Shown here: positions 1 through 64,000 of the stretch, piece by piece | How the letters are laid out: each line of letters begins with the position of its first letter | Position numbering within the stretch: position 1 is the first letter of the stretch | IMG/VR virus record: IMGVR_UViG_3300014969_000016 | Location: 32,001 to 96,000 of that record | DNA length: 64,000 nucleotides | Reading direction: 5' to 3' (one strand) | Source: a virus | Lineage: Duplodnaviria > Caudoviricetes | Position numbers and translations under genes: made by a program | Notes under the pieces: generated by a model | The model's input: only the letters and a program-made list of their open reading frames with translations | The model's database searches: none | Told to the model about the DNA's origin: nothing

Positions 1-561
1 CAGGCTGGCGTCGCCCTTCCAGGTGAGCACGCCGCCGCCGTTCATCATGAACTCGTCGCCCGTGCCGTTGCGGTTCTGCACCAGCGGGTCGCCCACCGGG
101 ATCTTGGTCAGCAGGGAGCGCGAGACGAACTTGCGCTTGTCCACCACGTTGTCGGATAGATTCGCCGTGCCGGTGGGGGCGTACACCGCCGCCAGCACGG
201 TGACGTTGGTCGGCGGGTCCGGGAACACCGGATCAACCGCTGGCGTCCCGCCGATACGGACCAGGGAGCCGCCGTCGTCCACGGCAACGAGGTCGAAGCG
301 GTCCTGGGATCCACCGACGCCGACGTTGACCGTCTGACCAGACGAGACGATGACGAGCTTGCCGTTGACGATGGCCAGGCCACCGAGCGAGCACTGGGCC
401 GTCGATCCAGTGACGGTGATGAGACAGCCTTCGATCACGCCCCAGCGGGCGTGGGCCATCGTGTTGAAGTCGATCCGATCTGGCTCAGACATCCGGGGGT
501 TCGTGACATCCGCCGCATTGGGGATGAGGAACCCGTCATGGGTCAGTGATGGCCGAGTCAT
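1..561 (-). CDS. Virion structural protein (3' end runs off the window)
   Basis: ATG at 561, open frame to position 1 (MTRPSLTHDGFLIPNAADV...DRFDLVAV...DPVFPDPP...VVDKRKFV). Absent from the ORF track because no stop lies in the window. Sits downstream of the capsid genes. Confidence 0.7.
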   Translation of the reverse strand, partial: MTRPSLTHDGFLIPNAADVTNPRMSEPDRIDFNTMAHARWGVIEGCLITVTGSTAQCSLGGLAIVNGKLVIVSSGQTVNVGVGGSQDRFDLVAVDDGGSLVRIGGTPAVDPVFPDPPTNVTVLAAVYAPTGTANLSDNVVDKRKFVSRSLLTKIPVGDPLVQNRNGTGDEFMMNGGGVLTWKGDASL

Positions 562-573
562 TGTCGGCTGCTC

Positions 574-906
574 CTATCCGCGATGGTGGATGTACCCCAG
601 GTTGTTGAGATAACGAGCGATCTCGACAGGGATGCGGTACCGCTTGCCCGCCTCCAGGCGGTACGTGTAGTGCGGGTTCCCGTACGTGAACTCTTCGATG
701 GTTTCGGCCATCCGGATCTCCACGTATCCCTTGCTGTCCACAGCAGAGGTCGGCCTGTCCTCCAGCGGTTCGACTTCGATCTCACGATGCCGGGGCTGGT
801 TGGTCTGAAACCCGAGGTCTGACGGACGGGTGACCTCGCTCAGGGCGGGGTCCATGTCCGGATCGATCTCGACTTCGGCCTCTTGCTGCTGTCTCGTCGT
901 TGCCAC
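574..906 (-). CDS. Conserved head-module hypothetical protein
   Basis: 110 aa, AAGGAG RBS, co-oriented in the capsid operon. Confidence 0.75.
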   Translation of the reverse strand: MATTRQQQEAEVEIDPDMDPALSEVTRPSDLGFQTNQPRHREIEVEPLEDRPTSAVDSKGYVEIRMAETIEEFTYGNPHYTYRLEAGKRYRIPVEIARYLNNLGYIHHRG

Positions 907-946
907 GATGGTGTTCTCCTTGATATCCCGGTATGAGATTACGTGA

Positions 947-1891
947 TCAGGCCGAAGCGAGATCCTCTAGCTGTGCGATCAGCGTGGACCGGTTCTTGCC
1001 CGCTTCCTCGGCGGCGATCAGGTCTTCGACTTGGTCGGGGTTGGCCTCGGCGTACTCCACGACATCGGCCACCGAGTAGTCGGCCGGGTCGTAGGGCACC
1101 TGGGAGTCCAGCCACGACAGCAGGGATGAACGGGCCTTGCCCGCCAACTCGGCGTCGTAGATGGCTCCGGCCTCGTCGGGGTGTTCAGCGACGAACTCCT
1201 GCACCTCGGCCACGCTGTGGGCAGCCGGGTCGTAGCCGACAGCGATGTCGTCGGATGACTCATTTCCACCTTCTCTTCCTGCTGACAACAGGCCAGCCGA
1301 GGGGCCGGTGCCCGTCGCCACCGGAACGGTGACGGTGTAAACGCCAGCGGCCGGGTACTGCGCCGAATCCGACGTGACCGTGCCTCCCGACGCCGCCGAC
1401 GTGACATCGGCTCCTGTGCAGGGGAAGGTGAACGTGGTGCCCGAGGGCGTGCTGGCGATGGTGAACGTCCCGTTGAAGGGAGCGACCATGCCGGTGATGA
1501 CCACCGACTGGCCGACCTTGAAGCCGTGCGTGGCTGACGTAGTGAGGGTGGCGACGTTGGATGCCAGCGCCTTGTTCGACACGGTGCGTGGCACATTGGT
1601 GACAGTCAGCGTGGCCGTCTTGGTGGGCTGGGTCGGCCGGGTGGGATCACCGAAGGTGGTGCCGACAGCGGCGTAGGTGACCTCGGTCGGATCAGCCTTC
1701 ACCTGTGGCGTGGGAGTGCCGTCAGGCGGGAAGGCCCAGGAGAAGTCCTGGTCGGGTCGGGTGGTGCTCTGGTCGAGCTTGTAGTCCCACTTCAGCCCAT
1801 TGGTCGAGTTGACCGTGGCCATGACTGGCCCGGACTCCTGAACGCCTCGCGATCCCCAGGTGTTGGGTCCGTGGACGGCAACGATGCTCAT
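947..1891 (-). CDS. Virion/decoration-like protein with a beta-rich domain and two C-terminal helical repeats
   Basis: 314 aa, GGAGG RBS, directly after the capsid gene. NKALxxNVATLT..H domain is shared with the tail fibre. Tandem YDPA..SVA.V.E....PD......AE.AGK.RS.L repeats. Confidence 0.75.
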   Translation of the reverse strand: MSIVAVHGPNTWGSRGVQESGPVMATVNSTNGLKWDYKLDQSTTRPDQDFSWAFPPDGTPTPQVKADPTEVTYAAVGTTFGDPTRPTQPTKTATLTVTNVPRTVSNKALASNVATLTTSATHGFKVGQSVVITGMVAPFNGTFTIASTPSGTTFTFPCTGADVTSAASGGTVTSDSAQYPAAGVYTVTVPVATGTGPSAGLLSAGREGGNESSDDIAVGYDPAAHSVAEVQEFVAEHPDEAGAIYDAELAGKARSSLLSWLDSQVPYDPADYSVADVVEYAEANPDQVEDLIAAEEAGKNRSTLIAQLEDLASA

Positions 1892-1913
1892 GTGATACCT
1901 CCGTATCGACAGC

Positions 1914-1943
1914 GTGGGAGAGGGGTTTGACCCCCTCTCCCAC
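1914..1943 (-). terminator. Stem-loop after the major capsid gene (terminator/attenuator)
   Basis: GTGGGAGAGGGG-N6-CCCCTCTCCCAC, 12-bp stem, no U-tract. Confidence 0.6.
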
Positions 1944-1959
1944 TCACGCTGCGTTGGGC

Positions 1960-3303
1960 CTAGTTGGTGATGATCTTGACGACCGACGAGTCGGTGATGA
2001 CTCCCCAGCCCCAGATGCTGTACCAGGCCAGAGCGTGCTCACGACCGAAGTCGAGCACGCCGCCGTCACGGAGTTCGACCGGCAGCGAGATGGCGTGGCC
2101 GAAGGCGTTGTCGCCCAGCATGATCGCCTCGTAGATGCCGTTCGACGGACCCCACGGCTCGCCCCAGCCAGGCAGCGCCGTCTCACCTGTGGGCAAGTCG
2201 TCCAGCGCAGCCGGGTCAGCGATATCGGGGTAGGGCGACGGGTCGGCAGCACCTTGAATGTCGCCACCGGTCACGCCGAGGGCGTTGCCACGCCAGTCCG
2301 GGTTGAACGGGTTGACCGAGGTGAGGTTCCCACCAGGGAGTTGTGGCCACAGGTCGGTGGCATCCACCGTGCCAGCGAGCGGGCTGGACACCTGCGTCGT
2401 CTCGATGAAGACCACGTCGTCCAGTCGGCCGACCTCTCCGAGCATGAAGTTGCCCGGTGCGGCATACTTGGTTACCTCGATCCATTCCGGAGTATCGCGC
2501 AGGCGACGACTCTGGTGTGGATGGATGAAACACACGTATGTTTCACCGAGGCGGGGGACGTTCTTGGTGGCCAGCACCTCGACGGCGTCCTTCACCGAGT
2601 ACGGCGTGAGCCAGAAGTTGTCGTCCAGCGCCGGGGTGCCCGCAGAGGTCGTGACCTGGGCGAGGCCGGTGGCGGGGGTGCCGCCCTCGTACACGCCGTA
2701 GCCGACGTTGATGGCGGTCGGCTTGGCGTAGCCGAAGACCACCGACGTGGAGCGGGAGAGCGTCTGGCGAGCCTGGGAGTCCATGTACAGCGCCATGTTC
2801 CGGCCGAGCAGCCGGGACGACGACGCCATGATGTCATCGAAGCTGGCATTCAGCAGGAGTTCGGATACGGCGACGGCGAAGCCTTGCTCCTGCACCGTGA
2901 TCGCGTACTGGTTCGCCGTGATCGCGTGGGTCTTCATCCGCACGCCTTCGATCAGCGGACCCGAGGGCATCGGGAGATTGTTGTATCGCATGAAGTTCAC
3001 GGTCAATCCCGGCATCGTGCCGAGTTCCGTCTTCTTTACTGCGAATTGTTCGAACCGGAGTACCGGCATCGACTGGAACAGGATCTCCTTCGACCAGATC
3101 GTCTGGATCGCTGGACCCAGCATTGTCGATCCGGTCGCCACTGATCCCGAGTAGCCGACCGCCGTGTTGTCGAGGGTTGCCGTTCCACGATAGCCAACCG
3201 GCATGTCGTAGTTGGAGTATGGGCCTCCGGTCGCGAGCCTCGTTGTACCGGCGATACCGGATACGACAGGAAGTTCGCCACCGAGGCTGCCACCTGCTGG
3301 CAT
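1960..3303 (-). CDS. Major capsid protein, N4-gp56 family (HK97 fold)
   Basis: 447 aa. Motifs IQTIWSKEILF, LRFEQFAVKKTELG.MPG.TVNF.RY, YVCFIHPHQ..LRD, GEVGRL..V.FIET, DFGREH.LAWY. Follows scaffold and portal. Confidence 0.92.
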   Translation of the reverse strand: MPAGGSLGGELPVVSGIAGTTRLATGGPYSNYDMPVGYRGTATLDNTAVGYSGSVATGSTMLGPAIQTIWSKEILFQSMPVLRFEQFAVKKTELGTMPGLTVNFMRYNNLPMPSGPLIEGVRMKTHAITANQYAITVQEQGFAVAVSELLLNASFDDIMASSSRLLGRNMALYMDSQARQTLSRSTSVVFGYAKPTAINVGYGVYEGGTPATGLAQVTTSAGTPALDDNFWLTPYSVKDAVEVLATKNVPRLGETYVCFIHPHQSRRLRDTPEWIEVTKYAAPGNFMLGEVGRLDDVVFIETTQVSSPLAGTVDATDLWPQLPGGNLTSVNPFNPDWRGNALGVTGGDIQGAADPSPYPDIADPAALDDLPTGETALPGWGEPWGPSNGIYEAIMLGDNAFGHAISLPVELRDGGVLDFGREHALAWYSIWGWGVITDSSVVKIITN

Positions 3304-3371
3304 GGTGATCTCCTTCTGGAGCGTGGGGACGACGGGCGCCCCCTATGTGGGGTGATGTGTTACCCGTGTGA

Positions 3372-4193
3372 TCAGCCCAGTCGGCGTGACTGGCTGGTCG
3401 CCTGAAGGAGTTGATTCCTGTACTTCTTGTACGTTTCCATGTCCATGCCACGAATGTCTTCGGGCGTCAACGATTCATACGACGGCAATTGCTCCATTGG
3501 ACCAACAGGTGGGGCCGTGGGTGCGGCCCCTCTCGGTGCGAACGGAACCTGCGGTGGTTCCACGGCTGCGAAGTTGGCGAGGACAGAAGCTGTGCGCTCC
3601 TTCATCACCTCGATTGAGTGGTCGATCTCCTCGGGGGTGGCCCCTTGGATGAAGTCACGAAGTTCAGGAAGGATGTCGTTCGCTTCCTGAGCGATCCGGT
3701 CACGACGGTACAACTCGGCCTCTTGTAGCTGGCGCTCCTTCGCGAACACCTCACGGTCGGCGTTGTACCGCCCCTCCAGAGTGGCCAGTTGGCTGTTCCA
3801 CTCCTGCTCCCGCTTCTCCAGAAGCTCCCGAACGCCAAGTTCGGTTTCCTCCTGGGCCTTCTGCGCGTTGGCTGCCTCCTGGGCAAGCCGTTCACGTTCG
3901 GCCTTCTCGGCCTCACGCTCTTGGCGCAACTGCTTGAGTTGCTCCGACATTTCCTCCAACCGGGGATAGAGCTTGTCCTTCTCCTGCTTGCGGGCGTTCT
4001 CCACGTCTTCGTCGGTCCACCGGTAGGCGGGCCGCTCTTCGGGAGGCGGCTGTTGGCGGGAGGGTGTGGGCTGGCTCACGGCCTGATCAGGCCGGGTCTG
4101 CTGGTAATCGACGGCGTAGCGCGGCTGAGCCGGATCGACGCCGACGAGTAGTCCCTGACCCGTCTCTGAGATGTTCCCCTGCGTGTTCGACAT
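3372..4193 (-). CDS. Capsid scaffolding protein
   Basis: 273 aa E/Q/R-rich coiled coil between portal and capsid; C-terminal IRGMDMETYKKYRNQLL. Confidence 0.8.
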   Translation of the reverse strand: MSNTQGNISETGQGLLVGVDPAQPRYAVDYQQTRPDQAVSQPTPSRQQPPPEERPAYRWTDEDVENARKQEKDKLYPRLEEMSEQLKQLRQEREAEKAERERLAQEAANAQKAQEETELGVRELLEKREQEWNSQLATLEGRYNADREVFAKERQLQEAELYRRDRIAQEANDILPELRDFIQGATPEEIDHSIEVMKERTASVLANFAAVEPPQVPFAPRGAAPTAPPVGPMEQLPSYESLTPEDIRGMDMETYKKYRNQLLQATSQSRRLG

Positions 4194-4290
4194 GTGTTCC
4201 CTCGGGTTGTCCCTGTGTTTCAGTTGGTATTTCTAGCACGGATGCCGCTGATATACGAGTATCTCATCGCTAAGGGACGTATCAGCGTCA

Positions 4291-5949
4291 TCACGTCTGG
4301 TCATCCGACTCAAAGTCGGCTAGCTGTGGCGGCATGCCGCCGTACGCCAGGAACTGAAGCTCCTGGGCGATCTCGGGGTTGATCGGTGGCTGGGCGATCT
4401 GTGGGTTGCCCTCGGCATCGGCCCCCATCATCGGTGTGCCATCGGGCATCATGCCGGTAGCAGCCATGTTGAAGGCGGCGATCTGGTTCTGGACGAGGGT
4501 GAGGGCGCCCGCCTCCTTGGCATCCTCCATGACCTCTTCGAAGATCTCCCTGATCTTCTGGTCGGGGAACTGTGTGCCCAGGTCACGCAGGGCGCCACGC
4601 CTGGATTCAAGCTGCATCGCCATCAGCGCCTGGATCTCGTTGATCTTGAGCAGCCGGTCGATGGGCATCGGGCTGGGCCAGTCCACGTACGTGCGGTAGC
4701 TGACCGCCAACGTCGGGTCCAGTTGCTGCATCTGGTCGGCCTTGAGGTACGTGGAGGACCGCACCGGGTCGTACATCGTCAACTCGGGGGCGAAGACGAA
4801 GGCGTGGCGGATGATCAACTCGTTGACCCGTTCGAACAGCCGGGTGTAGTTGACCTTCTTGCGGTCGTGCTTCAGCATCAGCGGCTGGTACTGGATCGAC
4901 AACGCCACGCCCGACGTGTTGGAGATCGGCTGCATCGTGCCGAGAGCAGTCGCTGGTACCCCGGTTAGCTCATGCATCGCCTGCTTCAGCAACTCCATGT
5001 AGCCCAGTGGCCCAGTGAAGTTGGTCTGTAGCTCCAACTGCTGGATCTTGGCGTCCTTGTTGGTGACGGCCCACACCTTGCGCGGACCCTTCTCCAGGTT
5101 CGACGCCTTGGCTCCTGTTATGACAGTGACCGGGCTGGCGTGGTAGTTGATGATGTCCGAGATCTCCGTGGCCTTCTCGTTGTACTCACGGTTCAGCGGG
5201 ATGATGTCGATGATGTCTGCCAGACCCCATGGGCTGGAGGCCACTGTGATATTGGGGCAGAAGGCGACTGCTATCTCACCAATCGGGTTGGGCCGAGAGT
5301 CGATCATCTCGTCGTTGATGTACTCTTCGATCATGTCCTCCGTCATCAACTCGACGTAGGTCATGACCTGGCGTGTTCCGTCGCTGGCGGTCCCGAAGAA
5401 CTTGTACTTGGTCTTGAACCGGATCATGCGGGAGCGGTCGTGCGGATGCCACTCCGGGAAGCAGAAGGCCGGGTTGATAGGAAGGATCCTGATGCGGCCC
5501 TCTTGCGGGACACCGGCCGGGTCAACGTATGGTGGCTCGTATGCCACCTTCACGAAGCAGTCGCCGCTCACCGAGCCAAGCTGCGCTAGCTCCATCAACA
5601 CCTGTTGCTTGTTGTTATGAACTTCCCACACTTCCTTGAGCGTGTAGGGCGTGATCGCAGCGGTCGCTTCCGGGCTGTAGAAGTTGACGCCCTTGGTGAA
5701 GGAGAAGTTGACCAGGTAGTCGGAGAAGGCCTTGACCCAGTTGAAGGTGAGTTGTGGCTCCCCGATCTCGCGCTTGTACGCCCAGTGGTGCCCGAGGTAC
5801 CACGCCCAGTTCGACGCGTAGCGGTTCATACGTGGGCCGTGGACTTCGAACTCCTCGTCGGCAAGCTCCACAAGCCCCAGCGGTGATATCGCAACGGTGA
5901 GGTCAGATGCCGCCGCCCGATAGCTGGGTGCGTTGAAGGCGACGGTCAT
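4291..5949 (-). CDS. Portal protein (SPP1 gp6-like)
   Basis: 552 aa. Motifs WAWYLGHHW, GSVSGDCFVKV, WGLADIIDIIPLNREYN, SNTSGVAL. Expected position. Confidence 0.9.
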   Translation of the reverse strand: MTVAFNAPSYRAAASDLTVAISPLGLVELADEEFEVHGPRMNRYASNWAWYLGHHWAYKREIGEPQLTFNWVKAFSDYLVNFSFTKGVNFYSPEATAAITPYTLKEVWEVHNNKQQVLMELAQLGSVSGDCFVKVAYEPPYVDPAGVPQEGRIRILPINPAFCFPEWHPHDRSRMIRFKTKYKFFGTASDGTRQVMTYVELMTEDMIEEYINDEMIDSRPNPIGEIAVAFCPNITVASSPWGLADIIDIIPLNREYNEKATEISDIINYHASPVTVITGAKASNLEKGPRKVWAVTNKDAKIQQLELQTNFTGPLGYMELLKQAMHELTGVPATALGTMQPISNTSGVALSIQYQPLMLKHDRKKVNYTRLFERVNELIIRHAFVFAPELTMYDPVRSSTYLKADQMQQLDPTLAVSYRTYVDWPSPMPIDRLLKINEIQALMAMQLESRRGALRDLGTQFPDQKIREIFEEVMEDAKEAGALTLVQNQIAAFNMAATGMMPDGTPMMGADAEGNPQIAQPPINPEIAQELQFLAYGGMPPQLADFESDDQT

Positions 5950-6122
5950 ACACGCCTACCGTACTGGCTATCCCAGTGGGGTTGCTGTTGCTGCTGCTGA
6001 GTCATGTAGGCGTCGTTCTCGTCGCGCTCTTGGCGGCTGGTCGTCACCTTGCCGCCCTGGTGCCGGTGCCCGTAGTCAGCAGGGTTGAACAGTTGCGGGT
6101 GAAGGTGGTCGGTTGCTGCCAT
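5946..6122 (-). CDS. 58-aa protein starting MAATDHLHPQLF (candidate tagged virion cargo)
   Basis: Not in the ORF track. Start and stop overlap both neighbours. First 7 residues are identical to those of 6122..6502. Confidence 0.75.
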   Translation of the reverse strand: MAATDHLHPQLFNPADYGHRHQGGKVTTSRQERDENDAYMTQQQQQQPHWDSQYGRRV

Positions 6123-6502
6123 CAGGGGAACGACGGAAATCTGTTGGTGGTCACGGGCTGCTGAGGTTCCGGGGTGCTGCGCTTGGTGTAGTCCCGGTAC
6201 TGCACCGGGACATAGCTGCGGGGATTGGCGGTGTATGCCGCCATGATGCGATGGTGCCCGGAGACGATCTTCTGCTCGCCGCCTTCGTGGATCCCGAGCG
6301 TCACCGGGTACTCGACACCACGCTTGGCCACGTCGGCAGCCAGACCGTCAGCGGCGTTGTCCTTGCGCTTGGAAGTCCACATCTGGTCGTGTGACTTCCA
6401 CCCGGCCGGGTGGCTGGGATCAACATCGGCCGATCTGTAGTCCTGCAGTAGCTCCCGTGCTGTCATGAACAGCTTGCCCTGGAGGTGATCGGTGGCAGCC
6501 AT
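6122..6502 (-). CDS. ParB/Srx-like N-terminal domain protein
   Basis: LAADVAKRGVEYPVTL...IVSGHHRIMAA; paralogue at 51944..52417. Confidence 0.75.
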   Translation of the reverse strand: MAATDHLQGKLFMTARELLQDYRSADVDPSHPAGWKSHDQMWTSKRKDNAADGLAADVAKRGVEYPVTLGIHEGGEQKIVSGHHRIMAAYTANPRSYVPVQYRDYTKRSTPEPQQPVTTNRFPSFP

Positions 6503-7344
6503 CAGAACAGGGTTCCCTGGTTCGGATCGTGCCTGGACTCCTGGTGGCCAGCGTGGAACTCTTCGGTGCGATCACGTGGGTGCAGTTCGGACAGCAGCGG
6601 TTCGTGGGCACTCTCGGTGATGGCCCCCCACTTCTCCAGGCCCGCCGCCGCACCGATCCGGTTCACATCCTTCTCACCGAAGTCGATGGCCTCGCCCAGG
6701 CTCATGCTCGACCTCAGCAAGTCCCACTTGGGGGTGTAGCCGATGTGCCTGCCGGTCTGCTGGTTCTCAATGGCGTGGACGTTGTCGAACATCGTCTGCT
6801 GAACGTGGGGCAGGATGGCCTGCTCGTCATCCAGCCGTCGAAACTCCGGGGTGCCGTGGACAGCATGGTGGACCAGATCGACGTAGTTGTTGTTGCCACG
6901 TGATTCGATGGTCGGCTCCCGGCCGGTGGGTTCATACTCATGTACGCCAGCCGGGGCGACGGCATGGTCACGCACCGTGGCTCCAGGCCGCAGACGCACC
7001 TCGGCCTCCATGTCCAGCCCCCACTGTGACTTGCCTGTCTTGAACTTGCCCTCTGAGTCCGTGTAATGCGAGCGGATGTTGCCGCCCTTCCACTCGCCCT
7101 CGGTGATGACCTGATCGCGAGACACGGTGGCCCGGTGGACGAAGCGGTCGTCGCCAGATCCACCAAGGCCGGTGTAGTGCGAGACGTTCTCGTCGGTTGA
7201 CCAGTGGATACCGAGCGAACCGCCAGGGTCACCCTTCTGCATGCGGTAGACCGTCATGCTCTCGGGCGGATTCTTGGCCATCTCCTTGAACTGCTCCTTG
7301 CGGAGGTTGCTGGCCCGGTACTCCTCGTCGGACATGCGCTCCAT
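6502..7344 (-). CDS. Putative ADP-ribosyltransferase-fold protein
   Basis: TVYR / GIHWSTD / EAEVRL match the order of the R-S-ExE ART signature; ends QGTLF. Confidence 0.5.
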   Translation of the reverse strand: MERMSDEEYRASNLRKEQFKEMAKNPPESMTVYRMQKGDPGGSLGIHWSTDENVSHYTGLGGSGDDRFVHRATVSRDQVITEGEWKGGNIRSHYTDSEGKFKTGKSQWGLDMEAEVRLRPGATVRDHAVAPAGVHEYEPTGREPTIESRGNNNYVDLVHHAVHGTPEFRRLDDEQAILPHVQQTMFDNVHAIENQQTGRHIGYTPKWDLLRSSMSLGEAIDFGEKDVNRIGAAAGLEKWGAITESAHEPLLSELHPRDRTEEFHAGHQESRHDPNQGTLF

Positions 7345-7562
7345 CAGAACGTCGGCTTTGAGTAGGGCGACTTCATACGCATGTAGCTGCGGTACTGGTT
7401 CTTCTGCGGATTGCGCTGGTAGAACGCCGGGAACTGCTTGCTGGACATGGGCGGGAACGGATCGTTGACCGGGCGTGTGTCATGTTTCGCAGCGGCCAGC
7501 GTGACGTGATGACGCGACGCCTGGCGGCGGGGGCGACTCTCCCCCCGATACTCACTAGCCAC
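7344..7562 (-). CDS. Small basic hypothetical protein
   Basis: GTG start at 7562 overlapping the upstream stop (MASEYRGESRPRRQ...MSSKQF...). Confidence 0.55.
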   Translation of the reverse strand: MASEYRGESRPRRQASRHHVTLAAAKHDTRPVNDPFPPMSSKQFPAFYQRNPQKNQYRSYMRMKSPYSKPTF

Positions 7563-7845
7563 GGAACCCCGGAGCGCCCTTGACGTGATAGCCCCGGCCG
7601 CTCTCGTTCTTCTCCAGCGCCGGTCCCTTGCCGAAGTCACCTCCACCACCAGGGCGGTACGAACCAACCACCCGTCCTGTTGACCACTTGCCGGAACTTT
7701 CCGTGGTGACGCCAGTACCAGGCTCATCGAACAACATGTCTTGGGAGATAAGGCCAGATAGCTGCGTGCTCTTGCCCACCTTCCGCTTGGGGTGGTTGGC
7801 CTTGTCCGGGGCCAACCTGCCATCGTCTCGGTGTCCACTAGCCAT
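7555..7845 (-). CDS. Small Gly-rich protein with NHPKRKV and QDMLF motifs
   Basis: 96 aa, GGAGG RBS. Confidence 0.75.
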   Translation of the reverse strand: MASGHRDDGRLAPDKANHPKRKVGKSTQLSGLISQDMLFDEPGTGVTTESSGKWSTGRVVGSYRPGGGGDFGKGPALEKNESGRGYHVKGAPGFRG

Positions 7846-7860
7846 TGTGATACCTCCGTA

Positions 7861-8151
7861 TCAGCCCTTCCAGGTTCCGCTGCGGCGCTCGTTCTCGCTG
7901 GCGGGTCCGTGGTGCGTGTAGCCCTGGCTGAGGTAGTCGCCGCCCTCGTTGTAGCGACTGACGTACTGGCGCCGGGTAGCGACGCCGCCCACGTCCACGA
8001 CGGAGTTGTCGAACACCTCGCGATGCACCTTGCGGTCAGGGTTGTCAGCCTGGTTCGCCGCCAGCCGCCGACCGGACGACGACATCTTGTACTGGTGGGC
8101 CGGTGTTGACCGTTCCTTCTTGATGGCAGCGACCTGCTCAGCGCGCTTCAC
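7861..8151 (-). CDS. Small protein with DNPDRKVHREVF motif
   Basis: 96 aa, GTGA coupling. Confidence 0.7.
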   Translation of the reverse strand: MKRAEQVAAIKKERSTPAHQYKMSSSGRRLAANQADNPDRKVHREVFDNSVVDVGGVATRRQYVSRYNEGGDYLSQGYTHHGPASENERRSGTWKG

Positions 8152-8303
8152 TTCTTCTTCGCTTCCTTCTTCAGGACGCCGCTGGCCTTCTTGATGGCCT
8201 TGCCCTCGGAGTCACCGGACTTCTCGGCCGACTCACGCACGTGCTCCCACTGACGGGACTTCTTGGCGGTGTTGGCCTTCTTGGTGTGTTCGGATGCGGG
8301 CAT
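8148..8303 (-). CDS. Small basic ChaB-like protein
   Basis: MPASEHTKKANTAKKSRQWEHVRESAEKSGDSEGKAIKKASGVLKK; start moved to the ATG at 8303. Confidence 0.6.
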   Translation of the reverse strand: MPASEHTKKANTAKKSRQWEHVRESAEKSGDSEGKAIKKASGVLKKEAKKK

Positions 8304-8404
8304 CAGATCCTCCCTCGCAGTAGCAAGATGACGAGCAGGATGATCAGGATCAGCAGGATGACGCCCCCGCCGATGTAGAGGCCACCAGCAAGTAGGGGAA
8401 ACAT
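8303..8404 (-). CDS. 33-aa single-TM microprotein
   Basis: MFPLLAGGLYIGGGVILLILIILLVILLLRGRI; TGATG coupling on both sides; not in the ORF track. Confidence 0.7.
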   Translation of the reverse strand: MFPLLAGGLYIGGGVILLILIILLVILLLRGRI

Positions 8405-8622
8405 CAGCCACCTCTCCTTCGGTCACGTTCACGGTCGTAGGCATCGGGGTCTTCGTTCATGGCGATGCCTTCGAAGTTGGGCTTGACCTTGTTCCACTTC
8501 GGGTCGGGTGGCCCGTACTCCGGGTAGCTGGCCATCGAACGGGAGAGGGCGTCGAACTCCGGCCCCCGAAAGCGTTCACGGTGAACCTGACGGTTGGGGT
8601 CGTTCTCTCTACGGTCAGCCAT
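8404..8622 (-). CDS. Small protein with NDPNRQVHRERF motif
   Basis: 72 aa, GAGG RBS. Confidence 0.7.
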   Translation of the reverse strand: MADRRENDPNRQVHRERFRGPEFDALSRSMASYPEYGPPDPKWNKVKPNFEGIAMNEDPDAYDRERDRRRGG

Positions 8623-8632
8623 CGATACCTCT

Positions 8633-8950
8633 CTATGCCACGGTGCTCTGGTGGCGGTTCATGATCTGGCCCACCGGCCCGTAGCTGTTGGTGTAGCGGG
8701 GCTGGTTGTCCTGCGTGAACGCCACCACCGGGTCCGTCATGCGCTGAGGCATCTGGATCGACAGGTTGCCATGCATGCGGGCGGTGGCGTCCTGGGCGCT
8801 CATCCCGGCGTCGCGCATGCGCTCCCAGTTGCCCTGGATGACCGGCCCTGCGTCACGGCTGCTGATACCACCGTCAGTGCTGGGATGGACGATGCCGATG
8901 GAACTGGGCCGACGTGCAGGACTCATGGCGGTGTTGATACCTCTGGCCAT
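8633..8950 (-). CDS. Hypothetical protein
   Basis: 105 aa, translationally coupled. Confidence 0.65.
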   Translation of the reverse strand: MARGINTAMSPARRPSSIGIVHPSTDGGISSRDAGPVIQGNWERMRDAGMSAQDATARMHGNLSIQMPQRMTDPVVAFTQDNQPRYTNSYGPVGQIMNRHQSTVA

Positions 8951-9108
8951 CAGCGGGTGCTTTCTCTCCCACCCTTGGAGCGCTTGGCCTCACGGGTCTT
9001 GGCCGTGTCCTTCACACTCTTCGGAGCAGCATGGCGGGGTGCTTCCTTCTTGCCCTTGCCGAAGCTTCCCTTGTCCTTGCTGTCGGTGTGCTGGGCCTTC
9101 TCGGTCAT
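8950..9108 (-). CDS. 52-aa Lys-rich protein (possible DNA binder)
   Basis: MTEKAQHTDSKDKGSFGKGKKEAP...; ATGA coupling. Confidence 0.6.
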   Translation of the reverse strand: MTEKAQHTDSKDKGSFGKGKKEAPRHAAPKSVKDTAKTREAKRSKGGRESTR

Positions 9109-9296
9109 GTCCAGTCCCCCTTGGTCTGTCGGTTGGCCACGTTCCACTGTGAACGCTGCAGGTTGCCGTTGGCAACGACGGGCCTCTTGTCCGTGACGAT
9201 GCCCGATTGGTTGGTAGCCCGAGATGTCGGGTTGAGAGGTGTCTTCTTGGCCACCCTCTTGGACAAGGGTGCCTGGCGCTGTGGTCCGACAGGCAT
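9105..9296 (-). CDS. 63-aa basic protein with NLQRSQW motif
   Basis: MPVGPQRQAPLSKRV...; coupled to both neighbours. Confidence 0.6.
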   Translation of the reverse strand: MPVGPQRQAPLSKRVAKKTPLNPTSRATNQSGIVTDKRPVVANGNLQRSQWNVANRQTKGDWT

Positions 9297-11419
9297 CACC
9301 GAGCGAACCTTGGGTTCTGTGCGTAGATCGCATCGTTGCGCTTGCTGCGCTGGCGCAACTCCACCGAGGCGGCAGCGCGAGAGGGACGGCGCTTCGTATC
9401 GGGTCGCTCCGTGGCATCCCACGATGCGATGTTGGGGGCCGGTGCTCCACCCCTCGCCGCCGAGATGTGGGCAGCCGCCTCGGATTGCTCCGTGGCCACC
9501 CGTGATGCCGACTGGGCCATGCGCCCACGCAGTTCGATGGAGGCAGCATGCTCGTTGGCATGATCGGCGGGCGTCTTGGTTGGGAACAGCGGGCCTTGGC
9601 CAGCCTTCGGGTCGGCCTTGGCCGGTAGCGCCCGCCAGTTGCTGGCGTAGCGGGTGGCCTCCCCGGTATCGACATCGAACAGCGGAACGTTCTCGCCTGG
9701 CTTGGGCGTCTGGCCAGCAGGAGCATTGGGCCGACCGGCAGCTTGAGCAGCGATGTGCGCCTCGCGCTTCTTCAGGTCGGGATCCTTGTCCATGTCCATG
9801 CGGTAGGAAGTCCATGACCCGCCCTGGACGGCAACGGCCGGAACACCAGCGCCAACGTTGCGCCCAGCGGCCCGTGCCCGGTCGGTGACGATGCCTGCAG
9901 CCCGGTTGTTGACCTCGTTGGACATGGCATGCAACGCCTCTTCCTTGGTGAGCTTGCGCTCACCCTTGGGAGTAGGCATGTACTTGTCACCACTACCGAT
10001 GTTCATGACGTGCTCGTCAGAGCCGAGCAGCTTGGCCACCAAACTTGGTGAGCGAGCACTCTGGCCGACTTCCTTGCCCTCCACATCACGGGGCAAGGCC
10101 AATGACTGGGCCATCGCCCAGGTGTCCTGGGCCGTCGTGCCCTCATGGAGCTTCATCCCCGCATCGATCCTGGCGTTATCCCGTGCCGACTGCTCCGGGA
10201 AGAACTGCTCAGCGGCCACGGACGGACGATGCGGCACGTCGGGCTGGTGACCGGTGTTCAAGATGCCCTGGGTGACGTGCGCCTTGCCGTAGGGATCGGC
10301 TTCGTACTCGGGGCCGAAGATCGTGGGCTGTTCGAAGTACGGGTGATTCTCGGGTATCGATTCGTGGACCCTGCGATTGAACTCGGACACGTCGTTGGCG
10401 TCGGGGGCATCCTCACCCATCGATGCCAGGCCAGCGCCGAGCAGGCTCTGGTGGGTGTAGGTGGGCACCTTGCCGGTTGGCCCTTGATCGGCCTGGGTCT
10501 TCTGGCCCCGGATCATCTCGGTGCCGGTGGCGACCTCGGTGCCGCCCTTGGCGATGCCTCCGAGATCGACGTTGCCCGTCAGGTGGTCCCGGTGACGGGC
10601 GAGCATCGCCACCTGCTTCGGAGTGAAGTCACTGAAGTTGCGATTCTGGCCGGGAGCCATGTCGAGGTCTTCCATCGCCTGACCATGGGACTTGCGAACA
10701 TCAGGATCGGCGTTCTTGGGCAGCTTGGCCATCGTCAAGGACCGATCACCACGCCCGTGCTGGCCGTAGGAGATGGCCGTTGCCGCCGCTCGTTCCGACA
10801 CCGGGTCGTTCTGCGGACTCATCGACGTGGAGCCGACAACGGTCTGGCGTGTATCGGCGCCCGTTACTTCGGCCACCTTGGCCAGTTCGCCGCCATGACT
10901 CTGGTACCAGTCACCACCCGCAGGGATCACCGTGCCCCTGCCCTCCTTGACGTGGGCGACCGAGGCCAGGGCCGATGCGGACAGCGACGACGGGCCGAGA
11001 TCAGCATCGGTCACGCCGATGTTCCCGGACAGGGTGCGCTGCCCAGCCCGTGCGTAGTTGTCAGCCACACGCGCCGCAGCAACGTCCATCGTCACCGGGG
11101 TGGGGCTGTTGGTGAGGAGCGACGCTGCCGTGGTCATCTGCGCCGCACGGCGCTTCTCCTTGCCGATGTTGTCTACGTCGCCGCCCTTGGCCCCCGCAAC
11201 ACGCGCTGTTGCGTTGGCGGCGGCATTCGCCGCCATCGTGTGGGGGTTGGAGGCGATGTTCGTGAAGGCTGCCTCAGCCCGCGCCTTGCCCTCGGGAGAG
11301 AAGTCGGCCATCGTCGGCGGGCGACCGGTCGTCTCTCGGGGATGCAGCGGCGGTTGACCGTTGGCTTCGTCTCGACTCGTTCGGCCCATCAGCCCTTCCT
11401 TCCCCGTGGATCCCGCCAC
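9296..11419 (-). CDS. Large virion-associated protein with a dispersed HhH-glycosylase-like (WY..SPQ..KV..DxW..VQ..W) motif pattern
   Basis: 707 aa. DWYQSH, SMSPQN, GKVPTY, AQDTWA, AVQGGSW occur in the order seen in a widespread phage family. Disordered ends. Confidence 0.5.
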   Translation of the reverse strand: MAGSTGKEGLMGRTSRDEANGQPPLHPRETTGRPPTMADFSPEGKARAEAAFTNIASNPHTMAANAAANATARVAGAKGGDVDNIGKEKRRAAQMTTAASLLTNSPTPVTMDVAAARVADNYARAGQRTLSGNIGVTDADLGPSSLSASALASVAHVKEGRGTVIPAGGDWYQSHGGELAKVAEVTGADTRQTVVGSTSMSPQNDPVSERAAATAISYGQHGRGDRSLTMAKLPKNADPDVRKSHGQAMEDLDMAPGQNRNFSDFTPKQVAMLARHRDHLTGNVDLGGIAKGGTEVATGTEMIRGQKTQADQGPTGKVPTYTHQSLLGAGLASMGEDAPDANDVSEFNRRVHESIPENHPYFEQPTIFGPEYEADPYGKAHVTQGILNTGHQPDVPHRPSVAAEQFFPEQSARDNARIDAGMKLHEGTTAQDTWAMAQSLALPRDVEGKEVGQSARSPSLVAKLLGSDEHVMNIGSGDKYMPTPKGERKLTKEEALHAMSNEVNNRAAGIVTDRARAAGRNVGAGVPAVAVQGGSWTSYRMDMDKDPDLKKREAHIAAQAAGRPNAPAGQTPKPGENVPLFDVDTGEATRYASNWRALPAKADPKAGQGPLFPTKTPADHANEHAASIELRGRMAQSASRVATEQSEAAAHISAARGGAPAPNIASWDATERPDTKRRPSRAAASVELRQRSKRNDAIYAQNPRFAR

Positions 11420-11703
11420 CCCTTGGAGATGGCCTTGGCCCGCCTGGCCTCCAACACGTCGGGCCGGAACGGCTGGAGTGCTGGCGGCATCGCGAACTTG
11501 TTGAGATACTTGCGGTGTACCTCTTTCAACACGTTCGGATCGGCGTTGATCATCTCGTAGCCGCTGTTGACCTCGGCAGACGGCTTGACCAGGTACTTCT
11601 GGATGTTGGAGACAGGGCGTCCCGCCGTGGCAGGGCCAAGTGCTCCAGAAGCTGCTCTAGCGCCTTTCGACCCGGCCGCGCCCACTGAGATGGGCTTGGC
11701 CAT
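11389..11703 (-). CDS. Small basic hypothetical protein
   Basis: 104 aa, in operon. Confidence 0.65.
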   Translation of the reverse strand: MAKPISVGAAGSKGARAASGALGPATAGRPVSNIQKYLVKPSAEVNSGYEMINADPNVLKEVHRKYLNKFAMPPALQPFRPDVLEARRAKAISKGWRDPRGRKG

Positions 11704-11709
11704 GGTGGG

Positions 11710-12072
11710 TCAGTCGCTGACTTGGGCGGGGTTGAGGCGACGGATGCGTGCCTCGCTCCCCACTTCGCGTTCGAAGCTGGCCGGTCCCTGACCGATGGAA
11801 GCGCCGATCACGAAGTCGTTCAGCATGGTGGGGGCTTCGATCCAGGTGGCGCTGCCGACATGGGCACGCTCACGCATCGTCTCGGCCTCGCCCTTCCAGA
11901 CGGTGTACGGACGCTGACGAGCGTCGCCACCGGGATCGCCGTAGGCGCCCTGGCCGAAGTCGTTGGGAACGTCGGTGTCCGTGGCAACGCCCTCTTCGAA
12001 GCGGAGTGGACCACGTCGAGCGTTGTTCACTGCCATGACGTGCTCATAGCCGCTCGCAGGTGCGTAGCTCAT
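11710..12072 (-). CDS. Conserved head-module protein downstream of terminase
   Basis: RRGPLRFEEGVATDTDVPNDF...TMRERAHVGSATWIEAP; GGAGG RBS before ATG 12072. Confidence 0.75.
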   Translation of the reverse strand: MSYAPASGYEHVMAVNNARRGPLRFEEGVATDTDVPNDFGQGAYGDPGGDARQRPYTVWKGEAETMRERAHVGSATWIEAPTMLNDFVIGASIGQGPASFEREVGSEARIRRLNPAQVSD

Positions 12073-12199
12073 TGATTGCCTCCTTAGGCCGGTATCACCC
12101 GAGCATAGACCAGGCAAACCTCTGTATCGAGGTTTCCTGGAGCGCTCTGAGGAGTCCCCGCCAAAGTGTAAAGCCGAATCTTGTGACGTTCGTCACAAG

Positions 12200-13822
12200 T
12201 CATCCCCGGCGAGTGAAGAACGGCGAGTCCATCTGCTCTACGACGGGGACGGCATCGTCCATCGTGCAGGCCGCAGCCAGGGCCAGGCTGTCCACGTAGT
12301 CCTCATGAGCCTCACGCTCGTCGGGGGCTTCTACCAGGAGGTATTGGCCCTTCATCACCTTCTCCACGTCCACCATCTGCTGACGGAAGCGTCGCCACAC
12401 CCTGGTGCGCCGTGCCTTGGAGTGGCCGGGGTAGATCAGCATCTGGCGTTGTATCAACTGGATGAGGTGCTTCCAGCGGTCGGCCTGGTTCTTGGCATCG
12501 GACGGGTACGGCCGAACTTCGGCCCGCGATCCGATCAGTCGGGCCATGCGGTCGGCAACGGCGCTGCCCATGCCCTGGGCATCGACGCCAACGTGGGAGA
12601 TCCAGTACGGCTCAAGGAAGTCGAGAATTTCGAAGTACTGCTCCTCCCAGGCTGTGTTGTGGATCTCCAGCCAGTTGAGGATGCGGTGCTCCCGGTACCC
12701 GGCCGGGTCGGGGAAGTCCCAGTCCACCCAACACACGGTGACGACGGTGGAGTCCTTCACACGGGCCGGGTCGATGCCCACCACGCAGGGAGAACGGTGC
12801 CATGCCTTGACTAAGCCCATCGACTTGTCAGCAAGGGCGTCCAGGTCGTCCTCGGTGATGAGCATGCCTCGCTCAAGCATCCACTTGAGCCGGTATGACA
12901 TCTGGAACTCTTCGGAGTCCTCCCCGAGACGGAGCTTCTCCTTGTCGATGAACTTCTTGTAGAACGGGTTGTACCGGGAGACGACTCGGTCGTCGTACTC
13001 AAAGTGGTTGGCCCGCTTACCCCGCTGACGGCGCTTGTTGAGGTTGATGGCCTTGTAGAAGTCACCCTTGTGATACCCAGGGGTGCCGATCTTGACCATC
13101 GTGCCGCCCGTGGCCGCGAGCATGGGGTGGATCGACTTGCGGATGACCTGCTCGTCGGCGTCCTGGCACTCGTCCACCACGATGATGTGATACGTGGAGC
13201 CTTCGATCTTGGCCCGAGGGTTGGCGGTCTGGCGTCTGCAGTAGGAGCCGTTGGAGAGTCGCACGACCTTGGACTTGCCATCGACCTTCTCATCGATCTC
13301 CGGGTCGGACAGGATCGATACCGCCCTATCGGAGGTCAGTCTCGACACGATGCGTGAGAACACCAGGTCAGACTGGTCATCGACCGGTGCGAACAGCCCG
13401 ATCCACACGCCGTCCTTGAACCGCTCCAGCAGCGGGTAGGTCTTGGCCAGGATGGGCAGCAGGATCATGCAACCCGACAGGGTGACGGCCACGACCTCGC
13501 TCTTGCCTGACTGGCGGGCCATCAGCCCGGTGATCTCTTCGGCATCCCCCAGAATCAGACTTTCGATCACCCGGTAAGACATCGTGCGCTGGTACGGCCG
13601 CAGTTCGTGGCCCCACAGTTCCTCGCAGAAGATGATGGTGCGCCGGATCAACTGATCCAGGAAGTTGGCCATCTCCGGGTCGAGGTCATCGATGGTGTCC
13701 GAGTCCTGATCTTCCAGGAGGGTGGCTTCCTCAGCCGCCTCTTCGGCAGCGAGTTCGGCCTCTTCCTCATCGGTGAGGTCGTAGCCCAGGTCCGTGATCA
13801 GATCAGAGATACCTACGACCAT
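12200..13822 (-). CDS. terL: Terminase large subunit
   Basis: Walker A ARQSGKS, Walker B IIVVDECQ, coupling motif IGTP, nuclease VGIDPA and HEDYVDSLAL. Start moved downstream of the 13833 terminator (exact start uncertain). Confidence 0.95.
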   Translation of the reverse strand: MVVGISDLITDLGYDLTDEEEAELAAEEAAEEATLLEDQDSDTIDDLDPEMANFLDQLIRRTIIFCEELWGHELRPYQRTMSYRVIESLILGDAEEITGLMARQSGKSEVVAVTLSGCMILLPILAKTYPLLERFKDGVWIGLFAPVDDQSDLVFSRIVSRLTSDRAVSILSDPEIDEKVDGKSKVVRLSNGSYCRRQTANPRAKIEGSTYHIIVVDECQDADEQVIRKSIHPMLAATGGTMVKIGTPGYHKGDFYKAINLNKRRQRGKRANHFEYDDRVVSRYNPFYKKFIDKEKLRLGEDSEEFQMSYRLKWMLERGMLITEDDLDALADKSMGLVKAWHRSPCVVGIDPARVKDSTVVTVCWVDWDFPDPAGYREHRILNWLEIHNTAWEEQYFEILDFLEPYWISHVGVDAQGMGSAVADRMARLIGSRAEVRPYPSDAKNQADRWKHLIQLIQRQMLIYPGHSKARRTRVWRRFRQQMVDVEKVMKGQYLLVEAPDEREAHEDYVDSLALAAACTMDDAVPVVEQMDSPFFTRRG

Positions 13823-13828
13823 ACACGG

Positions 13829-13862
13829 GTAAACCAAAGGCCACCCGAAGGTGGCCTTTGGT
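13829..13862 (-). terminator. Rho-independent terminator separating middle genes from terL
   Basis: ACCAAAGGCCACC-TTCG-GGTGGCCTTTGGT, 13-bp stem with UUCG loop, followed by TT. Confidence 0.75.
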
Positions 13863-13920
13863 CCCACTTACCGAAACAGGATCACTCCAAGCTTCGCTGC
13901 TGATCAGTGTAGCAGATGAC

Positions 13921-14199
13921 TCAACGTTTCCGACCCCTTGCGGGCTGTTTTCGGGGGATCGTACGCTTGCGGGGTTCGGTGGCCTGGTCGGCCTCCAGCG
14001 CCCGCTTGGCATCCTGGAACGACAGCAACGTGCGTCTGACCAAACGCTGGTACGGCTCCAGCCACATGGTGTGGCGAGTCTTCGCCTCCAGTATCTCAAC
14101 AAGCCAGTTGTACGACCCGGAGTCCAGGTAGACCGTGTAGATCGGCCCATCTTCCAGGTGTTCTATGGCGACGAGGCGCTTTTCCCTAGCTGTCGGCAC
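13921..14199 (-). CDS. Hypothetical protein
   Basis: 92 aa, in operon. Confidence 0.6.
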   Translation of the reverse strand: MPTAREKRLVAIEHLEDGPIYTVYLDSGSYNWLVEILEAKTRHTMWLEPYQRLVRRTLLSFQDAKRALEADQATEPRKRTIPRKQPARGRKR

Positions 14200-14449
14200 G
14201 CGCCATCTTGCGCCGGTTGGCGTAGTACTCGTCGTTGATCTTCACGCAGGCATCCCCCAGGCAGCCCTTCTGGCGGCGGTAGAGGGAGGCGTGAGGGCAC
14301 TCGGCCGAATCGCTGTCAGGGTCCACTCCGCAGACGTGCTCTTCTGACACAACGATGGGCAGCGACTTACGGCCAGGGCGCTCCCGCAACAGGAGTTCCA
14401 CCTGGGCCTCCACACGGGCCAGCCGTGTATTCAGGTTCTCTTTCGACAT
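14186..14449 (-). CDS. Cys-rich hypothetical protein
   Basis: 87 aa; HVC...CPH..Y...GC...C. Confidence 0.65.
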   Translation of the reverse strand: MSKENLNTRLARVEAQVELLLRERPGRKSLPIVVSEEHVCGVDPDSDSAECPHASLYRRQKGCLGDACVKINDEYYANRRKMARADS

Positions 14450-14453
14450 TGTC

Positions 14454-14783
14454 TCATCCCAAGGGGGTGTTGAGGTCCGGGTTCACGTGGATCTGCCAAA
14501 CGACGCCGCCCGGAGCGATGCCCATCATGGAACCGGTGCCATCCGGCTCACGGACCTGCCACGTGACCTTGTCCCGTGATTCGGAAGCATCACGGAAGCT
14601 TTCGATCAAGTCAAGCGCGTCGCCAGCGGATTCGGCGTCGGTGGAGCGAACGGTCTGCATGTCGCCCATCGCTCCCTTGCGCAGTTCGATGGTGTAGTGC
14701 TTGTACACAGGCCACTCCAGGTGTAGTTCTTGCTGCTCGTACTCGGTGTCCCCGAAGTAGAGCTTGGTGGGTTGTTTGGTCAT
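14454..14783 (-). CDS. Hypothetical protein
   Basis: 109 aa. Confidence 0.7.
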   Translation of the reverse strand: MTKQPTKLYFGDTEYEQQELHLEWPVYKHYTIELRKGAMGDMQTVRSTDAESAGDALDLIESFRDASESRDKVTWQVREPDGTGSMMGIAPGGVVWQIHVNPDLNTPLG

Positions 14784-14807
14784 AAGTCAAGGATACCGGT
14801 TCTTTGC

Positions 14808-15047
14808 CTAGTTCTCAACCCGGTCCTGTAACACCTGTACGGCGTCAAGGGCTTGGCGGATCTGGACTTCCATCTCCTGCAGCAGCCAAGCCGGGTCCAG
14901 TTCCTTGTGTGTGATACCACGAAACAGTTCCGCCGTCCTGCTGAGGGATGTCTCCAGCGCTAGCTCCAGATCCGGGGTCGGTAACCGTCCCAGCTTGGAA
15001 GTCCCACTGGATCGTGGCCGTGGCCCCGTCGCCTTGCGTCTCAGCAT
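14808..15047 (-). CDS. Small helical hypothetical protein
   Basis: 79 aa; overlaps the 3' part of the upstream ORF. Confidence 0.6.
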   Translation of the reverse strand: MLRRKATGPRPRSSGTSKLGRLPTPDLELALETSLSRTAELFRGITHKELDPAWLLQEMEVQIRQALDAVQVLQDRVEN

Positions 15048-15291
15048 TCGTAGGTGTCCACTTCCCGATTTCCGTGGGCCGGTAGGAGAGGCCGAGGTGC
15101 AGAGCCTCTCGACGGTACCTGAACAGGCCCACGTGGAGCCAATGGTGTTGTGATACCCGTATACGGACTCCGTACGTGGACGCCCGGAACGGGATGCTGT
15201 CCTCCACCACCCAGGAGCCGGTGAGGAGCGCTCGATCCTGCGGATCCTCTTCGAAGGCCCAATACAGCGGTATGCCTCTGACTCTGATCAT
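14845..15291 (-). CDS. Hypothetical protein
   Basis: ATGA-coupled to the KTSC gene (MIRVRGIPLYWAFE...). Confidence 0.55.
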   Translation of the reverse strand: MIRVRGIPLYWAFEEDPQDRALLTGSWVVEDSIPFRASTYGVRIRVSQHHWLHVGLFRYRREALHLGLSYRPTEIGKWTPTNAETQGDGATATIQWDFQAGTVTDPGSGASAGDIPQQDGGTVSWYHTQGTGPGLAAAGDGSPDPPSP

Positions 15292-15656
15292 GTGCGCAGG
15301 CGGGAGCCGATGCCCTTGCGCTTCTCGTTGGAGGGGAAGTCCTCTTCGCCCTCCATCTTGCGGTAGACCTTGCCGTTCAGGCTGGAGTTGACGTGCTTGC
15401 CCTTGCTGGCCACACGGGCAAACGCCCGGTAGCCCTCGTAGTCCACGTTCTCGTAGATATGGCCTGGCCCCTTGCCGTTGGTCCACTGCACCTGCAGTTG
15501 GCGCTGGAGGTGGTCGAAGCGGAAGCGGCTCACCCGTGTGGAGCGAGGGGTTTCGATCCACGGGCCGAGGTCGTGCTGGACGCCGATCTCGACGCCTGCG
15601 TAGACATCCTCGGCCAGGGTGGGTGGCTTCTCTGGTCCCGCCGTCTTCCTGGGCAT
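15288..15656 (-). CDS. KTSC-domain protein
   Basis: STRVSRFRFD...LQVQWTNG...YENV...YRAF...SKGKHVN. Confidence 0.75.
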   Translation of the reverse strand: MPRKTAGPEKPPTLAEDVYAGVEIGVQHDLGPWIETPRSTRVSRFRFDHLQRQLQVQWTNGKGPGHIYENVDYEGYRAFARVASKGKHVNSSLNGKVYRKMEGEEDFPSNEKRKGIGSRLRT

Positions 15657-15695
15657 GAGATTAGACTAGCAAAGATTCGGTAACCTGGTATCACC

Positions 15696-15983
15696 ATGAG
15701 CTTCGACATAGACGAACCCATCCTCTGCCACACCTTCGGCGTGGGCATGACGGTGGACGATGACAACCCGGCCATCTTCATCGTGATGGGTGAGAGTGAA
15801 GACGCTCCACCCACCCACGGGGTACTGATGACGGCCGAAGGCTTCGCTGACTTCATGAAGCGCTGTCTGGCGCTCGCCATGGAGGTCGCGTCCATCAACC
15901 GGGAACTGGACGGGCTGGAAGGCGCCGCCCGCCACGCTCGCTTGGAAGCGATCCAGGGGCGCTACTCTGCTGGCCTGAACTGA
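15696..15983 (+). CDS. Hypothetical protein (isolated plus-strand gene)
   Basis: 95 aa, followed by a hairpin. Confidence 0.7.
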   Translation: MSFDIDEPILCHTFGVGMTVDDDNPAIFIVMGESEDAPPTHGVLMTAEGFADFMKRCLALAMEVASINRELDGLEGAARHARLEAIQGRYSAGLN

Positions 15984-15988
15984 GTGGG

Positions 15989-16020
15989 TGGAGGGGCCGG
16001 GGTGCGATCCGGCCCCTCCA
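15989..16020. terminator. Hairpin between convergent genes
   Basis: TGGAGGGGCCGG-N8-CCGGCCCCTCCA. Confidence 0.65.
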
Positions 16021-16081
16021 ACAATCACACAAGGGCGTGATGGCCAGCCTGGGTGATGATCACCCAGGGTAACACAACGGA

Positions 16082-18079
16082 TCAGAGCGTGGGTGGCAAC
16101 TGCGGGGGTGGCCCCACCGGGATGGGTTCGAACGGCGTACCCGGAGGCACGACCGGCGCACCTGGCGGGAACGGCCCGTTGGGGTTGGCGCAAGCCGCCG
16201 ACTCCGGTGGGTAGGTCACGAACGCCGTGGCGGTCGGGTTGACCGTGTACTCCAGGTTGATGCCCTCTCGCAGGAACTCATCGCTGGGGTCACGGATCCA
16301 GAAGCCGTCAGCGTTCAGGATCCAACCCGGCACGTCGGCAATCGACCCATCGGCGTTGATCACGCTGCCTGGGTAGAGCACGTCGGCCGTGGTCCCCGGC
16401 GTATAGACGAGCGGGAGCGTTCCCACCACGTTGCCGTTGATGTCCCGCATCGTCAGCGTCCCAGTCTGGCCCGCCAGCGACGGGAACTGGTTCAGGAACT
16501 GGATCCTGATGACCGGAACCTCGGCCACGCAAACCGACGCCGCTGCTCCGAATTGGAATGTCTCAGGGAGCGTCGTGGTAGTCGTCGTGGATGGGGATGA
16601 CGTAGTCGTCGTCCCCGGCTGGGTAGTCGTGGTGCTCCCGCTCACGGTGGTCGAGGTGCTCGGCAAGGAGCTTGAGCTTGTCGATGTAGTCGATGGACTC
16701 GTCGTTGTCGAGGTCGTGGACGATGTCGTGGACGGAGCGGTCGTCGTAGTCGTGCTTGGCGCTGTCGTCGTACTCGCCGTCGTCGTCGTGGTCGTCGGGG
16801 CGGCTGTCGTGGTCGTGGTGCTTGATGTCGTCACCCCCGTCGTCGTGGTCTGCTGGGGGAGGGTAGTGGTAGTCGATGTGCTCGTCGTTGGCGCCACCGT
16901 TGTCGAAGTCGTCGTAGACGAGGTTGTAGGCGACGTAGTGGAGGTCGTCGTGGACGGCGCGGAAGTCGTAGTGGTCGAGGATGTCGTAGTTGTACCCGGC
17001 GTCGTGGTGGTGGTAGTCGTCTCGGCCACGCAGCCCTCGGGGAACGCCAGCGGGCCAGCGGTGGCCGTCTCGGCCCCCAACGTGTACGTGATCAGGGCGA
17101 TGTCACCCGCTCCGGTCGGCCACGGGACGTTGGTCGTCCCTCCTGAGTTGAAGATCAGGGGGACCGAACCTCCGGTCGAGAAGCTCAGGGTGCCGGTCTG
17201 GCCAGCCAGGTCGGGGCGCAGGCCAAACGTGATGGTGATCACGGCTTGGCCGTTTACGCACGCTGGTACGGCGGGGACGGCGAACAGGCTGATGCGGGGG
17301 ATCGTCGTCGTGGTGGTCGTACCCGGCTGCGTCGTGGTCGTCGTGGTAGTAGGGGCGACCGAAGAGGTGGTGGTAGATGAGGTCGAGCTTGATGTCGTCG
17401 TTGTACCCCCAGTGTCGGGCGGGGGACACTCGTCCACGTCAGGCTCGTCCTGACCCACGTCGTAGGCCAGCGAGTAGCTGCGGCCCTGGGAGTCGTTGAA
17501 GTAGTTGCCGGGTTCGCGTCCGGGCTTGTAGTCCACGCTGATCGGGTTGTTGCCGGTCTGCAGGCGCTCGTCCACGCCAGGCGTGCCGACGTACTTGCAG
17601 ACGAAGACCTTCTTGCCCTCGGTCGTCGTCGTGACGCCGCCGCTGGTGGTCGTGGTGGCGCCACCGGCCGTGGTGGTCGTCGCCCCACCTGAGGTGGTGG
17701 TCGTGGTGCCCTCGTCGTCACCCTGGGGCTGGGTGGTCGTCGTGGAGGCGTGAGTGGTCGTGGTGTAGTGGGCGTGGGTCGTGGTCGGCTCGTTGTCACC
17801 GCCACCTACTGGGAGCAGGTTCTCGTCAGGCTGCTCCACAACCCGCTGCTCCTGGTTGTCGGCCTCCTGGTCGTCGGCAGCCTGCTCCTGAGCTTCCGGC
17901 TCCGGGTCGTCGGCCTGCTCTTGGTCGTCGGCCTGTTGCTCCTGGTCGTCCTGTTGCTGGACGGCGAGGGTCGTGCCCGTCGTTGTGGTGACATCATCGT
18001 CGGCCTGGAGTGATACTGCCGGAACTGCAGCCACCACCCCGGTCAACACAGCGATTGCGGCCGCTACCCGGAGTTTCAT
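16082..18079 (-). CDS. Secreted Thr/Ser-rich (mucin-like) protein resembling actinobacterial surface proteins
   Basis: 665 aa. Signal peptide MKLRVAAAIAVLTGVVAAVPAVSLQA, poly-Thr linkers, three Cys-paired domains (two related), ends LPPTL. Confidence 0.85.
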   Translation of the reverse strand: MKLRVAAAIAVLTGVVAAVPAVSLQADDDVTTTTGTTLAVQQQDDQEQQADDQEQADDPEPEAQEQAADDQEADNQEQRVVEQPDENLLPVGGGDNEPTTTHAHYTTTTHASTTTTQPQGDDEGTTTTTSGGATTTTAGGATTTTSGGVTTTTEGKKVFVCKYVGTPGVDERLQTGNNPISVDYKPGREPGNYFNDSQGRSYSLAYDVGQDEPDVDECPPPDTGGTTTTSSSTSSTTTSSVAPTTTTTTTQPGTTTTTTIPRISLFAVPAVPACVNGQAVITITFGLRPDLAGQTGTLSFSTGGSVPLIFNSGGTTNVPWPTGAGDIALITYTLGAETATAGPLAFPEGCVAETTTTTTTPGTTTTSSTTTTSAPSTTTSTTSPTTSSTTTSTTVAPTTSTSTTTTLPQQTTTTGVTTSSTTTTTAAPTTTTTTASTTTAPSTTTTTAPSTTSSTTSTTTSPSTTSTSSSSLPSTSTTVSGSTTTTQPGTTTTSSPSTTTTTTLPETFQFGAAASVCVAEVPVIRIQFLNQFPSLAGQTGTLTMRDINGNVVGTLPLVYTPGTTADVLYPGSVINADGSIADVPGWILNADGFWIRDPSDEFLREGINLEYTVNPTATAFVTYPPESAACANPNGPFPPGAPVVPPGTPFEPIPVGPPPQLPPTL

Positions 18080-18089
18080 GGGCAGGATG

Positions 18090-18114
18090 TTACCCCACTA
18101 AGGGGGGTTCAAAC
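18090..18114 (-). promoter_or_regulatory. SigB/SigF-type promoter candidate (GTTT-N15-GGGTAA)
   Basis: Minus strand GTTT gaaccccccttagtg GGGTAA, 10 nt before ATG 18079. Confidence 0.45.
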
Positions 18115-18146
18115 AGAGGTAAGAGAAGGGGTAAGATGCCGCCCCT

Positions 18147-18350
18147 ATGGACACAGCAAACATCAAGACCCAGTTGCAGCAGTTCGGCCAGGAACTCAAG
18201 ACCGAGATCCAGAGCGCCAACGTCGGTGAGGATGTCAAGCAGCAACTCGCCACCAAGATCGACCAGAAGCTGGACGAACTCGGCGCCCGCATCGGCGGCG
18301 ACCAGTCCCAGGGCCAGACGCAGTCGGCCGCTTCCCAGCCGGGAGTCTGA
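18147..18350 (+). CDS. Small Gln-rich helical protein
   Basis: 67 aa, divergent from the Thr-rich gene. Confidence 0.7.
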   Translation: MDTANIKTQLQQFGQELKTEIQSANVGEDVKQQLATKIDQKLDELGARIGGDQSQGQTQSAASQPGV

Positions 18351-18370
18351 CGGATCGCTCCGTCGCCGGG

Positions 18371-18535
18371 TCAGAGTTGACGCTCGGTCCCCGGCGACGG
18401 AGTTTCTGGCAGGGGCACGACCTCTGCCTTCTTGTGCTTCTTCTTCAAGTGAGCTTCAAGTAGGGCTACGCCATCGTTGTCGGCGGGAACGGTGTAGCCG
18501 CACGTGGTGCAGACGAACTCGTAGCCCTTGGTCAT
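18371..18535 (-). CDS. 54-aa C2H2 zinc-finger microprotein
   Basis: MTKGYEFVCTTCG...LEAHLKKKHKK; ATG shares its A with the tRNA CCA; not in the ORF track. Confidence 0.6.
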   Translation of the reverse strand: MTKGYEFVCTTCGYTVPADNDGVALLEAHLKKKHKKAEVVPLPETPSPGTERQL

Positions 18536-18608
18536 GGAGCGGGCGACGGGAATCGAACCCGTGTTTCGACCTTGGCAAGGTCGTGTACTACCTCTGTACG
18601 ACGCCCGC
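18535..18608 (-). tRNA. tRNA-Gly(GCC) with encoded CCA
   Basis: GCGGGCG TC GTAC AGAGGTA GTAC A CGACC TTGCCAA GGTCG AAAC ACGGG TTCGATT CCCGT CGCCCGC T CCA; all four stems pair. Confidence 0.96.
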
Positions 18609-18976
18609 TAGCGCCCCGAGGCTCCCTTCTTGAACGCCTTCGTGGCCGTCTTGTTGGTGATCACCCTGGGATTGCGCACTACCGGCTTGGCTGCCGTCTT
18701 CTTGGCTGCCCGCTTGATCGGACGCTTCTTCACCGGCTGCAGGTTGGCCCGGTAGACGAGGGCCGACACCTGGGCCAACTGTTGTCTCAACATCTCGTTC
18801 TGCACGCGCAGATCGTTGACGAACTTGAGACGCTCGTAGAAGTGGGGGCTGGTCAGGACGGTGAGGATCACCCGTCCTGCTGTGTCAACGACGACGGCCT
18901 TGTGCGCTTCCGGGACACCGTGGAAGTCAACGATCTCTCGGATCATCCCCAGTAGTTCGTCACCGTCCGTCGTCAT
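18608..18976 (-). CDS. Hypothetical protein with a Lys/Ala-rich tail
   Basis: 122 aa. Confidence 0.7.
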   Translation of the reverse strand: MTTDGDELLGMIREIVDFHGVPEAHKAVVVDTAGRVILTVLTSPHFYERLKFVNDLRVQNEMLRQQLAQVSALVYRANLQPVKKRPIKRAAKKTAAKPVVRNPRVITNKTATKAFKKGASGR

Positions 18977-18979
18977 CGG

Positions 18980-19180
18980 CTACTCCAGGTCTACGGCATC
19001 CGGGCTGAACCACTGGCTGCCGGTACCACCCATCACCAGTGGGTCATCGAACTGTATCTTGACCGTGAGCCAGGGCTTGATCGGCCCTGGGTCTTGTAGC
19101 TGAGCGATGAAGCCCGGTAGCACCTTGTCGGCCACCGTCACCGTGACTCGGTCGCCTGGCTGGTAGAAGTGTTGTGTCAT
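18980..19180 (-). CDS. Small SH3/KOW-like hypothetical protein
   Basis: MTQHFYQPGDRVTV... Confidence 0.6.
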   Translation of the reverse strand: MTQHFYQPGDRVTVTVADKVLPGFIAQLQDPGPIKPWLTVKIQFDDPLVMGGTGSQWFSPDAVDLE

Positions 19181-19205
19181 GTAGCTAGTATACCTTATTG
19201 ATGTG

Positions 19206-19430
19206 TTATTCGGGCGGTTCGTCCAGGAACACAATCTGCGTCTTGCCGTCGTGCCCGTGTACATGCCTTACAGAGTCCATCCCCCTGTCGTAGTGGACGA
19301 CGGACGACGGCCACTGGCTCGTCCAGTGGAGCACGACGACGCCGTCGCTGAACTCAACTCCTTCGGCCACGGTACCAGTCCCTGATACCCCTGTTATGTC
19401 AACCGTCCGCTCCAGTATGAACCTTCTCAT
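19206..19430 (-). CDS. Conserved actinophage hypothetical protein
   Basis: F.LER..D.TGVSGTG.VAEGVEFSDG...HGHDG. Confidence 0.75.
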   Translation of the reverse strand: MRRFILERTVDITGVSGTGTVAEGVEFSDGVVVLHWTSQWPSSVVHYDRGMDSVRHVHGHDGKTQIVFLDEPPE

Positions 19431-19792
19431 TCCTCAACGTCTCCAACAACTGCCTCGTCTTCAACACCTTGGTAGGGATCGCCGCCTTCTGGTTCTTCGG
19501 TTCCGGCACCTTGGGCATCCTCTTCGGTGGCTTGTAGTTGGCTGTCCGTGGGTTGATCGACCTCGACATCTCTGAGCACCTCGGTGAGTGGGCGGGGACG
19601 GATATCCGGTGTCGTCGGTTCGATGCGGATCGTCCAGTGAGACAACGGGTGGTCCCGCCAGACGAAATCGATGTCACGGAAGACGACGCCACGGAACTGG
19701 TGGTTCTCTCGGAACATGGCCAGGTCATGGAGATCGTGCAGCACCTGCTGCAGTTCTTCCATCACCACTTGGTAGGACAGTGAACGACTCAT
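19427..19792 (-). CDS. Hypothetical protein
   Basis: 121 aa, ATGA coupling. Confidence 0.6.
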   Translation of the reverse strand: MSRSLSYQVVMEELQQVLHDLHDLAMFRENHQFRGVVFRDIDFVWRDHPLSHWTIRIEPTTPDIRPRPLTEVLRDVEVDQPTDSQLQATEEDAQGAGTEEPEGGDPYQGVEDEAVVGDVEE

Positions 19793-19810
19793 GGCCTGAG
19801 AGTACGTGGG

Positions 19811-20017
19811 TTACACCCAGTCGTCGGGGATCGGCGCTATGTCCCAGCGCCGTGCCTCGTCCTTGAAGACAGCCGCCATGCCCCGGAGCACTTCACGTTG
19901 GGTCATGCAGTCGGCCTGTGTTATGTCAATAGGAGCATTCCACTCCGGGGACACCTTGTCTGGCTCGTCGGGACGGCTGGCCAGGCGGCTCAGCAAGTCT
20001 TTGTTGTCAGCCATCAC
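19811..20017 (-). CDS. Hypothetical protein
   Basis: 68 aa. Confidence 0.55.
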   Translation of the reverse strand: MMADNKDLLSRLASRPDEPDKVSPEWNAPIDITQADCMTQREVLRGMAAVFKDEARRWDIAPIPDDWV

Positions 20018-20297
20018 GCTCCTTCAAGTGGCTCACGTCATACCCGGCTTCGGCCTCGTCGGCTAACGCCTGTATCTCGGCATCGGTGAGCACCTTGCCG
20101 GTCTTGGTGCGGTACGTCAGCTTCTCCAGAACCTGAGTCTGCTTGCCCATGATCTCGGCGTGCGTGTCCATCCGGAGTTGGGCATTCTCATGCCACTCGG
20201 TGTGCGTCTCCTGATCGATCTCGGCCACCAACGCAGCGCACACGCCGCAGCGGGTGAACAGCCACTTGTCCATGCGGTAGGCGTCGAAGTACCTCAT
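20007..20297 (-). CDS. Zn-finger protein with an antitoxin-like C-terminal segment
   Basis: CGVC...H...H plus GKVLTDAEIQALADEAEAGYDV; ATG at 20297. Confidence 0.6.
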   Translation of the reverse strand: MRYFDAYRMDKWLFTRCGVCAALVAEIDQETHTEWHENAQLRMDTHAEIMGKQTQVLEKLTYRTKTGKVLTDAEIQALADEAEAGYDVSHLKERDG

Positions 20298-20692
20298 TGG
20301 CCCATCTCGTCGTAGTCGGGGTGATCTGGTCCCCAGCGTCGGCCGAGGTAGGCGTCGCACTCGGCCTTCAACTCCATCACGTACTCGGCTTCTTCCCTGG
20401 AGCCGACCTCGAACTCGGTCACCTCCAAGATCGAGTTGAGGTACCCACGGCTCACCCGCTGATGGGTCGTGGCGGTGAACGATCCGCTCGACGCCGACGT
20501 GGTGAGCGTGTAGGCGGTGCGCTCGATGTGGTCGGCCAGCAGTTGGGCGATGAGGGCGATGTCAGCGACGAGGTCACCAGCCCACGGGGCCGTTTCCCAG
20601 GCCATCCGCGTCCGATCCTCCAACTCGCCCGCCTTGGCCCGGAGCAACCTGACGGCCCGCTCCGGGGTCAGCTTCTCATCGGGCGATGTCAT
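20294..20692 (-). CDS. Hypothetical protein
   Basis: 132 aa. Confidence 0.65.
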   Translation of the reverse strand: MTSPDEKLTPERAVRLLRAKAGELEDRTRMAWETAPWAGDLVADIALIAQLLADHIERTAYTLTTSASSGSFTATTHQRVSRGYLNSILEVTEFEVGSREEAEYVMELKAECDAYLGRRWGPDHPDYDEMGQ

Positions 20693-20918
20693 TGGCCCTC
20701 CTTCCGCACCACACGCAGTAGCGGTGCTCTGGCTTCATGCACTGGTCGTCTTCGATCTGGTGGCCGTAGTGGTTGCAGAAGATGGCGTTGACGGCCTCTT
20801 CGACCAGGCTGTGAATCCAGTCGTCGCTGCCGTCCTCGGGGTACCCGTATTCCTCATCGATCACCGTGTCGGTGAGGAAGTTCTGGACGGCTTTGGTCCA
20901 CTTCGGGCGTTCACTCAC
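20676..20918 (-). CDS. Cys/His-rich hypothetical protein
   Basis: C.HYGH....DQC.KPEH.YC..C. Confidence 0.65.
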   Translation of the reverse strand: MSERPKWTKAVQNFLTDTVIDEEYGYPEDGSDDWIHSLVEEAVNAIFCNHYGHQIEDDQCMKPEHRYCVWCGRRANDIAR

Positions 20919-21117
20919 TGTGGTTCGCCTTCCAGTCGAGTAGGACCAACACGGCCGACGCCAGTTCGTGGACCGAACAAGGATGGCGGGTGTAGTGACA
21001 GTAGGCGCAGCGGTCGTAGCCGTTGTCCTCCTGGTTGGCCGGGGTGTGGAGATCGCGCTCGCTCTCGGCGTACTGGCGCATCTCGTCGTCGGTGTACTCG
21101 GCGTTGTTGACGATCAT
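20911..21117 (-). CDS. Cys/His-rich hypothetical protein
   Basis: LH.P...C..CHYTRHPC. Confidence 0.6.
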   Translation of the reverse strand: MIVNNAEYTDDEMRQYAESERDLHTPANQEDNGYDRCAYCHYTRHPCSVHELASAVLVLLDWKANHSE

Positions 21118-21205
21118 CTCGTCATCACCTTGACCAGGACGCCCAGCCAGATGATCGCCGCGATCACCAGCACCGTCGCCACGGCGGCACGCACTGCTGG
21201 ATCGG

Positions 21206-21553
21206 TCATGCCCTCGCCCCTCGGTAACGAGCCGCCACCCGCTGCACGTCAGGGTGCTGAGCAAGGTCGTGCCCAATGATGTTCTCCCACCCGACAACCA
21301 TGCGGCTGAGCACGTCCATGAGATCGTCGGCCAGCGCCATCTCCTGAGCCAGCCGGGACGGCGGCTTGGGCGGCTTTGGTGGATGCTTCACCCAGTTGTC
21401 CTGCAACGGCCTTCCCATCGCCAGGAATGTGCGCCCCGTGTGCTCATGCACGGTGGTACCGCCATTGGCGGTGACACACAGTTCTCCCACTTCTGCCTCA
21501 CACCGGGGACACACGACGGTGAGGGGGTCAGAGAAGTTGGGATTGTTCCTCAT
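21206..21553 (-). CDS. Zinc-finger domain protein (leaderless)
   Basis: CPRC.A..GE.C......H..R; -10 TATAGT 6 nt before ATG. Confidence 0.7.
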   Translation of the reverse strand: MRNNPNFSDPLTVVCPRCEAEVGELCVTANGGTTVHEHTGRTFLAMGRPLQDNWVKHPPKPPKPPSRLAQEMALADDLMDVLSRMVVGWENIIGHDLAQHPDVQRVAARYRGARA

Positions 21554-21581
21554 GGAGCAACTATACCGTATCTTTGCAGTA

Positions 21582-21827
21582 TCACACTACCAGGGCGGCT
21601 TTTCCTGCCTCGTTGATCTTCCACACCCGGCATTCGCCCAGGGCGCCCTCCCAATGGACCTCCATGTCCACCAGGCGGCGCCTGACCAGGCTCTCCAGGG
21701 TCTTGCGGGTCAGGCTGGGGCTGCACCACACCCACTTGGCTTCGTACTGCCACGGCCCCTTGTCCTGGAGCATCTTCAACACCGTGCGCTGGTTGTTGCC
21801 CAGGCCCAGCAACGACCTGTGTGTCAT
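21582..21827 (-). CDS. Small winged-helix-like protein
   Basis: LGNNQRTVLKML...TLESLVRRRLV...WKINEAG. Confidence 0.55.
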   Translation of the reverse strand: MTHRSLLGLGNNQRTVLKMLQDKGPWQYEAKWVWCSPSLTRKTLESLVRRRLVDMEVHWEGALGECRVWKINEAGKAALVV

Positions 21828-21973
21828 GTCGGTTCTTCGGGTATGACGGTGCGATGCATGCGCTCTGGATCTTCCTGTTGCTGTTGGCGTTGGTGGTGCT
21901 CGCCGTGGGATCGGCGCTGACCGGTAGGTGGCTGATCCAGCATGCCGTCGAACCGTACAAGGATCCGAACGCG

Positions 21974-22120
21974 CTAGTCGTCGCTGTAGTCCTCCGGGTC
22001 TGACTTGCCGCCCTGCTCCAGCCACGACCCGATGCCAAAGGCAAGTATCAGAAGTATCAGCATGAGGCCCGCCGTGGCTAGGAAGTCCACCCACGGGTTC
22101 ATCACGATGAAGTCTGGCAT
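21974..22120 (-). CDS. Single-TM microprotein
   Basis: Hydrophobic stretch, GGAGG RBS. Confidence 0.55.
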   Translation of the reverse strand: MPDFIVMNPWVDFLATAGLMLILLILAFGIGSWLEQGGKSDPEDYSDD

Positions 22121-22247
22121 CACCCCTCCCCCTATCGGTTGCTCTTCCAGACCGACCAGACGCACACCCCCAGCAGGATGACGGCCAGCACATTGAAGGC
22201 GGCGGCAAGGAGGGTCTTGGAGTTGTCGCTCACCCGCCGAGTATCTC

Positions 22248-22754
22248 TCACCGGGTGATGGCGCGCATCGCCCTTCCGGCCGTGACCGCCTGCTGCACGG
22301 TCTGCGTGCTGACGATGGAGTCGGCCCACACCAGATGGCACAGCCCCTTGCGGTCAGTGCCGATGAAGAACCGGCGCCCCGAGTTGAGCCAGGAGCGGGA
22401 GGTCTTGACCAGGCGGATCTGGTAATGCTTGATGGCGCCCCAGCGTGTGCGCACGTAGGCGATGTGGCCGGGGATCAGCTTGTCCTCGGCCGGGTCGGCC
22501 ACCTTGGGCCACTGCTCGCGCTGGGCACGGGCCTCCACGATGACGGCCTTGGCCCTGGCCCGCTCGGTAGTTGGGCGGGGCGCCGGTCGCTGACGAGATT
22601 GTTGCGGTCGCGTCTTGGGGATCAGCTTGGTCCGGGGCATCTCTTCGGTCAGCAGCCCGTGGATCATCGTCTCGTCCTCTTCCGTCAGTACGAAAGGACG
22701 AGCGACCACCCGCTCGTAGTAGCTGTTCCCCACCAGGGGGTCGCCAGGGATCAC
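22248..22754 (-). CDS. Hypothetical protein
   Basis: GTGA-coupled start at 22754. Confidence 0.6.
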   Translation of the reverse strand: MIPGDPLVGNSYYERVVARPFVLTEEDETMIHGLLTEEMPRTKLIPKTRPQQSRQRPAPRPTTERARAKAVIVEARAQREQWPKVADPAEDKLIPGHIAYVRTRWGAIKHYQIRLVKTSRSWLNSGRRFFIGTDRKGLCHLVWADSIVSTQTVQQAVTAGRAMRAITR

Positions 22755-23173
22755 GCCGTCATCTCCAGGTCGGGCAGTTGCATCAGCACCCGGCGATGCA
22801 GCGGCGTCGAGATCGCCGCAGGCACGTGCGGCCAGTGACGGCTGATGACCAGCAGCGGATCCTTGGTCCCCCACTTGGCCAGGCCGTAGCGCACCAGCCG
22901 GTGGCAAGCCGCCAGCATGTCCTCGACGGTGATGCCCATCTGACCGGCCCAGCGCTCGGCGTCGAACGTGATCTTGTGGTCGGTGGTCAACAGCAGGTCG
23001 ATCTTGCGGGCCAGCAGGATCGCTGCCGGTCCCAGGTAGGGCAGCCATTCCTTCTCGACGTACTCGGAGCGGATCCGCTCGGTGTCGGGGCCGGGGCTGT
23101 CGTCGTCCTCGGTGGTCACCATGAACTTCTTCGGCGTACGCGGCTCCACCAGGTCAAGGGTGTCCAGGGTCAT
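22751..23173 (-). CDS. Winged-helix DNA-binding protein (WLP.LGP motif)
   Basis: YVEKEWLPYLGPAAILLAR...WAGQMGI...ACHRLVRYGLA; AAGGAG RBS. Confidence 0.65.
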   Translation of the reverse strand: MTLDTLDLVEPRTPKKFMVTTEDDDSPGPDTERIRSEYVEKEWLPYLGPAAILLARKIDLLLTTDHKITFDAERWAGQMGITVEDMLAACHRLVRYGLAKWGTKDPLLVISRHWPHVPAAISTPLHRRVLMQLPDLEMTA

Positions 23174-23352
23174 GACGCTCCTTCCATGCATTGGGGGCTG
23201 TACGGTATCACAACGTCCCTTAGCGACAAAGGCTTCACCAGGAGACGGCCACGAACCACCACACCAGCGCCGTGGCGATGACCAGGCAGATGATGGCGCA
23301 GATCACCGCCACCACCGTGATGCAGCCATCGAACACCGACACAGCCTTCACT

Positions 23353-24006
23353 TTAGGGGGCCGTGTAGTAGCCATAGACCATCCTCCATCCCCGGCCGTC
23401 GTCGGTGCTGACATGCCGGGAGACGCTGGTGTCCCAGGTGTCGTACAACACGCCATCCACCATGGCGGTGTAGGCCTTGCTGATCTTCAACACCAACGAG
23501 CCGCCCGGTAACTCATCCGGACGGACATGGACCGTCTCCACCTGGCCGATACCGGCCGTCGCCGTCCACACGAACCCCTTCGACTCGGCGTAGGCCGATA
23601 CCACATCGTTGTGGGGCATGTGATCGGGCTTGCAGTGACGCGTCCCGTCCCGATACAGACGTTTGAGAGCGTTCGACTTACCAGCAAGCGCCCAGTCCCG
23701 TATCGCATCGCAGATCTCACGGTATGTCTGGTGATACTCGGCGCCCGTTGGGTGCGGCCCGTACTGCGCTATCGCGAAGCTGCGCACCACACAGGTGCCG
23801 TGGAACTCGGTCACCCGTGTGTCACCGGACTCCCGTCGCCCGCCGTCACTCACCACGAAGAAGTCTTCGGGCACCGGGACGAACTTGTAGGCCTTGCCCG
23901 TCCCTTCGTGGAGCCGGTAGCCGTAGCCCTCCAGGATCTCCCGTTGGCGCCTCGCCAACTCTTCGGCTTCACGCTGGGCATCGAACCCAGCCATCTTGAC
24001 GTTCAT
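23353..24006 (-). CDS. Papain/C39-like fold phage protein, apparently lacking the catalytic His
   Basis: DGGR...CVVRSFAIA...SKAYTAMVDGVLYDTWD...VYGY. Confidence 0.55.
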   Translation of the reverse strand: MNVKMAGFDAQREAEELARRQREILEGYGYRLHEGTGKAYKFVPVPEDFFVVSDGGRRESGDTRVTEFHGTCVVRSFAIAQYGPHPTGAEYHQTYREICDAIRDWALAGKSNALKRLYRDGTRHCKPDHMPHNDVVSAYAESKGFVWTATAGIGQVETVHVRPDELPGGSLVLKISKAYTAMVDGVLYDTWDTSVSRHVSTDDGRGWRMVYGYYTAP

Positions 24007-24230
24007 GACGCCAGTCTAGCACGCAAAGGTACGGAACCTTAACTATTCCTTCCAGATCAACAGCCAGCGGCCACGCACGTACTCGGGCTGCACCCACTTG
24101 ACGTGGAAGCTCACGGCAAAGCCCTCATCCCAGGGGGGCGGCTCCATCACCGTCTCCACGGGGAACGCCGCCTTACCACTCAGCGCCAGCACCACACCAT
24201 CGTGCGGCCCACCGAACCATTCGGCTTCGA

Positions 24231-24461
24231 TCACGGCTGGCACTCCAGTTCGTGGTTGGCCAGCCCGTTCTCGGTACGACACTGCTTGCCGCACCAAACA
24301 CAGGTCAGGGCCATTCGGCGCTCGGCGGCAACGATCTCTGCCTCACGGCGTTCGGCATACCCCGGCTTGGCCATGTCCCTGAGCATCTTCATGGGCGACT
24401 TGCGCGTCGCCTCAATCGCCGCCTCGCGCCGTACCCGCCGAACCTCGTCGTCCTCACTCAT
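24231..24461 (-). CDS. Zn-finger microprotein
   Basis: C-terminal CVWC...LANHELEC. Confidence 0.6.
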   Translation of the reverse strand: MSEDDEVRRVRREAAIEATRKSPMKMLRDMAKPGYAERREAEIVAAERRMALTCVWCGKQCRTENGLANHELECQP

Positions 24462-24705
24462 CAACACACTCCCACTTGTCGTGCTCGGCAAGCTCGGCCG
24501 GGGTAGAGAATGTCACATCACAGTACGGGCACGTCAACAGCCCCTCGTTCTCCAGCCACTGCAGGTAGAACCGGCGCTGGGCCTCACGCACCCCAGGCGA
24601 GTTGGCCAAACTCCCCGTTTGAGCGGCCTCCAACATGCTGCGCCACACATCAACGGCAACCTCTACAGAGTCTTCCTCGTCACCCTCACCCTCATCTTCC
24701 GCCAT
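24454..24705 (-). CDS. Zn-finger microprotein
   Basis: CPYC...LAEHDKWEC. Confidence 0.6.
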   Translation of the reverse strand: MAEDEGEGDEEDSVEVAVDVWRSMLEAAQTGSLANSPGVREAQRRFYLQWLENEGLLTCPYCDVTFSTPAELAEHDKWECVDE

Positions 24706-24714
24706 CCCGGCAAC

Positions 24715-25700
24715 GTACTAGCAACTTTGTCCCTTAGCGACATGAAGGGGATCAAGGGGATCTGAGTTACCGCGGCAGCGGTAGACCGGCCCCCGGAACT
24801 TCCCATACACCGGTTACAACAGGTAACAGCACTCCATACCACAGTTACGTACATCCAGCCAGTGCAAACTCTCAAACCACTCACAAACACTCCCAAACCG
24901 GCTGTTAAGCACTACGAGTTGACAGCACTACCCGAAAAGTGACGTTTCCGTTTGTATTTTCACCCTCAGCACGCTGGGGGTATGGTTTAGCCACTGTTGT
25001 CACAATGCGTATTCTAGCAACTCGCTGCACTACTCAGAGGGAGTTTAGGGCTTAAACCTACCCATGGGTGCTACAAAGCCCCTGGTGGGCCTTTGATCTT
25101 AATGTGGCGGGCGTAGCCCGCCATAGTATCAATTGGCCGCCGCTGTGCGGCGCCCATTTACTAGCAACTGCATGGCTGCGCAGCAGCCATACAGTCATGC
25201 GAGTTGCTAGTCCAATGGCCTTTAGGCCATTGGAGTTGACAGTATCGCACAGTTAGGCGGCCATGTCGCTATGCGACAATGAGCCATACAGGTGTATGTA
25301 CACGACATCGAGCATGCGATACGTGCATGCCGATAGGCATGACCGTAGGGTGAGCAGGCATTGCGGTACGTGCTCTAGTTACTAGCGCACGTGCTAGAGG
25401 GTGTGCGTTAGTACCTACCTGGTGCTATGGCATGCTCTAAGAGGTTGCTAGGGCCGCCGATTGGTGCGCCCCCTGGGGGCACTGATGGCACTGGTGACAC
25501 TGGTGAGCGTGACCAGGGCCGCGGTTGGGGCGCCCATACAGCGGTATGCGTGTGGACAGCTACGATGCCCTGAGACATGCCTGTGTGCCCGTAGAGCCAC
25601 GCAGTTGCTAGTAGGGTACGCTGATACCACAGGGGGCGTTTGCGTCGCTCTCAGAGGCGTACAGAGGCCTCTCAGGGAAACGCCCTGCTAGCAACCGGTG
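24715..25700. other. ~1 kb non-coding region with GTTGCTAG repeats and short hairpins (candidate genome end/origin)
   Basis: No credible ORF, lower GC than flanks, CTAG-rich, about 7 GTTGCTAG/CTAGCAAC copies, perfect hairpins. Confidence 0.65.
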
Positions 25701-25735
25701 AACGCAAACAGCCCCAGGGGGTTACCCTGGGGCTG
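25701..25735 (-). terminator. Terminator after the helicase gene
   Basis: CAGCCCCAGGG-N5-CCCTGGGGCTG TTTGCGTT; same family as 41180 and 42678. Confidence 0.8.
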
Positions 25736-25752
25736 CGTGAGGGGGGGATGGC

Positions 25753-27468
25753 TCAGGGCCGATACTGAGCCTGGGCCGATGGGTACCAGGCCTGCAGCAG
25801 GCTCTCAGTCAGCGTGTCCTCATCGATGGTCACCGGCCGACCGGCGTTCACCGCATCGCATATGGCGCTCTTCTCCTGCAGCACACCGAACAGGTGGCCG
25901 TCGATGGTCGGGGTGCCATCCTCCTGGCAGGCCTGGAGGATGTGCCAGGTGATGGCCTCGCCATCGATGGCCCGCTGCATGCTGATGCTGTCGGTGCGCA
26001 GGATGCGGTCCATGGCCTGTTTGAAGTCTCCCGCCGACCAGGGAAGCTGGGCGAACACCGCATCAGCCGCAGCCGTGAGGGTGACCCCGACCCCGGCCGC
26101 ACCGATCTGTGCCAGGCAGACCATCGTGTCGCTGTCCTGGTTCTGGAAGTCATTGATGGTCGTCATGCGACGGTCGCCCGTGACCTTGCCATTGATGGTG
26201 CAGTAGCGGATGCCCTTGCTACCCAGGGCCACGCCGATGGTTTCCCAGGCTCGCGTGTGGTGGTAGAACACAACGACCTTGCGGCCCTGATCGACCAGTT
26301 GCTGCACGTAGTCCACGGTGGCGTGCGCCTTGGCGTTGCCCGCCTCCTGCCACAGTGCGAACATGCGCTGGGCCGCTTCCATCTTCGCCTTTGCGAAGTA
26401 GGCCTTCGGACCCTCATTGCGCATGACGGTGCCCAGGAAGTCATTGGCCAGTTCGTTGTACCGGCGCAGCATGCCATTCAGGGCGATGGGGACGACGACG
26501 ATACCGCTGTTCGGCAGCAGGTCGCCCAGGTCGCTCTTCTCCCGGCGCACGTACACCGTGCTGCGCAGGTTGGAGTGAAGCTCGGCCGCACGTGTGAAGT
26601 CAGTACCGAACACGGTGAACTTGCGGCCCTTGGCCCACTTCTCCACGGGGGCGCAGTAGCGCCAGAGGAATCCGGATCCCTTGTGCGCACCAGGTGTGAG
26701 GGCCAGCAGCAGGTTCTCGCCACCCAGGTAGCTCAGTGGCACCATCGATTCGACCACGCGGTTGGTGAGCAACGTGCCAGTCATACCGACCAGGGGCGTG
26801 CCCTGGGCGCGCAGCGCCTCACCCAGCGCCATCATGACCTTGGCCCGACCGGTGGTCGCCTTGCCATTGCTGCCCTTGTCACGGTGGATCTCGTCACGCA
26901 CCACAATCTTGGCGGCGCGGATGAAAGCGTTCGCCTCCAGCCGAGTCTTCTCATGGCCATCGCGGTCGGTGTAGGTCACGGTGCGCGTGGTCCACGCCTG
27001 CATGGTCTGAGAGTGGTCGCTGATCCAGTACACGTCAGCGATGGGGAGGCTCGCGAAGTCAGCCTTGATGCCCTTGATGTGGTGAAAGCGCAGGCCGGGG
27101 AAGGCGGCTTTCATGTCACCCATGTATCCGGCCTGGGTGACGGGCGGGGCGAAGACCACGCCGTAGCCACCGTTGGCGATGCGCTCAGCGATCAGGGCCA
27201 GGGCGACGCGAGTCTTGCCCATGCCCATGTCATCACCGATGACGGCGCAGCCGAACGATGCGAGGGCGTGATTGGCCGCGACGCGTGCAGCGGTCTGATG
27301 CGGCAACTCAGGTGCGAGCAGTCCGGGGGGCGGCGGGGCGATGGCAGTCAGGGCGCTGGACAGATCGAACATGACCGGATCCAGGCCGGTGGCCAGGGCC
27401 GCTGGCGTCGGTGCGACCACGGGAACGGCTTGCGCCGCCTGCGTGATCGATGAGGGAAACAGTGACAT
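25753..27468 (-). CDS. SNF2-like (SF2) DEAD/H helicase
   Basis: GDDMGMGKT, DEIH, MTGT, KVVVF, GVGVTLTAA, QAMDRILR; ATG 27468 with GGAG. Confidence 0.9.
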   Translation of the reverse strand: MSLFPSSITQAAQAVPVVAPTPAALATGLDPVMFDLSSALTAIAPPPPGLLAPELPHQTAARVAANHALASFGCAVIGDDMGMGKTRVALALIAERIANGGYGVVFAPPVTQAGYMGDMKAAFPGLRFHHIKGIKADFASLPIADVYWISDHSQTMQAWTTRTVTYTDRDGHEKTRLEANAFIRAAKIVVRDEIHRDKGSNGKATTGRAKVMMALGEALRAQGTPLVGMTGTLLTNRVVESMVPLSYLGGENLLLALTPGAHKGSGFLWRYCAPVEKWAKGRKFTVFGTDFTRAAELHSNLRSTVYVRREKSDLGDLLPNSGIVVVPIALNGMLRRYNELANDFLGTVMRNEGPKAYFAKAKMEAAQRMFALWQEAGNAKAHATVDYVQQLVDQGRKVVVFYHHTRAWETIGVALGSKGIRYCTINGKVTGDRRMTTINDFQNQDSDTMVCLAQIGAAGVGVTLTAAADAVFAQLPWSAGDFKQAMDRILRTDSISMQRAIDGEAITWHILQACQEDGTPTIDGHLFGVLQEKSAICDAVNAGRPVTIDEDTLTESLLQAWYPSAQAQYRP

Positions 27469-27573
27469 GGTGATAGCTCCGGGATACGGGAAGTGGGAAA
27501 GGTCAGTGTACAGCCTGCACCCTGGTATCACAACGTGCTGTGATACCAGGGTACCAGGGTACGAGCGGCAGGC

Positions 27574-28443
27574 TCAGCCCCAGGGCAGGCCGTTCTTCTT
27601 GGCGCACACCGGCCCGTAGCCCACGGCCACCGAACGGTTGTCGCCCTCATCGGTCAACTCCAGGTTGCAGAAGCAGCAGTGGTGCGTGGCCCAGCCCAGG
27701 CCAGCAGCCTCAGCGGCCGTGGCGGGGCGCCCGTTGCGCACCATGGCCATGCCACCCTTGACGTAGTCCCAGGACAGCTTCTCACCGGCAACCGGCGCAG
27801 CGATCAGGCGCATGGCGTACTGGTTGCCCGACGTGCGGCCCGTGCGGATCAGCCAGAAGGATGACCAGTCGCCCTCAGGGCCGACCACGTACAGCCCGTT
27901 GGCCAGGGGCGTGCGAGGCGCACCCTTGGCAGCGACCATGCGGCCTGCAGCCTCACGCTGGCGCTCGGTGAGCGTGCGACCAGCATCAGCCTGGCCCACC
28001 AGGCTCGCAGCGAACTCACGGTTGCGAGGCGACGCAGCCGCATCGTCAGCGATGGCTCGCAGCGCTTCGACCAGGTCGTCCTTCGGCGTGACAGCCTTGG
28101 CGATCAGGTTGCGGGCGGCGAACAGGTTGATCAGCATGGCGTAGGCGACGTTCTCGTCGGCCGTGCCAGCGATGACCTGGCCCAGGACGCTCATGTCCAC
28201 GGTGGCCAGGGGATCGGATGCGAACGTGTGACCAGCGGCCAGCGCATCGATGCTGCGCACCGTGCCAGCGACCTGGGCGGCGATGGTGGGGGCGCACGTG
28301 GGGCAGATCGCGATCCACTTGCCAGAGGCATTGACGGCGGCGTAGCCGTGGCCCACTCGCGTGGCGTCCTTGCAGAAGAGGCACTGGCCATCGCGCTTGG
28401 TGGCGATGACTCGGCTGAATCGGGCGAGGCCTGGAGTGTTCAT
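27574..28443 (-). CDS. DUF6011-like Zn-binding protein
   Basis: C-terminal CCFCNLELTD....SVAVGYGPVCAKK; N-terminal CxxC pairs. Confidence 0.75.
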   Translation of the reverse strand: MNTPGLARFSRVIATKRDGQCLFCKDATRVGHGYAAVNASGKWIAICPTCAPTIAAQVAGTVRSIDALAAGHTFASDPLATVDMSVLGQVIAGTADENVAYAMLINLFAARNLIAKAVTPKDDLVEALRAIADDAAASPRNREFAASLVGQADAGRTLTERQREAAGRMVAAKGAPRTPLANGLYVVGPEGDWSSFWLIRTGRTSGNQYAMRLIAAPVAGEKLSWDYVKGGMAMVRNGRPATAAEAAGLGWATHHCCFCNLELTDEGDNRSVAVGYGPVCAKKNGLPWG

Positions 28444-28652
28444 GGGAGTGATCCGATCTCCGCACGGTGGCGGGGTGAAGTGGTGACAGGGATCATGATA
28501 GGGCGCATACCCTGGTATCACAACACGGCGTTGCTAGAAACTCGGGAATCTTTCAGGGCATCCCTGACGACATAACGCGGAGCAGCCCTGATCCCGTCCC
28601 ACCCGGATGCGGTAGCTCGGTGGCCTCGCGGCCCCGCTCGGAGTGGGCGCCC

Positions 28653-28925
28653 TCAGCAGGCGTCGTAGACCACGCCCGTGCCGTTGCACTCGGAGCAGAT
28701 GTCCACCTCAGCGAGCATCGCCTTGGCGACGGGGCTGGCCAGGCCAGAGCCTGAGGTGAGCGCCCAGCAGGCGGTGCTCACGGCATCGGAGAATCGGCTG
28801 CCGGTGCAGTTCATGATGTAGTGCGCCTCTTGCGAAACGACGGGGCGCAACTCATCGGCAAGACCGGAGTTCACGAAGATCAACTCGGCCCTGGGGTTGC
28901 CCAGCGTGGTGGTGGTGGTGGTCAT
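28653..28925 (-). CDS. Early hypothetical protein (leaderless)
   Basis: 90 aa; -10 box 6 nt before ATG; C-terminal CSECNGTG. Confidence 0.7.
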   Translation of the reverse strand: MTTTTTTLGNPRAELIFVNSGLADELRPVVSQEAHYIMNCTGSRFSDAVSTACWALTSGSGLASPVAKAMLAEVDICSECNGTGVVYDAC

Positions 28926-28989
28926 GGGATCAGTGTACAGGCGATACGTGGGTATCACAACACACTGTTGTGATACCCACGCAGATTTC

Positions 28990-29331
28990 TCAGACCTGCG
29001 TGCAGCCCTCCGCAGCCGCAGCCGCAGCGATCTCGTCACGCAGGCGGCGCATGCGCACCGCACGGGCGTCCTGCTCGGCGCGAGCGATGGGCGTGTTGCG
29101 GAACGCAGCCAGCAGGCCGTCGTTGCCACGGTTGTGGGCCATGATGATGACAGTCTTGTTGGGACCAGTCGTGACATTGATGCTGGCGAACCCGCTGCAC
29201 AGGTTGCCGGTGGCGCTGTTCACAGCATCCACGGTGCGGGCGATGGTGTAGCCCAGCGCGAGCATGTCACCGATCTCGGTGGCTGCCCACGTCTCGGTGG
29301 CGTAGTCGGTGGTGAGGGTGAGGGTGTACAT
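28990..29331 (-). CDS. Early hypothetical protein
   Basis: 113 aa from MYTLTL; own promoter. Confidence 0.7.
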   Translation of the reverse strand: MYTLTLTTDYATETWAATEIGDMLALGYTIARTVDAVNSATGNLCSGFASINVTTGPNKTVIIMAHNRGNDGLLAAFRNTPIARAEQDARAVRMRRLRDEIAAAAAAEGCTQV

Positions 29332-29413
29332 GGTGGTGAGTCCTGTCGGTCGGTGGTGATACCAGTGTATCGGGCGCACCGTGTTGTCACAACACGGTGC
29401 GCCTGATTTCTGA

Positions 29414-29710
29414 TCAGACCAGCGTGGCGCCCTTGCGGGCGGCGAACCGGCCGAACGCTGCGAGCATGCCCTCGCGGCCGATGTCCTTCGACATGCGGGC
29501 GACAGCCTTGTACGTGCTGCGCTTACGGTCGTACGAGCCGCCCGGATGGTTCGGGAACGATGATGCTGCCAGGACGGTGCCGTCGCTGCGCAGCACGTAG
29601 AACGTGCGGACGATGCCGCCGACGCCCTGCAGGCCGTCGTTGTCCTCGGCCGTGTAGTCGCTGGTTGCCTCGGCAAGCTTGACTGCGCCGCGGGCTGAAA
29701 TCTTGGCCAT
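29414..29710 (-). CDS. Early hypothetical protein
   Basis: 98 aa; own promoter; AAGGAG. Confidence 0.75.
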   Translation of the reverse strand: MAKISARGAVKLAEATSDYTAEDNDGLQGVGGIVRTFYVLRSDGTVLAASSFPNHPGGSYDRKRSTYKAVARMSKDIGREGMLAAFGRFAARKGATLV

Positions 29711-29801
29711 GGTGGTGGCTCCTTCGGTAGGTGGTGTGATACCAGTGTACAGGCATACACTGGTATCACAACACGGTGAGCAGGATTTCTTGGTGTCTCG
29801 T

Positions 29802-30056
29802 TCAGATGCTCCCGTCCATGTCGATACGGGCGACGATGGCGTCGGCCCGTGCGTACAGGGCGTCCACGTCGTCTTCGTCCAGGTACAGGCCAGCCTGCTC
29901 GGCAGCGTCGCTCAGCAGGGCGTACACAGCCTCCTGCATGGGCACCCACTCGTTGGCGCTGGCATCGCCAACGCTCAGGCCGTCCTCCAGGAAGGCGGCG
30001 CGGATCTGCTCGTTCGTGATCCGGATGCGGTTGATGGCGTCGTTGCCCACGTTCAT
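29802..30056 (-). CDS. Acidic early hypothetical protein
   Basis: 84 aa, D/E-rich, ATGA coupled. Confidence 0.7.
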   Translation of the reverse strand: MNVGNDAINRIRITNEQIRAAFLEDGLSVGDASANEWVPMQEAVYALLSDAAEQAGLYLDEDDVDALYARADAIVARIDMDGSI

Positions 30057-30220
30057 GACGTGACCTCGACGGTCCAGCCGTCACGGGCGACCATCTCGTC
30101 GTAGTTGCGGAGGATGTACATGGTGGCCCATGCGATGAGCGCCTTGTCGGTGCGCTCCACGGTGGAGTCCATCTCCAGCGGCTCGGAAAGCTGCGGGTGG
30201 CTCAGGCGGTAGGTGATCAT
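30053..30220 (-). CDS. 55-aa early protein
   Basis: MITYRLSHPQLSEPLEMD...; GGAG RBS; not in the ORF track. Confidence 0.65.
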   Translation of the reverse strand: MITYRLSHPQLSEPLEMDSTVERTDKALIAWATMYILRNYDEMVARDGWTVEVTS

Positions 30221-30371
30221 GGTGGTTCTCCCGGTAAGTGGTGGGTGGTGGGTGGCTCCCCGCCCGCAGGCGGGGAGCCGGTGCCCGAGTCTCAGGTCGG
30301 TGCCGCCTCTGTCGTGTGATACCAGTGTATCGAGCGCAGCGTGGTATCACAACACGCTGCGCCCGAATCTT

Positions 30372-30587
30372 TCAGGCGGTCACCCAGGGGGCGACGGCCC
30401 ACACCAGGTCGGTGGTGCGCATGAACAGCCCGTTGGGGTACAGGTCGGTCAGCACGGTGACGGTGCCAGGCGTGTCGTGGAATTCGAAGCCGGTCACCAC
30501 GTGGGGGATGTCGCTGGAATCAACGAACTCCTGGCCCACGCACAGGTGCGCAACCTCGCGGCGGATGTAAGTGGCTTGTGCGGTCAT
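30372..30587 (-). CDS. Early hypothetical protein (leaderless)
   Basis: 71 aa from MTAQAT. Confidence 0.7.
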   Translation of the reverse strand: MTAQATYIRREVAHLCVGQEFVDSSDIPHVVTGFEFHDTPGTVTVLTDLYPNGLFMRTTDLVWAVAPWVTA

Positions 30588-30679
30588 GGTGTCAGTGTAC
30601 AGGGTGGCGAGTGTTGTCACAACACGGTGACCAGGATTTCTCCCGGCCACCGTGTGTCGTGCTCCCTACCACCAGGAGA

Positions 30680-30895
30680 TCAGCCAGCGGTGAACACAGG
30701 CCTGCTGGTGCGCAGTGAGGCCTGGAAGAGCAGGTCGTAGATGGCCGTGCGGGCGGCGAACGCCGACGCACCGCTGCGGCGCAGGTTGCGGTAGTGGAAC
30801 CGCAGGTACCAGGCCGTGTAGTTGTCCACGGTGATGGTGTTGGGCGCGTAGTCAGCGTTGCGCCGGAACTTGATGATTTCGCGGGTGATGGTCAT
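30680..30895 (-). CDS. Early basic hypothetical protein
   Basis: 71 aa from MTITRE; AGGAG. Confidence 0.7.
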   Translation of the reverse strand: MTITREIIKFRRNADYAPNTITVDNYTAWYLRFHYRNLRRSGASAFAARTAIYDLLFQASLRTSRPVFTAG

Positions 30896-30976
30896 GGTTG
30901 GCTCCTGGCCGGTAAGTGGTGGTGGTGTCAGTGTACAGGGTGCGCCGTGTTGTGACAACACGGCGCACCAGGTTTC

Positions 30977-31177
30977 TCAGGCCGTGGCCTGCGCCCCATC
31001 GATGAGGAAGGCCGTCAGGTCTGCGACCTGCGAGGGATCCAGGTCAACGACCTGGCCATCGGTGGTGTAGACCCACACGTGGCCCTCATCGGTGAACACG
31101 GCGCGAAGACTGTCGCCCGTGCCATCGGTGGCATTGAAGTTGGATACGAGTGCGTTCTGGAACATGGTGCTCTCCAT
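30977..31177 (-). CDS. Early hypothetical protein
   Basis: 66 aa; own promoter. Confidence 0.7.
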   Translation of the reverse strand: MESTMFQNALVSNFNATDGTGDSLRAVFTDEGHVWVYTTDGQVVDLDPSQVADLTAFLIDGAQATA

Positions 31178-31240
31178 TCGGTGGTGTGATACCAGGGTAC
31201 AGGATGCACCCTGGTATCACAACACGGTCGGGCTGATTTC

Positions 31241-31561
31241 TCAGCGGGCGTTCACGGCGGCAACCGCCGCAGCGTGGCTGCCAGGGCACTCGCAACCGCC
31301 CATGGCGATCTGCAGGGCCGTGCAGGTGGGCAGGTGCCATTTGAACGACACCATCTGGCGGTCGATCTCCTGGGCGCCGTGCAGCAGGTTGGCTGCGAGC
31401 GTGCGAGCCTGCTCGGCGGTGAGGCGCAGGTCAGCCAGCACGCCGCCGTTGTCACGGTCGGTCACGCCGTCCTTCCACACCCGCACCATGACGGCGGGGC
31501 GCAGCTTGGCGTTCTGAACTTCGATCAGTTCGCCGTGGTCGGTGGCCTGGAGGGTTTGCAT
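31241..31561 (-). CDS. Early hypothetical protein
   Basis: 106 aa; LTAEQARTLAANL; H..TC......CEC. Confidence 0.7.
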   Translation of the reverse strand: MQTLQATDHGELIEVQNAKLRPAVMVRVWKDGVTDRDNGGVLADLRLTAEQARTLAANLLHGAQEIDRQMVSFKWHLPTCTALQIAMGGCECPGSHAAAVAAVNAR

Positions 31562-32205
31562 GTCGGTATCTCCCTGGTTCGGTCGGTGGTGTACCCCAGG
31601 ATACAGGAGTTGCTAGCAACCACAACCTCGATACCCAGGTTTATACCTGTTTTTATCCACAGAGTTGTCCACAGGCTGTGGGCGCAGCCCCGCCCCTGGG
31701 CAGGGGAGCGGAGCGCGACCGGCCACGGCAAGGGAGGCGGATCCCCACGCCGTGACCGGCTACCCCAGGGGCGGCGGAACATCCCCCAGGGCAGTCGCCC
31801 GTAGGCGACGTGGATGAGTCTACACGCGTGGCGCCACCCGGCCCTGGGACACTGGATGCGATGCCCAGGGCCGGGTGACTCCCGCCCGTTGCCGGTGGGT
31901 GAGCGTAACACAACAGCAACGTGGCGAGTCAAGGCGCGAGCGTGCGTACGCGTGTTCGCCACCCGTGTAGGGGTGGGTAGGCGAGAGCGCCAGCGCTCTT
32001 ACCTGGGTATCAGCGTTAGCGGTTGGTCAGTTATCCATGCCCCTAAAGACATGGCCCATGCCTCGTACGTAGTACTGCATGGCGGGTGCATCACACCTGG
32101 TAGATGGGCACGTGTACGCATGTAGTACTGCGTATGAGTCATGAGCCTTGCCTTCTAGGGAGCTTCTAGGGACACGCTTGTCCCGAACTTGGCCCGAATG
32201 ATTCG
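31562..32205. other. Second non-coding region with tandem DnaA boxes
   Basis: TTATCCACA 31653-31661 and TTGTCCACA 31665-31673; palindrome GTTGCTAGCAAC 31609-31620; no credible ORF. Confidence 0.6.
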
Positions 32206-32207
32206 AC

Positions 32208-32465
32208 TCAGGGCGTGCGGATCTCGCCCGTCTCATCGTGTTCCAACCAGTATCCACAGGCGTCTGTTCCAAGGGTCCAGCCGCTGTCGCTGACCAGCAC
32301 TGCATCCGGGCAGCCCTTGATCGTGGTGCCGTGGAGTGTTCCAAGGAAGACCATCCCATCGATGCCGTGGTCAGCAGTCTGCTTGGCAGCGGCCACCGTC
32401 ATCTCTTCTTCCTTGATCACGTAGTCGAACAGGTCGCACTGCTGTTCCAAGCTAGGTGGTGTCAT
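32208..32465 (-). CDS. Hypothetical protein
   Basis: 85 aa from MTPPSLEQQ. Confidence 0.6.
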   Translation of the reverse strand: MTPPSLEQQCDLFDYVIKEEEMTVAAAKQTADHGIDGMVFLGTLHGTTIKGCPDAVLVSDSGWTLGTDACGYWLEHDETGEIRTP

Positions 32466-32892
32466 AGTCCCACCCGTAGTGCTCGGGGTGCTCTTCCTTC
32501 CAAGCAGTGCGGTGAGCATGGCTGCGATGCGGTTCCAAGAGGCGTTCCAACCAGGGCACCTGGGCGCAGAGAGCATGGGCGCAATCGTGACAGATCACGC
32601 ACTCGTAGTCAGCAGGGGGCTGCATCATGCGAGGCTCGTTGTACTCAGGCTCCCAGTTGCGGTTCTCAATGGGGGTGACACCGTTCGGTGATGTCCTGGT
32701 CTTGTACTCACCATCCTCGCCACGCACCCAGCGATCCTCTGTGTTGTTGGGCAGCGTGGCCTGGAGGTTGTCCACGAACATGCCGTAGCCACCGTGGAAG
32801 CAGATCCACAGGCAGTTGTCGAAGGCGTACTCGGTATCAGGCATCGCCGTGTCAGGTGTAAGCGTGGTATCACACGCATAGCACTTAGTCAT
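32452..32892 (-). CDS. Zn-binding hypothetical protein
   Basis: CYAC...FHGGYGMFVD...ICHDCAH. Confidence 0.7.
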   Translation of the reverse strand: MTKCYACDTTLTPDTAMPDTEYAFDNCLWICFHGGYGMFVDNLQATLPNNTEDRWVRGEDGEYKTRTSPNGVTPIENRNWEPEYNEPRMMQPPADYECVICHDCAHALCAQVPWLERLLEPHRSHAHRTAWKEEHPEHYGWDYDTT

Positions 32893-33217
32893 GGAAGCGT
32901 TCCAGCACCTTCTCGACCTCTTCGGGTGTGACTGTTCCAGTGACATCCTCATGGCTGTCAAGCTGCTTGGCCCACAACAGGGTGACTGCGATGGGGCACA
33001 CCAGTTGCAGGCGCACGGCGTCGCCATCTTCGAAGTGGTCGTACAGCGGCTCGGTCAGTTCCAGGTGGCTGTCGCTGTCCAGCAGCACGTCCAGGCAGTC
33101 TTCCCAATGGGCACCACGCCAGTGTGGGTTGGCCGTGGTGAAGTGCTCCAGGGCCAACGCATTCTCGTTGGGCATGTTGTGGCGCACCCAGGCCAGGGCG
33201 TCGATGTATTGAGTCAC
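32885..33217 (-). CDS. Hypothetical protein
   Basis: 110 aa. Confidence 0.65.
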   Translation of the reverse strand: MTQYIDALAWVRHNMPNENALALEHFTTANPHWRGAHWEDCLDVLLDSDSHLELTEPLYDHFEDGDAVRLQLVCPIAVTLLWAKQLDSHEDVTGTVTPEEVEKVLERFHD

Positions 33218-33408
33218 TTGAACATTCCCTTCACGAAGTCCATTGCGAAGTAGCCCACCAGGAAGCTGATGAAGCCACGCTTGATCTTGACGGTGGTTGG
33301 TTCCAGCGTGCCGTTCTGTCGTTCGATCTCACGCTGGATGTGGTTGCGTTGCTGCACCAGGTCGGCGTACTGACGGCGCTGGCGCTGTGTGTCCTCGGTG
33401 CGGCTCAT
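33214..33408 (-). CDS. Small protein with a C-terminal hydrophobic segment
   Basis: 64 aa from MSRTED. Confidence 0.55.
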   Translation of the reverse strand: MSRTEDTQRQRRQYADLVQQRNHIQREIERQNGTLEPTTVKIKRGFISFLVGYFAMDFVKGMFK

Positions 33409-33460
33409 CGCTTCACCCAGCGTTCCCAGCGCTCTTGGAGGAAGTTCAGGATCATGAGTA

Positions 33461-33673
33461 TCACAGTTCCACCACCACTTCGTTACCGACGTATGCCGCG
33501 CCGTGGTAGCAGTCCTCATCGCCGCACCACGGGCCGTTCAGGTGGGTCACCTTGTCCTCGGCACCCTTGCGGGTGTGGTGCAGGCTCACCAGTTCAGGCT
33601 CCCACACGTTCTGCCACACAGGATGCACCACACGGGGCTGCACCTGGGCCAGACGCTCTTGCAGGTCACTCAT
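33461..33673 (-). CDS. Hypothetical protein
   Basis: 70 aa from MSDLQE. Confidence 0.55.
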   Translation of the reverse strand: MSDLQERLAQVQPRVVHPVWQNVWEPELVSLHHTRKGAEDKVTHLNGPWCGDEDCYHGAAYVGNEVVVEL

Positions 33674-33734
33674 CGCTTCACCACCGACACGAATGCCACG
33701 ATGACGATGCCCATGCAGATGAGTCCCAGCGCCA

Positions 33735-34103
33735 TCACCGATCACCCCTGATGTCTTCCTCGTTGGGCACGTACTCGTCCAGGTACAGGATGCCGCCCTG
33801 GGTGAACACTTGGTAGTCGATGCTGCCCAGGTAGGTGGAGTCGTCATCCTCGGCCTGCAGACGGTCGAAGCGTGCGCAAATGGCACCCTCCAGCGTCTGC
33901 CACGCCGTGTAGATGGCGTGGTCGGGGTGGTCAGGCTCGCTGGCCTCCACCGGCACCACAGCGCGCATCGGCGGCGCTGGGCGCACGCCCAGGATGGTGT
34001 TGACGAAGTTGAGGCTCGGCCCGTTCTGCGAAGTGCAGAAGTCCTCCCACGCCTCTTGCTCGTCCTCTCTCGGATCGGTGGGCGGCTCGTCGTTGCGGTA
34101 CAT
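33735..34103 (-). CDS. Acidic hypothetical protein
   Basis: 122 aa; cassette promoter at 34138-34166. Confidence 0.7.
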   Translation of the reverse strand: MYRNDEPPTDPREDEQEAWEDFCTSQNGPSLNFVNTILGVRPAPPMRAVVPVEASEPDHPDHAIYTAWQTLEGAICARFDRLQAEDDDSTYLGSIDYQVFTQGGILYLDEYVPNEEDIRGDR

Positions 34104-34179
34104 GTTGTGTCCTTCGTATCGGGTAAGTGGTGTGGTCAGTATACAAGCGTTACCGTGGTATCACAACACGTCGTTGCCA

Positions 34180-34353
34180 TCACTTGACCTCAAAGTCGTC
34201 GTAGCCGATGCCGACCAGGGTCCGGTACCGATACCGGCCGGGAAGCTCGTCCACGAACTTCTTGCGGTCGTAGATCGACACGAAGAACATGCAGACCAGT
34301 TCCTTGGGGTCACGGCTGGCAACGCCGTGGAGCATGTAGACCTTCTTGGTCAT
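34180..34353 (-). CDS. 57-aa hypothetical protein
   Basis: MTKKVYMLHGVAS...; ATGA coupled; not in the ORF track. Confidence 0.55.
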   Translation of the reverse strand: MTKKVYMLHGVASRDPKELVCMFFVSIYDRKKFVDELPGRYRYRTLVGIGYDDFEVK

Positions 34354-34568
34354 GACGCCACCACCCGGAAGGTCGGATCGAAGTGCTCACCGAAGCTGAG
34401 GTTGCCATCGACATCCTCAATCTCGTACGGCTCACCGTTGATGACGATGATCGCCTCGGTGCCATCGGGCAGGATAAGGATGCGCGCCCAGCCCTCGGTG
34501 GGGAGCGCTTCGTTGCTGCGGATCTTGTAGCTCCCGCGGTGTGTGGTCAGTGCGTAGGTGGTGCTCAT
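34350..34568 (-). CDS. Hypothetical protein
   Basis: 72 aa. Confidence 0.65.
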   Translation of the reverse strand: MSTTYALTTHRGSYKIRSNEALPTEGWARILILPDGTEAIIVINGEPYEIEDVDGNLSFGEHFDPTFRVVAS

Positions 34569-34828
34569 GCCGGTCCCGCCTGCATCTCGGAGCGCTCACG
34601 CATCAGCACTTCGATGGGCTGATCGTTGTCCAGGCTGTCGAACTGCTCTCGCACTTCGATCAGGTCGCTCTCGTCCAGGTCGTAGAGGGCGGCGTAGAAC
34701 TCCGGCTCATACTTCCACGGCTTCTCGACGGCGTAGGCCACGTCCTTGGCCTCGTAGTTGTTGTCAGCCAGCCAGGCGGTGAGTCGGACCATGTTGTCGT
34801 GGTCGTCCCACCAGTAGTCATTGCTCAT
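34565..34828 (-). CDS. Acidic hypothetical protein
   Basis: 87 aa; DVAYAVEKPWKY; promoter at 34867-34895. Confidence 0.7.
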   Translation of the reverse strand: MSNDYWWDDHDNMVRLTAWLADNNYEAKDVAYAVEKPWKYEPEFYAALYDLDESDLIEVREQFDSLDNDQPIEVLMRERSEMQAGPA

Positions 34829-34897
34829 GTTGGTGTTGTCCTTGTCTTGGTAGGTGTTGTGTTATCAGTGTATCGGATGAGTGTTGTGTTACCAACG

Positions 34898-35071
34898 TCA
34901 GTTGGAGTAATCCCTGTCCTTGCCATCGAAGCCATCTTCGAAGCCACGCTTGAACTCAGCGAACGCTTCCTTGCCCTCTCGGGCCACGTCAGCGAACGTG
35001 AAGCGTGGGTCGAAGTCGTCGTGCTCGCGACGGTACTGACCAGTGAAGTAGCCGTCCTCGTAGTGCGTCAT
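34898..35071 (-). CDS. 57-aa hypothetical protein
   Basis: MTHYEDGYFTG...FKRGFEDGF; not in the ORF track. Confidence 0.55.
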   Translation of the reverse strand: MTHYEDGYFTGQYRREHDDFDPRFTFADVAREGKEAFAEFKRGFEDGFDGKDRDYSN

Positions 35072-35268
35072 CGTGGTACCTCGTACGTCCTGACGTACTC
35101 ATGCAGGTGGCCGTCCTTTTCGAAGATGCCTTCGATGGTGACTTCGATCCCTCCGGTGGCCTGGCCTTCGAACTCCACGGTGACGTTGAAGATGTCAGCG
35201 TGCTGCTGGCACTCGTCCACGAAGTTGGCCACGGTGAGCATGGTGTCTCGATCTAGTCCGTACATCAC
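35068..35268 (-). CDS. Hypothetical protein
   Basis: 66 aa, coupled. Confidence 0.6.
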   Translation of the reverse strand: MMYGLDRDTMLTVANFVDECQQHADIFNVTVEFEGQATGGIEVTIEGIFEKDGHLHEYVRTYEVPR

Positions 35269-35624
35269 TCGACCTCCTGATAGGTGCGACGGTGGACGAT
35301 GCTGTTGATGACCGGCTGGGCCAGCCCGCCATACATCTCGCCAAGCTCGCGCTGGCTGTACTTGCCGCTGGCGTACTTCGTGCGGATCTCACGCACCTGC
35401 TTGTCGGTGAGTGAGCGCTGGCGTGTGTTGGGCGTGCCCTTGGCTGGGCCACGCTGGGCCATGCCGTTGACGTGCTTGGCAGGCCTGAGCGTGTCCAGGG
35501 TGGCCCTGGCGCTGTCCAGGATCTCCTGGCGTTCACGCTGCTTCAACACGATCTGCTCTTGCAGCACTTCGATCTGATTGTCGATCCTGGCCACTCGTTT
35601 GAGCAGCGTCTCCATGTCGCTCAT
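35265..35624 (-). CDS. Coiled-coil + helix-turn-helix protein
   Basis: LTDKQVREIR...SQRELGEMYG.LAQPVINSIV. Confidence 0.8.
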   Translation of the reverse strand: MSDMETLLKRVARIDNQIEVLQEQIVLKQRERQEILDSARATLDTLRPAKHVNGMAQRGPAKGTPNTRQRSLTDKQVREIRTKYASGKYSQRELGEMYGGLAQPVINSIVHRRTYQEVE

Positions 35625-36433
35625 GACGCAACCTCTCCCTGCTGGGCCGAGAGCGATGCGAGCAGCGACGCCATCAGGTCAGCGGACGGGTCGATGTTGT
35701 GCTCGACCGGAGCAGGAGCCTCCACGCCTTGAGCCTTCTGATCGACGTAGGCCTGCGCCACGGGCGCATTGGTGTCCACCAGGGTGGGCGCATCGATGCC
35801 GATGGCGTCCACCAGCATGTTGGCGACGTTGCGCTCCGCATCGAAGATGGCCACGCTGGCCGGTGCCGTCGTGGGCTGGCGCACTGCGTCGGCCGTGTAG
35901 ACCAGGAACAGGTTGCCATCAGCGTCCAGCAGGGCGTAGCGGGCCGGTCCACGCATGGCGACCTTGACCAGTGCGTACAGCTTGCGCTCACGCATGACGG
36001 TGGTGAGCAGGACGAACGCCTTCTCCACGGCGCCGTTGATCTTGCCCTTCTCGCGCTTGGGGCGCACCTGCTTGACGCCTTCGACCAGGTACTTGCCGAA
36101 GTCCTTGGCCTTGACGAAGCAGACGATCTCAGCCAGCCCACGTGGTGACGTGCAGGCGGCGATCTCGTCGTCGGTGAAGGTGACCCAGGCGCCGTTGCTG
36201 GCCTGAGCCATGCGGGTCACGTCGGTGGGGTGGACAACCTCGCCCGTGTCCTTGCGGATGACGGCGCGGCCCAGCGGGATGTTGGCGTCCCCCCGGTAGA
36301 ACTCGGAGCGGGCGACCCTCGTCTCTTCGGTCCCCGTGAAGACGGAGAGCGGCATGACGAGCATCGGGCCGAAGCTCAGTGTGATAGTGGTGGTGGCCCT
36401 GACGGGCGCCCCAGCCAGAGCGGTGGGTGACAT
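35621..36433 (-). CDS. ku: Ku-like DNA end-binding protein
   Basis: LSFG..VMPLSVFTGTEE, GEVV...DVTR....G.WV.FTDDEI, IVCFV, ALVKVAMRG, DLMASL.ASL follow the prokaryotic Ku pattern. Confidence 0.8.
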   Translation of the reverse strand: MSPTALAGAPVRATTTITLSFGPMLVMPLSVFTGTEETRVARSEFYRGDANIPLGRAVIRKDTGEVVHPTDVTRMAQASNGAWVTFTDDEIAACTSPRGLAEIVCFVKAKDFGKYLVEGVKQVRPKREKGKINGAVEKAFVLLTTVMRERKLYALVKVAMRGPARYALLDADGNLFLVYTADAVRQPTTAPASVAIFDAERNVANMLVDAIGIDAPTLVDTNAPVAQAYVDQKAQGVEAPAPVEHNIDPSADLMASLLASLSAQQGEVAS

Positions 36434-36507
36434 TGGTGTGTCCTTTCGGGACGATTCCGGTGAGTGGTACGTGTATCAGTGTACATGGTGTTGCTATCAA
36501 CACCAAC

Positions 36508-36546
36508 CTCCCAGCACAGGTATTGTTGAGATACCTGTGCTGGGAG
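36508..36546 (-). terminator. 16-bp stem-loop between the AAA and Ku genes
   Basis: CTCCCAGCACAGGTAT-N7-ATACCTGTGCTGGGAG, abutting the promoter at 36478-36506. Confidence 0.65.
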
Positions 36547-36553
36547 AGAGCTA

Positions 36554-37840
36554 TCAGGGCGCCGACACCAGCGCCTCAGCCTCACGCTGGCGCTGCTCTT
36601 CGGTGAGCATCACGAAGATGCTGCGAGCCTCCAGGATCTCTTCGACCACCGGGATCTCGTTGGCCTTGAACATACCGGTGAAGATCTGCACGCCCAGGGC
36701 GATGCCCATCTCCAGGATGTCCTGCTCCAGGTTGGCCAGGGCCGTGGTGCCGACCGGCGTGCGAAGCTGGTTGCTCTGACGGGCCAGGCGCAGGTAGTCG
36801 CCCAGCAGGCGCACGGCCTGGCTGTCGATCAGCTTGGCTTCGATGACCTTGTCGTAGTCCCAGCGGATGTGACGGAACCGGTTGATGAACGCCTCGTTCA
36901 TCTCACCCATGCCCTTGTATCCCTCGTTGTACGTGCCGATGATCCACAGGTCGTAGCTGGCGTTCACCGTCTCGGGCATCAGCATGCCGCTGGTGCCATC
37001 GAAGGTGGTCTTCCACACGGCCTTGTTGCGGTTGGTGAACTCATGGCGGTGGTCAGCCAGCGGGTGGAGCGACGACGTGACTCGCGCATCGAATGCGTTG
37101 ATCTCGTCCAGGTAGAGGATGCCACCGGCCAGCGCCGCCAACTCGACCAAGCCGGGGAGCCAGTGAAGCTCACCCATGTAGCTGGTCATCTGACCGAACA
37201 GGTCGAAGTCAGTGATGCCGCTGGATCCCGAGAGTGTGAACACGGGCATTGGCTTGGGCAGCCCCAGCATCTCGGACCACTCCACGGCCAGAACCTCAAC
37301 GAGCATCGTCTTGCCCGACTGCGTCTCACCCTTCAACATGATGTTGGCGGGGCGCTCCTGGTTCTTCTTGCGGTACGCCTTGGTGGTGAAGCGCAGCAGC
37401 ATCTCCACGTCGGTGGAGCCATCAGCCATGATGCGGTTGATGTACGCCTTGACCTTGGCCTTGCTCGGGCGCAGGTGATCCAGGCGCTCGTCCATCGGGT
37501 CGGTGATCGGCTGGATCATGTGGCTGAGCAGAAGGCCGCTGGCCTGTTGCTGAGTCATCGGCGCCACGCTCGGCTCGTACTCCGGGGCAGCAGCCACCGT
37601 GGGAACGGTAACGACCTGGGCCGGTGCGGTGGCGAAGCCTTCGGGCGTGTCGCTGAGCAGCCGGGGCAGCATGAAGATCTCTTCGCCGTGCGGGCCAGCG
37701 ACCTTGATCTTGCGCTGGTTCACGGGATCGTCTTCGGCCCGGATGATGGTGTTGTCAACGATGGTGACAACCTCGTCTTCGTAGAGGCCTTTGAGCACCC
37801 GGTACTTGAAGCCTGGGATGAGTGAGGCTGCGAGAGCCAT
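36554..37840 (-). CDS. MoxR/CbbQ/CobS-like AAA+ ATPase
   Basis: GETQSGKT, ILYLDEIN, GTYNEGY.G, AFINRF; ATG 37840 with AAAGGA. Confidence 0.9.
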   Translation of the reverse strand: MALAASLIPGFKYRVLKGLYEDEVVTIVDNTIIRAEDDPVNQRKIKVAGPHGEEIFMLPRLLSDTPEGFATAPAQVVTVPTVAAAPEYEPSVAPMTQQQASGLLLSHMIQPITDPMDERLDHLRPSKAKVKAYINRIMADGSTDVEMLLRFTTKAYRKKNQERPANIMLKGETQSGKTMLVEVLAVEWSEMLGLPKPMPVFTLSGSSGITDFDLFGQMTSYMGELHWLPGLVELAALAGGILYLDEINAFDARVTSSLHPLADHRHEFTNRNKAVWKTTFDGTSGMLMPETVNASYDLWIIGTYNEGYKGMGEMNEAFINRFRHIRWDYDKVIEAKLIDSQAVRLLGDYLRLARQSNQLRTPVGTTALANLEQDILEMGIALGVQIFTGMFKANEIPVVEEILEARSIFVMLTEEQRQREAEALVSAP

Positions 37841-37879
37841 GGTGGTGATCCTTTCAGATCGGGGTAAGTGGTGCGGCAA

Positions 37880-38182
37880 ACGATACAGCGGTTACAGCGG
37901 TAACACAACACGCTCGGCCAAGATTTCTCAGCGACCTGGGCAAACGCCGTTATCGATTGCGACTTCGAAACTGGCGATTTCTGGCCCTCTACCTGGTGTG
38001 ATGATGCCTGTTGTGACAACACACGATGCCCCAGGATCGACGCAAACGCGTTTTGGGCAGTGTGGGTGCGGAACAGGGGTATCGGCCCTCACAGGGCCAC
38101 ACAGAGGCCTCTGGCGGGTTGCTAGCAGGTCACCCACTATCTCAACAGCCGTGTTGTGTTACGGGTGGGCATCCTGTATCGT
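37880..38182. promoter_or_regulatory. Divergent cassette promoters for the AAA and VWA genes
   Basis: TTGTGT-N17-TATCGT on minus (37880-37908) and on plus (38154-38182); extra TGTTGTGACAACA at about 38009. Confidence 0.8.
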
Positions 38183-38189
38183 GTCCTCC

Positions 38190-40337
38190 ATGACCGCACG
38201 TACCCGCAAGCCTCGCAAGAAGGCGACCACCGACATCGGCCGGTCGATCCTGCAGCGTGAGCGTCAGCGGCTGGCCAAAGAGCAAGCTGATCTTGCCGAG
38301 AAGCTGGCTGAGGATGCCGCCCGCAGTCGTCGCGCCAACAGGACGAAGAAGAACAACCCGATCACCACGGCCGACAACGCCATGCAGCGCTCCATCGTGC
38401 GCCGTGTCGCTGGTGCCCTGGCGTCTGAGGGTGTGAACGTGCCCATCGAAGCGCACGTGATCCCCAACGAGCAGGGTGTCACGGCCTGGACTGACTTCGA
38501 CCGGATCTACGCCGGGTATCACCTTCACGATGACGTGCGGATCACCGCCGCCGTGCTGCGTGGCGAGTTGTACCACGAAGGTGGCCACTGCCGCTTCACC
38601 GACCCGTTCGTTGACCTGGAGGTTGACGCCAAGAACGAGTGCGGATTCGAAGGCACCGTGGACGAGTTCCGCGTGGCCCTGGGTGGCCGTGACATGACAC
38701 GGGGCGAGATGCACCGTGCGTGGAACGCCCTGGAGGATCAGCGGATGGAGACGGCCGTGGTGAGCGACAGCCCACGCAAGGCCGGATACCTCACTCCCAT
38801 GATGCTGAGCGAGTTGGCCTACAGCCCCGAGATGGCGTGCGCCAACTGGCCGCTGATGGTGTGGCGCAAGTACCTGCCCCGCAAGATCCGCGACGGTGCG
38901 AAGGCGCTGTTCATGGCTGAGCACGGGCCGGATGTCGTGCGCCAGATCCAGATCGTCGTGACCCGCTACGTGCTGGCCACCACGGCCACCGACATGTACA
39001 TGGCCACCGTGGAGATGGCTGAGATCTTCAAGACCATCCAGACGGCCTTCGACATCGATGACAAGGGTGCGGGCCATGATCGCCAGCGCTCCCGCCGTGG
39101 CACGCCTGGCAACAGTGAGCGCGAGATCCCCGTGTCCTCCGACATGATCGAAGAGAACGACGACGAGATCGAATCGATCCCCCAGCCCGGAGCGGGCAAG
39201 CCTTCCAAGGCTCCCAAGCAGGATGCTCCGAAGGCAGACGACGCCCAGGGCGCCGGTACCGATGCCACCGATGAGGAAGATGCCGAAGAGGGCGATGCTT
39301 CCAAGGGTGAGCAGGAGTCGGACGATGCTGGCGATGCCTCGCCTCAGGAAGAGGGCGGCGACAGCGGCACGCACGAAGACGACGGTGCCGATGTCAAGGA
39401 GCCGGAAGCTTCCAAGGATGAGTCGGACGACGACAGCGATGGCGTTGGCGACGACGAGGATGACGAGGAAGACGACGACGAGGATGACGACGACGGCCTG
39501 ACCCAGGAAGATCTGGACGAGGCGCTGGCAGAGGCTGAGGAAGAGCGTCTGAACGATCCGACTCTCGACCAGGACGCGCAAGCGTTCCATGACGCCAAGA
39601 ACGACACGGCCACGGCATTGAAGCCATACGTCGGCGGCATCTGCTCCAACCCGTTGGAAGTGGCAGAGGCCAACAACCTGGCTGATCAGATGCAGCGTGC
39701 TTTCGAGACGGCCACGGCCGAACTGCAGCCGATGTGGAAGGAGCAGCAGCGCCGGGGCATCCTCAACGTGCTGCGCTACGAGACGCGCCAGGCTGGCGAT
39801 GTCGAGTTCTTCCGCAACTACGTGGACAACGGCAACCCTGGCTGCGACATCGCCGTCAGCGTCCTGCTGGACTACAGCGGTTCCATGGGCAGCGTGGAGG
39901 CTGAACTGGCCAAGGTCGCCTTCGCCTGCAAGCGGGCGGGCGATCTGCTGGGGATCCCGGTCACGGTGACCCTGTGGGATACCGACGCCCGTGTGTTGTG
40001 GGACGCCAGCGAGCGTGCCGAGCACCTGCCGGTCATCGATGCCCAGGGTGGCACCAACCCGCAGGTCGCTCTCAACGACCTGGACAACCAGCGGTTCGGC
40101 AAGGCCAAGCACGTGGTGCTGATCATGACGGACGACGCCTGGAACAACGGAGCGCCCACCCTGGCCAGCTACAAGTCTGAGGGTCGCCTGATCATCGGGC
40201 TGGGCTACACAGACGGCACCTACAGCCCGTACATCCAGGAGTCGATGGAGAAGAAGGGCGCCGACTTCGCCTACAGCATCAAGGATCTCGCAGAGATCCC
40301 CCGGCACCTGGAGCAGGCGCTCATCACCGTCGCCTGA
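38190..40337 (+). CDS. CobT-like VWA protein with an N-terminal HExxH domain and acidic linker
   Basis: YHEGGH, WNALEDQRME, MIDAS LLDYSGSM, GGT, IMTDD; leaderless ATG 38190. Confidence 0.9.
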   Translation: MTARTRKPRKKATTDIGRSILQRERQRLAKEQADLAEKLAEDAARSRRANRTKKNNPITTADNAMQRSIVRRVAGALASEGVNVPIEAHVIPNEQGVTAWTDFDRIYAGYHLHDDVRITAAVLRGELYHEGGHCRFTDPFVDLEVDAKNECGFEGTVDEFRVALGGRDMTRGEMHRAWNALEDQRMETAVVSDSPRKAGYLTPMMLSELAYSPEMACANWPLMVWRKYLPRKIRDGAKALFMAEHGPDVVRQIQIVVTRYVLATTATDMYMATVEMAEIFKTIQTAFDIDDKGAGHDRQRSRRGTPGNSEREIPVSSDMIEENDDEIESIPQPGAGKPSKAPKQDAPKADDAQGAGTDATDEEDAEEGDASKGEQESDDAGDASPQEEGGDSGTHEDDGADVKEPEASKDESDDDSDGVGDDEDDEEDDDEDDDDGLTQEDLDEALAEAEEERLNDPTLDQDAQAFHDAKNDTATALKPYVGGICSNPLEVAEANNLADQMQRAFETATAELQPMWKEQQRRGILNVLRYETRQAGDVEFFRNYVDNGNPGCDIAVSVLLDYSGSMGSVEAELAKVAFACKRAGDLLGIPVTVTLWDTDARVLWDASERAEHLPVIDAQGGTNPQVALNDLDNQRFGKAKHVVLIMTDDAWNNGAPTLASYKSEGRLIIGLGYTDGTYSPYIQESMEKKGADFAYSIKDLAEIPRHLEQALITVA

Positions 40338-40360
40338 TACCCAGGTATCACAATCACCCA

Positions 40361-40393
40361 GGAGCCTCACCGTTAACTAGACGGTGAGGCTCC
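40361..40393 (+). terminator. Stem-loop after the VWA gene
   Basis: GGAGCCTCACCGT-N7-ACGGTGAGGCTCC. Confidence 0.6.
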
Positions 40394-40419
40394 GACCTTC
40401 CAAGCCACACTGAGGAACC

Positions 40420-40623
40420 ATGACCACGCCCATCAAGCTGAGCGACCCGACCAAGGCACGCCGCAACGGCATCCTGTCGTGCGACGAGTGCGGGCGAGAG
40501 ATCTCCGTACTGGCCCACCAAGATCCGGAGTTGGGCGATGGCTGGCCACTGCATCGTTGCCCTGCCACCAACGGAGAGCCGCGAGCATTCGACCGGTTCG
40601 ATGTTGTGATACCACTGCGGTAG
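40420..40623 (+). CDS. Zn-ribbon microprotein
   Basis: CDECG...HRC; GAGG RBS. Confidence 0.65.
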   Translation: MTTPIKLSDPTKARRNGILSCDECGREISVLAHQDPELGDGWPLHRCPATNGEPRAFDRFDVVIPLR

Positions 40624-40638
40624 CTGTACACTGGTGTT

Positions 40639-41103
40639 ATGACCACAGTACCGATTGCAGTGCGGCCCACACCGCTGCCGTCACAGGCCAAGCCATGGGC
40701 CAAGGCGGGCGTTCACCTGCTGGTGCTCTACGCCATCTTCGGAGTGTTCCTGATTCGCTACTCCACCAACCTGAACAAGGGGCTGGACGAGGGCCGTGTC
40801 ACCATGGCTGATGCCGGGATGCTGCCGTACATCGAAGGCACCGAGACAGTCAACACAGCGACCGGCCAGGTCACATCGGTCGGCCCGCTGAACTACGACC
40901 TGCGCCTAGCCCTGGGTGATGACTGGTTCACCGGTAGCTACACGGGCGCCGACAAGCATCACATCTGCGAAGTGTTCCGGGTGGACCCGGCCCAGGTGTG
41001 GCAGATGATCGCCACAAACCAGGGTTACGAGGACACGCCCGAGAACCGTGCGACCAGCGATGCGTTCTACGCTGAGCAGTGCGCCAAGAGCGGCGCCGCC
41101 TAG
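40639..41103 (+). CDS. Membrane-anchored protein (leaderless)
   Basis: One TM near the N-terminus; promoter TTGTGA-N17-TACACT at 40604-40632. Confidence 0.75.
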   Translation: MTTVPIAVRPTPLPSQAKPWAKAGVHLLVLYAIFGVFLIRYSTNLNKGLDEGRVTMADAGMLPYIEGTETVNTATGQVTSVGPLNYDLRLALGDDWFTGSYTGADKHHICEVFRVDPAQVWQMIATNQGYEDTPENRATSDAFYAEQCAKSGAA

Positions 41104-41179
41104 ATCGCGCTCACCATCAACGCATATGAAAACCGGCTAGCCACGCGGGACCGGCGCAGGCATGGCAGAGCAGACGCTG

Positions 41180-41214
41180 CAGCCCCCCCGCATGGCTGGG
41201 GGGCTGTTTGCGTT
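41180..41214 (+). terminator. Rho-independent terminator
   Basis: CAGCCCCCC...GGGGGGCTG TTTGCGTT. Confidence 0.75.
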
Positions 41215-41459
41215 CAGCGGTGTTCCAGGAAGTGCGTGCTGTGACGGCTGTGCTGGGTGACGTGCTTGCCCGCCTCGCGATACCGGGGGCGAGGATCCGG
41301 CCCAGCGGTGGGGAGACACACGGCAGCGTGCATGCTGCCCTTCATCACGTGCCCACCCTTCTGAGCAGGATCACAAACGGCGCCGCCGCGGACCACGTTG
41401 AGGGGCATGGGCGGCTGACGGTTGGGATCGTTCGCACGGTCGGGTGGACCCTTCGGCAT
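41214..41459 (-). CDS. Small protein with NDPNRQ motif
   Basis: 81 aa, isolated on the minus strand. Confidence 0.4.
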   Translation of the reverse strand: MPKGPPDRANDPNRQPPMPLNVVRGGAVCDPAQKGGHVMKGSMHAAVCLPTAGPDPRPRYREAGKHVTQHSRHSTHFLEHR

Positions 41460-41566
41460 CGATACAACAGTATCAGCCTTAGAGGATCTGAGCGAGTATG
41501 GGATGCATAGAGCGATATGCCTAGTGGCGTGTTGTGTTAACAGCGCACGCAGGGTACAATGAACGC

Positions 41567-42133
41567 ATGGATGATCTCAATGCCAAGACCAACTGGCAGA
41601 ACATGCAACGGAGCACGCCGTTCAAGGCTGAGGCCTACGCCCAGCAAGGCGAAGCTGCGTTCCAACCACAACAGCCCAACATGGGTGGCGCTGGCGCCGC
41701 AGCCGGGGAAGCCTTCGACAAGGGCACCAAGATCCTCATCGGTGCCGCCGCCGTCAAGGCCGGGGCGAACCATTACCAGCAGACCGGAGACGCCTCCCAG
41801 GCTCTACAGACCGGCGCCGTCGCCTACGTGCGCTGGATGGTCTTCTTCTTGGCCATCTGCATGTGGTTCGCTCTCTTCGCCGTCACCGGCCTGAACGGCG
41901 GGCGCTCTGCAGGCACGGCCAGCGTCGGCGGCGTCCACGCAGCCACGTTCAAGATGCTGCTGCTCTTCGGTATCACCCCGTTCCTCTTCGGAGTGAACTG
42001 GTGCCGCAACATCGACTTCTGCCTGTTCAGGCGTGGTCTGATCTACAAGCTCTACGCACCTATCGCCCAGGTGACTGAGATCATCCCAACGTGGGCACTT
42101 TATGCCCTACTGCTGGTTCCTGTTGTACTGTGA
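41567..42133 (+). CDS. Multi-pass membrane protein (leaderless)
   Basis: 3 hydrophobic segments; promoter TTGTGT-N17-TACAAT at 41532-41560. Confidence 0.75.
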   Translation: MDDLNAKTNWQNMQRSTPFKAEAYAQQGEAAFQPQQPNMGGAGAAAGEAFDKGTKILIGAAAVKAGANHYQQTGDASQALQTGAVAYVRWMVFFLAICMWFALFAVTGLNGGRSAGTASVGGVHAATFKMLLLFGITPFLFGVNWCRNIDFCLFRRGLIYKLYAPIAQVTEIIPTWALYALLLVPVVL

Positions 42134-42173
42134 TACCAGTACACTGATACGTCCAAGAAAGGACACCTAACCC

Positions 42174-42662
42174 ATGGCAGAGAAGCTGCGAACGTTCGAC
42201 TTCGACAAGCCGAGCGAACTCACCAGTTCAGAGAAGATCCAGTACCCATGGGATCAATGGCTGGATGGTGACATCTGGCAGTTGACCCAGGGCGAGGACT
42301 TCATGACGCATCCATTGATGATGGAGCGGATCATCCGTACCCGTGCCACCACTCGTCAGGCCAAGGTGCGCTTGCGCCACCAGCCCCTGCATGAAGGCAA
42401 CGGGGATCCCTTCGGCATCCTGATCATCCAGCGCACCGACCGCATCGGTCCAGCCGACGCCAAGAAGGCAGAAGCGCGGGCCAAGCGTGAGGCCAAGAAG
42501 GCGGCTGCGGCTGCCGAGGCCGAGCAGTTGCTGGCCAACAGCGGCATCAAGACGGTCAAGTCACCGGCCAAGGTTGCCACGAACGGCAAGACGCCGCGCA
42601 TCCAGCACCGCACGGTCAAGAACGTCAGCAAGCGTCCCGTGCGCAAGCCGGTCGCTGCCTAA
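42174..42662 (+). CDS. Putative DNA-binding protein with a Lys/Ala tail
   Basis: YPWDQWLDGDIWQL..GEDF; AAAGGA RBS. Confidence 0.75.
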   Translation: MAEKLRTFDFDKPSELTSSEKIQYPWDQWLDGDIWQLTQGEDFMTHPLMMERIIRTRATTRQAKVRLRHQPLHEGNGDPFGILIIQRTDRIGPADAKKAEARAKREAKKAAAAAEAEQLLANSGIKTVKSPAKVATNGKTPRIQHRTVKNVSKRPVRKPVAA

Positions 42663-42677
42663 GCCGCCATTGCGGAG

Positions 42678-42710
42678 CAACAGCCCCCCTTCGGGGGGCT
42701 GTTGTGCGTT
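42678..42710 (+). terminator. Terminator at the early/late convergence
   Basis: CAACAGCCCCCC-TTCG loop-GGGGGCTGTTG TGCGTT. Confidence 0.8.
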
Positions 42711-42717
42711 CTAGTAA

Positions 42718-43008
42718 CTAGTACAGCGTTCCCTGGCGGGGGTCAGGTGTGGGCGTTGTCGGCCGTGGCCGTGGTCCTGGACCCTTGCGCGACTGGTCAG
42801 TCCAGTTGTGCTCCGTCCCCTTCGGGCCGAACTGGTTCCAGTTGACGTGATCCATCTCATGTGGCTCACTGACGCCCAGCGTCAACTGCCTGCTCCCATA
42901 CACGGGTAACGCCCCTGGCGGGTGGGTCATCACCGTGTTCGGTAGACGCTCCGAGGCGTGCTTGGCCCGCATCCTGTCCAGTCGCTTACCCATAGCTGAG
43001 TCCTTCAA
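42718..43008 (-). CDS. Small protein with HVNWNQF and terminal QGTLY
   Basis: 96 aa (start may be 42993). Confidence 0.6.
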   Translation of the reverse strand: MKDSAMGKRLDRMRAKHASERLPNTVMTHPPGALPVYGSRQLTLGVSEPHEMDHVNWNQFGPKGTEHNWTDQSRKGPGPRPRPTTPTPDPRQGTLY

Positions 43009-43243
43009 AGGGGTCTTCGGGCTGGTGCTGACCAGTCTCGTTGAGCTTCATCATGCTGTGAACCATGTTCATCGTGGCGTCGCTGGGGTCGTAGATCCCG
43101 GCGTTCTGTGCGTGGTGCCGCAGGACGTGCGGGTGCATGTTCTTCACGTCGTCTGACTTGATGCCCCGAGCCTGCAGGTGCCCGACCAGCTTCTGCGCCT
43201 TGACCTGGCGGGCCATGTCCTCGTAGGGATTGTTGTCGGTCAC
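42986..43243 (-). CDS. Hypothetical protein
   Basis: 85 aa, GTGA coupled. Confidence 0.65.
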   Translation of the reverse strand: MTDNNPYEDMARQVKAQKLVGHLQARGIKSDDVKNMHPHVLRHHAQNAGIYDPSDATMNMVHSMMKLNETGQHQPEDPFEGLSYG

Positions 43244-44658
43244 GTCACCGGATCCCCTTCCATGTCCATCTCTTCGATGATCTCGTCAACGATCATCGGC
43301 CGGTCCAGCGCCCTGGCGTTGGTGCCCGCCTGCTCACCGAACAGACGCGAGATCAGCCCCGCCGACGCCGCCTGGCCAGCCTCACCGCTGGCGTCCACGC
43401 TGATGTGCAGCTTGGACGAGTTGTCTTCGATCTGCTTCCACTTGTCGATCAGGTCGAAGACACGGTCGATCTCCTTGCCCACCAGGGCATCAGGGGTGCC
43501 GAGCGCCTGCTCCGAGAAGGCGGCGAACAGCGCACGCTGGCCCTGAACCTCGACCAGCGAGCGCAGGAGCGCCTGTCGCTGATCCTTGGTCTTGATGACC
43601 ACCGGGATGTTGTAGGCGCACCGTGCCCCTGGGTTGAACGCTGGGCATGACGCCGAGAGGATGCACGTGCTGCATTGCCGTGCCGACTCCTGGGTCACTT
43701 CGATGGTGCTGTACGACTCGGTCGTCTTGTTGCCCTCTGCATCCTCCGTCTCGGTGATGGTGGTCTGCAGACCGACCAACGGAAGGGGGCGAGTTGATAC
43801 CGCACTGGTAGGTGTTTGGGCTGTTTGGTGCCCGGTCGTACGGGGGGCGCTGGCAACTCCACTGATCGGGATGACATTGCCTGGGGAGCCGTTGAAGGCC
43901 GGATTAGTAACTAGCGCATGCCCTGTCTGGCGTCCGATGGTGTTCAGATGTCGTTCCAAGGCCATCCACGACAGGACCGCGCACCTCACCGTCTCGGTGG
44001 GATCGTCGGCCAGAACGGCCGAGACATCGCACCCGAGCGCTTCGATGGCGTCGGCGTAGCGCTGCCGCTTGAGGTGCTTGTCTTCGGCGTTGAGGCGCAC
44101 CAGCCTGTTACCCACCCATACCTGTGTTTCGCCGTGCTTCTGCACAGCCCACCAGGCGCTGGATACGACCGTATCGAACCGTTCCAAACCCTTGGACCGG
44201 CCGGTGAGTCCACCGAGCACGCCCATGGCTGGTAGCGCCGCCCGTGCCGTGCGCACAGCAGCGGCGTTGTCCACCACGGAATCAGGCAAGACGATGCCCT
44301 CGTAATCCTCTGCGAAGATACGAACCACGCTGGTGTCACGGCCGTCCCAAATGGGAAGGAACCCGAGATCGCTGTCCCTGATCCACGTATCGGTGGCCCA
44401 GTTGACTGGCCCTGCAACTGACTCACAGGCCACCTGGGATCCGGCCAACAGTTCCAATACAGGTTCCACTGGGCAAGAGGGGGTATCTGCGTAGACGATC
44501 CAGTCCAGACCGCCAAGACGGTCATTGGTGGCCCAGTCACCGTACTTTGAGGTGTGCCTGGCCAAGTTGTTGATGTTGATAGCGACACGCTCAACTCCAC
44601 ACTGCTTGAGAAGGTTCAGGTGGGTGGGCGCCTCTGCTCCAGCGAAGAAGATCTGCAT
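43240..44658 (-). CDS. Degenerate TGT/DpdA-like protein with a C-terminal Cys cluster
   Basis: MQIFFAGAE, IVYAD, FLPIWD, GGLTG, FDTVVSSAW...HGET.VW; CxxCx5Cx8C. Confidence 0.55.
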   Translation of the reverse strand: MQIFFAGAEAPTHLNLLKQCGVERVAININNLARHTSKYGDWATNDRLGGLDWIVYADTPSCPVEPVLELLAGSQVACESVAGPVNWATDTWIRDSDLGFLPIWDGRDTSVVRIFAEDYEGIVLPDSVVDNAAAVRTARAALPAMGVLGGLTGRSKGLERFDTVVSSAWWAVQKHGETQVWVGNRLVRLNAEDKHLKRQRYADAIEALGCDVSAVLADDPTETVRCAVLSWMALERHLNTIGRQTGHALVTNPAFNGSPGNVIPISGVASAPRTTGHQTAQTPTSAVSTRPLPLVGLQTTITETEDAEGNKTTESYSTIEVTQESARQCSTCILSASCPAFNPGARCAYNIPVVIKTKDQRQALLRSLVEVQGQRALFAAFSEQALGTPDALVGKEIDRVFDLIDKWKQIEDNSSKLHISVDASGEAGQAASAGLISRLFGEQAGTNARALDRPMIVDEIIEEMDMEGDPVT

Positions 44659-44661
44659 GTG

Positions 44662-45684
44662 TCAACGCCCAGGGCCACGCCCACCGATGGTGCTGCGGAC
44701 CTTCACCTTCGGTGGCTGCATCATGGTCTGCGAGTAGAACGACGACGAACGCCCACCAGGTTCCAAGGCGGGCATGGCTTGAGCCTCGCCGCCAGAAGAG
44801 ACTGGTGACGGCCCACGGTTGACGGGGACGCCTGTTCCAAGCTCTCCCTCTCCACTGTCTCCGCTGGTACCCATGTAGAAGCTCGACCTTCTTCCTGGCC
44901 CGATCTCGGGCTGAATGACTTCGGCGTCTTCGATACCACCGTATGACGTAGAAAACTTCGCTCGCGAGGTCGGAGTGCTCGACGGCGCAGACGGCGCAGT
45001 CGGTTCGGTTGGCTCAGGGTTGCCGTCCACCGAACGGTATCCCTCCACGAATCCAGCAGCACGGGCGACGTTGCGGGTGGCCAACCCCTTGCCGAGAGGA
45101 TGCGCCCACTTGGACGGCCCACGGGCTGCATCGAACTTGCCGAGGGTGGTGACCGAGGATGGGTTGAACGCCCCCTGCTGTGTTACTTGATCGTTCTGCT
45201 CCCACCAGCCCTTGCCGGTGCCCATGAACCCGGTAGCGCCGCCGCCACCCTTGCGCTGGCCCCCACGACGGGCAGCGACACGGTTGGCCTGGTACTGCTT
45301 GACCACCGGGTCGTCGGCCGAGAACAGGTTCATCTGGCTGGGGTCGTTGACCGACTTCGGCACGTTGGAGTTGCCGGTACCGGCGTTGACGATCTTGGTC
45401 TTGGGCGTGGGAGCGAAGTCGCCCGTGCCACGGACTGCGCTGCTCATCTCCCGGCTGCTCAGGTACTTGACCAGCTTCTGTCCACCTGGTTCGGCCAGGC
45501 GTGAGGCAACACGCTGACCCACGGCCCTGCTGGCCAGACGTTGTCCAGCCTCGCCTGCGGTGAAGTTGGCCACGCGGCGCCCGAGCGCCCCGGTGACTCC
45601 CTTGGTTACCCCGTACTCGACCGATTCCTTGGCGATACGAGGGCCGAAGGCTTCGAAAGCCGCTCCGAGAAGTCTGCCGAGCAT
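44662..45684 (-). CDS. Gly/Ala-rich disordered protein (candidate internal virion protein)
   Basis: 340 aa; QMNLF motif. Confidence 0.7.
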   Translation of the reverse strand: MLGRLLGAAFEAFGPRIAKESVEYGVTKGVTGALGRRVANFTAGEAGQRLASRAVGQRVASRLAEPGGQKLVKYLSSREMSSAVRGTGDFAPTPKTKIVNAGTGNSNVPKSVNDPSQMNLFSADDPVVKQYQANRVAARRGGQRKGGGGATGFMGTGKGWWEQNDQVTQQGAFNPSSVTTLGKFDAARGPSKWAHPLGKGLATRNVARAAGFVEGYRSVDGNPEPTEPTAPSAPSSTPTSRAKFSTSYGGIEDAEVIQPEIGPGRRSSFYMGTSGDSGEGELGTGVPVNRGPSPVSSGGEAQAMPALEPGGRSSSFYSQTMMQPPKVKVRSTIGGRGPGR

Positions 45685-46307
45685 TACTGCCTCCGGAATC
45701 CCCGGCCAGCTTCGTACTCGGCACGGTTCTGTTGAGCGAATGTTCCTGGTCCCACGGTGTGTGGTGCTGACTCACCGATGAAGTTGGAGTTGGCGGGTTC
45801 GGCGTAGAAGTGCGGGTTGCGCTTCTGCGGGAGCGCTCCCGGCCCGCCCACGATCTTGGTCTTGGGCTTGTCGCCACCAGGCGACAGGATGTTGCCGATG
45901 ATCGGAATCTTGCGGATGATCCCGGCGAATGGCGTATGCGGGATGATGAGAGGCGCCAGCGCTCCGACCGCCAGACCAGCAAGTGTTCCAACACCGGGGA
46001 CGATGGAGCCTGCCTCTGCACCAGCGAGCGCCCCTGCACCAGCCTCAGCAGCAGCGGTGGCTCCGACACGGGCTGCCGACAGTCCAGCGACCCGTGCCGC
46101 CGTCATCCCGACAGCGTTGCGAACCGTGGTTCCACCAGCCGCCCGAGCCACGGTGGCTCCGAGGTCAGCGCCCCAGCCCGCCTCCCAGGCTCCCTTGGCG
46201 AACGGAGCCATGCGGCTGCCGACCTTGTACGCGCCGTACGCAGCAGGGGCGTACTGGGCCGCATCACCGAGTAGGGAGCCATAGTCGTCACCGCTGGTAT
46301 CAGACAT
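45684..46307 (-). CDS. Glycine-zipper protein (candidate ejection/pilot protein)
   Basis: GAGALAGAEAGSIVPGVGTLAGLAVGAL; GGAGG RBS. Confidence 0.7.
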   Translation of the reverse strand: MSDTSGDDYGSLLGDAAQYAPAAYGAYKVGSRMAPFAKGAWEAGWGADLGATVARAAGGTTVRNAVGMTAARVAGLSAARVGATAAAEAGAGALAGAEAGSIVPGVGTLAGLAVGALAPLIIPHTPFAGIIRKIPIIGNILSPGGDKPKTKIVGGPGALPQKRNPHFYAEPANSNFIGESAPHTVGPGTFAQQNRAEYEAGRGFRRQ

Positions 46308-46319
46308 GGCATACCTCCC

Positions 46320-46763
46320 TTAGGGCCGCGGATCCAGAGTATCAACAACGTCCGTCCACGGCCGGAACTGCTTGTCATCGGCACGCCAGCCAGGGGGGTG
46401 GACCGGCGCGCCGACCTTCAAAGTCAACACGCCCAGCGCTTGCACCGCATGGATCGTTTCGTCGTCGGAGTCCAGGTAGACGCCTATTTCCCAACCATTG
46501 GCGAGAAACTCACGAACTTGATCCGCTTTCCAGGACGGATATGTCATCGGGCTGTTCCAACACAGCACCCCTGACCAGGCATGGAGGTTCTCTCTGGACA
46601 GCCACCAGCGGGCGATCTCGTCGTTGGCTCTCGACAGGGCGAAAGTTCGGTATTGGGCACGGATACCGTCGTATAGCGGCTTCGCCCACTTCGTCGGCGC
46701 CGAGCGCTTCAGGTCTTCTTCGGCCGAGAGGGTTCCCTCGACAGCGATCAGCGCTGCGTTCAC
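46320..46763 (-). CDS. Degenerate HAD-like (PNKP phosphatase-type) protein
   Basis: LIAVEGTL (motif I lacking Asp), ALSR, K, VYLDSD; GTGA coupled. Confidence 0.55.
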   Translation of the reverse strand: MNAALIAVEGTLSAEEDLKRSAPTKWAKPLYDGIRAQYRTFALSRANDEIARWWLSRENLHAWSGVLCWNSPMTYPSWKADQVREFLANGWEIGVYLDSDDETIHAVQALGVLTLKVGAPVHPPGWRADDKQFRPWTDVVDTLDPRP

Positions 46764-49700
46764 AACGGGGCGTTCGTCATCGGCACGTAGGACCAACCGG
46801 TGCCCTGGTTGGCCCACACGTTGCCGTACCGGTCATACGTGGGGTTGCCGGTGAGGTCGCCACGCAGCAGGGCCACTTCGGTGCCGCCGAAGGTGTTGGC
46901 CTCACCAATCCCTGAGCGGACGCTGACCGCCCGGAACAGCCCCTTGGCCAACTGAGCGCCATTGGCCGCGCCCACCTGCAGGTCGGCCGTGGAGTTGAAC
47001 ATGGCCAGACTCGACGGGTTGGGGTTGATCTTGGTACTACCCACCTGGCTCCACAGCGTCTGCGGGTCATAGAGCCAGAAGCGGATCTCGTCCTGAAGTG
47101 TGGTGATATCAAAGGTGAAGCTGACGCCAATCGCCACGGCTTGGCCAGGAGCGAAGTTGAGGGTGTAGTCGGTCAGCAGACCGGTGGTGGCGTTGTTGGT
47201 GCCGTCTCGCGAGGTCAACAGCGACATCTGGCCGTTGATCATCTGCCAGAGGTAGGAGCGCTGACCGGCTGCGCCCCACTTGCCGACCAACGTCTGCGTG
47301 CCGGTCGTCCAGCTATCCAGGGCCACCACGGCCATGATGGTGAAGGCGTACTGGTAATCCAGGTACGGAGAGTCAGCAGTGCGGGCGTAGGTGCCCGCCG
47401 TGCCGTCCAGGCGCAGAGACAGGTTCGACGGTGCCGGTGGTGCGACATCGGTGGCTTCTGTTCCAAGGGCTGCCCACTCTTCGGGCGTGTAGTTGGGCTT
47501 CCACACCTGGTTGGTCGTATCCCAGGACAGGGGGATGTTGCCCGAGACGCCGAAGTCGTACCAGAGGCCGTCCCGCAGGTTGAGACGCATCACGTGGTCA
47601 TACAGCGGTATCCGCAAACCGGCCGTCGCCGTCGCCGGAGCGGTGTGACCTGCTTCTTCGACGGTGCCCGCCAGTGTGGGATCCACGTTGATCGTTGTGT
47701 CAACACACCACGGCCCAGGGTAGGAGACTGGGTCGGTGGTCGGATCCAACCAGGTGTCGCCGTAGCCGATGCCAGAGATCGGCCGGATGCGCGAGAGCAA
47801 GTTGCGCATCTTCCAGCCTTCGTCGTTGGATGCGCTGAGCGCTGGTACCTGGGTTTGCCCAGGCGGGATGTCCTGGAGGTTCCAATGGGCGTAGCCGTAG
47901 CTGATCAACTGCACCTTGAGGTCGGTGGCTGACGGCTCGTAGTGGATGGAGTTGGCGGCAGTGAGCGTCCAGGCACGACCACGGGGGTCGGTGTAGCTGG
48001 TGCCGGTACCGGGATACTCAGAGGCATCAAACTTCCACAGCAACTGACTGGCCACCGGTTGCAAGATCTTCTGACCTGCTGTCTGGTTGACGGTGACGGT
48101 CTGCGTGGTGCGGGCCGGGAAGGTGGTGACGGTGTCGTTGGGGATCAGCGAGTCATCGACATCTAGCACTGGCCCTTGGATGATCGAGTTCCACGACGTA
48201 CGTGGATCGACCTGACAGATGACGTTGCTAGCAGTTTGCGTCACCGTCACGGTGCCACCAGTAGTAGCAGTGAAGCTGGTCGCCCCTGCCGTGGCGTTGG
48301 ACTCGTTGATGTCGGCGCCAACGGTGCCCGCAAACCCGCTGCGGACGATGAGTCGGTACAGGTTGCCTGGATAGGGATAGATGGTCGGTGCCATCGTGTT
48401 GGTGATGATTGAAGTGAGGCCAGCACGTGTAACCGGAGCCACGATGTTCGTCCAACCGCTCGTCGGCTCGGTCGCAGCGTCGGGTGCGTACTCGGCGCTG
48501 AGCACCGTACTGCCCGACCCGTTGTCCACGTCGAGGCGGAACCTCAGCCAGACCGGCACGCCGTCAGTGAAGGCATTCCCCATCAGGGCGGTGTAGCTGA
48601 ACTGCTGAGCGAGGGGACCACCGACCGTCCCGTTGAACAACCACTCCAAGGAGTTAAGAGAGTTGTTGAACCGAATACCGTAGGAGGTCGTTCCGGAGTT
48701 CCACTTGTCGAAGATGTAGCGGTAGTTGCCGGTGAAGGCCCAGGTAGTGGGGGCTATCCGACAGACGATCTCTATGTCACCAGTGATCTGCAGCCCCGCC
48801 GAGTTGGCGATCCCGAGTGTGTTACCAGTGGCATTGGGAAACGCGAAGGCCACTGGCTGACGTTGAGTGACAACAACCGTGCCACCTGTCGTCGCCGGGA
48901 ACGAAGCAGCACCGATGGCGGTGATGTTGGACTCGTTGAAGTCGAACACAGTCGGCCCAGCGATGCCGTTGCGAATGATGGCTCTAGCTAATCTCCATCG
49001 ACTGTTACGAGCCGGATCATCGGCACCGAGCCAGATGTTCTGTGTGTTATGACTGATGACCCGTCCCGGCGTACTAGTGAGCGTGCCGGTCAGCGCCGTC
49101 CACGTTGTCGGTTCGACTGGTGTGTTGGTCAGGTTGTACTCAATAGTCGATACCCAGGCACCGGATCCGTTGTCAGCATTCAACGTCGCCTTTAGCCAAA
49201 CAAGTTGGTTGTTCGGGAAGATACCACCCGCATAGTTGACGGTCGATGTCATCGTCAACCCAGCGCCGTAGTAAACGATCCACTGCATCTGACGGAAGCT
49301 GGAGCGACGAAGAATGAAGCTCTGATTGCGCCAGACGATGGCATCAAGAGAAGATGCTGCATCCCAGTCAGGATGAGCAACCCGAACAACGATTTCCATT
49401 GTGTTAGCGTTCGTCGTCACACCTGTGCCAAGAACGGACAATGTGTTACCGGGAACGTTGGGGAACACGGCCCGGAGCGTGGAGGCGTCGATTCCGTTGC
49501 GGACGATCACTCGGGCAATCCGACCGGTGAAGGGTTCAATCGACCCGGCGCTGCGGGCACCGACCTCCACCGCGACGCCAGTAGTCGAGTCGAGCATGGC
49601 GCCAGCGGTGCCCGTGCCTGAGTTAAGAGCGGTCCACGATGTCGGCTCGGTCGCTTGATCAGCCGCCCAGTAGTAGGAGATGAGGCCAGTTGTCGCTACC

Positions 49701-51343
49701 CGCGTCACCTTCACCCACACCATCGTCCCGTTGGCCACAGGGATAGCTGTGCTGTTGATTCCTGCTGCTGGAAGGAAGGGGTTGAGGGCGAACACCCGTG
49801 CCGACGTAGCGACAAGGCGCCAACCCCGAGGCGAGCCGTCCTTGACGACGATGTTGTTGTTGCCTGTCCCCGTTCCCACGACACAACGAGTGACGATCTC
49901 CAGGTCGGCGGGGATGACCACTGATGTCACCGGGGTCACGTTCAGGTAGTTGCCAACGATGCCGGGGAACTGCATCGTCGCCCCGGCCACCGCTACACCA
50001 GTCGGATCAAGACCAGTACGTAGTTCGGCAGAGTAGATGCGACCCTGCCACCGGTTGTTCTGCGCCGTTGACCATGCACCGATGGTCAACGGAAGACTGA
50101 GATCGATGTTGTAGGGAAGAGCACCCGCTTGAACAACTTCGGGACCGACCGCAGTCCAGGTCGCTCCATTGTTGAACGAGACGTAGGCACGCCCTGCTGC
50201 CTGGTTGGCGCCGTTGTCCATGTTGAGATACATGGCGATGGTGACTTCAGCACCAGGTACGATTCCAGCAGCGGTCACCTGGCCTGTGTTGGCGATAGTC
50301 CCCGGCCTGAAGTTAAAACCATCACTGGTCGCGTGGTACCAGAGGCCACCATTGAAACCCATCCAACGGAACCCATACGTACCAGACCCCTGCATCTGAG
50401 CTATGCCGTACTCGGACTGAGTAACGAACCCGCTGCTGATCCTCACCTTGGCGGTCATCACCGTTCTGTTCGGCAGTGGCCCAGGGTCTGGCGTTGTGAT
50501 GGTGCCGATGGTTGCGTCGAGGTAGCTCAACTCCCCGGTCGGCGGGGTCGATACCGGTGTATCAAGCGTTGACCAGTCGAAATCTCCTCGTAGCGCCGAC
50601 ACCTGAAACAGCCGGGGCATCCATCCGGCAGGGAGATACCACGGGACCGATGCCGCTTGTGATACCGGTGGGATGCCCATCTGCAGGCCACCCTGGTCGG
50701 CCTGGGTGGCGTAGGTGATGTTCTGAAGGTCGGAGTACTTCAGGTAGACGAAGAACGGCAGGTGGACGGCGGTCTGGCCACGCTCCACGGCACGGGCGAT
50801 CTCGCGGTACATCCACGACATGAAGGGCTGAGCGTTGTAATCGTCGGGCAGCGAACGATTATCAAAGCTCAGCCCCTCATGGCCGTCAACGAACAGTACC
50901 CAGTCGTTCTCCTGGTAGTGGAACACCTTGGCAGCAGCTTCGAACTGCTCCTTGCGCCACAGCGCCGCCTCGGACTTGCTGTAGAAGAAGTTGCGCCCGC
51001 TGACGGCGTGCTCAGAGGCCGGGAAGCTCTCGGCCCAGTTGATGACCCAGTAGCGCTGCTCACCCGTGTTGATGTCCATGATGAACAGGTCATCCACGAA
51101 GAAGTCGAGCCAGCGCACCGACTTGCCCACGTCGTACTCCAGGTCACCGAACTGCGCGCCCACGATGCCGTGGATGACCGGTTCGGCCGTGACGGCCAGT
51201 GGTGACACACCTGGGTTCATGTCCCCGGCCAGCGGCGTGACCGACACGACCTCGGTCTGTGCCGCTAACTGCTGGGGATACTCAGGTACCAGCGTTTGGC
51301 CAAGTATCAGCGCTTCAGCTTCAGTTGCGGACACGACGGCCAC
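46760..51343 (-). CDS. Giant protein: GT-A glycosyltransferase-like domain split by nested LamG/ConA-like repeats
   Basis: DWVLFVDGHE, PRLF and LISYGY are separated by 4 related beta-sandwich repeats, with a fifth at the C-terminus. Start about 51334-51343 (GTG). Confidence 0.75.
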   Translation of the reverse strand: MAVVSATEAEALILGQTLVPEYPQQLAAQTEVVSVTPLAGDMNPGVSPLAVTAEPVIHGIVGAQFGDLEYDVGKSVRWLDFFVDDLFIMDINTGEQRYWVINWAESFPASEHAVSGRNFFYSKSEAALWRKEQFEAAAKVFHYQENDWVLFVDGHEGLSFDNRSLPDDYNAQPFMSWMYREIARAVERGQTAVHLPFFVYLKYSDLQNITYATQADQGGLQMGIPPVSQAASVPWYLPAGWMPRLFQVSALRGDFDWSTLDTPVSTPPTGELSYLDATIGTITTPDPGPLPNRTVMTAKVRISSGFVTQSEYGIAQMQGSGTYGFRWMGFNGGLWYHATSDGFNFRPGTIANTGQVTAAGIVPGAEVTIAMYLNMDNGANQAAGRAYVSFNNGATWTAVGPEVVQAGALPYNIDLSLPLTIGAWSTAQNNRWQGRIYSAELRTGLDPTGVAVAGATMQFPGIVGNYLNVTPVTSVVIPADLEIVTRCVVGTGTGNNNIVVKDGSPRGWRLVATSARVFALNPFLPAAGINSTAIPVANGTMVWVKVTRVATTGLISYYWAADQATEPTSWTALNSGTGTAGAMLDSTTGVAVEVGARSAGSIEPFTGRIARVIVRNGIDASTLRAVFPNVPGNTLSVLGTGVTTNANTMEIVVRVAHPDWDAASSLDAIVWRNQSFILRRSSFRQMQWIVYYGAGLTMTSTVNYAGGIFPNNQLVWLKATLNADNGSGAWVSTIEYNLTNTPVEPTTWTALTGTLTSTPGRVISHNTQNIWLGADDPARNSRWRLARAIIRNGIAGPTVFDFNESNITAIGAASFPATTGGTVVVTQRQPVAFAFPNATGNTLGIANSAGLQITGDIEIVCRIAPTTWAFTGNYRYIFDKWNSGTTSYGIRFNNSLNSLEWLFNGTVGGPLAQQFSYTALMGNAFTDGVPVWLRFRLDVDNGSGSTVLSAEYAPDAATEPTSGWTNIVAPVTRAGLTSIITNTMAPTIYPYPGNLYRLIVRSGFAGTVGADINESNATAGATSFTATTGGTVTVTQTASNVICQVDPRTSWNSIIQGPVLDVDDSLIPNDTVTTFPARTTQTVTVNQTAGQKILQPVASQLLWKFDASEYPGTGTSYTDPRGRAWTLTAANSIHYEPSATDLKVQLISYGYAHWNLQDIPPGQTQVPALSASNDEGWKMRNLLSRIRPISGIGYGDTWLDPTTDPVSYPGPWCVDTTINVDPTLAGTVEEAGHTAPATATAGLRIPLYDHVMRLNLRDGLWYDFGVSGNIPLSWDTTNQVWKPNYTPEEWAALGTEATDVAPPAPSNLSLRLDGTAGTYARTADSPYLDYQYAFTIMAVVALDSWTTGTQTLVGKWGAAGQRSYLWQMINGQMSLLTSRDGTNNATTGLLTDYTLNFAPGQAVAIGVSFTFDITTLQDEIRFWLYDPQTLWSQVGSTKINPNPSSLAMFNSTADLQVGAANGAQLAKGLFRAVSVRSGIGEANTFGGTEVALLRGDLTGNPTYDRYGNVWANQGTGWSYVPMTNAPL

Positions 51344-51944
51344 GCTTGCGGTGTTCCAGCGCCTTGTTGATGTCGTAGCCGCCCTGCTTGCGGCGGATCT
51401 CCACCTGGACGTAGCTCTGGAAGTAAGGGCACATGTGGCAGAGGTAGACCCGCAGGTTGTTGGGCACAACGTGGACCCGGCCGTCGATCTTGTAGCTGGC
51501 CGCACCGATGCGCTTCTCGTCGGTCATGAAGTCCCGGCAGCCCGAGGACAGGTCGGGGTTGCCGTGGGCGTTGTAACACTTCGCCGCCCCCTCGCGGAAC
51601 TCGTCGCTCTCTTCGAACTGGCGCTGGGTCTGCTCGTTCAACTCGGCCTTGATCTTGGTGACCACGTCCATGGTGTCCCAGGTCTTCTGGTCCACCTGCC
51701 AGACGTTGATCACCTGGCCGTTGACGAAGAGTTGCTCCTGCAGGTGGTGCTGGTGCTGCTCAACGAAGTGTTCCAAGACCGGGTCGTAGGCCGGAACCAT
51801 GATCGGGTTGCCGTGCTCGTCCTTGTAGACGTACTCCTCACCCGACTCCCACTCCAGGCGGGCGACGGTCATCGGGGTCTTGGCGGGCGGGTCGGGGATG
51901 CGTTGGATGATTGCGCAGGGAGCGCAGGCGACGATGCGTGGCAT
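51321..51944 (-). CDS. Cys-rich conserved protein
   Basis: CAPC...KCYNAH...C...YLCHMCPY. Confidence 0.75.
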   Translation of the reverse strand: MPRIVACAPCAIIQRIPDPPAKTPMTVARLEWESGEEYVYKDEHGNPIMVPAYDPVLEHFVEQHQHHLQEQLFVNGQVINVWQVDQKTWDTMDVVTKIKAELNEQTQRQFEESDEFREGAAKCYNAHGNPDLSSGCRDFMTDEKRIGAASYKIDGRVHVVPNNLRVYLCHMCPYFQSYVQVEIRRKQGGYDINKALEHRKRGRRVRN

Positions 51945-52417
51945 TACTCGTTGTCCAGGATGTAGAGGCCCGCATCATCCACGGTGTTGTGATGTATCAC
52001 CGGGATATAGCGGTTTGGATCTGTGTCCAAGCTAATGGCTACCCGGTGATGACCTTCAGCGATCTGGCCCTTCCTGGTCCCGCTGGAGTCAGGCCTGCCG
52101 AACTGATGCGAGAGGTGGACCGGCTGCTGCACGCCCTCGGCGGCGACGGAGCGGTACAACTTGCCGCCGCCCTCCTTCTTGGACTCGGTCAGCTTGCGGT
52201 CCATCACATCGGCGTGACTCTCCAGGCCGGTGGCGACGCCGCCTCGGGCTGGACGCTTGGGCATGCGATCCCACTCCGACGCCTGGTGAGACTGCATGAT
52301 CTCGTTGCCCGTCATGAACATCGGCAACTGCTGCCACTGCTCGCCCAGGTGCGGAGCGTTCAGTTCTGCTTCGGCACGACTCGGCTTCTTGAAGTTCTCG
52401 GGTTGGGATAGGCCCAT
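51944..52417 (-). CDS. ParB/Srx-like domain protein (paralogue of 6122..6502)
   Basis: QLPMFMT...LYRSVAAEGVQQPVHL...IAEGHHRVA...YIPV. Confidence 0.75.
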   Translation of the reverse strand: MGLSQPENFKKPSRAEAELNAPHLGEQWQQLPMFMTGNEIMQSHQASEWDRMPKRPARGGVATGLESHADVMDRKLTESKKEGGGKLYRSVAAEGVQQPVHLSHQFGRPDSSGTRKGQIAEGHHRVAISLDTDPNRYIPVIHHNTVDDAGLYILDNE

Positions 52418-52626
52418 CAGCGCCCCTTGGCGTAGGGGTTCCTCGCCCGCTTCAGGGCGCCGTCCTTCTCGTAGTGACCGGTGGAGCAGGTCTTGCCCTC
52501 GTCAGCGCTCTTGAAATGCTTGCGGTTGGACGACTCGTACCCACACTCAGCGCAACAGTAGGACGCCGCCTCAGGGGCGGTGCCCGCTCCCTCCTGGAAG
52601 CTCTGGAAGTTGCGCCCCTTGAGCAT
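52417..52626 (-). CDS. Zn-binding microprotein
   Basis: CAECG...H...C..GH. Confidence 0.65.
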   Translation of the reverse strand: MLKGRNFQSFQEGAGTAPEAASYCCAECGYESSNRKHFKSADEGKTCSTGHYEKDGALKRARNPYAKGR

Positions 52627-52871
52627 CAGTACCGCGTTTCACTGACCTGCCCACGCACCTTGTTCTCGACCGGACGCATGGAGTGCTGGATGTGCGCCTC
52701 CAGGAAGGGTGGGTCAGCGTGTAGCTCAGCCTGGGCATACGTGGGCCAGGACAGGCGCTCCACCGGCCTGATCTCCACGTTCTTGCGATCAGGGGTGAGT
52801 TGGATGTAGGTGCGGTCGATGCTGCCTTGGGCGAAGGCCATGTTCATCGACTCGCTGTTGTTTACTGCCAT
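52626..52871 (-). CDS. Hypothetical late protein
   Basis: 81 aa from MAVNNSES. Confidence 0.65.
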   Translation of the reverse strand: MAVNNSESMNMAFAQGSIDRTYIQLTPDRKNVEIRPVERLSWPTYAQAELHADPPFLEAHIQHSMRPVENKVRGQVSETRY

Positions 52872-52875
52872 TGTG

Positions 52876-53286
52876 TTACCCCGCAATGTTTGGGGAGGCG
52901 TTGAAGCCTCGGAGGGTGCCCGACCACATGTCTTCCTGGAAGTCCGTGCGTCGTGGCTTGCGAACTGTTCCCGACACCCACGACCTGATCTGTGGCTGCC
53001 ACCTGTCCGTGTCGAGCACGTCATCGATGGTCAACTCAGTGGGGTCGTAGCCCTCCACCTGGGGAAACAATCCGCCAGCAGGAGGAGGAGGCACCTGCTG
53101 GCGGATCACCTCGGCTGGTACGGCCATCAACTGCATGGCGTAGGTGACGGTGTACTCGGCCTTCGACATGAAGGGACGAGGCTGCCAGGGTGGTTGGCGA
53201 GTGCCGTCCTCGTAGAAACGAAGACCTCCTGATGTGGACCCGGCTCCGATTGCATCGAAGATCTCGCGATCCACCCTGATAGCCAC
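52876..53286 (-). CDS. Hypothetical late protein
   Basis: 136 aa. Confidence 0.65.
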   Translation of the reverse strand: MAIRVDREIFDAIGAGSTSGGLRFYEDGTRQPPWQPRPFMSKAEYTVTYAMQLMAVPAEVIRQQVPPPPAGGLFPQVEGYDPTELTIDDVLDTDRWQPQIRSWVSGTVRKPRRTDFQEDMWSGTLRGFNASPNIAG

Positions 53287-53305
53287 GTATGGAGACTATC
53301 CCACG

Positions 53306-53671
53306 TCAGTAACTCGACGTGGGGTTCTCCGGATCCGGGTAGACGTTGGGGTCACCGGGATACATCCCCTTGATGTGGTCGCCGGGTGGCGTCCAGTCCT
53401 CAGGCCTCGGGCGTCCCTCGGGAACGCCGGGGATCGGAGTCATCTGTGTCGAGACAGGTGCCTCCTCCGACTCATCGTCGCTGGGGAGAGGAGTCTTCAC
53501 GTCGTCTGAGATGGGCTGACCGCTCGCAGCCCCCTGACCGGACGGGATCGTCTGACCCTGACCTGCGCCGCCGCCAGCCGACGAGACATCCTGCGATGTC
53601 CCACCGGCACCAGGTGATACCTCGGTCGTGCCCTTCTCGTCAGGCTCCTTGGACTTCGGTGAGCTTGCCAT
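53306..53671 (-). CDS. Acidic Pro/Gly-rich disordered protein
   Basis: 121 aa. Confidence 0.65.
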   Translation of the reverse strand: MASSPKSKEPDEKGTTEVSPGAGGTSQDVSSAGGGAGQGQTIPSGQGAASGQPISDDVKTPLPSDDESEEAPVSTQMTPIPGVPEGRPRPEDWTPPGDHIKGMYPGDPNVYPDPENPTSSY

Positions 53672-53772
53672 CACGGAACCCCGTCGTCGCCTTCGATGTC
53701 AGGCTCGTCGGGGTCGTCCTCGTCCGGATCGTACGGATCCGGAGGGACGCCGGGGATGTTGGGGTCACTCAT
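53671..53772 (-). CDS. 33-aa hyperacidic peptide
   Basis: MSDPNIPGVPPDPYDPDEDDPDEPDIEGDDGVP; fills the gap with overlapping start/stop; not in the ORF track. Confidence 0.55.
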   Translation of the reverse strand: MSDPNIPGVPPDPYDPDEDDPDEPDIEGDDGVP

Positions 53773-54043
53773 CGTCGTCGTCGTCCACGTCCCGACCAGA
53801 GGCGACGAGGGCGGCGTCGTCCATGCCCAACATCTTCGCCTCCTTGGCCAGCTTCTCCTTGTCCTCGTCGGACAGGTTGGCGACGGCGCCTGCCATGCCC
53901 GCCTCGGGGGCGCTCATCCCGGACGGGAAGAACGGTCCCACCTCGGCTTCGGGTGGCATGCGGGTGACCCGCTGCTTCGGACCTTCGTCTTGTCCGTCGT
54001 CACCCTCTCGGGTATCGACTTCCTTGCTCTTGCTGGTGGCCAT
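53765..54043 (-). CDS. Acidic hypothetical protein
   Basis: 92 aa; AAGGAG. Confidence 0.7.
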   Translation of the reverse strand: MATSKSKEVDTREGDDGQDEGPKQRVTRMPPEAEVGPFFPSGMSAPEAGMAGAVANLSDEDKEKLAKEAKMLGMDDAALVASGRDVDDDDDE

Positions 54044-54084
54044 GGCCTATCTCCTTTGCAGGTAGTAGTCGGGATGATACATCA

Positions 54085-54294
54085 CTATGTACTGGCGCCT
54101 GTTGGTAGTGCGAGCAGGCCGAGCGCCACGCAGGCCAGCCCAGCGACGACGAGGATCCAGTGGAAGTCCCACGTCGCTCCCCGTCCCACGACGAGGCGCA
54201 CGGCTTCGATGGTGAACAGGATGAACGCCACCAAGAACATGATCTCGGCAAAGTCCGGGCTGTCCATGATCTCGGCAACCATTGTTGCAAGCAT
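54085..54294 (-). CDS. 2-TM membrane protein (holin-like)
   Basis: 69 aa, downstream of the endolysin. Confidence 0.65.
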   Translation of the reverse strand: MLATMVAEIMDSPDFAEIMFLVAFILFTIEAVRLVVGRGATWDFHWILVVAGLACVALGLLALPTGAST

Positions 54295-54301
54295 GGGTGT
54301 A

Positions 54302-54556
54302 CTACTCCTTCATTATTGTGTTACTTGGGGTGGTAGGTCGGCGCTCAACCTTCCAGGAGAAGATGTTCTCGATTGGGAGTACCCCAACCATGACCATGCC
54401 GACCGCGAGTTGACCGAGTCGTTCCTCGGGGTTGATGAGGGCGTTGCCGATCACCCAGCACCCCAAGCCGAAGACAACGAGGCGACGAATGAACGTGAAG
54501 ACGATCTCAACTGTCGTCACCCGTTGAGAAGACTCGTCCATGTCTTCTGCCCACAC
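54302..54556 (-). CDS. 2-TM membrane protein (holin-like)
   Basis: 84 aa, adjacent to the endolysin. Confidence 0.65.
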   Translation of the reverse strand: MWAEDMDESSQRVTTVEIVFTFIRRLVVFGLGCWVIGNALINPEERLGQLAVGMVMVGVLPIENIFSWKVERRPTTPSNTIMKE

Positions 54557-55569
54557 TGCCCATCGGCACCCAGTCCTCGGGCGGTTTGGAAGTTCTTGAG
54601 CGCCGTCTCAGTACCGGTACCGAACTGGCCGTCGAAGTTGGCCTGGTTGGCCGGGTTCATGGCCCCGTTGGCGCCCAGCATGCGCTGCATCCGCTTCACG
54701 TCCATACCCGTGGCGCCCTTGATGAGCGAGGGGATGCCGTTGCCCGCCTCCATGAACCAGTCCCAGCAGTCACGGTCACACACGCCGTCCTGCGTGGCGC
54801 CCTTGGTAGCAAGGAAGCGGTTGAGTGCCGCCTCGGTACCCGAGCCGAAGATGCCGTCGAAGTTCCCCATGTTGGCCGGGTCCATCTGGCCCGCCAGAGC
54901 GAGGAAGTGCTGCAGTCTCTTGACTGGCGTGCCCTGGTTGCCCTTCTTCAGGATGGGCATCTTGTTCATCAGGTCAGTGGCCCAGTTGGTGGTGGGCGGC
55001 GGCGTCGTGGTGGGAGGTGGGGTCGTGATCGGCGGTGGAGTCGTGGTAGGTGGCGGTGTGCCTGGGATCGCCCACTTGATCGGCGGCGGCGCCCCGGCCC
55101 GCAGCCATGCGCTCACGCTGTGCGGGAACTCGGTGAACTGGAAGTGCCACACCTCGCCACCCCACGTCGCCTGCTCCAGGCCGTACTCCTCGCAGTGCAG
55201 CGCCGCCCACTTGAGGTCACCGATGGCATCGACCGCAGCGGCGTAGCCCTGGACGAGATCTTCATGGAACGAGCGACCAGGTGGCGCAGCGTGAGCCGCA
55301 CCCTTCTTCAACTGGTAGCGCTGGCCTTGGTAGAAGCAGCAACCACCCGACGACACGGTGTAGTGACGGTCGAGGAAGACTCGCTGTTGCTGGACCGTCG
55401 AACGACCGGCCCCACCGATGCCGAGCTTGCCCTCGCTGGCGAGCATCAGCCCATGCCAGCGCTTCCGGTACTCGGGATGGAGCATCTGCACCGACGAGCG
55501 GGCGAAGACCTCTTCGATGGTCTTCTGCGCTGGCGGGCTGTTGTAGCCGTCTGGATAGGTGACAGCCAT
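54517..55569 (-). CDS. Endolysin: M15-type Zn peptidase + Pro/Thr linker + two PG-binding domains
   Basis: GRS..QQ, AAPPGRSFHE, AVD, EVWHFQ; two DG.FG.GTE.AL..F....DG.C repeats. Confidence 0.9.
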   Translation of the reverse strand: MAVTYPDGYNSPPAQKTIEEVFARSSVQMLHPEYRKRWHGLMLASEGKLGIGGAGRSTVQQQRVFLDRHYTVSSGGCCFYQGQRYQLKKGAAHAAPPGRSFHEDLVQGYAAAVDAIGDLKWAALHCEEYGLEQATWGGEVWHFQFTEFPHSVSAWLRAGAPPPIKWAIPGTPPPTTTPPPITTPPPTTTPPPTTNWATDLMNKMPILKKGNQGTPVKRLQHFLALAGQMDPANMGNFDGIFGSGTEAALNRFLATKGATQDGVCDRDCWDWFMEAGNGIPSLIKGATGMDVKRMQRMLGANGAMNPANQANFDGQFGTGTETALKNFQTARGLGADGQCGQKTWTSLLNG

Positions 55570-55679
55570 CAGACCTCGTCTGGTTCCCTGGGGTCATACG
55601 GGTCCGTGACGTGCTCGTCAGGGATCTCGTCCTCGTCCTCGTCGTCCTCGTAGAACGGGTCGGGTTCGATGGTGCTCAT
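55569..55679 (-). CDS. 36-aa hyperacidic peptide
   Basis: MSTIEPDPFYEDDEDEDEIPDEHVTDPYDPREPDEV; coupled on both sides. Confidence 0.6.
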   Translation of the reverse strand: MSTIEPDPFYEDDEDEDEIPDEHVTDPYDPREPDEV

Positions 55680-56002
55680 CGCATCCTCGCCCTCAAGCCG
55701 CCGCCCATCGGTCGGGTGCCTACGCTGGGCGTGGTGGCGCTGAGGCCACCGCCCATGCCTGGCTGCATCGTGGACGGTGGACGAGGTGTTGGGAGTGACA
55801 TCCCGCCGCCGCTGCCGGGACCGCGAGGCATCGCCGCACCACCTGGGTTCAGGTTGCCGGTGCCTCCACCCATGCTGCCCTTCATCGGCGTCAGCCCGCC
55901 GCCCATCTTGGGCATGTTGAACTTGGCCTGCGGGGCCATCGACATCTGTGACCTGTTGGCACGGGGTGCGAAGGATCCCCCCAGCCGCTCCATTCCTGGC
56001 AT
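55676..56002 (-). CDS. Met/Gly/Pro-rich disordered protein
   Basis: 108 aa; AGGAG RBS. Confidence 0.65.
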   Translation of the reverse strand: MPGMERLGGSFAPRANRSQMSMAPQAKFNMPKMGGGLTPMKGSMGGGTGNLNPGGAAMPRGPGSGGGMSLPTPRPPSTMQPGMGGGLSATTPSVGTRPMGGGLRARMR

Positions 56003-56011
56003 GTGCTGCTC

Positions 56012-56569
56012 CTATCGTCCGGGGTACGGCACCGCCATACCTGGGTTTCCTCTGGCTCCTGTCGCCCACGGAGGTGCTTGGCTTCGCAGCACCGGGACAC
56101 GATCCGGGTTCGGAGGTGCTGCTGGGCCACCACCGTTGGCGTACCGTGACCCAACCGGGACTCCACGTGGGCCGACACGACGATCAGTCGGGTAACGCTC
56201 GTCCGCGAGGTATTCTCCGATGCCGGGTGGGCTGAAGCGCACACCGGCTGCCTGATACTGCAACCCTGTCCAGAGATTGAACTCCTTGGGCCAATAGTAG
56301 TCACGTTGGTCGATCCGCTCGCCCTTATGGATGCCCCTGGTGTTCGGACGGTTCTGTGTACGTGCCTTGAGGCCATCTAGCAGGCGGTCTTCACGCCGTG
56401 TGTTAATGGTACCCAGGTATCCGTCCGGGTAGGTGGCCTCGGGCGTGCGCCGCCAGTACATGCGGATGTTGTCGAGGTAGTCGTGACCCTTGGGCGTCGG
56501 CCCCAGTGTCTCAGCCTGACGGAACGGGGCATCGCTACCTGGGTAGTCGTGGCGCATCCAGTCGGTCAT
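56012..56569 (-). CDS. Conserved late protein
   Basis: PEATYPDGYLGTI..RREDRLL...RGIHKGERID. Confidence 0.75.
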   Translation of the reverse strand: MTDWMRHDYPGSDAPFRQAETLGPTPKGHDYLDNIRMYWRRTPEATYPDGYLGTINTRREDRLLDGLKARTQNRPNTRGIHKGERIDQRDYYWPKEFNLWTGLQYQAAGVRFSPPGIGEYLADERYPTDRRVGPRGVPVGSRYANGGGPAAPPNPDRVPVLRSQAPPWATGARGNPGMAVPYPGR

Positions 56570-56579
56570 GGTGTCTCCA

Positions 56580-56831
56580 CTACGAGGTTACGTCAGCCGT
56601 AGCTGGGGGTGTTGGAACCTCACCGTTGCCGAGATGAGCGGAGAACACCGACTCCCTTTCGCGCAGCGCAGCCAGGTCCGTCTGCTGCTCCTGCACAATC
56701 GCCAGCAACTCCAGGTTCTCCCCGACCAGTGCGGTGATGCGTTGACTCATCTGCTCCTTGACGAACTGGTTCCGCTTGACGATGCGGACAAGGTCATCCT
56801 TGCTGAACTCATCCAGTTGTGTGTCACTCAT
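56580..56831 (-). CDS. Coiled-coil protein
   Basis: 83 aa. Confidence 0.65.
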   Translation of the reverse strand: MSDTQLDEFSKDDLVRIVKRNQFVKEQMSQRITALVGENLELLAIVQEQQTDLAALRERESVFSAHLGNGEVPTPPATADVTS

Positions 56832-57100
56832 GGGTTCTCCTCGTTGTTGATCAGTTGTACTGCCGACAGGATCTGGCTGTCTGTGATGACGGCGGGGTCA
56901 CTGCCTGGGTTTGGATTCCCGTTGAGCATGGCGTACTCGTAGGCGTCAGCGAAGCCAGGTGACGCTGCGATCCACCAGATGTGATCACGTGCCCACTCCA
57001 GCGGCTGATGGGTGTGGGGCACCTCAACCGCTGCAGACGCTGAGACGCGGGCGATGAACTCAGAGTCATTGGACAGTTGGGCCTGTGATAGGTAGCTCAT
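56828..57100 (-). CDS. Small tail-associated protein
   Basis: MSYLSQAQL..D..F..RV.A...ITD.QILSAVQ, typical of genes next to actinophage tail fibres. Confidence 0.7.
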   Translation of the reverse strand: MSYLSQAQLSNDSEFIARVSASAAVEVPHTHQPLEWARDHIWWIAASPGFADAYEYAMLNGNPNPGSDPAVITDSQILSAVQLINNEENP

Positions 57101-57101
57101 G

Positions 57102-57806
57102 TCACTTCCACTTCGTATTGAGATAGTTGTTGACCTGAGTCAGTTCGGTGCTGTCGAGGACGTGGTCGTACTTGATCAACTCACCTATCGTGCCGGTGAA
57201 CGGTTCGCTGAAGGCGTTCCCGATGTAGGCCAGAGCGGACGAAGCATTGAACGCCTGGTCGTTGGTGACGCTGAGTTGACTGACGCCATCCATGTAGCAG
57301 GTGAGCAGGCCGACCGCCGAGTACGTGACGATCAGCACAACGGTGGCGTTGGCCGTGACGACTGGGGTGGTCACCCCTAGCTCCACCACCTGGTTCTTCA
57401 CGACGGACTGCTTGTGCGTGCTGGAGATGCGCCACTCCAGAGAACCAACGTAGGGGCTGCCGATGATCGCCCGGTAGGCAGCGGTGTTGGTGTGTTTGAC
57501 GACGGCCACCGCCGTGAAGGGCTTCTGGTTGGCCCAGCCGTTGTTGATGTCGAAGCGGGTGCCGCCTGCGAAGACCAACGATTTGCGCCCCACCTTCAGG
57601 CCATCGCTCGCGATGGTGGGCTGGAACCCCGAGCCTGAGGTGGCATGGTTGGCGGCGCCCGACTTGTCGTTCCACTGGCTGACCAGACCGAAGGACTGGG
57701 TGATGGTGAGGACATCGTCGGCATCGAACCACCACAGCAACCCCGTCATAGGTGGTCCGGAGGCGTTGATCACACCAGAGGCAAGGATCCCGACTGCTAG
57801 TGGCAT
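57102..57806 (-). CDS. LamG/ConA-like minor tail protein
   Basis: WFDADD...VSQWNDKSG...FTGTIGELI.YD..L...YL..KW. Confidence 0.8.
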   Translation of the reverse strand: MPLAVGILASGVINASGPPMTGLLWWFDADDVLTITQSFGLVSQWNDKSGAANHATSGSGFQPTIASDGLKVGRKSLVFAGGTRFDINNGWANQKPFTAVAVVKHTNTAAYRAIIGSPYVGSLEWRISSTHKQSVVKNQVVELGVTTPVVTANATVVLIVTYSAVGLLTCYMDGVSQLSVTNDQAFNASSALAYIGNAFSEPFTGTIGELIKYDHVLDSTELTQVNNYLNTKWK

Positions 57807-58780
57807 CAGGTGAGATCACCCGTGAGGATCCACCTGTCAGTGGCGAGCTTGATGAGCGACGCCATCGAACCAGGCGCACGCAGCACCGCTGAAGGGGTGG
57901 CGACAATCGTCGTCGTGCCTGGGGTGACAGCAGCGACGGTGATCTTCCCGGCCCCGGTCTGGAGGAAGTCGGTGCGATACCCGACAGGCAGAGCCAGGGT
58001 GGCGTTGGTCGGCACCGAGATGGTGATGGCTGTCGCTGCTGTGAACTCACGGGTCTGGTTCTCGTCAGCGAGGGTGATGGTGTAGGCCGTCGCCGCCGAG
58101 GATGCGGCGATGGTCTGGCGCTTGGCGGCATAGTTGGCATCGCCGTACTGCTTGGTGACAACCTGCAACGGATTAACGGGGTCGGCTCCCACCTCAAACG
58201 GCAGCGTCACCCAAACCCTGGCGTTCTCGACGGCGAGACGCGTGATGCCGCCGGTCTTCAATGAGATCGACCCTCCCGACGTTGCCGCCGACACGGAGAG
58301 GTCACCGAAGACTGCGTCACCGACGATCCCGGCACCAGCAGGCCAGGTCAACGCCCCCGTCATCACGTCGCCTGTCTTCAACACCCGCAAAGCATCGGCA
58401 TTCCCCTGCGCAGTGCTCACCGGCTTGTTGGCGTCCGACGTGTTGTCCACGTTGGACAGAGCGAGCAGTGTCTTCACCGAGGCCACACTGAGGTCGGTGG
58501 CAGCAGCGGTGGCTCCGGTGGCGTTGCCCTTCAAGCTGCTGGCTGCCATCGTCGCCAACTTGACGTTGGTGACTGAGCCATCGGCCACCGTGGCCGTGAT
58601 GGTCGTCCACTGCGTGTTGTAGTTGGTGGCATCGATCTTGGTCAGCGCCTGGCCTGCCGTGCCACCAACAGGAACGCCAACTCCTGGTGGTCCTGCCGCC
58701 CCGCTGCCAACGTCAACGTCAACGAACGTCACCGCACCAGTCGTTGTGTTAATGGCAGTGCAGCGCTTGATGCTAGGCAT
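57806..58780 (-). CDS. Minor tail/fibre protein
   Basis: GGTAGQALTK, DGSVTNVKLA, LSNVDNTSDANKPVSTAQ, C-terminal WILTGDL. Confidence 0.8.
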   Translation of the reverse strand: MPSIKRCTAINTTTGAVTFVDVDVGSGAAGPPGVGVPVGGTAGQALTKIDATNYNTQWTTITATVADGSVTNVKLATMAASSLKGNATGATAAATDLSVASVKTLLALSNVDNTSDANKPVSTAQGNADALRVLKTGDVMTGALTWPAGAGIVGDAVFGDLSVSAATSGGSISLKTGGITRLAVENARVWVTLPFEVGADPVNPLQVVTKQYGDANYAAKRQTIAASSAATAYTITLADENQTREFTAATAITISVPTNATLALPVGYRTDFLQTGAGKITVAAVTPGTTTIVATPSAVLRAPGSMASLIKLATDRWILTGDLT

Positions 58781-58783
58781 GAC

Positions 58784-61700
58784 TCATCCCAGGTGGTGGA
58801 TCTCTAGGCGCCCGGTGTTGGCATCCTCGGACAGGTTGGCGAGGGTCATGTAGTTGGTCGTGGCATCGGAGGTGGGCTTGAAGATGGCGACGCCCTTCCA
58901 TGTCGAGCCGTCAACGACGTAGTTCGCCCAGCCAGCAGGCATGTCGATGGACTTGGCGGCACCATTCCAAGCGAGGTTGGCGTCGATGTTCGATCCACCT
59001 GACAGTTGGGGAGCCGAACCGTCAGCGGTGGTGACGGTGTGTCTATGCAGGTACATGGTGATGTCGCGGTCCACTCCATCGCCACCGTCCATGCGCTTCA
59101 TCCACACCTTCCCCGACAGGATGGTGCGCCTCCCGCCGTAGTACAGAGCGGTGGTGGGCTTGTTGTTGTAGAACCAGCAGCCGGTGGCGTTGTACGCCGA
59201 GTTGGAGTAGTAGCCCTGGATGGGACGGCTGGTACCCATCGCATTCCAGGTGCCGTTGGCCCGGTAGTGGTTGGTGGAGTGCGCCGTGACGTAGGTGGGC
59301 GATGTGATAAGGGTGTATGGCGAGGCGTTGGTGTACGAGACGTTGACCGCAGGGTCGTACACGTAGACCCGGCAGTACACCGTCTGCCCTGCGCTGAAGG
59401 TACCGATATCGAGGGCGTACGATCCTGGGCCAGCCCCAGTCCAGTTCTGGACGATTGTCCAGTTGGCATTGTCGGTGGAACGGTCAACCCGGATCGCCAC
59501 AGTGTCCCCACCCGTGGTGTAGCGCACGACCATACGACCATACGAACCTTCCGGCTGGAAGCTGGCGATCACCGGAACGGGTGGAGGCGTGGTATCAGGG
59601 GGAGCAGCAGTCGTGGCAGTCGTCGTGCGCTGCGGCGAGTACAGCAGGCCGGTGTCCCTCGTCCTGACCCCGAAGGTGTAGTTGGTCGAGGCAGCAAGGC
59701 CGGTGAAGGTGTACGACAGAGCGGTGGTGAAGCCCTTCGACGTGGAGCCGAGGAAGACCTCGTAGTCCCTACGATCCGGGGAGGCAGAGGCAGGCCAGGT
59801 CGCCACCGCCGAGTCGTAATCGACGGAACTCATCGTGATGGAAGTTGGCTGCACGGGGGCAGCGTTGTCGCTGGTGATCGTGTCGCTAACGGTGGTACCG
59901 AACAGGCCGGTGGAACCCTTGGACCTGATGCCGAAGGTGGTCGTCTCGTTCTCGGTGATCCCCGTCGCTGTGTAGGTCACCCCGGCTTGGGTCGTCACCA
60001 ACACGCTGTTGACATACACCTCGTAGGTGTAACCGGTGCCGCCAGCCGCCGCCGTCCACGACACCGCCGAGTTCGTCGGCCCGGACGACGTGGCGGTCAC
60101 CCCGGTGACACTGGCTGGCTTCGTGACGATGCTCACGGTGGGCGAGTACCCACCACTACCTGCTGCGTTGTTCGCCCTGAGGCGGTAGTAGTAGATGGTG
60201 TTGGCGGTACGCGCCGTGTCCGTGTACACATTGAGGGCTGCCGTGGTGGTGAGCACCGTGGGGAACGTCGTGCCATCCGTGCCACGTTCCAAGGAGATAG
60301 TGGAGATCGATTCAGAGGTTGCCCACTGCTGCCAGGAGAGATCCACGGCGAAGCCGGTGGCGGCGTTGCTGATAGTGAGCGTCTTCACGGTAGGTGCTTG
60401 CAACCCGAGCGGGGCGGTCTGGATCCACAGGTCACCGACCGCCAGACCGTTGGCGAACGTCGGCTGATTCTCCCCGACCCAGATGTCGGCCGAGTTGGCA
60501 CCATCAGTGGGGTGAAGCTCCAGGATCTCCGGGTGGGTGTGTCCCCTGATGGCGTAAGCGATATCACCCTCGGTTGGAGTGAGATACTGCGGGTGCGGGT
60601 CGGCCTCGGCCACGTGGAGAGCGACCAGTCCAATCGGCTCGTACTTGTCGTCATGGTTGTGGACGATGTCGGCGTAGAGAGTGTCCGCTCTCTCCTCGGT
60701 GAGGTAGAGGGCGTCGGCCTCCGCTTGGTCGAGGTACTGGGAGTGGGGATCGTTGTAGACCTGCCCACCAGCCCCCGGAAGGGTGACCGGCACGGTGTAC
60801 CCAGGTGGTGCCGTGGTGCCGTAGGTGATGGTGATCAGGTTGGGTGCCGCCTCGGTGTCGAGCACCTTCCACTTCTGGTTGAGGGCAGGGTCAACGTTCT
60901 TCAGGTTGATGTAGCTGTTCGGCAGGATGGAGTGATTCGGGCTGACCGTCAGTGTGACAACACCGTTCGGGTTCCACGACCAGCCACTCACCGCCCACGG
61001 GTCTTGGATCTGGTGGTTGATGACCTGCTGACGGATCTCTGCCTGGTGGTTGTGAACGACCGGCGCATAGAAGATGTCGCCCTCTGGCTGAGTGAGATAC
61101 TGCGGGTGCGGGTCAGCGGCAGAGGTGTGAGCGAGGATCTGGTTCTTGACGTACGTCTCGGTCGAGAAGGGCACGTACTGGAAGAGCACCTGGCCGAGCG
61201 TCTGGCCCTTCACCGTGGCCTTGGTCGAGGTCACCGCCGTCGAGGCGATGTCGGCGTTCACCTTGGCGTAGCTGACCGTCAGCGCAGTCACCGCCGTGAT
61301 CGTGTAGGTGCCGTCGAAGGTGGCATCCACGCCCTCCACGTCGATCATGGCACCAGGAAGGAGAGTGTGCGCGCTGACGGGAGGTGTAATCAGTGGCATC
61401 GTCAGCGTCAGGGTGGCAACGTTGGCGGTCAGCGCCTTGTTGTTCACGGCATAGCCGGGTATGGCAGCGACAACCCAGTCACCGTTGTTGAGGGTGATCT
61501 GTTCGTCGGCCACCAGCGGGTTGCCCGAGGGGTAGCGGCCCGAGGCATCGTCGGCAATGAAGTCCACCGTGCCGGTCGAGTTGCACACCCAGTACATGCC
61601 GTGGCGATAGACGGTGGAGCCACCGCTCCACTCCGGGTCGGGATACAACTGGGTGCGGGCCATCCCGCCGCCGACCAGCGTCAGGTTCCCTGGAGACGCC

Positions 61701-64000
61701 AGCGTCGGTGTAACAACAGTCTGTCCCGGCAGAGCGTCGGACCCCTTGAAGTCGAACGTCGGGATGCTATTGGTCGCTGACCAGACCCGATAGAGGTAGC
61801 CCGTGTAGTAGAACGTTGCTTGTCCACCAAGGCTTTGGGCTACCGCGATCTCGGACAGCAACTTCCCAGCCCACACGGCACTGCCGAGCGTGGTCCAGGT
61901 GGCGTTGACATCATCAAGCAGATCGAACCCAGCAGTACGCCAGTAGTGGGTGATGGTGTCGGTGGTTGGATCCCACGCAGCCCGGAGTTGGATCCGAGCA
62001 GGGGTGGTCGCGTTGTAGGCAGGCCACCCCGGAGTAGTGGTCACCGCTGTGAACACCGGAGGCAACAGAGCATCTGAGACGATGAGGTTGGCGGTGTTGA
62101 TCGTGACGCGATCAGGGTCGCCGTAAGCAGCGTTGGGGAAGGTGAGAGTGAACGCTGTCGTGTGGGCGGGACCACCGGCCACCGTGATGGTGTTACCAGG
62201 AAGCGCTGTGTTGAGTGCGGTCTTGATGGTGGCAGCGGTGGCGTTCCAAGCGATGTCTCCCGTTGTCACACCAAGGAGCGTGAGGGTGAAGGTGCCAGCG
62301 GAGAACGTGCCACTGGGGGTGACGGTCTGCACCTCGTTCGGATAGGCGGTCGTTACCGAGGCATAGGTGGCGTCGGTGAGACGGACGTACGAGATGAGCG
62401 AGGTAGGGGTGAGGGTGAAGATCAGCGCGCCGTTGACCGGCCTCTGGTTGGTGCCGACACCGATGTTGGGCCGTGTGCAGTCGCAGCGGAACTCAACCGA
62501 CGCATCGGTCGGCGGGTCGAAAGTCCAGCCGGTGATCGTGTTGGGGGTGGCGGCGTTGAACGGGATGTACCTGTTCTTGGCCGACAGGTACGACGCTGGA
62601 TCGTAGGTGCCGACGTAGAGGAGGTCACCGAGCAGCGCCTCCATCTCCTCCTGGTTGGCGAAGTAGGTGGCGTGCTTGTCGTCCAGCATGTCGGCGTTGA
62701 GGCCGCTGCTGTCGGCGGTGTGACCGTCGTTGTTCTCATGCCAGACGCGGTATGTCCTGTACTTCAGGTTGGTGGAGTCGAGTGACAGCAGTGACGTGCC
62801 TCCCCCCGCAGTGCCAGAGGTGTCGCTGTGTGTCCCGCCCTGATACCAGTAGAAGGCGGTGGGCGCACGGAAGTACACCGTGTCCTGGCCCGAGCCGCCC
62901 ACTCCCTGGACACCGAGGCCGAGGGTGGTGCTGGCGAGCAGGATGTGCTGGCCGGAACGGGAGCCGAAGGCAAGCTGGACGCCGTTGCCGGTGATGTTCA
63001 GGTTGCCGCTGACCGTGCCGCCCGTCAGTTGCAGGTACCCGGCGACAAGGGCCGCTGGTGTGACGGCCACGGTGGCGATGGGTGAGAGGGCAACAGCCTC
63101 GGCCACAGTGGACAGGCGGGTGGCCCCGACGACGGCAGTCGTGGAGACAGGGATCCCGATGCTGAACGATGCGGCGAGGGTGCCGCCACCCGTGAGCGGG
63201 CTGCTGACAGTGATGGCGACGGCCTTGTCGGCCTTGTTGTTGGTCAGGGTGCTGAGGTCGGTGACGAGGTTGGTGACATCGGACTGGACGATGTTGGCGA
63301 AGGCTCCGGTGACGGCGGCTCCCTGCGACTTCAGGAACTGACCAAGCGTGCCGGGACCAATCGTCGTCTGCGGATCGGTAGGAAGCGCACCAGCGGCGAT
63401 GAGTCCGTTGGCGATGCTGTTGGTGCTACGCCCGGTACCACCATCAACTACTGATACATCGGTACCACCCTGGAGATAGAAGTCGGAGTCGGAGAGAGCA
63501 ACCTGGAACTGGCTCGCCGTCCCGGTGATGGTGTTGTTCCCCAGGTTGATCGTCTTGCCGGTCAACGTCTCTGACCCAGCGATGGTGGCGAAGTCGTTGT
63601 CACTGAGAGCAGCGTTGAACAGAGCGGTGGTGCCCGTCACCGTGTTCCCCACCAGGTTGATCGATTTGTTGGTCAGCGTCTCGGTGCCAGCCAGAGTGGC
63701 GAAGTCGTTGTCGGTGAGTGCCGTGTTGAACTGGGCGGTGGTGCCACGAACGGTGTTACCACCCATGTCGATGGTCTTGCTGGTCAGCGTCTGGACGCCG
63801 GTCAACGTGACGAGCGCAGTCGTGTCAGGAATGCCGTGGATGGCGGTGGTGTCTGCTTCATGGGAAGCCAGAGCCGCCGTCGTGGCGATGTCGGCGTCGG
63901 TGATCGCAGCGTTGAACTGGGCGATGGTGCCGGTGAGTCCGGGGTTGGAGCCGAGCGCAATCGTCTTGTTGGTCAGGGTCTGCGTGCCCGTCGTCGTGAC
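58784..64000 (-). CDS. Very large tail fibre/host-recognition protein (5' end outside the window)
   Basis: Frame stays open from 63805 to 64000. Repeats GTETLTNKTI..NT.TGT.AQFN.AL.D.DF and DPHPQYL, LNADMLD motif, about 3 FN3 domains (59.6-60.4 kb). Confidence 0.85.
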   Translation of the reverse strand, partial: VTTTGTQTLTNKTIALGSNPGLTGTIAQFNAAITDADIATTAALASHEADTTAIHGIPDTTALVTLTGVQTLTSKTIDMGGNTVRGTTAQFNTALTDNDFATLAGTETLTNKSINLVGNTVTGTTALFNAALSDNDFATIAGSETLTGKTINLGNNTITGTASQFQVALSDSDFYLQGGTDVSVVDGGTGRSTNSIANGLIAAGALPTDPQTTIGPGTLGQFLKSQGAAVTGAFANIVQSDVTNLVTDLSTLTNNKADKAVAITVSSPLTGGGTLAASFSIGIPVSTTAVVGATRLSTVAEAVALSPIATVAVTPAALVAGYLQLTGGTVSGNLNITGNGVQLAFGSRSGQHILLASTTLGLGVQGVGGSGQDTVYFRAPTAFYWYQGGTHSDTSGTAGGGTSLLSLDSTNLKYRTYRVWHENNDGHTADSSGLNADMLDDKHATYFANQEEMEALLGDLLYVGTYDPASYLSAKNRYIPFNAATPNTITGWTFDPPTDASVEFRCDCTRPNIGVGTNQRPVNGALIFTLTPTSLISYVRLTDATYASVTTAYPNEVQTVTPSGTFSAGTFTLTLLGVTTGDIAWNATAATIKTALNTALPGNTITVAGGPAHTTAFTLTFPNAAYGDPDRVTINTANLIVSDALLPPVFTAVTTTPGWPAYNATTPARIQLRAAWDPTTDTITHYWRTAGFDLLDDVNATWTTLGSAVWAGKLLSEIAVAQSLGGQATFYYTGYLYRVWSATNSIPTFDFKGSDALPGQTVVTPTLASPGNLTLVGGGMARTQLYPDPEWSGGSTVYRHGMYWVCNSTGTVDFIADDASGRYPSGNPLVADEQITLNNGDWVVAAIPGYAVNNKALTANVATLTLTMPLITPPVSAHTLLPGAMIDVEGVDATFDGTYTITAVTALTVSYAKVNADIASTAVTSTKATVKGQTLGQVLFQYVPFSTETYVKNQILAHTSAADPHPQYLTQPEGDIFYAPVVHNHQAEIRQQVINHQIQDPWAVSGWSWNPNGVVTLTVSPNHSILPNSYINLKNVDPALNQKWKVLDTEAAPNLITITYGTTAPPGYTVPVTLPGAGGQVYNDPHSQYLDQAEADALYLTEERADTLYADIVHNHDDKYEPIGLVALHVAEADPHPQYLTPTEGDIAYAIRGHTHPEILELHPTDGANSADIWVGENQPTFANGLAVGDLWIQTAPLGLQAPTVKTLTISNAATGFAVDLSWQQWATSESISTISLERGTDGTTFPTVLTTTAALNVYTDTARTANTIYYYRLRANNAAGSGGYSPTVSIVTKPASVTGVTATSSGPTNSAVSWTAAAGGTGYTYEVYVNSVLVTTQAGVTYTATGITENETTTFGIRSKGSTGLFGTTVSDTITSDNAAPVQPTSITMSSVDYDSAVATWPASASPDRRDYEVFLGSTSKGFTTALSYTFTGLAASTNYTFGVRTRDTGLLYSPQRTTTATTAAPPDTTPPPVPVIASFQPEGSYGRMVVRYTTGGDTVAIRVDRSTDNANWTIVQNWTGAGPGSYALDIGTFSAGQTVYCRVYVYDPAVNVSYTNASPYTLITSPTYVTAHSTNHYRANGTWNAMGTSRPIQGYYSNSAYNATGCWFYNNKPTTALYYGGRRTILSGKVWMKRMDGGDGVDRDITMYLHRHTVTTADGSAPQLSGGSNIDANLAWNGAAKSIDMPAGWANYVVDGSTWKGVAIFKPTSDATTNYMTLANLSEDANTGRLEIHHLG

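Follow-up and report, generated by a model that had tools for sequence, protein, structure and literature searches.

Short terminal peptides shared by dissimilar late proteins of a hypervariable phage cassette, with the host sliding clamp and a head component as candidate hubs

Why should late phage proteins with dissimilar bodies begin or end with the same short peptides? The question arises from a stretch of 64,000 nucleotides (the window) of an uncultured soil phage of 116 kb, for which a first-pass annotation described three shared motifs on tightly coupled genes between terL and portal. The motif strings that it quoted all lie at the positions claimed for them, on the minus strand, and the coupling is borne out by about 15 genes whose junctions are overlaps of -1, -4 or -8 nt or gaps of 6-15 nt.

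5946 to 12072, minus strand: hypervariable cassette of some 15 late genes coupled in translation (GC3 frame plot, gene calls, junction overlaps)
12200 to 13822: terL, one flank of the cassette
4291 to 5949: portal, the other flank

No promoter- or terminator-like sites were found within the cassette on the minus strand. Across 79 related phage loci, which supplied a comparative set of 250 non-redundant cassette proteins and 858 other proteins, the terL-portal interval spans 0.8-5.8 kb and is mosaic, being occupied in BRock and GiJojo by unrelated genes; searches found no cultured phages carrying these cassette families. The cassette is a polymorphic set of accessory proteins, comprising DUF7178, ART-fold and ParB-like members together with many small basic or disordered proteins, as the first-pass list of ART-like, ParB-like, glycosylase-like and disordered basic carriers had it; the cassettes of relatives also hold Ig-like TIG and Big_2 proteins. 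All tagged genes lie within late structural operons and numerous carriers are small and basic. One early-region gene also opens with a Q-C-D-L-F peptide.

The first class, tag A (N-H-P-x-R-[KQ]-V), is one of two kinds of short N-terminal peptide, the other being the MPAHE/MAAT tags, that are common to otherwise diverse proteins of this polymorphic locus.

8569 to 8622, minus strand: N-terminal tag A of the 72-aa protein (gene 8404-8622), MADRRENDPNRQVHRERF
8011 to 8085, minus strand: tag A of gene 7861-8151, ADNPDRKVHREVF
7777 to 7845, minus strand: tag A of gene 7555-7845, of the MASGH...PDKANHPKRKV subtype
8909 to 8950, minus strand: degenerate tag A on gene 8633-8950, MARGINTAMSPARR (alignment A8)

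The pattern [HD]P.R[KQ]V occurs 19 times in the 250 cassette proteins, as against none in the 858 others and 0.14 in shuffles, so that the third motif of the first-pass annotation is real; it is missing from all 195,000 residues outside the cassette. In 17 of the 19 occurrences it lies at residues 8-18, and two copies are C-terminal. About 25 body clusters without detectable mutual similarity bear the tag, and 25 further metagenome proteins with it add new bodies. At the invariant Pro, Arg and Val codons all four third bases are used, the third position having an entropy of 1.7-1.9 bits and the first two 0-0.3 bits; such saturation of third positions under invariant amino acids points to long-term selection on the tag A peptide. 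Judged by its sequence, this class (of the N-terminal M-A-R-G-E-D-T-G-N-H-P-G-R-Q-V type) is a new tag, confined to a high-GC subclade and without match to known motifs. The true start of gene 7861-8151 is probably the internal ATG at 8085, to which the first Met of an ortholog (L020:8346-8606) is equivalent. The body tail of gene 7555-7845 recurs in L007:3071-3283, where the tag A subtype differs.

In the second class, tag B/C, a disordered linker bears a terminal peptide of the Q-x-x-[LM]-F or QF type. Its forms, found at either terminus, are Q-x-x-[LM]-F, Q-[LM]-x-[LF]-x-[LF] and QF-x-G-hydrophobic, and they take in MAATDHL..LF, the first motif of the earlier annotation, as well as MPAHE..QF; the former is conserved in orthologs and belongs with these terminal peptides rather than standing apart. 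Carriers include the glycosylase-like DUF7178, ART-fold and ParB-like proteins and several small proteins.

6467 to 6502, minus strand: N-terminal tag B/C of the 126-aa ParB-like protein (gene 6122-6502), MAATDHLQGKLF
6087 to 6122, minus strand: N-terminal tag B/C of the 58-aa protein (gene 5946-6122), MAATDHLHPQLF
51944 to 52417, minus strand: ParB-like paralog of 6122-6502, with QQLPMF directly ahead of the common domain (31% identity over 108 aa, E 2e-10)
6505 to 6528, minus strand: DPNQGTLF, the tag B tail with which the 280-aa ART-fold protein of gene 6502-7344 ends
9296 to 11419, minus strand: DUF7178-like protein whose helical core is like that of HhH-GPD glycosylases (alignment A2, model)
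9584 to 9598: QGPLF in gene 9296-11419, followed by a 97-aa extension
42721 to 42750, minus strand: TPDPRQGTLY, the C-terminal tail of gene 42718-43008, which is not part of the cassette

Terminal Q..LF/QF peptides stand at the C-termini of 18 of the 250 cassette proteins versus 3 of the 858 others (p = 1e-9), and the Q..LF tail is retained in relatives of 47-63% GC and over 236 representative clusters. ParB-like orthologs keep MAA[TS]DHL...Q-L-R-M-F immediately ahead of the domain, and the Q-L-R-M-F and Q-L-S-M-F of this family have the form of the bacterial clamp-binding motif; gene 6122-6502 itself has a weak ParB-like PHROG match. Over their first seven codons (MAATDHL), genes 5946-6122 and 6122-6502 show four synonymous and no non-synonymous differences. 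Beyond its tag, the 58-aa protein corresponds to the module that extends the C-terminus of a 309-aa protein in a relative (L003:747-1676, residues 257-307).

The DUF7178 family is laid out as a conserved core, a basic linker of variable length and a terminal Q..LF (alignment A2); 53 of its 130 representatives end in LF or MF, versus 1 of 583 controls, and 39 of these 53 have Q at position -5. Its structure model (pLDDT 84.6) has a disordered tail, with residues 432-484 below 50. HhH-GPD glycosylases make up 12 of its top 20 VIA matches (Z 4.7-7.9 over residues of about 95-430, values that are middling for helical proteins), the top two being the queuine-salvage enzyme DUF2419, which we take to be glycosylase-like; Foldseek returned no match at E <= 0.001, and the BFVD fold matches include parts of ART-PolyVal and N-acetyltransferase giant proteins.

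The ART-fold protein matches TreX, Scabin, LT and pertussis toxin (Z 6.3-4.7, structure search of the model). Its family has an invariant R34, W48 followed by S/T-T, and E113-x-E115, so that the predicted fold, the Arg, the Ser/Thr-Thr pair and E-x-E together fit an ART of the R-S-E type. Scabin is a DNA-targeting ART toxin. The tail is disordered in the model (pLDDT about 40; below 50 for residues 261-280), and at this one position orthologs alternate between QGTLF, NQMQFEGF, QLQFEL, QLQLDLGG and ERLF, that is, between pentapeptide and hexapeptide forms of the clamp motif. Hexapeptides of the Q-L-x-L-x-L type have examples among clients of the bacterial β-clamp.

That these are modular docking peptides exchanged between bodies is well supported, as is their maintenance on diverse late proteins by selection on the peptide. 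Taking one representative per body cluster, we found 128 pairs with similar N-termini, versus 1-9 in shuffles and 3-9 among non-cassette representatives. The tags are also swapped on one body family: among relatives of gene 8633-8950, L075 carries tag A (MPRGVNTAFHPARV) and L003 carries MPAHE..QF (MPAHENLHSGQF). Within the window, local alignment of tag-sharing pairs gives p of about 5e-3 over 190 pairs, which is not significant alone, and the motifs are barely above chance there; two of the three classes become very strong across the 79 loci, the third motif of the earlier annotation exceeding both shuffles and non-cassette proteins and the first belonging with terminal peptides that are enriched over non-cassette proteins. 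Its claim of unrelated bodies applies to the clusters bearing tag A and fails for two pairs: 7555-7845 and 7861-8151 are distant paralogs, and 51944-52417, put forward as an echo of the tag on an unrelated body, is the exception among the weak window pairs, being a full-length ParB-like paralog of 6122-6502 whose shared N-terminus thus reflects homology.

What, then, might the peptides bind? The account that we favour, although we hold it tentatively and give it slightly less than an even chance, is one read from the sequences, in which recombination in a hypervariable cassette would shuffle short linear motifs among bodies while the motifs are conserved as peptides, and in which the carriers of any one class most likely dock on a single hub shared by all of them. 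For class B/C the hub would most likely be the host DnaN sliding clamp, docking on which may anchor enzymes that act on DNA, together with small competitor peptides, to the DNA; for class A it would be another hub, with a head component as the leading candidate. The motifs, their enrichment, the selection on the peptides, the exchange of tags and the fold matches of the carriers are observed; we infer the binding, the identity of the hubs and any packaging of the carriers. The clamp-binding consensus Q-L-x-L-F has Gln at position 1 and hydrophobic residues at positions 4 and 5, and is usually C-terminal and unstructured (PMC4549789). The tails of DUF7178, ART and other cassette proteins read either Q-x-x-[LM]-F or Q-[LM]-x-[LF]-x-[LF], and the DUF7178 and ART models place the motif in terminal or linker residues that are disordered (pLDDT below 50); since tag B/C reproduces both forms of the β-clamp motif, host DnaN is the likelier hub for this class. 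The predicted carrier folds are DNA-related or effector-like (HhH-GPD, Z 5-8; ART, Z up to 6.3; weakly ParB-like), although such middling Z values for helical proteins count against support from folds. The resemblance to β-clamp clients such as polymerases, Hda and transposases extends to the extreme-terminus motif on a disordered linker, to DNA-acting proteins of a mobile element and to a motif at different places in homologs (PMC4549789); binding here is putative.

Other observations count against the clamp reading. A search for a clamp gene showed that the phage genome encodes none, and unlike in known clients Gly is frequent at position 2 (Q-G-x-L-F) in place of the textbook L, while MPAHE..QF departs from the consensus, having no Gln at position 1. 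Late-operon siting is odd for replication-time clamp clients, and is what would be expected of packaged proteins. The clamp-like look of a hydrophobic docking peptide could be coincidence, and for two tags on one body a single shared destination is a simpler fit than two hubs.

The foremost alternative, that all tag classes are capsid-loading signals by which carriers dock on scaffold, portal or capsid protein while the procapsid assembles and are injected with the DNA, is unlikely but deserves weighing; it would amount to a counterpart of the T4 capsid targeting sequence (CTS) that needs no protease. Repoila et al. reportedly described, in 1994, a polymorphic internal-protein locus of T-even phages. 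Diverse T4 internal proteins share only an N-terminal CTS of about 10 residues (PMC3012670, PMC8442874), and the present cassette resembles this hyperplastic locus, where a peptide of about 10-20 N-terminal residues is alone common to fast-changing, often basic proteins and enzymes (PMC3012670). As in T4, short tags stand at the termini and can replace one another on one body, and many carriers are small and basic; their genes are translationally coupled to terL and portal in late structural operons. MPAHE proteins of L013 and L022 have a GNAT domain, and the MPAHE-tagged GNAT changes place among relatives, between neck locus and head cassette. The TIG and Big_2 proteins of related cassettes also favour loading, as does the prediction that solo ParB-like, GNAT and ART domains beside virion genes are packaged (PMC5512222). 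The likeness here is to polyvalent proteins and solo domains, P1 Dar/DdrB among them, with ART, ParB-like, GNAT and large helical domains beside virion genes (PMC5512222), but our carriers are separate small proteins with short peptides; the genome has no match to the MuF domain (Phage_Mu_F) and no carrier is fused to MuF, to portal or to another domain.

Against loading, a tag link to capsid, scaffold or portal is a candidate only, and the tags are absent from BRock-type relatives despite homologous portal, scaffold and capsid proteins. In the T4 system the tag is both necessary and sufficient for entry into the scaffolding core, its carriers occur in virions, and the prohead protease removes it once assembly is complete; the present genome has no Peptidase_S77 or S78 match (the two prohead-protease families searched, T4-type and HK97-type). 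The Q..LF/QF class matches a clamp-binding motif on DNA-enzyme folds, and the Q-C-D-L-F gene lies in the early region. Compared with the T4 CTS, the sequences are unrelated, there are at least two tag classes, some of them C-terminal, the locus lies inside the head operon and packaging is a candidate. Encapsulins direct unrelated cargo to an HK97-fold shell through a short terminal peptide on a flexible linker. Our carriers are like encapsulin cargo in peptide, linker and diversity; there is no sequence likeness, and the putative shell is the capsid of a tailed phage, which has a portal and a scaffold. For tag A, capsid loading is a live reading. A narrower version, which we consider distinctly doubtful, has two interchangeable peptides (N-H-P-x-R-[KQ]-V and MPAHE/MAAT..[QL]F) loading a diversifying arsenal of small proteins and DNA-acting enzymes into the procapsid for co-injection, independently of a protease; if true, a counterpart of the T4 CTS would have evolved a second time, independently, and the tags would offer a ready-made handle for packaging foreign proteins in actinophage-type capsids.

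It is highly improbable that there is no common receptor and that the shared ends are remnants of tandem duplication in fast-diverging multigene families and of junction recombination, conserved locally in each family. The two paralogous pairs are true ones, the 58-aa gene has the look of a tag fused to another family's tail module, and in 9296-11419 and L003:747-1676 Q..LF marks a module junction and is followed by an extension; however, third-position saturation with invariant amino acids, one peptide on some 25 dissimilar bodies, the confinement of tag A to the cassette and the breadth of conservation of the Q..LF tail all speak against it. Equally hard to credit are processing or turnover signals (protease-removed leaders, junction cleavage sites or host AAA+ protease degrons timing activity). 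In their favour, N-terminal tags adjoin the start of the folded domain, tags stand at junctions before optional extensions, and T4 likewise loses its CTS by cleavage (PMC8442874). Against them, searches for two protease families recognised no such gene in the genome, proteins ending exactly at LF would be already-cut products that nevertheless keep the motif, and two tag A copies are C-terminal.

The second motif of the first-pass annotation does not hold together as one motif, two of its members not being shared tags and PMSSKQF alone fitting the QF class.

7285 to 7305, minus strand: LRKEQFK of gene 6502-7344, part of NLRKEQF
9105 to 9296, minus strand: 63-aa protein with NLQRSQW, with homologs in ten related loci
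7419 to 7451, minus strand: QF-type motif PMSSKQFPAFY in the small protein of gene 7344-7562

We rejected NLRKEQF as a tag, since it lies in a confidently folded helix (residues 6-24, pLDDT >90) and its QF is swapped for GL, EL, AL or VL among orthologs. NLQRSQW was likewise set aside as a conserved segment of one family, whose examined members read N[LF].R..W without conservation of the Q. In the 7344-7562 family, which has homologs in 13 related loci, P[IML]S[SN].[QE]FP.LY is conserved in the members examined, and its PMSSKQFPAFY is similar to the QFPG[LM] tails seen in the ART family.

The end-peptides of the hypervariable late genes between terL and the portal gene (the cassette) are very probably modular docking peptides, a reading to which their terminal position, their disorder, selection at the peptide level, the many protein bodies that bear them and their swapping between bodies together lead. 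The source virus is represented by a single record of 115.7 kb (63% G+C, completeness rating 98%), the portal, scaffold and capsid proteins of which are 27-62% identical to their counterparts in the Streptomyces myophages BRock and GiJojo. Every gene concerned lies on the minus strand, here in upstream-to-downstream order:

12200-13822, minus, terL
11710-12072, minus, 120-aa protein, conserved in BRock as well
5946-11703, minus, cassette
4291-5949, minus, portal
3372-4193, minus, scaffold
1960-3303, minus, capsid protein

Cassette genes are joined by overlaps (-1, -4 or -8 nt) or by gaps of 6-15 nt, and promoter- or terminator-like sites on the cassette strand do not exceed chance, so the simplest view is that the cassette belongs to the late head operon. 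The capsid protein (1960-3303, minus) has a ~75-residue insertion around residues 305-381 relative to the 340-aa capsid protein of GiJojo.

In BRock and GiJojo the terminase-portal interval holds unrelated genes. A portal search of IMG/VR returned 79 related loci (portal identity 60-90%), in which the interval from the 120-aa homolog to the portal is mosaic and spans 0.8-5.8 kb, homologs of each window cassette gene occurring in a different subset of the phages. Direct IMG/VR queries with the 707-aa (9296-11419) and 280-aa (6502-7344) cassette proteins recovered no relatives, and a megablast search of phage records with the cassette gave no close DNA match. Searches with ten window proteins gave no family match in Pfam and, in PHROGs, a weak ParB-like one only; tblastn against cultured phages with the ParB-like, DUF7178-like and 104-aa proteins and a distant DUF7178 representative gave no homologs, and a literature search found no paper mentioning DUF7178. 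All that is known of the phage lineage with these peptides comes from metagenomes, soil ones included.

The first-pass annotation had proposed that unrelated late proteins share short peptide tags that dock them onto scaffold or capsid for co-injection. All the peptides it quoted are located in the window sequence, and its labels of ART-like, ParB-like and glycosylase-like carriers hold at the level of fold or weak profile. Within the window alone, the sharing is thin (p ~5e-3 by local alignment of the sharing pairs among 190 pairs), and the sole strong pair, 6122-6502 and its supposed echo 51944-52417, proves to consist of full-length ParB-like paralogs (E 2e-10). Over their first seven codons, the two MAATDHL starts show four synonymous differences and no non-synonymous one, a first hint of peptide-level selection. 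Among relatives, the enrichment that the annotation anticipated is found for its third motif and for the terminal forms of tag B/C, but two peptides of its second motif are not tags: NLRKEQF is part of a helix modelled with confidence in the ART-fold protein (residues 6-24) and its QF becomes GL, EL, AL or VL in orthologs, and NLQRSQW is a conserved segment of a single small family, in which the Gln is not conserved. HVNWNQF and the partial NDPNRQP have no counterpart region in the sequences of relatives used for these comparisons.

The third motif, N-H-P-x-R-[KQ]-V (tag A), opens many small cassette proteins of the relatives in three leader subtypes, M-[AS]-[RK]-G-E-[DN]-T-x-x-H-P-x-R-[KQ]-V, M-T-x-x-N-G-G-Q-R-D-E-x-H-P-N-R-Q-V and M-A-S-G-H-G-V-x-K-P-D-K-A-N-H-P-x-R-[KQ]-V. 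Copies of its strict core, [HD]P.R[KQ]V, number 19 among 250 non-redundant cassette proteins (34,000 residues), compared with none in 858 other proteins from these loci and this genome (195,000 residues) and 0.14 in shuffled cassette proteins; residues 8-18 hold 17 of the copies, and the other two are at the C terminus. All four third bases are used at the invariant Pro, Arg and Val codons, implying that the conserved unit is the peptide and not the DNA. With their ends removed, the carriers fall into ~25 body clusters, and a profile search of a large protein collection added 25 proteins with a tag A start, including further new bodies; some carriers, e.g. 7555-7845 and 7861-8151, are distant paralogs. 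The ortholog of 7861-8151 indicates that the true start of this gene is probably an internal Met, which would place its tag N-terminally. Tag A matches no known motif and is confined to a high-G+C subclade.

The second class, tag B/C, is of the Q-x-x-[LM]-F or QF type. In the ParB-like family, MAA[TS]DH[LV] is followed by Q-L-R-M-F, Q-L-S-M-F or Q-G-K-L-F immediately before the folded domain. The largest protein of the cassette (9296-11419) is a member of a DUF7178-like family built from a core that is conserved, a basic linker that varies in length and a terminal Q-x-x-[LF]-(G)-[FL]; the AlphaFold model has a pLDDT of 84.6 over the core, falling below 50 across its final 53 residues. None of the stretches in a 30-sequence DUF7178 alignment is conserved to the degree that a locus scan requires. 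A profile search for the family gave 236 representative clusters. Endings of exactly LF or MF are present in 53 of 130 full-length representatives, compared with 1 of 583 control proteins, and 39 of these 53 have Gln at position -5. Across 20 aligned homologs of the 280-aa protein, a single C-terminal position alternates between D-P-N-Q-G-T-L-F, N-Q-M-Q-F-E-G-F, Q-L-Q-F-E-L, Q-L-Q-L-D-L-G-G and E-R-L-F, which makes LF and QF equivalent forms at that position. The QF pattern is likewise matched by P-I-S-S-K-Q-F-P-A-L-Y, conserved in the 7344-7562 family, and by MPAHE..QF starts on two neck-locus genes of the source genome and three proteins of relatives. C-terminal B motifs are present in 18/250 cassette versus 3/858 other proteins (p = 1e-9), and N-terminal hydrophobic-x3-[QL]-F in 13/250 versus 7/858, four of the seven being MPAHE proteins just beyond the cassette boundary used.

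The two neck-locus genes are adjacent, begin MPAHE-x5-QF and lie outside the window (genome positions 21905-22599; L082:906-1600, minus); in two related loci, L013 and L022, their relatives sit between terL and the 120-aa gene, implying that the tagged pair moves between structural loci. Two look-alikes of the clamp motif were also observed: gene 32208-32450 (minus), in an early-type cassette region and not in the late operons, begins M-E-Q-Q-C-D-L-F (32409-32450), and a 216-aa protein of low-G+C relatives (L090:13493-14143) ends in the hexapeptide-like E-Q-L-G-L-P-K-D.

That ends and bodies are exchanged is apparent from the 8633-8950 family, whose N terminus is a tag A in the window (degenerate) and in the related locus L075 (clear) but MPAHENLHSGQF in another, L003. 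It is apparent also from a 58-aa protein, which is made up of a tag and the C-terminal extension module found in a 309-aa relative. An unbiased end-similarity test, using a single representative per body cluster, gave 128 similar N-terminal pairs for the cassette compared with 1-9 for shuffles and 3-9 for non-cassette representatives, and 29 similar C-terminal pairs compared with 5-10 and 6-11, respectively. Conservation of the ends as DNA, be it as a translation-initiation region or a recombination linker, is ruled out because third codon positions are saturated. A further ending, [WY]-x-x-[QE]-Y-G-[RK]-[RK], recurs across families (L003:747-1676, L012:609-1478, L020:7957-8346 and window 5946-6000) and may be a third end module.

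The hub of these docking motifs we infer separately for the two classes. The motif closest to class B/C is the beta-clamp-binding peptide, which carries Gln at position 1, is hydrophobic at positions 4 and 5, is usually C-terminal and unstructured, and has arisen independently in many proteins of mobile elements (PMC4549789); both its pentapeptide and hexapeptide forms are seen in the cassette tails, which are borne by proteins with DNA-enzyme folds. On this resemblance, DnaN may be the class B/C hub, an assignment to which we give a little less than an even chance. A phage-encoded clamp is unsupported, since no DnaN domains were detected in the phage genome; the hub would thus be host DnaN, on which class B/C peptides would dock their carriers. 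Retention of the tail in relatives spanning 47-63% G+C fits a universal host hub and, equally, a conserved head module common to these phages.

By analogy, the tagged late proteins may be loaded into the phage head. The tagged genes lie strictly in late, structural operons, the diverse internal proteins of T-even phages have only a ~10-residue capsid targeting sequence in common (PMC3012670, PMC8442874), and solo ParB-like, GNAT and ART domains beside virion genes have been predicted to be packaged (PMC5512222). However, the genome search found no recognised prohead protease and no MuF domain, and the clamp-like form of class B/C indicates another hub. For class A, a head component is a candidate hub, with odds of rather less than even. 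Docking on the host clamp and loading into the head could be compatible, packaging coming first and clamp addressing after injection. Mimicry of the scaffold, whose D-T-G-x-G-F/L N terminus would be copied by Q-G-x-L-F tails, was set aside because the hydrophobic residues fall in another register and scaffolds do not conserve the Gln. Short terminal peptides are kept across the 60-90% relatives in the portal (A-Q-E-[LV]-Q-F-L-A-Y-G...P-P-Q-x-x-D-F, C terminus, 4291-4440) and the scaffold (D-T-G-x-G-[FL]-x-x-G-V-x-P-A-Q-P-R, N terminus, 4100-4193), and could serve as docking sites.

The fold matches of the modelled carriers are of middling strength. The 280-aa model (pLDDT 82.5) matches almost exclusively ADP-ribosyltransferase toxins (Z 6.3 for TreX, 5.1 for Scabin, 4.9 for LT and 4.7 for pertussis toxin) and retains the Arg, S/T-T, E-x-E pattern. 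For the DUF7178-like core the matches are HhH-GPD DNA glycosylases together with the related DUF2419 enzyme (Z 5-8), and in BFVD the model matches, among others, portions of giant 'polyvalent' phage proteins; Foldseek against the PDB gave nothing significant for either model. The MPAHE proteins of L013 and L022 have weak GNAT matches.

T4 fills its head with anti-defence proteins by means of short address peptides, and the sliding clamp gathers its clients likewise. In the present lineage, dozens of late proteins, unrelated and evolving fast, retain address peptides that are exchanged from body to body. Were tag A to signal head loading, it would represent a second protein-packaging system of natural origin, as well as a tool with which to load cargo into phage capsids. 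Were the Q..LF/QF peptides to bind DnaN, the phage would be directing to the host replisome a glycosylase-like enzyme, an ADP-ribosyltransferase, a ParB-like nuclease and several mini-proteins, which would constitute a novel form of host take-over or DNA-modification arsenal.

The cassettes of relatives also contain Ig-like (TIG and Big_2) proteins, encoded just upstream of the portal (L005:6163-6498, L071:9654-9989, L016:3567-3902 and L008:9435-9986); the small gene that precedes the Ig-like gene in L005 and L071, and overlaps it by 4 nt, ends in a C-terminal tag A. Very lysine-rich, conserved, untagged mini-proteins of 42-60 aa (8148-8303 and 8950-9108, minus; L003:4195-4371) could be DNA-associated head proteins; one mini-protein family, MPGGK.PGPSIKKP.EYEALK..., resembles a SAP/Rho-N-type DNA-binding motif. 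A 33-codon cassette gene (8303-8404, minus), supported by a GC3 frame plot and with a close counterpart at L030:7470-7562, encodes a tiny hydrophobic, membrane-type peptide. In the low-G+C relatives (47-49% G+C) the same interval holds a gene for a 381-aa protein of calcineurin-like phosphoesterase type (L090:12055-13200), recognised by eye from G-D-N...G-N-H-E.

Follow-up and report, generated by a model that had tools for sequence, protein, structure and literature searches.

Motif-bearing genes and their setting

The window analysed here, a 64,000-nucleotide stretch of the genome of an uncultured soil phage (Caudoviricetes), encodes a series of proteins that share the short peptide Q-x-x-[L/M]-F. 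The genes carrying this tag belong to variable cassettes, which are bounded by the genes for the large terminase (terL, 12200-13867) and the portal (4291-5949) or lie near a DpdA-like gene. A full 7-deazaguanine synthesis pathway beside the DpdA-like gene was considered and found unsupported, as QueC is absent. The cassette is linked to the head module in most related loci, the exceptions being two of them (L126 and L127), where it adjoins no relative of terL, portal or capsid genes, and positions 42718-52417 of the window. The motif is retained in phages with 53-90% identical portals, and the tag is also kept in a phage of 45% G+C (L123), in whose reachable flanks no relative of the head genes was present.

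The phage has a replication set comprising a family-A polymerase (PolA), a DnaB-like helicase, a primase, RecA and SNF2. No clamp gene was detected in the phage with profiles TIGR00663, PF00712, PF02768 and PF02916, and a 383-aa orphan of the replication module, tried as a candidate clamp, was rejected as not clamp-like. Approximately half of the proteins of the phage have no family match. A megablast search of the window against cultured phages gave no match. In cultured BRock-like phages the portal is related (56% identical) while the tagged proteins are all missing, and searches of cultured phages found the cassette in none of them. Related phages infect Streptomyces.

All nine copies of the motif listed in the initial annotation were found in their respective open reading frames, every one on the minus strand, and two more terminal copies (HPQLF and QCDLF, described below) were absent from that list. 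The same annotation described two unrelated proteins ending in DP[N/R]QGTL[F/Y], and BLASTP bore this out, since the similarity between them is confined to the tail. One of the two is a 280-aa protein (6502-7344) with an N-terminal ADP-ribosyltransferase (ART)-like domain at approximately residues 28-144, then another folded part and finally a flexible tail. Its terminal QGTLF (6505-6519, minus strand) is a candidate docking peptide in a disordered C-terminus, where residues 257-280 have AF2 pLDDT below 50, and 17 of its 19 homologues end in tails of the Q..LF, ..LF or Q..F.[LF] type. Invariant columns of the family are R34, H47-W48, T50 and E113-x-E115, which supply candidates for the catalytic Arg, Ser/Thr and Glu-x-Glu of an ART of the R-S-E type. 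The top rows of a VIA-align comparison with this model were nearly all ART toxins, led by TreX (Z 7.7), with TreTu (6.2), Scabin (5.9), LT and pertussis toxin S1 also among them; the protein had no match in Pfam, in PDB sequences or with Foldseek against the PDB. The internal QQTMF of the same protein (6787-6801, minus strand) is also conserved, with Q182 invariant and the flanking residues likewise conserved. In the model, residues 182-193 form a helix and then a strand (pLDDT 75-82), which suggests that QQTMF is probably part of the fold rather than a tag.

Two ParB-like paralogues carry the motif near their N-termini. In the 126-aa protein (6122-6502), which has a PHROG ParB-like match (E 9e-4) over residues 48-94 with a GHHR core, the tag is QGKLF (6467-6481, minus strand). 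In the second, of 157 aa (51944-52417), QLPMF (52316-52330, minus strand) falls in the same sequence cluster and the same aligned column as QGKLF. The GHHR column, a G-x-[RH]-R box, is conserved across the ParB-like relatives, and Q-x-x-[LM]-F-M stands at the same N-terminal place in 10 of 11 distinct relatives; neither protein has a Pfam match. Adjacent to the 126-aa gene, a 58-aa open reading frame (5946-6122) has HPQLF at residues 8-12 (6087-6101, minus strand), without a Gln at -5. It belongs to cluster 18 and aligns to a tail segment starting with QGQLF in 309-aa proteins of two related loci (L004 and L077). This mini-protein comprises the tag and tail of a phrog_3170-like family and nothing else.

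The largest carrier is a 707-aa protein (9296-11419) with QGPLF (9584-9598, minus strand) in a disordered tail (pLDDT below 50 at residues 566-615). Approximately 95 residues follow the motif in this protein, whereas the tails of its family end in it. A second copy, QPTIF (10316-10330, minus strand), lies in the conserved core, in a block common to two relatives (L026 and L060) that is modelled as a beta-hairpin with strands at 363-366 and 369-372; this copy is probably structural. The 707-aa protein has no match to Pfam DUF7178. We call the family DUF7178-like because its best score, which a relative in L021 reached over part of the model (25.1 bits, E 1.9e-5), stays below the gathering threshold of 27 bits. 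A Foldseek search of the PDB with the 707-aa model returned no similar fold, phmmer against PDB sequences gave no match, and searches of Pfam and PHROGs gave none for most carriers. DUF7178-like relatives were found neither in cultured phages nor in GTDB genomes, and because of the latter the protein has no prophage context.

The other protein with the DP[N/R]QGTL[F/Y] ending is a proline-rich protein of 91/96 aa (42718-43008) that terminates in QGTLY (42721-42735, minus strand). Its orthologue in a sister phage (P0175, 68% identical) ends in DPNQGAMF, and a shorter relative (P0176) is without the tail. The status of QDMLF (7729-7743, minus strand) as a tag is uncertain, since relatives of its 96-aa protein (7555-7845) in L008 and L009 match residues 57-95 only, leaving the segment with the motif unconserved. 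QMNLF (45322-45336, minus strand), in a 340-aa low-complexity protein (44662-45684), is probably not a conserved tag, judging from an aligned orthologue in G001 (40% identical) that has no motif at this place. N-terminal QCDLF (32427-32441, minus strand) occupies residues 9-13 of an 85-aa orphan (32208-32465) outside the late cassettes, and this orphan has no homologue among the related loci compared. Further structural or unconserved copies are QRALF in the DpdA-like protein and two copies in tail proteins that G001 and G004 also conserve. The N-terminal QQQLF of the G002 tape-measure protein was rejected as a tag, as it is not kept in orthologues. Among the nine copies listed initially, three or four are thus probably not tags (QQTMF and QPTIF as structural, QMNLF and QDMLF as unconserved).

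Enrichment and conservation of the motif

Across the whole 115.7-kb phage (158 crudely called genes, 35.8k residues), Q..[LM]F was observed 11 times, compared with 4.05 ± 1.96 expected from within-protein shuffles (P ~0.0005), and QG.L[FY] 5 times compared with 0.5 expected. Twenty control patterns, made by changing the first residue, moving the spacing or reversing the motif, matched expectation and showed no enrichment. The gene calls were based on GC3 and some starts are too long, so that 'N-terminal' positions are approximate. Among 797 open reading frames in 79 related phage loci, Q-x-x-[L/M]-F occurred 62 times (26.3 ± 4.9 expected). In these loci, ends of the form Q..[LM][FY]-stop were found in 14 frames on the portal strand and in 1 antisense frame, and Gln stood at -5 in 9 of the 12 open reading frames with an LF end.

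The motif is also enriched in the DUF7178-like family, which spans 236 sequence clusters. Its 150 distant representatives, clustered at 50% identity, hold 75 motifs where 4.7 are expected, and in 43 cases the motif forms the exact C-terminus. The ends of these representatives comprised 53 of the form Q..[LMF]F, 6 of a hexapeptide form and 19 of the form ..LF without Gln; Gln stands at -5 in 44 of the 59 representatives with an [LMF]F end.

Carriers with the tag on presumably flexible N- or C-terminal ends include the ART-like, the two ParB-like, the helical DUF7178-like and the phrog_3170-like proteins, together with small orphans. Five of the families (A, B, C, C32 and ART-like) are mutually unrelated (hhalign probability at most 15%), and the ParB-like, D and 91-aa families are additional carriers. 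The initial annotation had made its proposal depend on conservation of the Gln and the Leu-Phe in orthologues, and the terminal motif is indeed kept in those of the 280-aa protein, the 91/96-aa protein, the ParB-like pair and the DUF7178-like protein. These comparisons show that the motif is enriched and convergent on at least five unrelated families, and that its tails, disordered in the models, are retained by orthologues. Q-x-x-[L/M]-F thus qualifies as a genuine short linear motif of a clade of uncultured phages related to BRock-like Streptomyces myoviruses.

The motif has an extended form, [I/L/F]-[P/K]-G-Q-x-x-L-F-COOH, and a hexapeptide variant, Q-x-x-[L/F]-x-[L/F]. Its second position is mostly Gly, whereas the clamp consensus has Leu there. 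Conservation reaches beyond the five-residue core: the tails keep [S/Q]-Q-F or H-F upstream of it, and the N-terminal tags keep the lead-in M-A-A-T-D-H-L. Orthologous tails alternate between pentapeptide and hexapeptide forms (e.g., ...QLGLGL and ...QLDLGF), and both forms occur together in one phage (L082). Another (L076) shows a two-ended layout, with one N-terminal and one C-terminal motif. In-step change of the tails within genomes, which would indicate a private partner, was not seen in these phages, as the mixture of forms in L082 illustrates.

Candidate binding partners

The likeliest partner is the host sliding clamp DnaN, on which the tails may dock their carriers; to us, this reading has about as much for it as against it. 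It is preferred because the peptide fits both forms of the clamp-binding motif and the phage has no recognisable clamp, so that any clamp used would have to be that of the host. The peptides would insert into the hydrophobic cleft of the DnaN ring, and docking would either hold these DNA-directed enzymes on DNA that carries a loaded clamp or set them in competition with clamp clients of the host. The initial annotation had proposed either a battery of host-clamp binders for replication hijack or block or part of a cargo tag. From the spelling of the motif and the missing phage clamp, the battery appears to be the best-supported interpretation, with hijack or block as only one of several possible uses.

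Several traits of clamp clients are found in these proteins. The tails of both AF2 models are predicted to be flexible (pLDDT below 50), whereas QQTMF and QPTIF lie in folded parts. The motif is kept while the linker varies, except for QMNLF and QDMLF. Beta clamps accept, as a second form, the Pol IV-type hexapeptide QLxLxL, which is also that of Hda; the phage proteins include both forms, and orthologues may differ in which of the two they carry. Persistence of the motif across portals, G+C contents and cassette locations likewise fits a conserved host target. The clamp-binding consensus is QL[SD]LF (PMC12867686), and the pentapeptide QESLF used by the actinobacterial clamp client DinB1 (PMC9346131) is present in two of the related loci (L013 and L017). 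Tags at either end of a protein have a precedent in MuC of phage Mu, which binds the host clamp via one N-terminal and one C-terminal motif (PMC12867686). Other features count against docking on DnaN. A position at the exact C-terminus, strongly favoured here (43 of 75 motifs), is not needed for clamp binding and is typical of cargo-loading peptides, and the late, structural-type operons beside the portal gene that hold most tagged genes suit a packaging signal better than a replication role. The upstream elements and N-terminal lead-in find no explanation in known clamp motifs, the second position is mostly Gly in place of the consensus Leu, and the family-A replisome of the phage has no obvious need for a clamp.

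The main alternative is that the peptide is a cargo-loading tag, which would dock its carriers on the portal, scaffold or inner capsid for packaging and injection, the likeness to clamp motifs being coincidental or a second use after injection. We regard this as rather unlikely. The genes do lie between terL and portal or in another late operon, and unrelated proteins share a short terminal peptide as expected of cargo. In their architecture, a flexible basic linker joins the folded domain to a peptide of 8-10 residues at the exact C-terminus. Encapsulin cargo proteins show the same architecture of domain, linker and terminal peptide. The ART-like and ParB-like domains are also reminiscent of virion-delivered effectors, as 'polyvalent' or MuF-linked effectors have comparable domain types. 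Nevertheless, a private packaging signal would have no cause to match both clamp forms and to interconvert them, and the tags stand at either protein end. The cassette in L126 and L127 away from any terL, portal or capsid relative, and the tag kept in the 45% G+C phage with no relatives of this phage's head genes within reach, also speak against packaging, as does the absence of these proteins from cultured BRock-like phages with 56% identical portals. No prohead protease was noticed. The two uses could be combined, with the same peptide loading a set of effectors into the virion and then docking them on the host clamp after injection. This appears unlikely; if it holds, the ADP-ribosyltransferase, the ParB-like proteins and others would be active at replication forks of host or phage from the very start of infection. 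A weaker form of this dual-use reading would make the peptide the first of the cargo-loading kind to be described in a tailed phage.

Docking on another hub, either an unrecognised phage protein (divergent clamp-like or scaffold-like) or another host protein, is in our judgement improbable. The share of phage proteins without a family match leaves room for such a hub, and the conserved context outside the core suggests a longer interface. Against it stand the four clamp profiles, which find none, and the orphan rejected above; moreover, the missing in-step change between sub-clades and the two forms in one genome point to a tolerant and conserved receptor. That the copies share no function at all, and combine chance matches, paralogy and conserved residues internal to folds, is very improbable. 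Chance alone would give approximately four copies per genome, some of the motifs clearly belong to folds or lack conservation (QQTMF, QPTIF, QRALF, QMNLF and those in the tail and tape-measure proteins), and the two ParB-like copies are paralogues. This explanation fails to account for the excess and the C-terminal placement within the single DUF7178-like family, as well as the Gln at -5 in most LF-ending proteins and the recurrence on at least five unrelated families. For the terminal copies the chance explanation is refuted, and for single internal copies it holds.

Comparison with known clamp clients and cargo peptides

T4 capsid-targeting sequences and encapsulin peptides resemble these tags in that a short terminal peptide is borne by unrelated proteins on a flexible linker, with genes near head genes. 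The sequences differ, the T4 tag is N-terminal and cleaved, and the cassette described here is not always beside head genes. Bacterial DnaN clients share the invariant Gln, Leu/Met and Phe positions, the alternation of pentapeptide and hexapeptide, and disordered termini. They are polymerases and repair enzymes, whereas the phage carriers are accessory proteins of late cassettes that mostly have Gly at position 2, strongly prefer the exact C-terminus and conserve upstream elements; their docking on a clamp is predicted. A phage parallel is given by the late transcription activators Mu MuC/Mor, also proteins of a phage without a clamp, with near-consensus terminal motifs (QHDLF and QPDLF) conserved family-wide (PMC12867686). 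MuC belongs to one family of DNA-binding transcription factors, whereas here the tag is spread over five or more unrelated families in which no transcription-factor domain can be recognised, and this phage, unlike in the case of MuC, replicates with its own family-A polymerase. Clients of T4 gp45 (gp43, gp33, gp55 and ligase) are likewise unrelated proteins with one hydrophobic terminal peptide for a ring on DNA (PMC7892883, PMC6212786), but T4 encodes its own clamp and peptide spelling, whereas the phage described here lacks a clamp and spells its peptide as bacteria do.

If DnaN is bound, a whole clade of soil phages that lack a clamp would dock a changeable set of enzymes on that of the host, and the precedent of MuC would widen from one transcription-factor family to a modular and mobile 'address tag'. 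The clamp motif would then be the most conserved feature of the DUF7178-like family. If the peptide loads cargo instead, phage engineering would gain a new packaging signal. Either reading gives a testable role to proteins without any annotation. Furthermore, binding to DnaN would make the tails natural high-affinity peptides for the cleft of the actinobacterial clamp, which is the site of griselimycin.

Enrichment of a clamp-motif-like pentapeptide in the phage and its relatives

The whole virus record is 115.7 kb long and estimated to be 98% complete; the window spans its bases 32001-96000, has 63% G+C and carries almost all of its genes on the minus strand. Pfam searches located a capsid protein (1960-3303), an SPP1-type portal (4291-5949) and the large terminase, terL (12200-13867), and, outside the window, a family-A DNA polymerase, DnaB-like helicase, primase, RecA and SNF2 helicase. 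The closest cultured phages are BRock-like Streptomyces myoviruses, with a portal identity of 56%, and no nucleotide-level relatives were found in the cultured-phage collection.

The initial annotation had listed nine peptides of a Q-x-x-[L/M]-F type that resemble the peptide binding the DnaN sliding (beta) clamp, and all nine were found where it had placed them. Across 158 genes called crudely from the GC3 pattern (35.8k residues, boundaries approximate), 11 copies of Q..[LM]F were counted, whereas shuffling within proteins gave 4.05 ± 1.96 (P about 0.0005), and QG.L[FY] had 5 copies against 0.5 expected. Twenty control patterns, with Gln replaced, the spacing shifted or the motif reversed, were all at expectation. 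As the motif had been picked after viewing this phage's sequence, replication was sought in other sequences. An IMG/VR portal search provided 79 related loci (portal identity 60-90%), in which 62 copies of Q..[LM]F were counted against 26.3 ± 4.9 expected, 8 of them within 25 residues of the N-terminus and 18 near the C-terminus. Fourteen frames ended in Q..[LM][FY]-stop on the portal strand versus one on the opposite strand. Furthermore, a Leu-Phe terminus was present in 12 of 797 GC3-filtered ORFs, with Gln at -5 in 9 of these 12.

Carrier families and the conservation of their tails

The carrier clusters A, B, C (phrog_3170-like), C32 and ART-like are unrelated by profile-profile comparison (hhalign probability ≤15% between families), and the motif was also carried by ParB-like, D (roughly 100 aa) and 91-aa families. 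Two tail forms coexist in a single phage, L082.

The 707-aa DUF7178-like protein (9296-11419, minus strand) has a conserved, mostly helical core followed by a variable, basic, low-confidence tail, in which QGPLF occupies residues 608-612 within a stretch of pLDDT<50 (566-615); its QPTIF belongs to a conserved block modelled as a beta-hairpin. A 13-member profile run against 1.84 billion representative proteins retrieved 236 relatives, whose best 150 (pairwise identity below 50%) were used for tail counts. Among these 150, 53 had a C-terminal Q..[LMF]F, 6 the hexapeptide form and 19 ..LF without Gln, and in several more the motif lay a few residues short of the C-terminus. Altogether the 150 proteins contain 75 motifs where 4.7 would be expected, and in 43 cases the motif forms the very C-terminus. 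In extended form the consensus reads [I/L]-[P/K]-G-Q-[G/E]-x-L-F-COOH, and orthologous tails without the pentapeptide end in Q-M-S-F-G-F, Q-L-D-L-G-F or Q-L-G-L-G-L, among other forms. Many tails are bipartite, with an [S/Q]-Q-F or H-F element 6-12 residues upstream of the terminal Q-x-x-L-F, a feature not accounted for by the known clamp motif. The core had no PDB match and no relative among cultured phages or in GTDB genomes.

The unannotated 280-aa protein (6502-7344, minus strand; mean pLDDT 82 in the AF2 model) has 18 homologues, in whose alignment Arg34, His47-Trp48, Thr50 and Glu113-x-Glu115 are invariant. The best structural alignments of residues 28-144 were to ADP-ribosyltransferase (ART) toxins (TreX, Z 7.7; TreTu, 6.2; Scabin, 5.9; then heat-labile enterotoxin, pertussis toxin S1, Arr and ParT); nearly all top rows were ART toxins, including DNA-targeting Scabin. 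Given these invariant catalytic columns and toxin alignments, with Z below 8, the protein is probably an R-S-ExE (R-S-E type) ART, a model-based assignment of modest confidence. The model shows the final 24 residues as disordered, and homologue tails read DPNQGTLF, DPRQGTLF, GQGSLL, ..ERLF, ..ESLF or N-Q-x-Q-F-[E/D/K]-G-[F/M]. The internal QQTMF is conserved within a confidently folded helix-strand segment, and is thus read as structural.

Two ParB-like paralogues (6122-6502 and 51944-52417, minus strand) carry the motif at the other end: in 10 of 11 distinct relatives, Q-x-x-[L/M]-F-M is retained immediately N-terminal to the ParB-like core, usually preceded by M-A-A-[T/S]-D-H. A 58-aa ORF (5946-6122) has the same lead-in, and its remainder matches only the tail of family C. 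The sister-phage orthologue of the 91/96-aa protein ending in QGTLY (42718-43008) is 68% identical and terminates in DPNQGAMF; the pattern is conserved despite letter changes. The G001 orthologue has no motif where it aligns with QMNLF (44662-45684), and QDMLF (7555-7845) lies within a segment absent from the nearest relatives.

Candidate partners of the tail peptide

The core of the tags (Gln, then Leu/Met, then Phe) and its interchange with a hexapeptide form, here Q-x-x-[L/F]-x-[L/F], agree with descriptions of beta-clamp clients. The client consensus is QL[SD]LF (PMC12867686), and M. smegmatis DinB1 uses QESLF (PMC9346131), the same spelling as in two related loci of this clade (L013 and L017). 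In phage Mu, MuC binds the E. coli clamp with two motifs, one N-terminal and the other C-terminal (PMC12867686), and L076 likewise has motifs at both ends. No clamp gene was recognisable in the phage, nor was a 383-aa protein without annotation in its replication module clamp-like; on this reading the peptides would thus have host DnaN as their partner. There is about an even chance that the tail peptide docks its carriers on the host clamp. What this adds is many unrelated carriers, a bacterial spelling in a clamp-less phage with a family-A polymerase, and a large family with the tail as its hallmark.

Alternatively, the terminal peptide may be a cargo tag that loads proteins into the capsid. 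Most tagged genes belong to late operons immediately upstream of the portal gene, and the order of a domain, then a flexible linker, then a peptide ending exactly at the C-terminus is the layout of cargo-loading peptides. The conserved context extends beyond the five motif residues, and ART-like and ParB-like domains are characteristic of phage proteins that are packaged and injected. Three observations suit a conserved host receptor more than they suit a phage structural protein that evolves fast. The motif stays the same among phages with portals only 53-90% identical. A 45% G+C phage contig (L123) codes for a WhiB-like protein as well as a DUF7178-like protein that keeps an NQGTLF tail (892-1209 and 5808-7154). 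In L126/L127, a ParB-like, a family C and a DUF7178-like gene, all tagged, follow one another beside a DpdA-like gene, and the fetched flanks, which reach about 9 kb to either side of the tagged genes, yielded no relative of a terminase, portal or capsid gene. We regard capsid loading as rather unlikely, though it could be true together with host-clamp docking. Docking on another hub seems quite unlikely, and a lack of any common function among the motif copies highly improbable.

Gene content around the tagged cassettes

L123 stands out by its low GC content in a family whose other members are high-GC. The terL-portal interval (window 5946-12200; loci L004-L082) is a hypervariable cassette with few genes in common even at 85-90% portal identity, and the corresponding interval of cultured BRock-like phages spans 2.4 kb without any tagged protein. 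A tape-measure homologue (G002:C1:74676-77288; L096 14676-17288) has QQQLF at residues 11-15, probably by chance, as its orthologues have no motif. Small paralogues starting M-x-x-G...[D/E]-R-A-N-[H/D]-P-N-R-x-V-G recur in tagged cassettes, often in tandem (window 7555-7845 and 41214-41459; L009 8997-9203; L078 7908-8435; L126 6914-7933).

The Cys-rich C-terminal third of a 472-aa protein (43240-44658, minus strand), with orthologues in G001 and L127, matches PHROG 887 (queuine tRNA-ribosyltransferase/DpdA-like; E 1e-19). The phage lacks QueC, and the host would have to supply any 7-deazaguanine precursor. A likely lysis cassette (54085-55569, minus strand) encodes a pair of small membrane proteins together with a 350-aa protein whose C-terminus is peptidoglycan-binding-like; it is flanked by the tail-fibre-like giants on one side and by the second tagged cassette on the other.

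Follow-up and report, generated by a model that had tools for sequence, protein, structure and literature searches.

A repeated host-type promoter in the early region of a high-GC soil phage and the probable use of its boxes as RNA hairpins for the cassette upstream

The early region of an uncultivated high-GC soil phage contains a repeated intergenic element with 14 strong copies of the pattern TTGTGAYACC-N15-TACACT (as detected with a position weight matrix, PWM), all of which lie between 27.5 and 41.6 kb of the window, the window being the 64,000-nucleotide stretch at positions 32,001 to 96,000 of the IMG/VR record IMGVR_UViG_3300014969_000016, whose genome spans 115.7 kb. The element is restricted to the early region, has the geometry of a promoter, and is accompanied by hairpins whose arms covary and whose presence depends on the genomic context. 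It is probably a composite of a promoter and an RNA hairpin that serves as a 3'-end or insulator structure for the upstream cassette, similar to the PeSL elements of T4-type phages, with the hairpin made from the promoter boxes themselves. If this explanation is correct, about 20 small early genes would be driven by one repeated host-type promoter, and the element would not be of a novel type but would correspond, in a high-GC phage, to the promoter-terminator cassettes (PeSLs) of T4.

Copies of the element and promoter geometry

The strict form of the pattern has 11 matches compared to 0.05 expected, and a looser regular expression applied to the entire 115,714-bp genome gives 14 matches, every one of them at window positions 27505-41560. 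When a two-block PWM is used the 14 copies score 31-44 bits, while shuffled genomes yield 0-2 hits of 12 bits or more. On the minus strand the -35 boxes have their first T at 27533, 28523, 28960, 29392, 29771, 30352, 30622, 30958, 31222, 34166 and 37908, and on the plus strand at 38154, 40604 and 41532. The preliminary description of this DNA had counted about 18 copies. Besides these 14, found in the full genome by PWM and regular expression, four degenerate copies are present at positions it had listed. The latter, all on the minus strand, are TTGTGG-N16-TATCCT at 31598..31625 (the predicted promoter of gene 31241-31561, with TTGCTAGCAA in its spacer), TTGGTA-N17-TACACT at 34867..34895, the predicted Ku-gene promoter at 36478..36546 (TTGGTG-N17-TACACT at 36478-36506, with TTGCTATCAA in its spacer), and an outlying variant at 21560..21587 that has a 16-nt spacer, a TATAGT -10 box and an ATG 6 nt after it. 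The Ku-gene promoter is directly preceded by a terminator hairpin at 36508-36546, with 16-bp arms, for which the -35 region serves as the G/T-rich tail. The five stop codons that had been noted 0-3 nt ahead of the GAAATC word are evident from the sequence itself; the element's own TGA is often the stop codon of the upstream reading frame.

Many of the copies lie in a hyperplastic block of approximately 20 small unrelated ORFan genes (28653..35624, minus strand), which is flanked by the Ku gene (35621-36433) on one side and by the DUF6011 gene (27574-28443) on the other. The genes of this block are not paralogues of one another, and no Pfam family match was obtained for them. Beyond the Ku gene, a divergent pair of copies consists of the predicted AAA-ATPase promoter (37880..37929, minus strand) and a rightward partner (38154..38182, plus strand) that heads a leaderless 715-aa gene; neither half has a hairpin. 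Two further plus-strand copies precede leaderless genes, one of 154 aa (40604..40632, within the 3' end of gene 40420-40623 and without a hairpin) and one of 188 aa (41532..41560, after a canonical T-tailed terminator at 41180-41206).

The distance from the -10 box to the start codon was evaluated for 46 promoters of the family, taken from this phage and 8 related contigs, and it is bimodal. The start codon follows the -10 box at 6-7 nt, as expected of a leaderless message, in at least 12 of the 46, and in the remainder it lies 25-68 nt away and is preceded by a GGAG-type Shine-Dalgarno sequence; none of the 46 has a start codon at 8-15 nt, and the lone exception to the bimodality is copy 31222, for which an automatic call gave 16 nt. 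Neither region 2 nor region 4 of a sigma-70 factor is encoded in the phage genome, whose completeness is rated at 98%. That the element behaves as a host-sigma-type promoter, as the preliminary description had claimed, is well supported by the predicted -35/-10 geometry and by the bimodal spacing with its leaderless starts at 6-7 nt. The host itself is presumed to be actinobacterial, on the basis of the GC content, the TANNNT -10 boxes, the leaderless starts, the Ku-like gene, and weak hits of the ATPase to Gordonia and Brevibacterium phages.

Hairpins: register, context and covariation

The inverted repeats that had been described at the copies are all present, with perfect arms of 14, 16, 15, 15, 10, 15 and 14 bp, while arms of at least 10 bp occur in just 1.4% of random 75-nt windows of the genome. 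The hairpins, all at minus-strand promoters, are built in several different ways. At the helicase promoter (27505..27552; -35 at 27533-27528 and -10 at 27510-27505, matched by both regular expression and PWM) the hairpin is of an upstream-mirrored type, with 14-bp arms and a 6-nt loop (27519-27552), and at promoter 28932..28991, which has its GAGAAATC word fused to the stop codon of the upstream gene and is followed by the leaderless gene 28653-28925 (ATG 6 nt past the -10 box), the arms are 16 bp long with a 3-nt loop (28947-28981). Two hairpins are centred on the -35 box: that at 29373-29403 in promoter 29364..29412, with 15-bp arms, and that at 30939-30969 in promoter 30930..30978, whose outer arms covary with the former and whose orthologue in the related phage L103 has its hairpin upstream instead. 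In two further promoters the -35 box provides one arm and the -10 box the other, at 29735-29770 (promoter 29735..29791, 15-bp arms) and at 31185-31221 (promoter 31185..31242), where the change of the -10 box to TACCCT is compensated in the opposite arm. The former promoter also shows a weaker antisense promoter-like match on the plus strand. At promoter 30324..30372 the -35 box is the loop of the hairpin 30334-30362, which has 10-bp arms, or 14 pairs if one G.U pair is included. The 7-bp repeat previously reported at copy 30622 exists, but a larger structure had been overlooked there, a hairpin of 15 pairs (two of them G.U) with a GAAA loop at 30622-30655, which abuts the -35 box of promoter 30594..30655; the gene downstream is leaderless, with its ATG 6 nt past the -10 box.

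The palindromes are separable from the promoter and are not inherent in the element, since they are missing from the five strong copies outside 27.5-31.3 kb and from copy 28523. The last of these is the DUF6011-gene promoter (28495..28553, minus strand), which carries a TTGCTAGAAA word at 28531-28540 and a AAAGATTC word at 28546-28553, and whose L103 orthologue likewise has no hairpin. When scored by hand in the window, palindromes are present in 8 of the 10 copies that have a same-strand gene end just upstream and in none of the 5 others, and when the analysis is based on hairpins of at least 9 Watson-Crick pairs, they are found at 14 of 15 promoters for which a same-strand upstream gene end was detected compared to 11 of 31 others (Fisher p = 3e-4). 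An exception is the strong copy at 34138..34166 (minus strand, matched by both pattern and regular expression), which has a gene end 13 nt upstream yet no hairpin. Every hairpin finishes at or before the predicted transcription start, and the hairpins are therefore contained only in RNA that arrives from upstream.

Register, loop length and outer arms differ even between orthologous promoters, with pairing kept through compensatory changes. The helicase-promoter hairpin is 98.7% paired over six phages and shows compensatory double changes in 5 of its 13 pairs, which none of 500 shuffles matches; its type is retained, with covarying outer arms, in L103, L001, L002, L003 and L104, while its loop ranges from 6 to 16 nt across the 6 phages. 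This covariation, together with the orthologue of the g30680 promoter in L103, where the hairpin has been rebuilt in another register, bears out the earlier proposal that selection acts on symmetry or structure as well as on sequence.

The fold of the sense strand is more stable than that of the antisense strand in 33 cases and less stable in 13 (p = 8e-4). Among non-Watson-Crick positions in the main helices there are 15 G.U compared to 2 A.C, a ratio that becomes 9:2 at unconstrained positions and 5:2 in the strictest subset, and when all mismatch types are allowed there are 4 G.U, 1 A.C and 6 others; this bias is only suggestive, because it is confounded by the G/T-richness of the promoter-constrained arm. 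Three upstream hairpins are closed by a GAAA or GAAACT loop. No sense-strand U-tract is found in the promoter hairpins, while canonical hairpin-plus-TTTGCGTT terminators occur at operon ends of the same phage. Since mycobacterial RNA polymerase reportedly needs a U-tract (Czyz et al. 2014, PMC3993855, as cited in PMC4351075), true termination at these hairpins is doubtful, and stabilization or attenuation appears more likely.

In the proposed mechanism the element would be a strong early promoter, presumably used by the RNA polymerase of the host with its housekeeping sigma factor, that consists of an extended -35 (TTGTGAYACC), a 17-nt spacer, a -10 (TACACT), and, one or two helical turns upstream, a GAAATC word that is probably UP-element-like. 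Its output would be leaderless mRNAs or mRNAs with a short conserved leader. In a head-to-tail array, the 50-90 nt that separate a stop codon from the next transcription start would also have to hold the 3'-end structure of the upstream message, and the phage would have met this need through the evolution of sequences complementary to the conserved words of the promoter. The same DNA would then act as a promoter in duplex form and as a hairpin of 13-18 bp in the read-through RNA of the cassette above, where it may attenuate or insulate read-through, protect the 3' end of the upstream mRNA, or both. The register would differ from copy to copy (upstream of the -35, centred on it, with the -35 in the loop, or with the -35 paired to the -10) because any complement that fits will serve.

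Alternative explanations

The mirrored words (GGTATCACA/TGTGATACC, or GTGTTGT-N-ACAACAC) could in principle be bound by a phage or host regulator as a dimer operator overlapping the promoter. In favour of such a site, the TGTGATAC core is conserved between phages at only approximately 50-56% helicase identity, in L001 and L002 it sits in the spacer and not at the -35, and a stand-alone TGTTGTGACAACA palindrome lies between the divergent promoters at 38009-38021. However, the spacing of the half-sites ranges from 1 to approximately 27 nt, the orientation of the words flips between head-to-head and tail-to-tail from copy to copy, the arms reach 13-18 bp with outer positions that are not conserved but covary, and promoters without an upstream gene have only a single word, so that the operator put forward in the preliminary description is very improbable. 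The candidate small proteins 35265, 22751 and 42174 also have no homologue in related loci that carry the motif. A separate, fixed palindrome of 10-12 bp, TTGCTAGCAA, has the constancy of position and sequence that characterizes an operator, and it would fit that role better than the mirrored words do. An account in which the palindromes have no function, and are by-products of template switching that "perfects" quasi-palindromes for which the repeated promoter words provide the seed, is given still less credence. It would explain why the arms are perfect, why a conserved promoter word always forms one of them, and why the registers are haphazard, but not the persistence of the helicase-promoter hairpin type, with 5 compensatory pairs, over six phages with almost saturated synonymous sites, nor the fact that isolated and divergent promoters carry the same words without palindromes.

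The repeated elements may also provide short patches of homology for the integrase-free insertion, deletion and exchange of promoter-plus-ORFan cassettes, a role that would be additional to, and compatible with, the promoter-plus-hairpin explanation, and that is considered unlikely, though less so than the other alternatives. The precedent is that of the T4-type PeSLs (PMC2839356, PMC4122927). The array occupies the hyperplastic block between the conserved Ku and DUF6011/helicase genes, nearly all of the block's ORFans are replaced in L001, L003, L006 and L103, three conserved cassette genes are ordered or linked in three ways across this phage, L103 and L128, upstream frames often end in the TGA of the element, and the phage encodes neither a tyrosine nor a serine recombinase. 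Against this, the homologue of g30053 has two different upstream neighbours, which it adjoins in each case through overlapping start and stop codons and without an intervening element; such junctions fit ordinary illegitimate recombination at gene boundaries. The synonymous identity of 69-74% for the shared cassette genes is similar to the 60-71% of the backbone and hence gives no pointer to recent exchange. In addition, the copies are exactly identical to one another over merely 16-17 bp or so, and no relative exceeds 56% helicase identity, so that no breakpoint can be placed inside an element. Of the shufflable array that had been envisaged, the variable gene order and the replacement of ORFans are borne out, but the mappable junctions fall at overlaps of start and stop codons and not inside the element.

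The least credible explanation is that structure acts at the level of DNA, with cruciform or single-strand hairpin extrusion controlling the promoter, as in the N4 hairpin promoters that had been named as a precedent, or with a structure-specific nuclease cutting it. Long, near-perfect arms would permit extrusion under supercoiling, but extrusion would destroy the sigma-70-type boxes and their spacing, and the palindrome is absent from five strong, putatively working copies. The wobble bias favours the non-template strand, and the palindromes depend on an upstream gene end, unlike a structure intrinsic to the promoter. No single-subunit RNA polymerase was found in the phage, in a search whose control was uninformative.

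Comparison with known systems

The hairpins of phage N4 are DNA structures of 5-7 bp in the template strand that are read by the virion RNA polymerase; the present elements resemble them in that promoter and hairpin coincide, but they are sigma-70-type and putatively work without a hairpin in five copies. In the host-takeover module of SPO1, small early genes are similarly densely packed and each has a strong promoter of its own, but these promoters are not embedded in hairpins. The early promoters of phiC31, another high-GC actinophage, form a family of similar promoters with conserved inverted repeats (CIRs) that are reportedly bound by the phage repressor, according to work of the Smith laboratory in the 1990s; the CIRs are said to be protein operators of fixed sequence, whereas the arms described here vary and covary.

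The stoperators of Cluster A mycobacteriophages also consist of a short conserved word with many intergenic copies, some of which overlap promoters, but they are asymmetric 13-bp sites bound genome-wide, in an orientation-dependent manner, by a monomeric immunity repressor (PMC9283540, PMC6550527), while the conserved word here is the -35 box itself and is limited to the early region, and neither a repressor nor an integrase was found in this phage. The Cluster O mycobacteriophages (Corndog and its relatives) share with it a high GC content, a long leftward early region with Ku-like and AAA-ATPase genes, SigA-type promoters predicted to start transcription at the start codon, a palindrome in repeated copies, and terminators that have short T-rich tails (PMC4351075). 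No protein similarity to them was detected in the phage collection. They have leaderless divergent promoters and 8-9 SigA-like promoters in all compared to the array of 14-18 here, and their 17-bp palindrome, which is invariant in sequence and spacing, genome-wide, and typical of a protein site, resembles the TTGCTAGCAA word and not the variable hairpins (PMC4351075).

The closest parallel is provided by the PeSLs of T4-type phages, composite motifs of a stem-loop and a sigma-70 promoter in hyperplastic regions that have been shown to be both promoter and terminator (PMC2839356), and for which terminator activity, motif recombination and mini-circles have been demonstrated (Arbiol et al. 2010, PMC2839356; Comeau et al. 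2014, PMC4122927). In both systems a repeated sigma-70-type early promoter is combined with a stem-loop, located after the stop codon of the preceding gene and before the promoter, and the -35 has an A/T-containing word ahead of it; both are concentrated in ORFan-filled hyperplastic regions in which each small gene is its own transcription unit. They differ in that the stem-loop of a PeSL stands apart, ahead of an AT-rich stretch and the promoter, whereas the hairpin here is made of the -35 and/or -10 boxes of the promoter itself, in a register that varies by copy, with the A-rich word upstream of the hairpin and the U-tract absent, and the present elements belong to an unrelated high-GC phage lineage with many predicted leaderless mRNAs.

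A repeated promoter in the early region

The window covers bases 32001-96000 of a single virus record of 115,714 bp, whose completeness is estimated at 98% by CheckV; its GC content is about 63%, and nearly all genes lie on the minus strand. The array occupies the early and DNA-metabolism region, which contains the genes for a helicase (25753-27468, -), a DUF6011 protein (27574-28443, -), a Ku-like protein (35621-36433, -) and an AAA_5 ATPase (36554-37840, -), about 20 small minus-strand genes between the DUF6011 and Ku-like genes, and, according to the gene calls, a short rightward operon from 38190 (+). The sole tRNA found within the window is a tRNA-Gly(GCC) at 18535-18608 (-), and no Rfam family is matched at 20-44 kb. 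A megablast search among 50,697 phage records produced no nucleotide match, and protein similarity is weak and restricted to AAA ATPases of Gordonia and Brevibacterium phages and to distant helicases, so nothing places this phage in the T4-type lineage by descent. From the GC content, the TANNNT -10 boxes, the frequent leaderless starts and the Ku-like gene we infer that the host is an actinobacterium.

The element under study is an intergenic promoter of the form TTGTGAYACC-N15-TACACT, copies of which are named by the first T of the -35 box. A strict pattern matches 11 times against 0.05 expected, and a looser pattern, run over the whole genome, finds 14 strong copies, every one at 27505-41560, with PWM scores of 31-44 bits where shuffled genomes rarely reach 12. 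Together with four weak copies these constitute a repeated sigma-70-like early promoter consensus, a feature shared with the promoter-early stem-loop (PeSL) elements of T4-type phages. The degenerate copies that had been described at 34867, 36478, 21560 and about 31600 are present. A generic E. coli-style promoter and terminator scan, which is unsuited to TANNNT -10 boxes, detected only 3 copies, and a literature search for the motif words returned unrelated primer sequences only.

The identification of the element as a promoter is supported by its clear -35 and -10 boxes and by the spacing between the -10 box and the first credible start codon, which is bimodal across a family of 46 promoters drawn from this phage and eight related metagenomic contigs. 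The distance is 6-7 nt in at least 12 of the 46, while in the others the start codon lies 25-68 nt past the -10 box and is accompanied by a GGAG-type ribosome site; the range of 8-15 nt is empty, and one automatic start call falls at 16 nt. The short spacing fits leaderless mRNAs whose first base would be the A of ATG, and it supports the predicted position of the start site. Since no sigma-70 region 2 or region 4 domain was found to be encoded by the phage, the host holoenzyme likely reads the element.

Leadered transcripts of the family carry the word CCACTTACC at about +5 to +15, before the Shine-Dalgarno sequence. It occurs exactly at 30233, 30911, 34122 and 37863 and as variants at 27488, 29726 and 36459, is found also in four related contigs (L103, L001, L002 and L128), is kept down to 48% helicase identity, and may be a translational or RNA-binding signal.

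Hairpins overlapping the promoters

The inverted repeats listed in the preliminary description are all found where it placed them. Among tandem copies, in which a same-strand gene ends just upstream, perfect arms of at least 10 bp occur in 7 of 9, as compared to 1.4% of random 75-nt genome windows, and an eighth tandem copy, 30622, has a hairpin that had been overlooked, with 15 pairs (two of them G.U) and a GAAA loop. Hairpins of 13-18 pairs, situated between the upstream stop codon and the promoter and overlapping the promoter boxes, are thus present in 8/10 tandem copies, which gives the array the stem-loop component of a PeSL.

The presence of a hairpin depends on context. When the copies within the window are divided by hand, 8 of 10 with an upstream gene end have a hairpin versus none of 5 elsewhere, and across the family, hairpins of at least 9 Watson-Crick pairs accompany 14/15 promoters with a detected same-strand upstream gene end but only 11/31 others (p = 3e-4), a comparison in which the detector misses some upstream genes and its bias runs against the association. 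Outside 27.5-31.3 kb none of the five strong copies has the palindrome; the DUF6011 promoter lacks it too, as does the DUF6011 promoter of L103. The palindrome is a layer separate from the promoter. Each hairpin ends no later than the predicted start site, so it would exist only in RNA arriving from the cassette above.

The preliminary description had proposed that structure as well as sequence is under selection, and this is supported at two promoters. At the helicase promoter, an upstream-mirrored hairpin is kept in six phages whose helicase proteins are only about 50-56% identical: 98.7% of 78 cells are paired, 5 of the 13 pairs have changes on both sides, the loop ranges from 6 to 16 nt, none of 500 shuffles matches the pairing, and every slid register collapses. 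At the promoter of the small cassette gene g30680 the register has been rebuilt, since the hairpin is centred on the -35 box here and lies upstream, with its right arm abutting the -35 box, in the orthologous promoter of L103. In addition, copy 31222 has a non-consensus -10 box, TACCCT, and the opposite arm carries a matching change. Judged from these cases, selection is on the pairing itself and not on the sequence or position of the arms.

Pairing could be selected in RNA or in DNA. The sense strand folds more stably than the antisense strand in 33 of 46 cases (p = 8e-4), and the non-Watson-Crick positions of the 25 main helices comprise 15 G.U against 2 A.C. The latter excess was taken as a candidate for decisive proof of RNA pairing and had to be downgraded, because it hinges on helix ends being extended permissively, and because a G/T-rich promoter-constrained arm, opposite which transitions in the free arm yield G.T automatically, accounts for part of it. 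The ratio of G.U to A.C is 9:2 at unconstrained positions and 5:2 in the strictest subset, and if all mismatch types are allowed, G.U, A.C and other mismatches stand at 4:1:6. The strand bias is suggestive only; combined with the GAAA loops and with the dependence of the hairpins on context, it favours an RNA hairpin but falls short of proof. The converse arrangement, in which the word GAAATC would supply the U-tract of terminators acting in the antisense direction, draws on four hairpins that are followed on the plus strand by ATTTCT-like tails, and was rejected because the wobble bias is opposite and because the word is too far from the stem in the related contig L001. GAAATC lies 12-13 or 22-23 nt ahead of the -35 box, two spacings that differ by one helical turn, and this spacing fits a promoter-associated DNA contact on one helix face, like an UP element, better than an antisense U-tract. 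A dimer operator, as had also been proposed, would require half-sites of fixed sequence, spacing and orientation; the mirrored words lie anywhere from 1 to about 27 nt apart, in either orientation, and the outer arms covary, which speaks against that proposal and rules out a conventional operator of this kind.

Assuming an RNA hairpin, its function can be compared with that of the canonical terminators of the same region, which consist of a GC hairpin with a TTTGCGTT-type tail. One follows the helicase gene, others lie at 41.2 and 42.7 kb, and a fourth precedes the Ku promoter, whose own -35 region forms its G/T-rich tail. In the hairpins embedded in promoters, both a TTTGCGTT-type tail and a sense-strand U-tract are lacking. 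Mycobacterial RNA polymerase is reported, in a source cited as reference 18 of PMC4351075, to require a U-tract. This requirement and the missing tail favour, over clean termination, a role in which the hairpin would attenuate or insulate against read-through and protect the 3' end of each cassette's mRNA.

Several further structures were noted. The terminators at 25709-25735 (-), 41180-41206 (+) and 42678-42704 (+) have nearly the same stem, a C run followed by a G run, and mark where operons end, behind the helicase and behind the rightward genes. The two hairpins in which the -35 and -10 boxes are paired read as weaker promoters on the plus strand, at 29734-29761 and 31184-31212 (23-24 bits), and could fire antisense into the upstream gene. 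A stand-alone TGTTGTGACAACA palindrome at 38009-38021, in the 246-bp region between divergent promoters, has no -10 box behind it, and its core is identical to that of the -35-centred hairpins.

Cassette order and conserved non-coding sites

From a divergent 715-aa gene through ATPase, Ku, the variable block and DUF6011 to the helicase, the backbone of the region keeps its synteny in the related contigs L001, L003, L006 and L103. The variable block is 4-7 kb in size, has almost no small genes common to the relatives, and is replaced between Ku and DUF6011 from one to another, as in the hyperplastic ORFan regions of T4-type phages. Five of the small cassette genes are common to this phage and L103. 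The cassette proteins show no paralogy and no Pfam match, and an origin of the array by tandem gene duplication was rejected for want of paralogy.

The idea that the cassettes can be shuffled is supported only in part. Gene order is not fixed: it is g30680, promoter, g30372, promoter, g30053 here; in L103 g30680 is coupled to g30053, followed by a promoter and then g30372; and L128 couples a gene resembling g30372 to g30053. Two of these junctions, however, are start/stop overlaps without an element. The element may also be a recombination joint, though with low probability. The synonymous identity of shared cassette genes is no higher than that of the backbone; recent horizontal transfer of g30053, whose protein is 90% identical to its L103 homologue, was rejected because its synonymous identity of 71% is within the backbone range. 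Helicase-based scans of viral, metagenome and genome contigs for closer relatives gave nothing beyond 56% identity and no prophage, a g30680 probe for close relatives had no match, and a 14-mer element scan of viral contigs gave single, chance-level matches only. L001 and L002 are 86% identical, and the L002 record is without the array. The g30372 homologues at 7375-7700 of L103 and 194-504 of L128 have a C-terminal Cys-rich extension with a WDCTCREC motif, which the 71-aa product of g30372 here (30372-30587) does not have.

A separate palindrome of fixed sequence, (G)TTGCTAGCAA(C), is found 8 times when no more than 1 mismatch is tolerated, where 0.42 sites are expected: 25158, 25685, 28531, 31610, 36491 and 38119, and also 48225 and 54803. 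In the relatives it occurs in L001 (2496, 8124, 11040), L002 (213 and 3085-3757), L103 (2553), L104 (2949, 3045) and L105 (3689). The positions kept are the Ku-promoter spacer, a place ahead of the DUF6011 promoter and a group of sites immediately past the helicase. The word is associated with promoters of backbone genes and not with ORFan cassettes. It looks like a genuine operator for a dimeric regulator.

Other non-coding features are also conserved. DnaA-box-like words of the TTGTCCACA and TTATCCACA types, in pairs or quartets, lie at 31653-31674 (-), directly before the degenerate promoter that serves gene 31241-31561, and in the equivalent place in L103 (about 6430-6495); they may mark a replication origin or a DnaA-dependent control point. 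A block with GGGACGGGATCAGGG at about 28560-28650 (-), between the last ORFan and the DUF6011 promoter, has no Rfam match, has counterparts in L103 (about 8480-8560) and at the start of L002, and could encode a small RNA or bind a protein. A CACAGGGCC...CACAGAGGCC-type word recurs in non-coding stretches near promoters of several relatives (window about 38085-38115; L103 about 3490-3515; L001 about 880-1010; L002 about 60-110).

Comparison with known systems

The most far-reaching interpretation of the array, which we regard as doubtful, is that an undescribed clade of high-GC phages has independently invented integrase-free, PeSL-like joints of about 40 nt that would act as promoter in the duplex, as hairpin in the RNA from the cassette above and as portable linkers at which ORFan cassettes would be acquired, lost and rearranged, with the promoter's own -35 and -10 boxes serving as the hairpin arms. 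To our knowledge, portable promoter-terminator cassettes have so far been described only in AT-rich phages of the T4 type that infect Gram-negative bacteria. The array would extend this architecture to an unrelated, uncultivated high-GC clade and would suggest a convergent solution to the problem of how numerous small accessory genes are expressed and insulated. Where hairpin arms coincide with promoter boxes, the element would be a compact case of one sequence under joint selection at the DNA and RNA levels. Whether tail-less hairpins in high-GC bacteria are terminators, pause sites or stabilisers is disputed, and the copies of the element form a natural variant set for studying them. The promoter family could also serve as a cheap metagenome marker for early regions of the clade, and as a source of candidate promoters, compact and strong and in part leaderless, for synthetic biology in actinobacteria.

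Known systems resemble the array to different degrees. The N4-type hairpin promoter, a short DNA hairpin on the template strand that is free of sigma-70 boxes and is used by the phage's own virion RNA polymerase, does not fit, since the element has clear -35 and -10 boxes and five copies lack a hairpin; no RNA_pol domain was found in the phage, in a search whose control was also silent. An integron-like array, in which a site-specific recombinase acts on structured attC-like sites that follow promoterless cassettes, is likewise not indicated, as no tyrosine or serine recombinase domain was found and every cassette has its own promoter. The CIRs of phiC31 are fixed protein-binding sites, unlike the hairpins described here. 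Stoperators (PMC9283540) are also fixed protein-binding sites and do not match these variable hairpins. The Cluster O mycobacteriophages share the general setting, in that they too have Ku and ATPase genes, a repeated palindrome and leaderless promoters of the SigA type, but their palindrome is invariant in sequence and resembles the separate TTGCTAGCAA word (PMC4351075).

The closest analogue is the PeSL, by function and not by descent, with three to four of its six functional features present. In T4-type phages the PeSL stands before the ORFans of hyperplastic regions and consists of a sigma-70 early promoter together with a stem-loop terminator and an AT-rich stretch; experiments have shown that the motif is active both as promoter and as terminator and that recombination occurs at it (PMC2839356, PMC4122927). 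Here the only A/T-rich sequence upstream of the -35 box is the GAGAAATC word, of 6-8 nt, which is placed 12-13 or 22-23 nt ahead of that box and lies upstream of the hairpin rather than downstream. The element differs from the PeSL, furthermore, in having no U-tract, in residing in a high-GC phage whose mRNAs are often leaderless, and in having a hairpin that is built from the promoter boxes themselves, in a register that differs from copy to copy.
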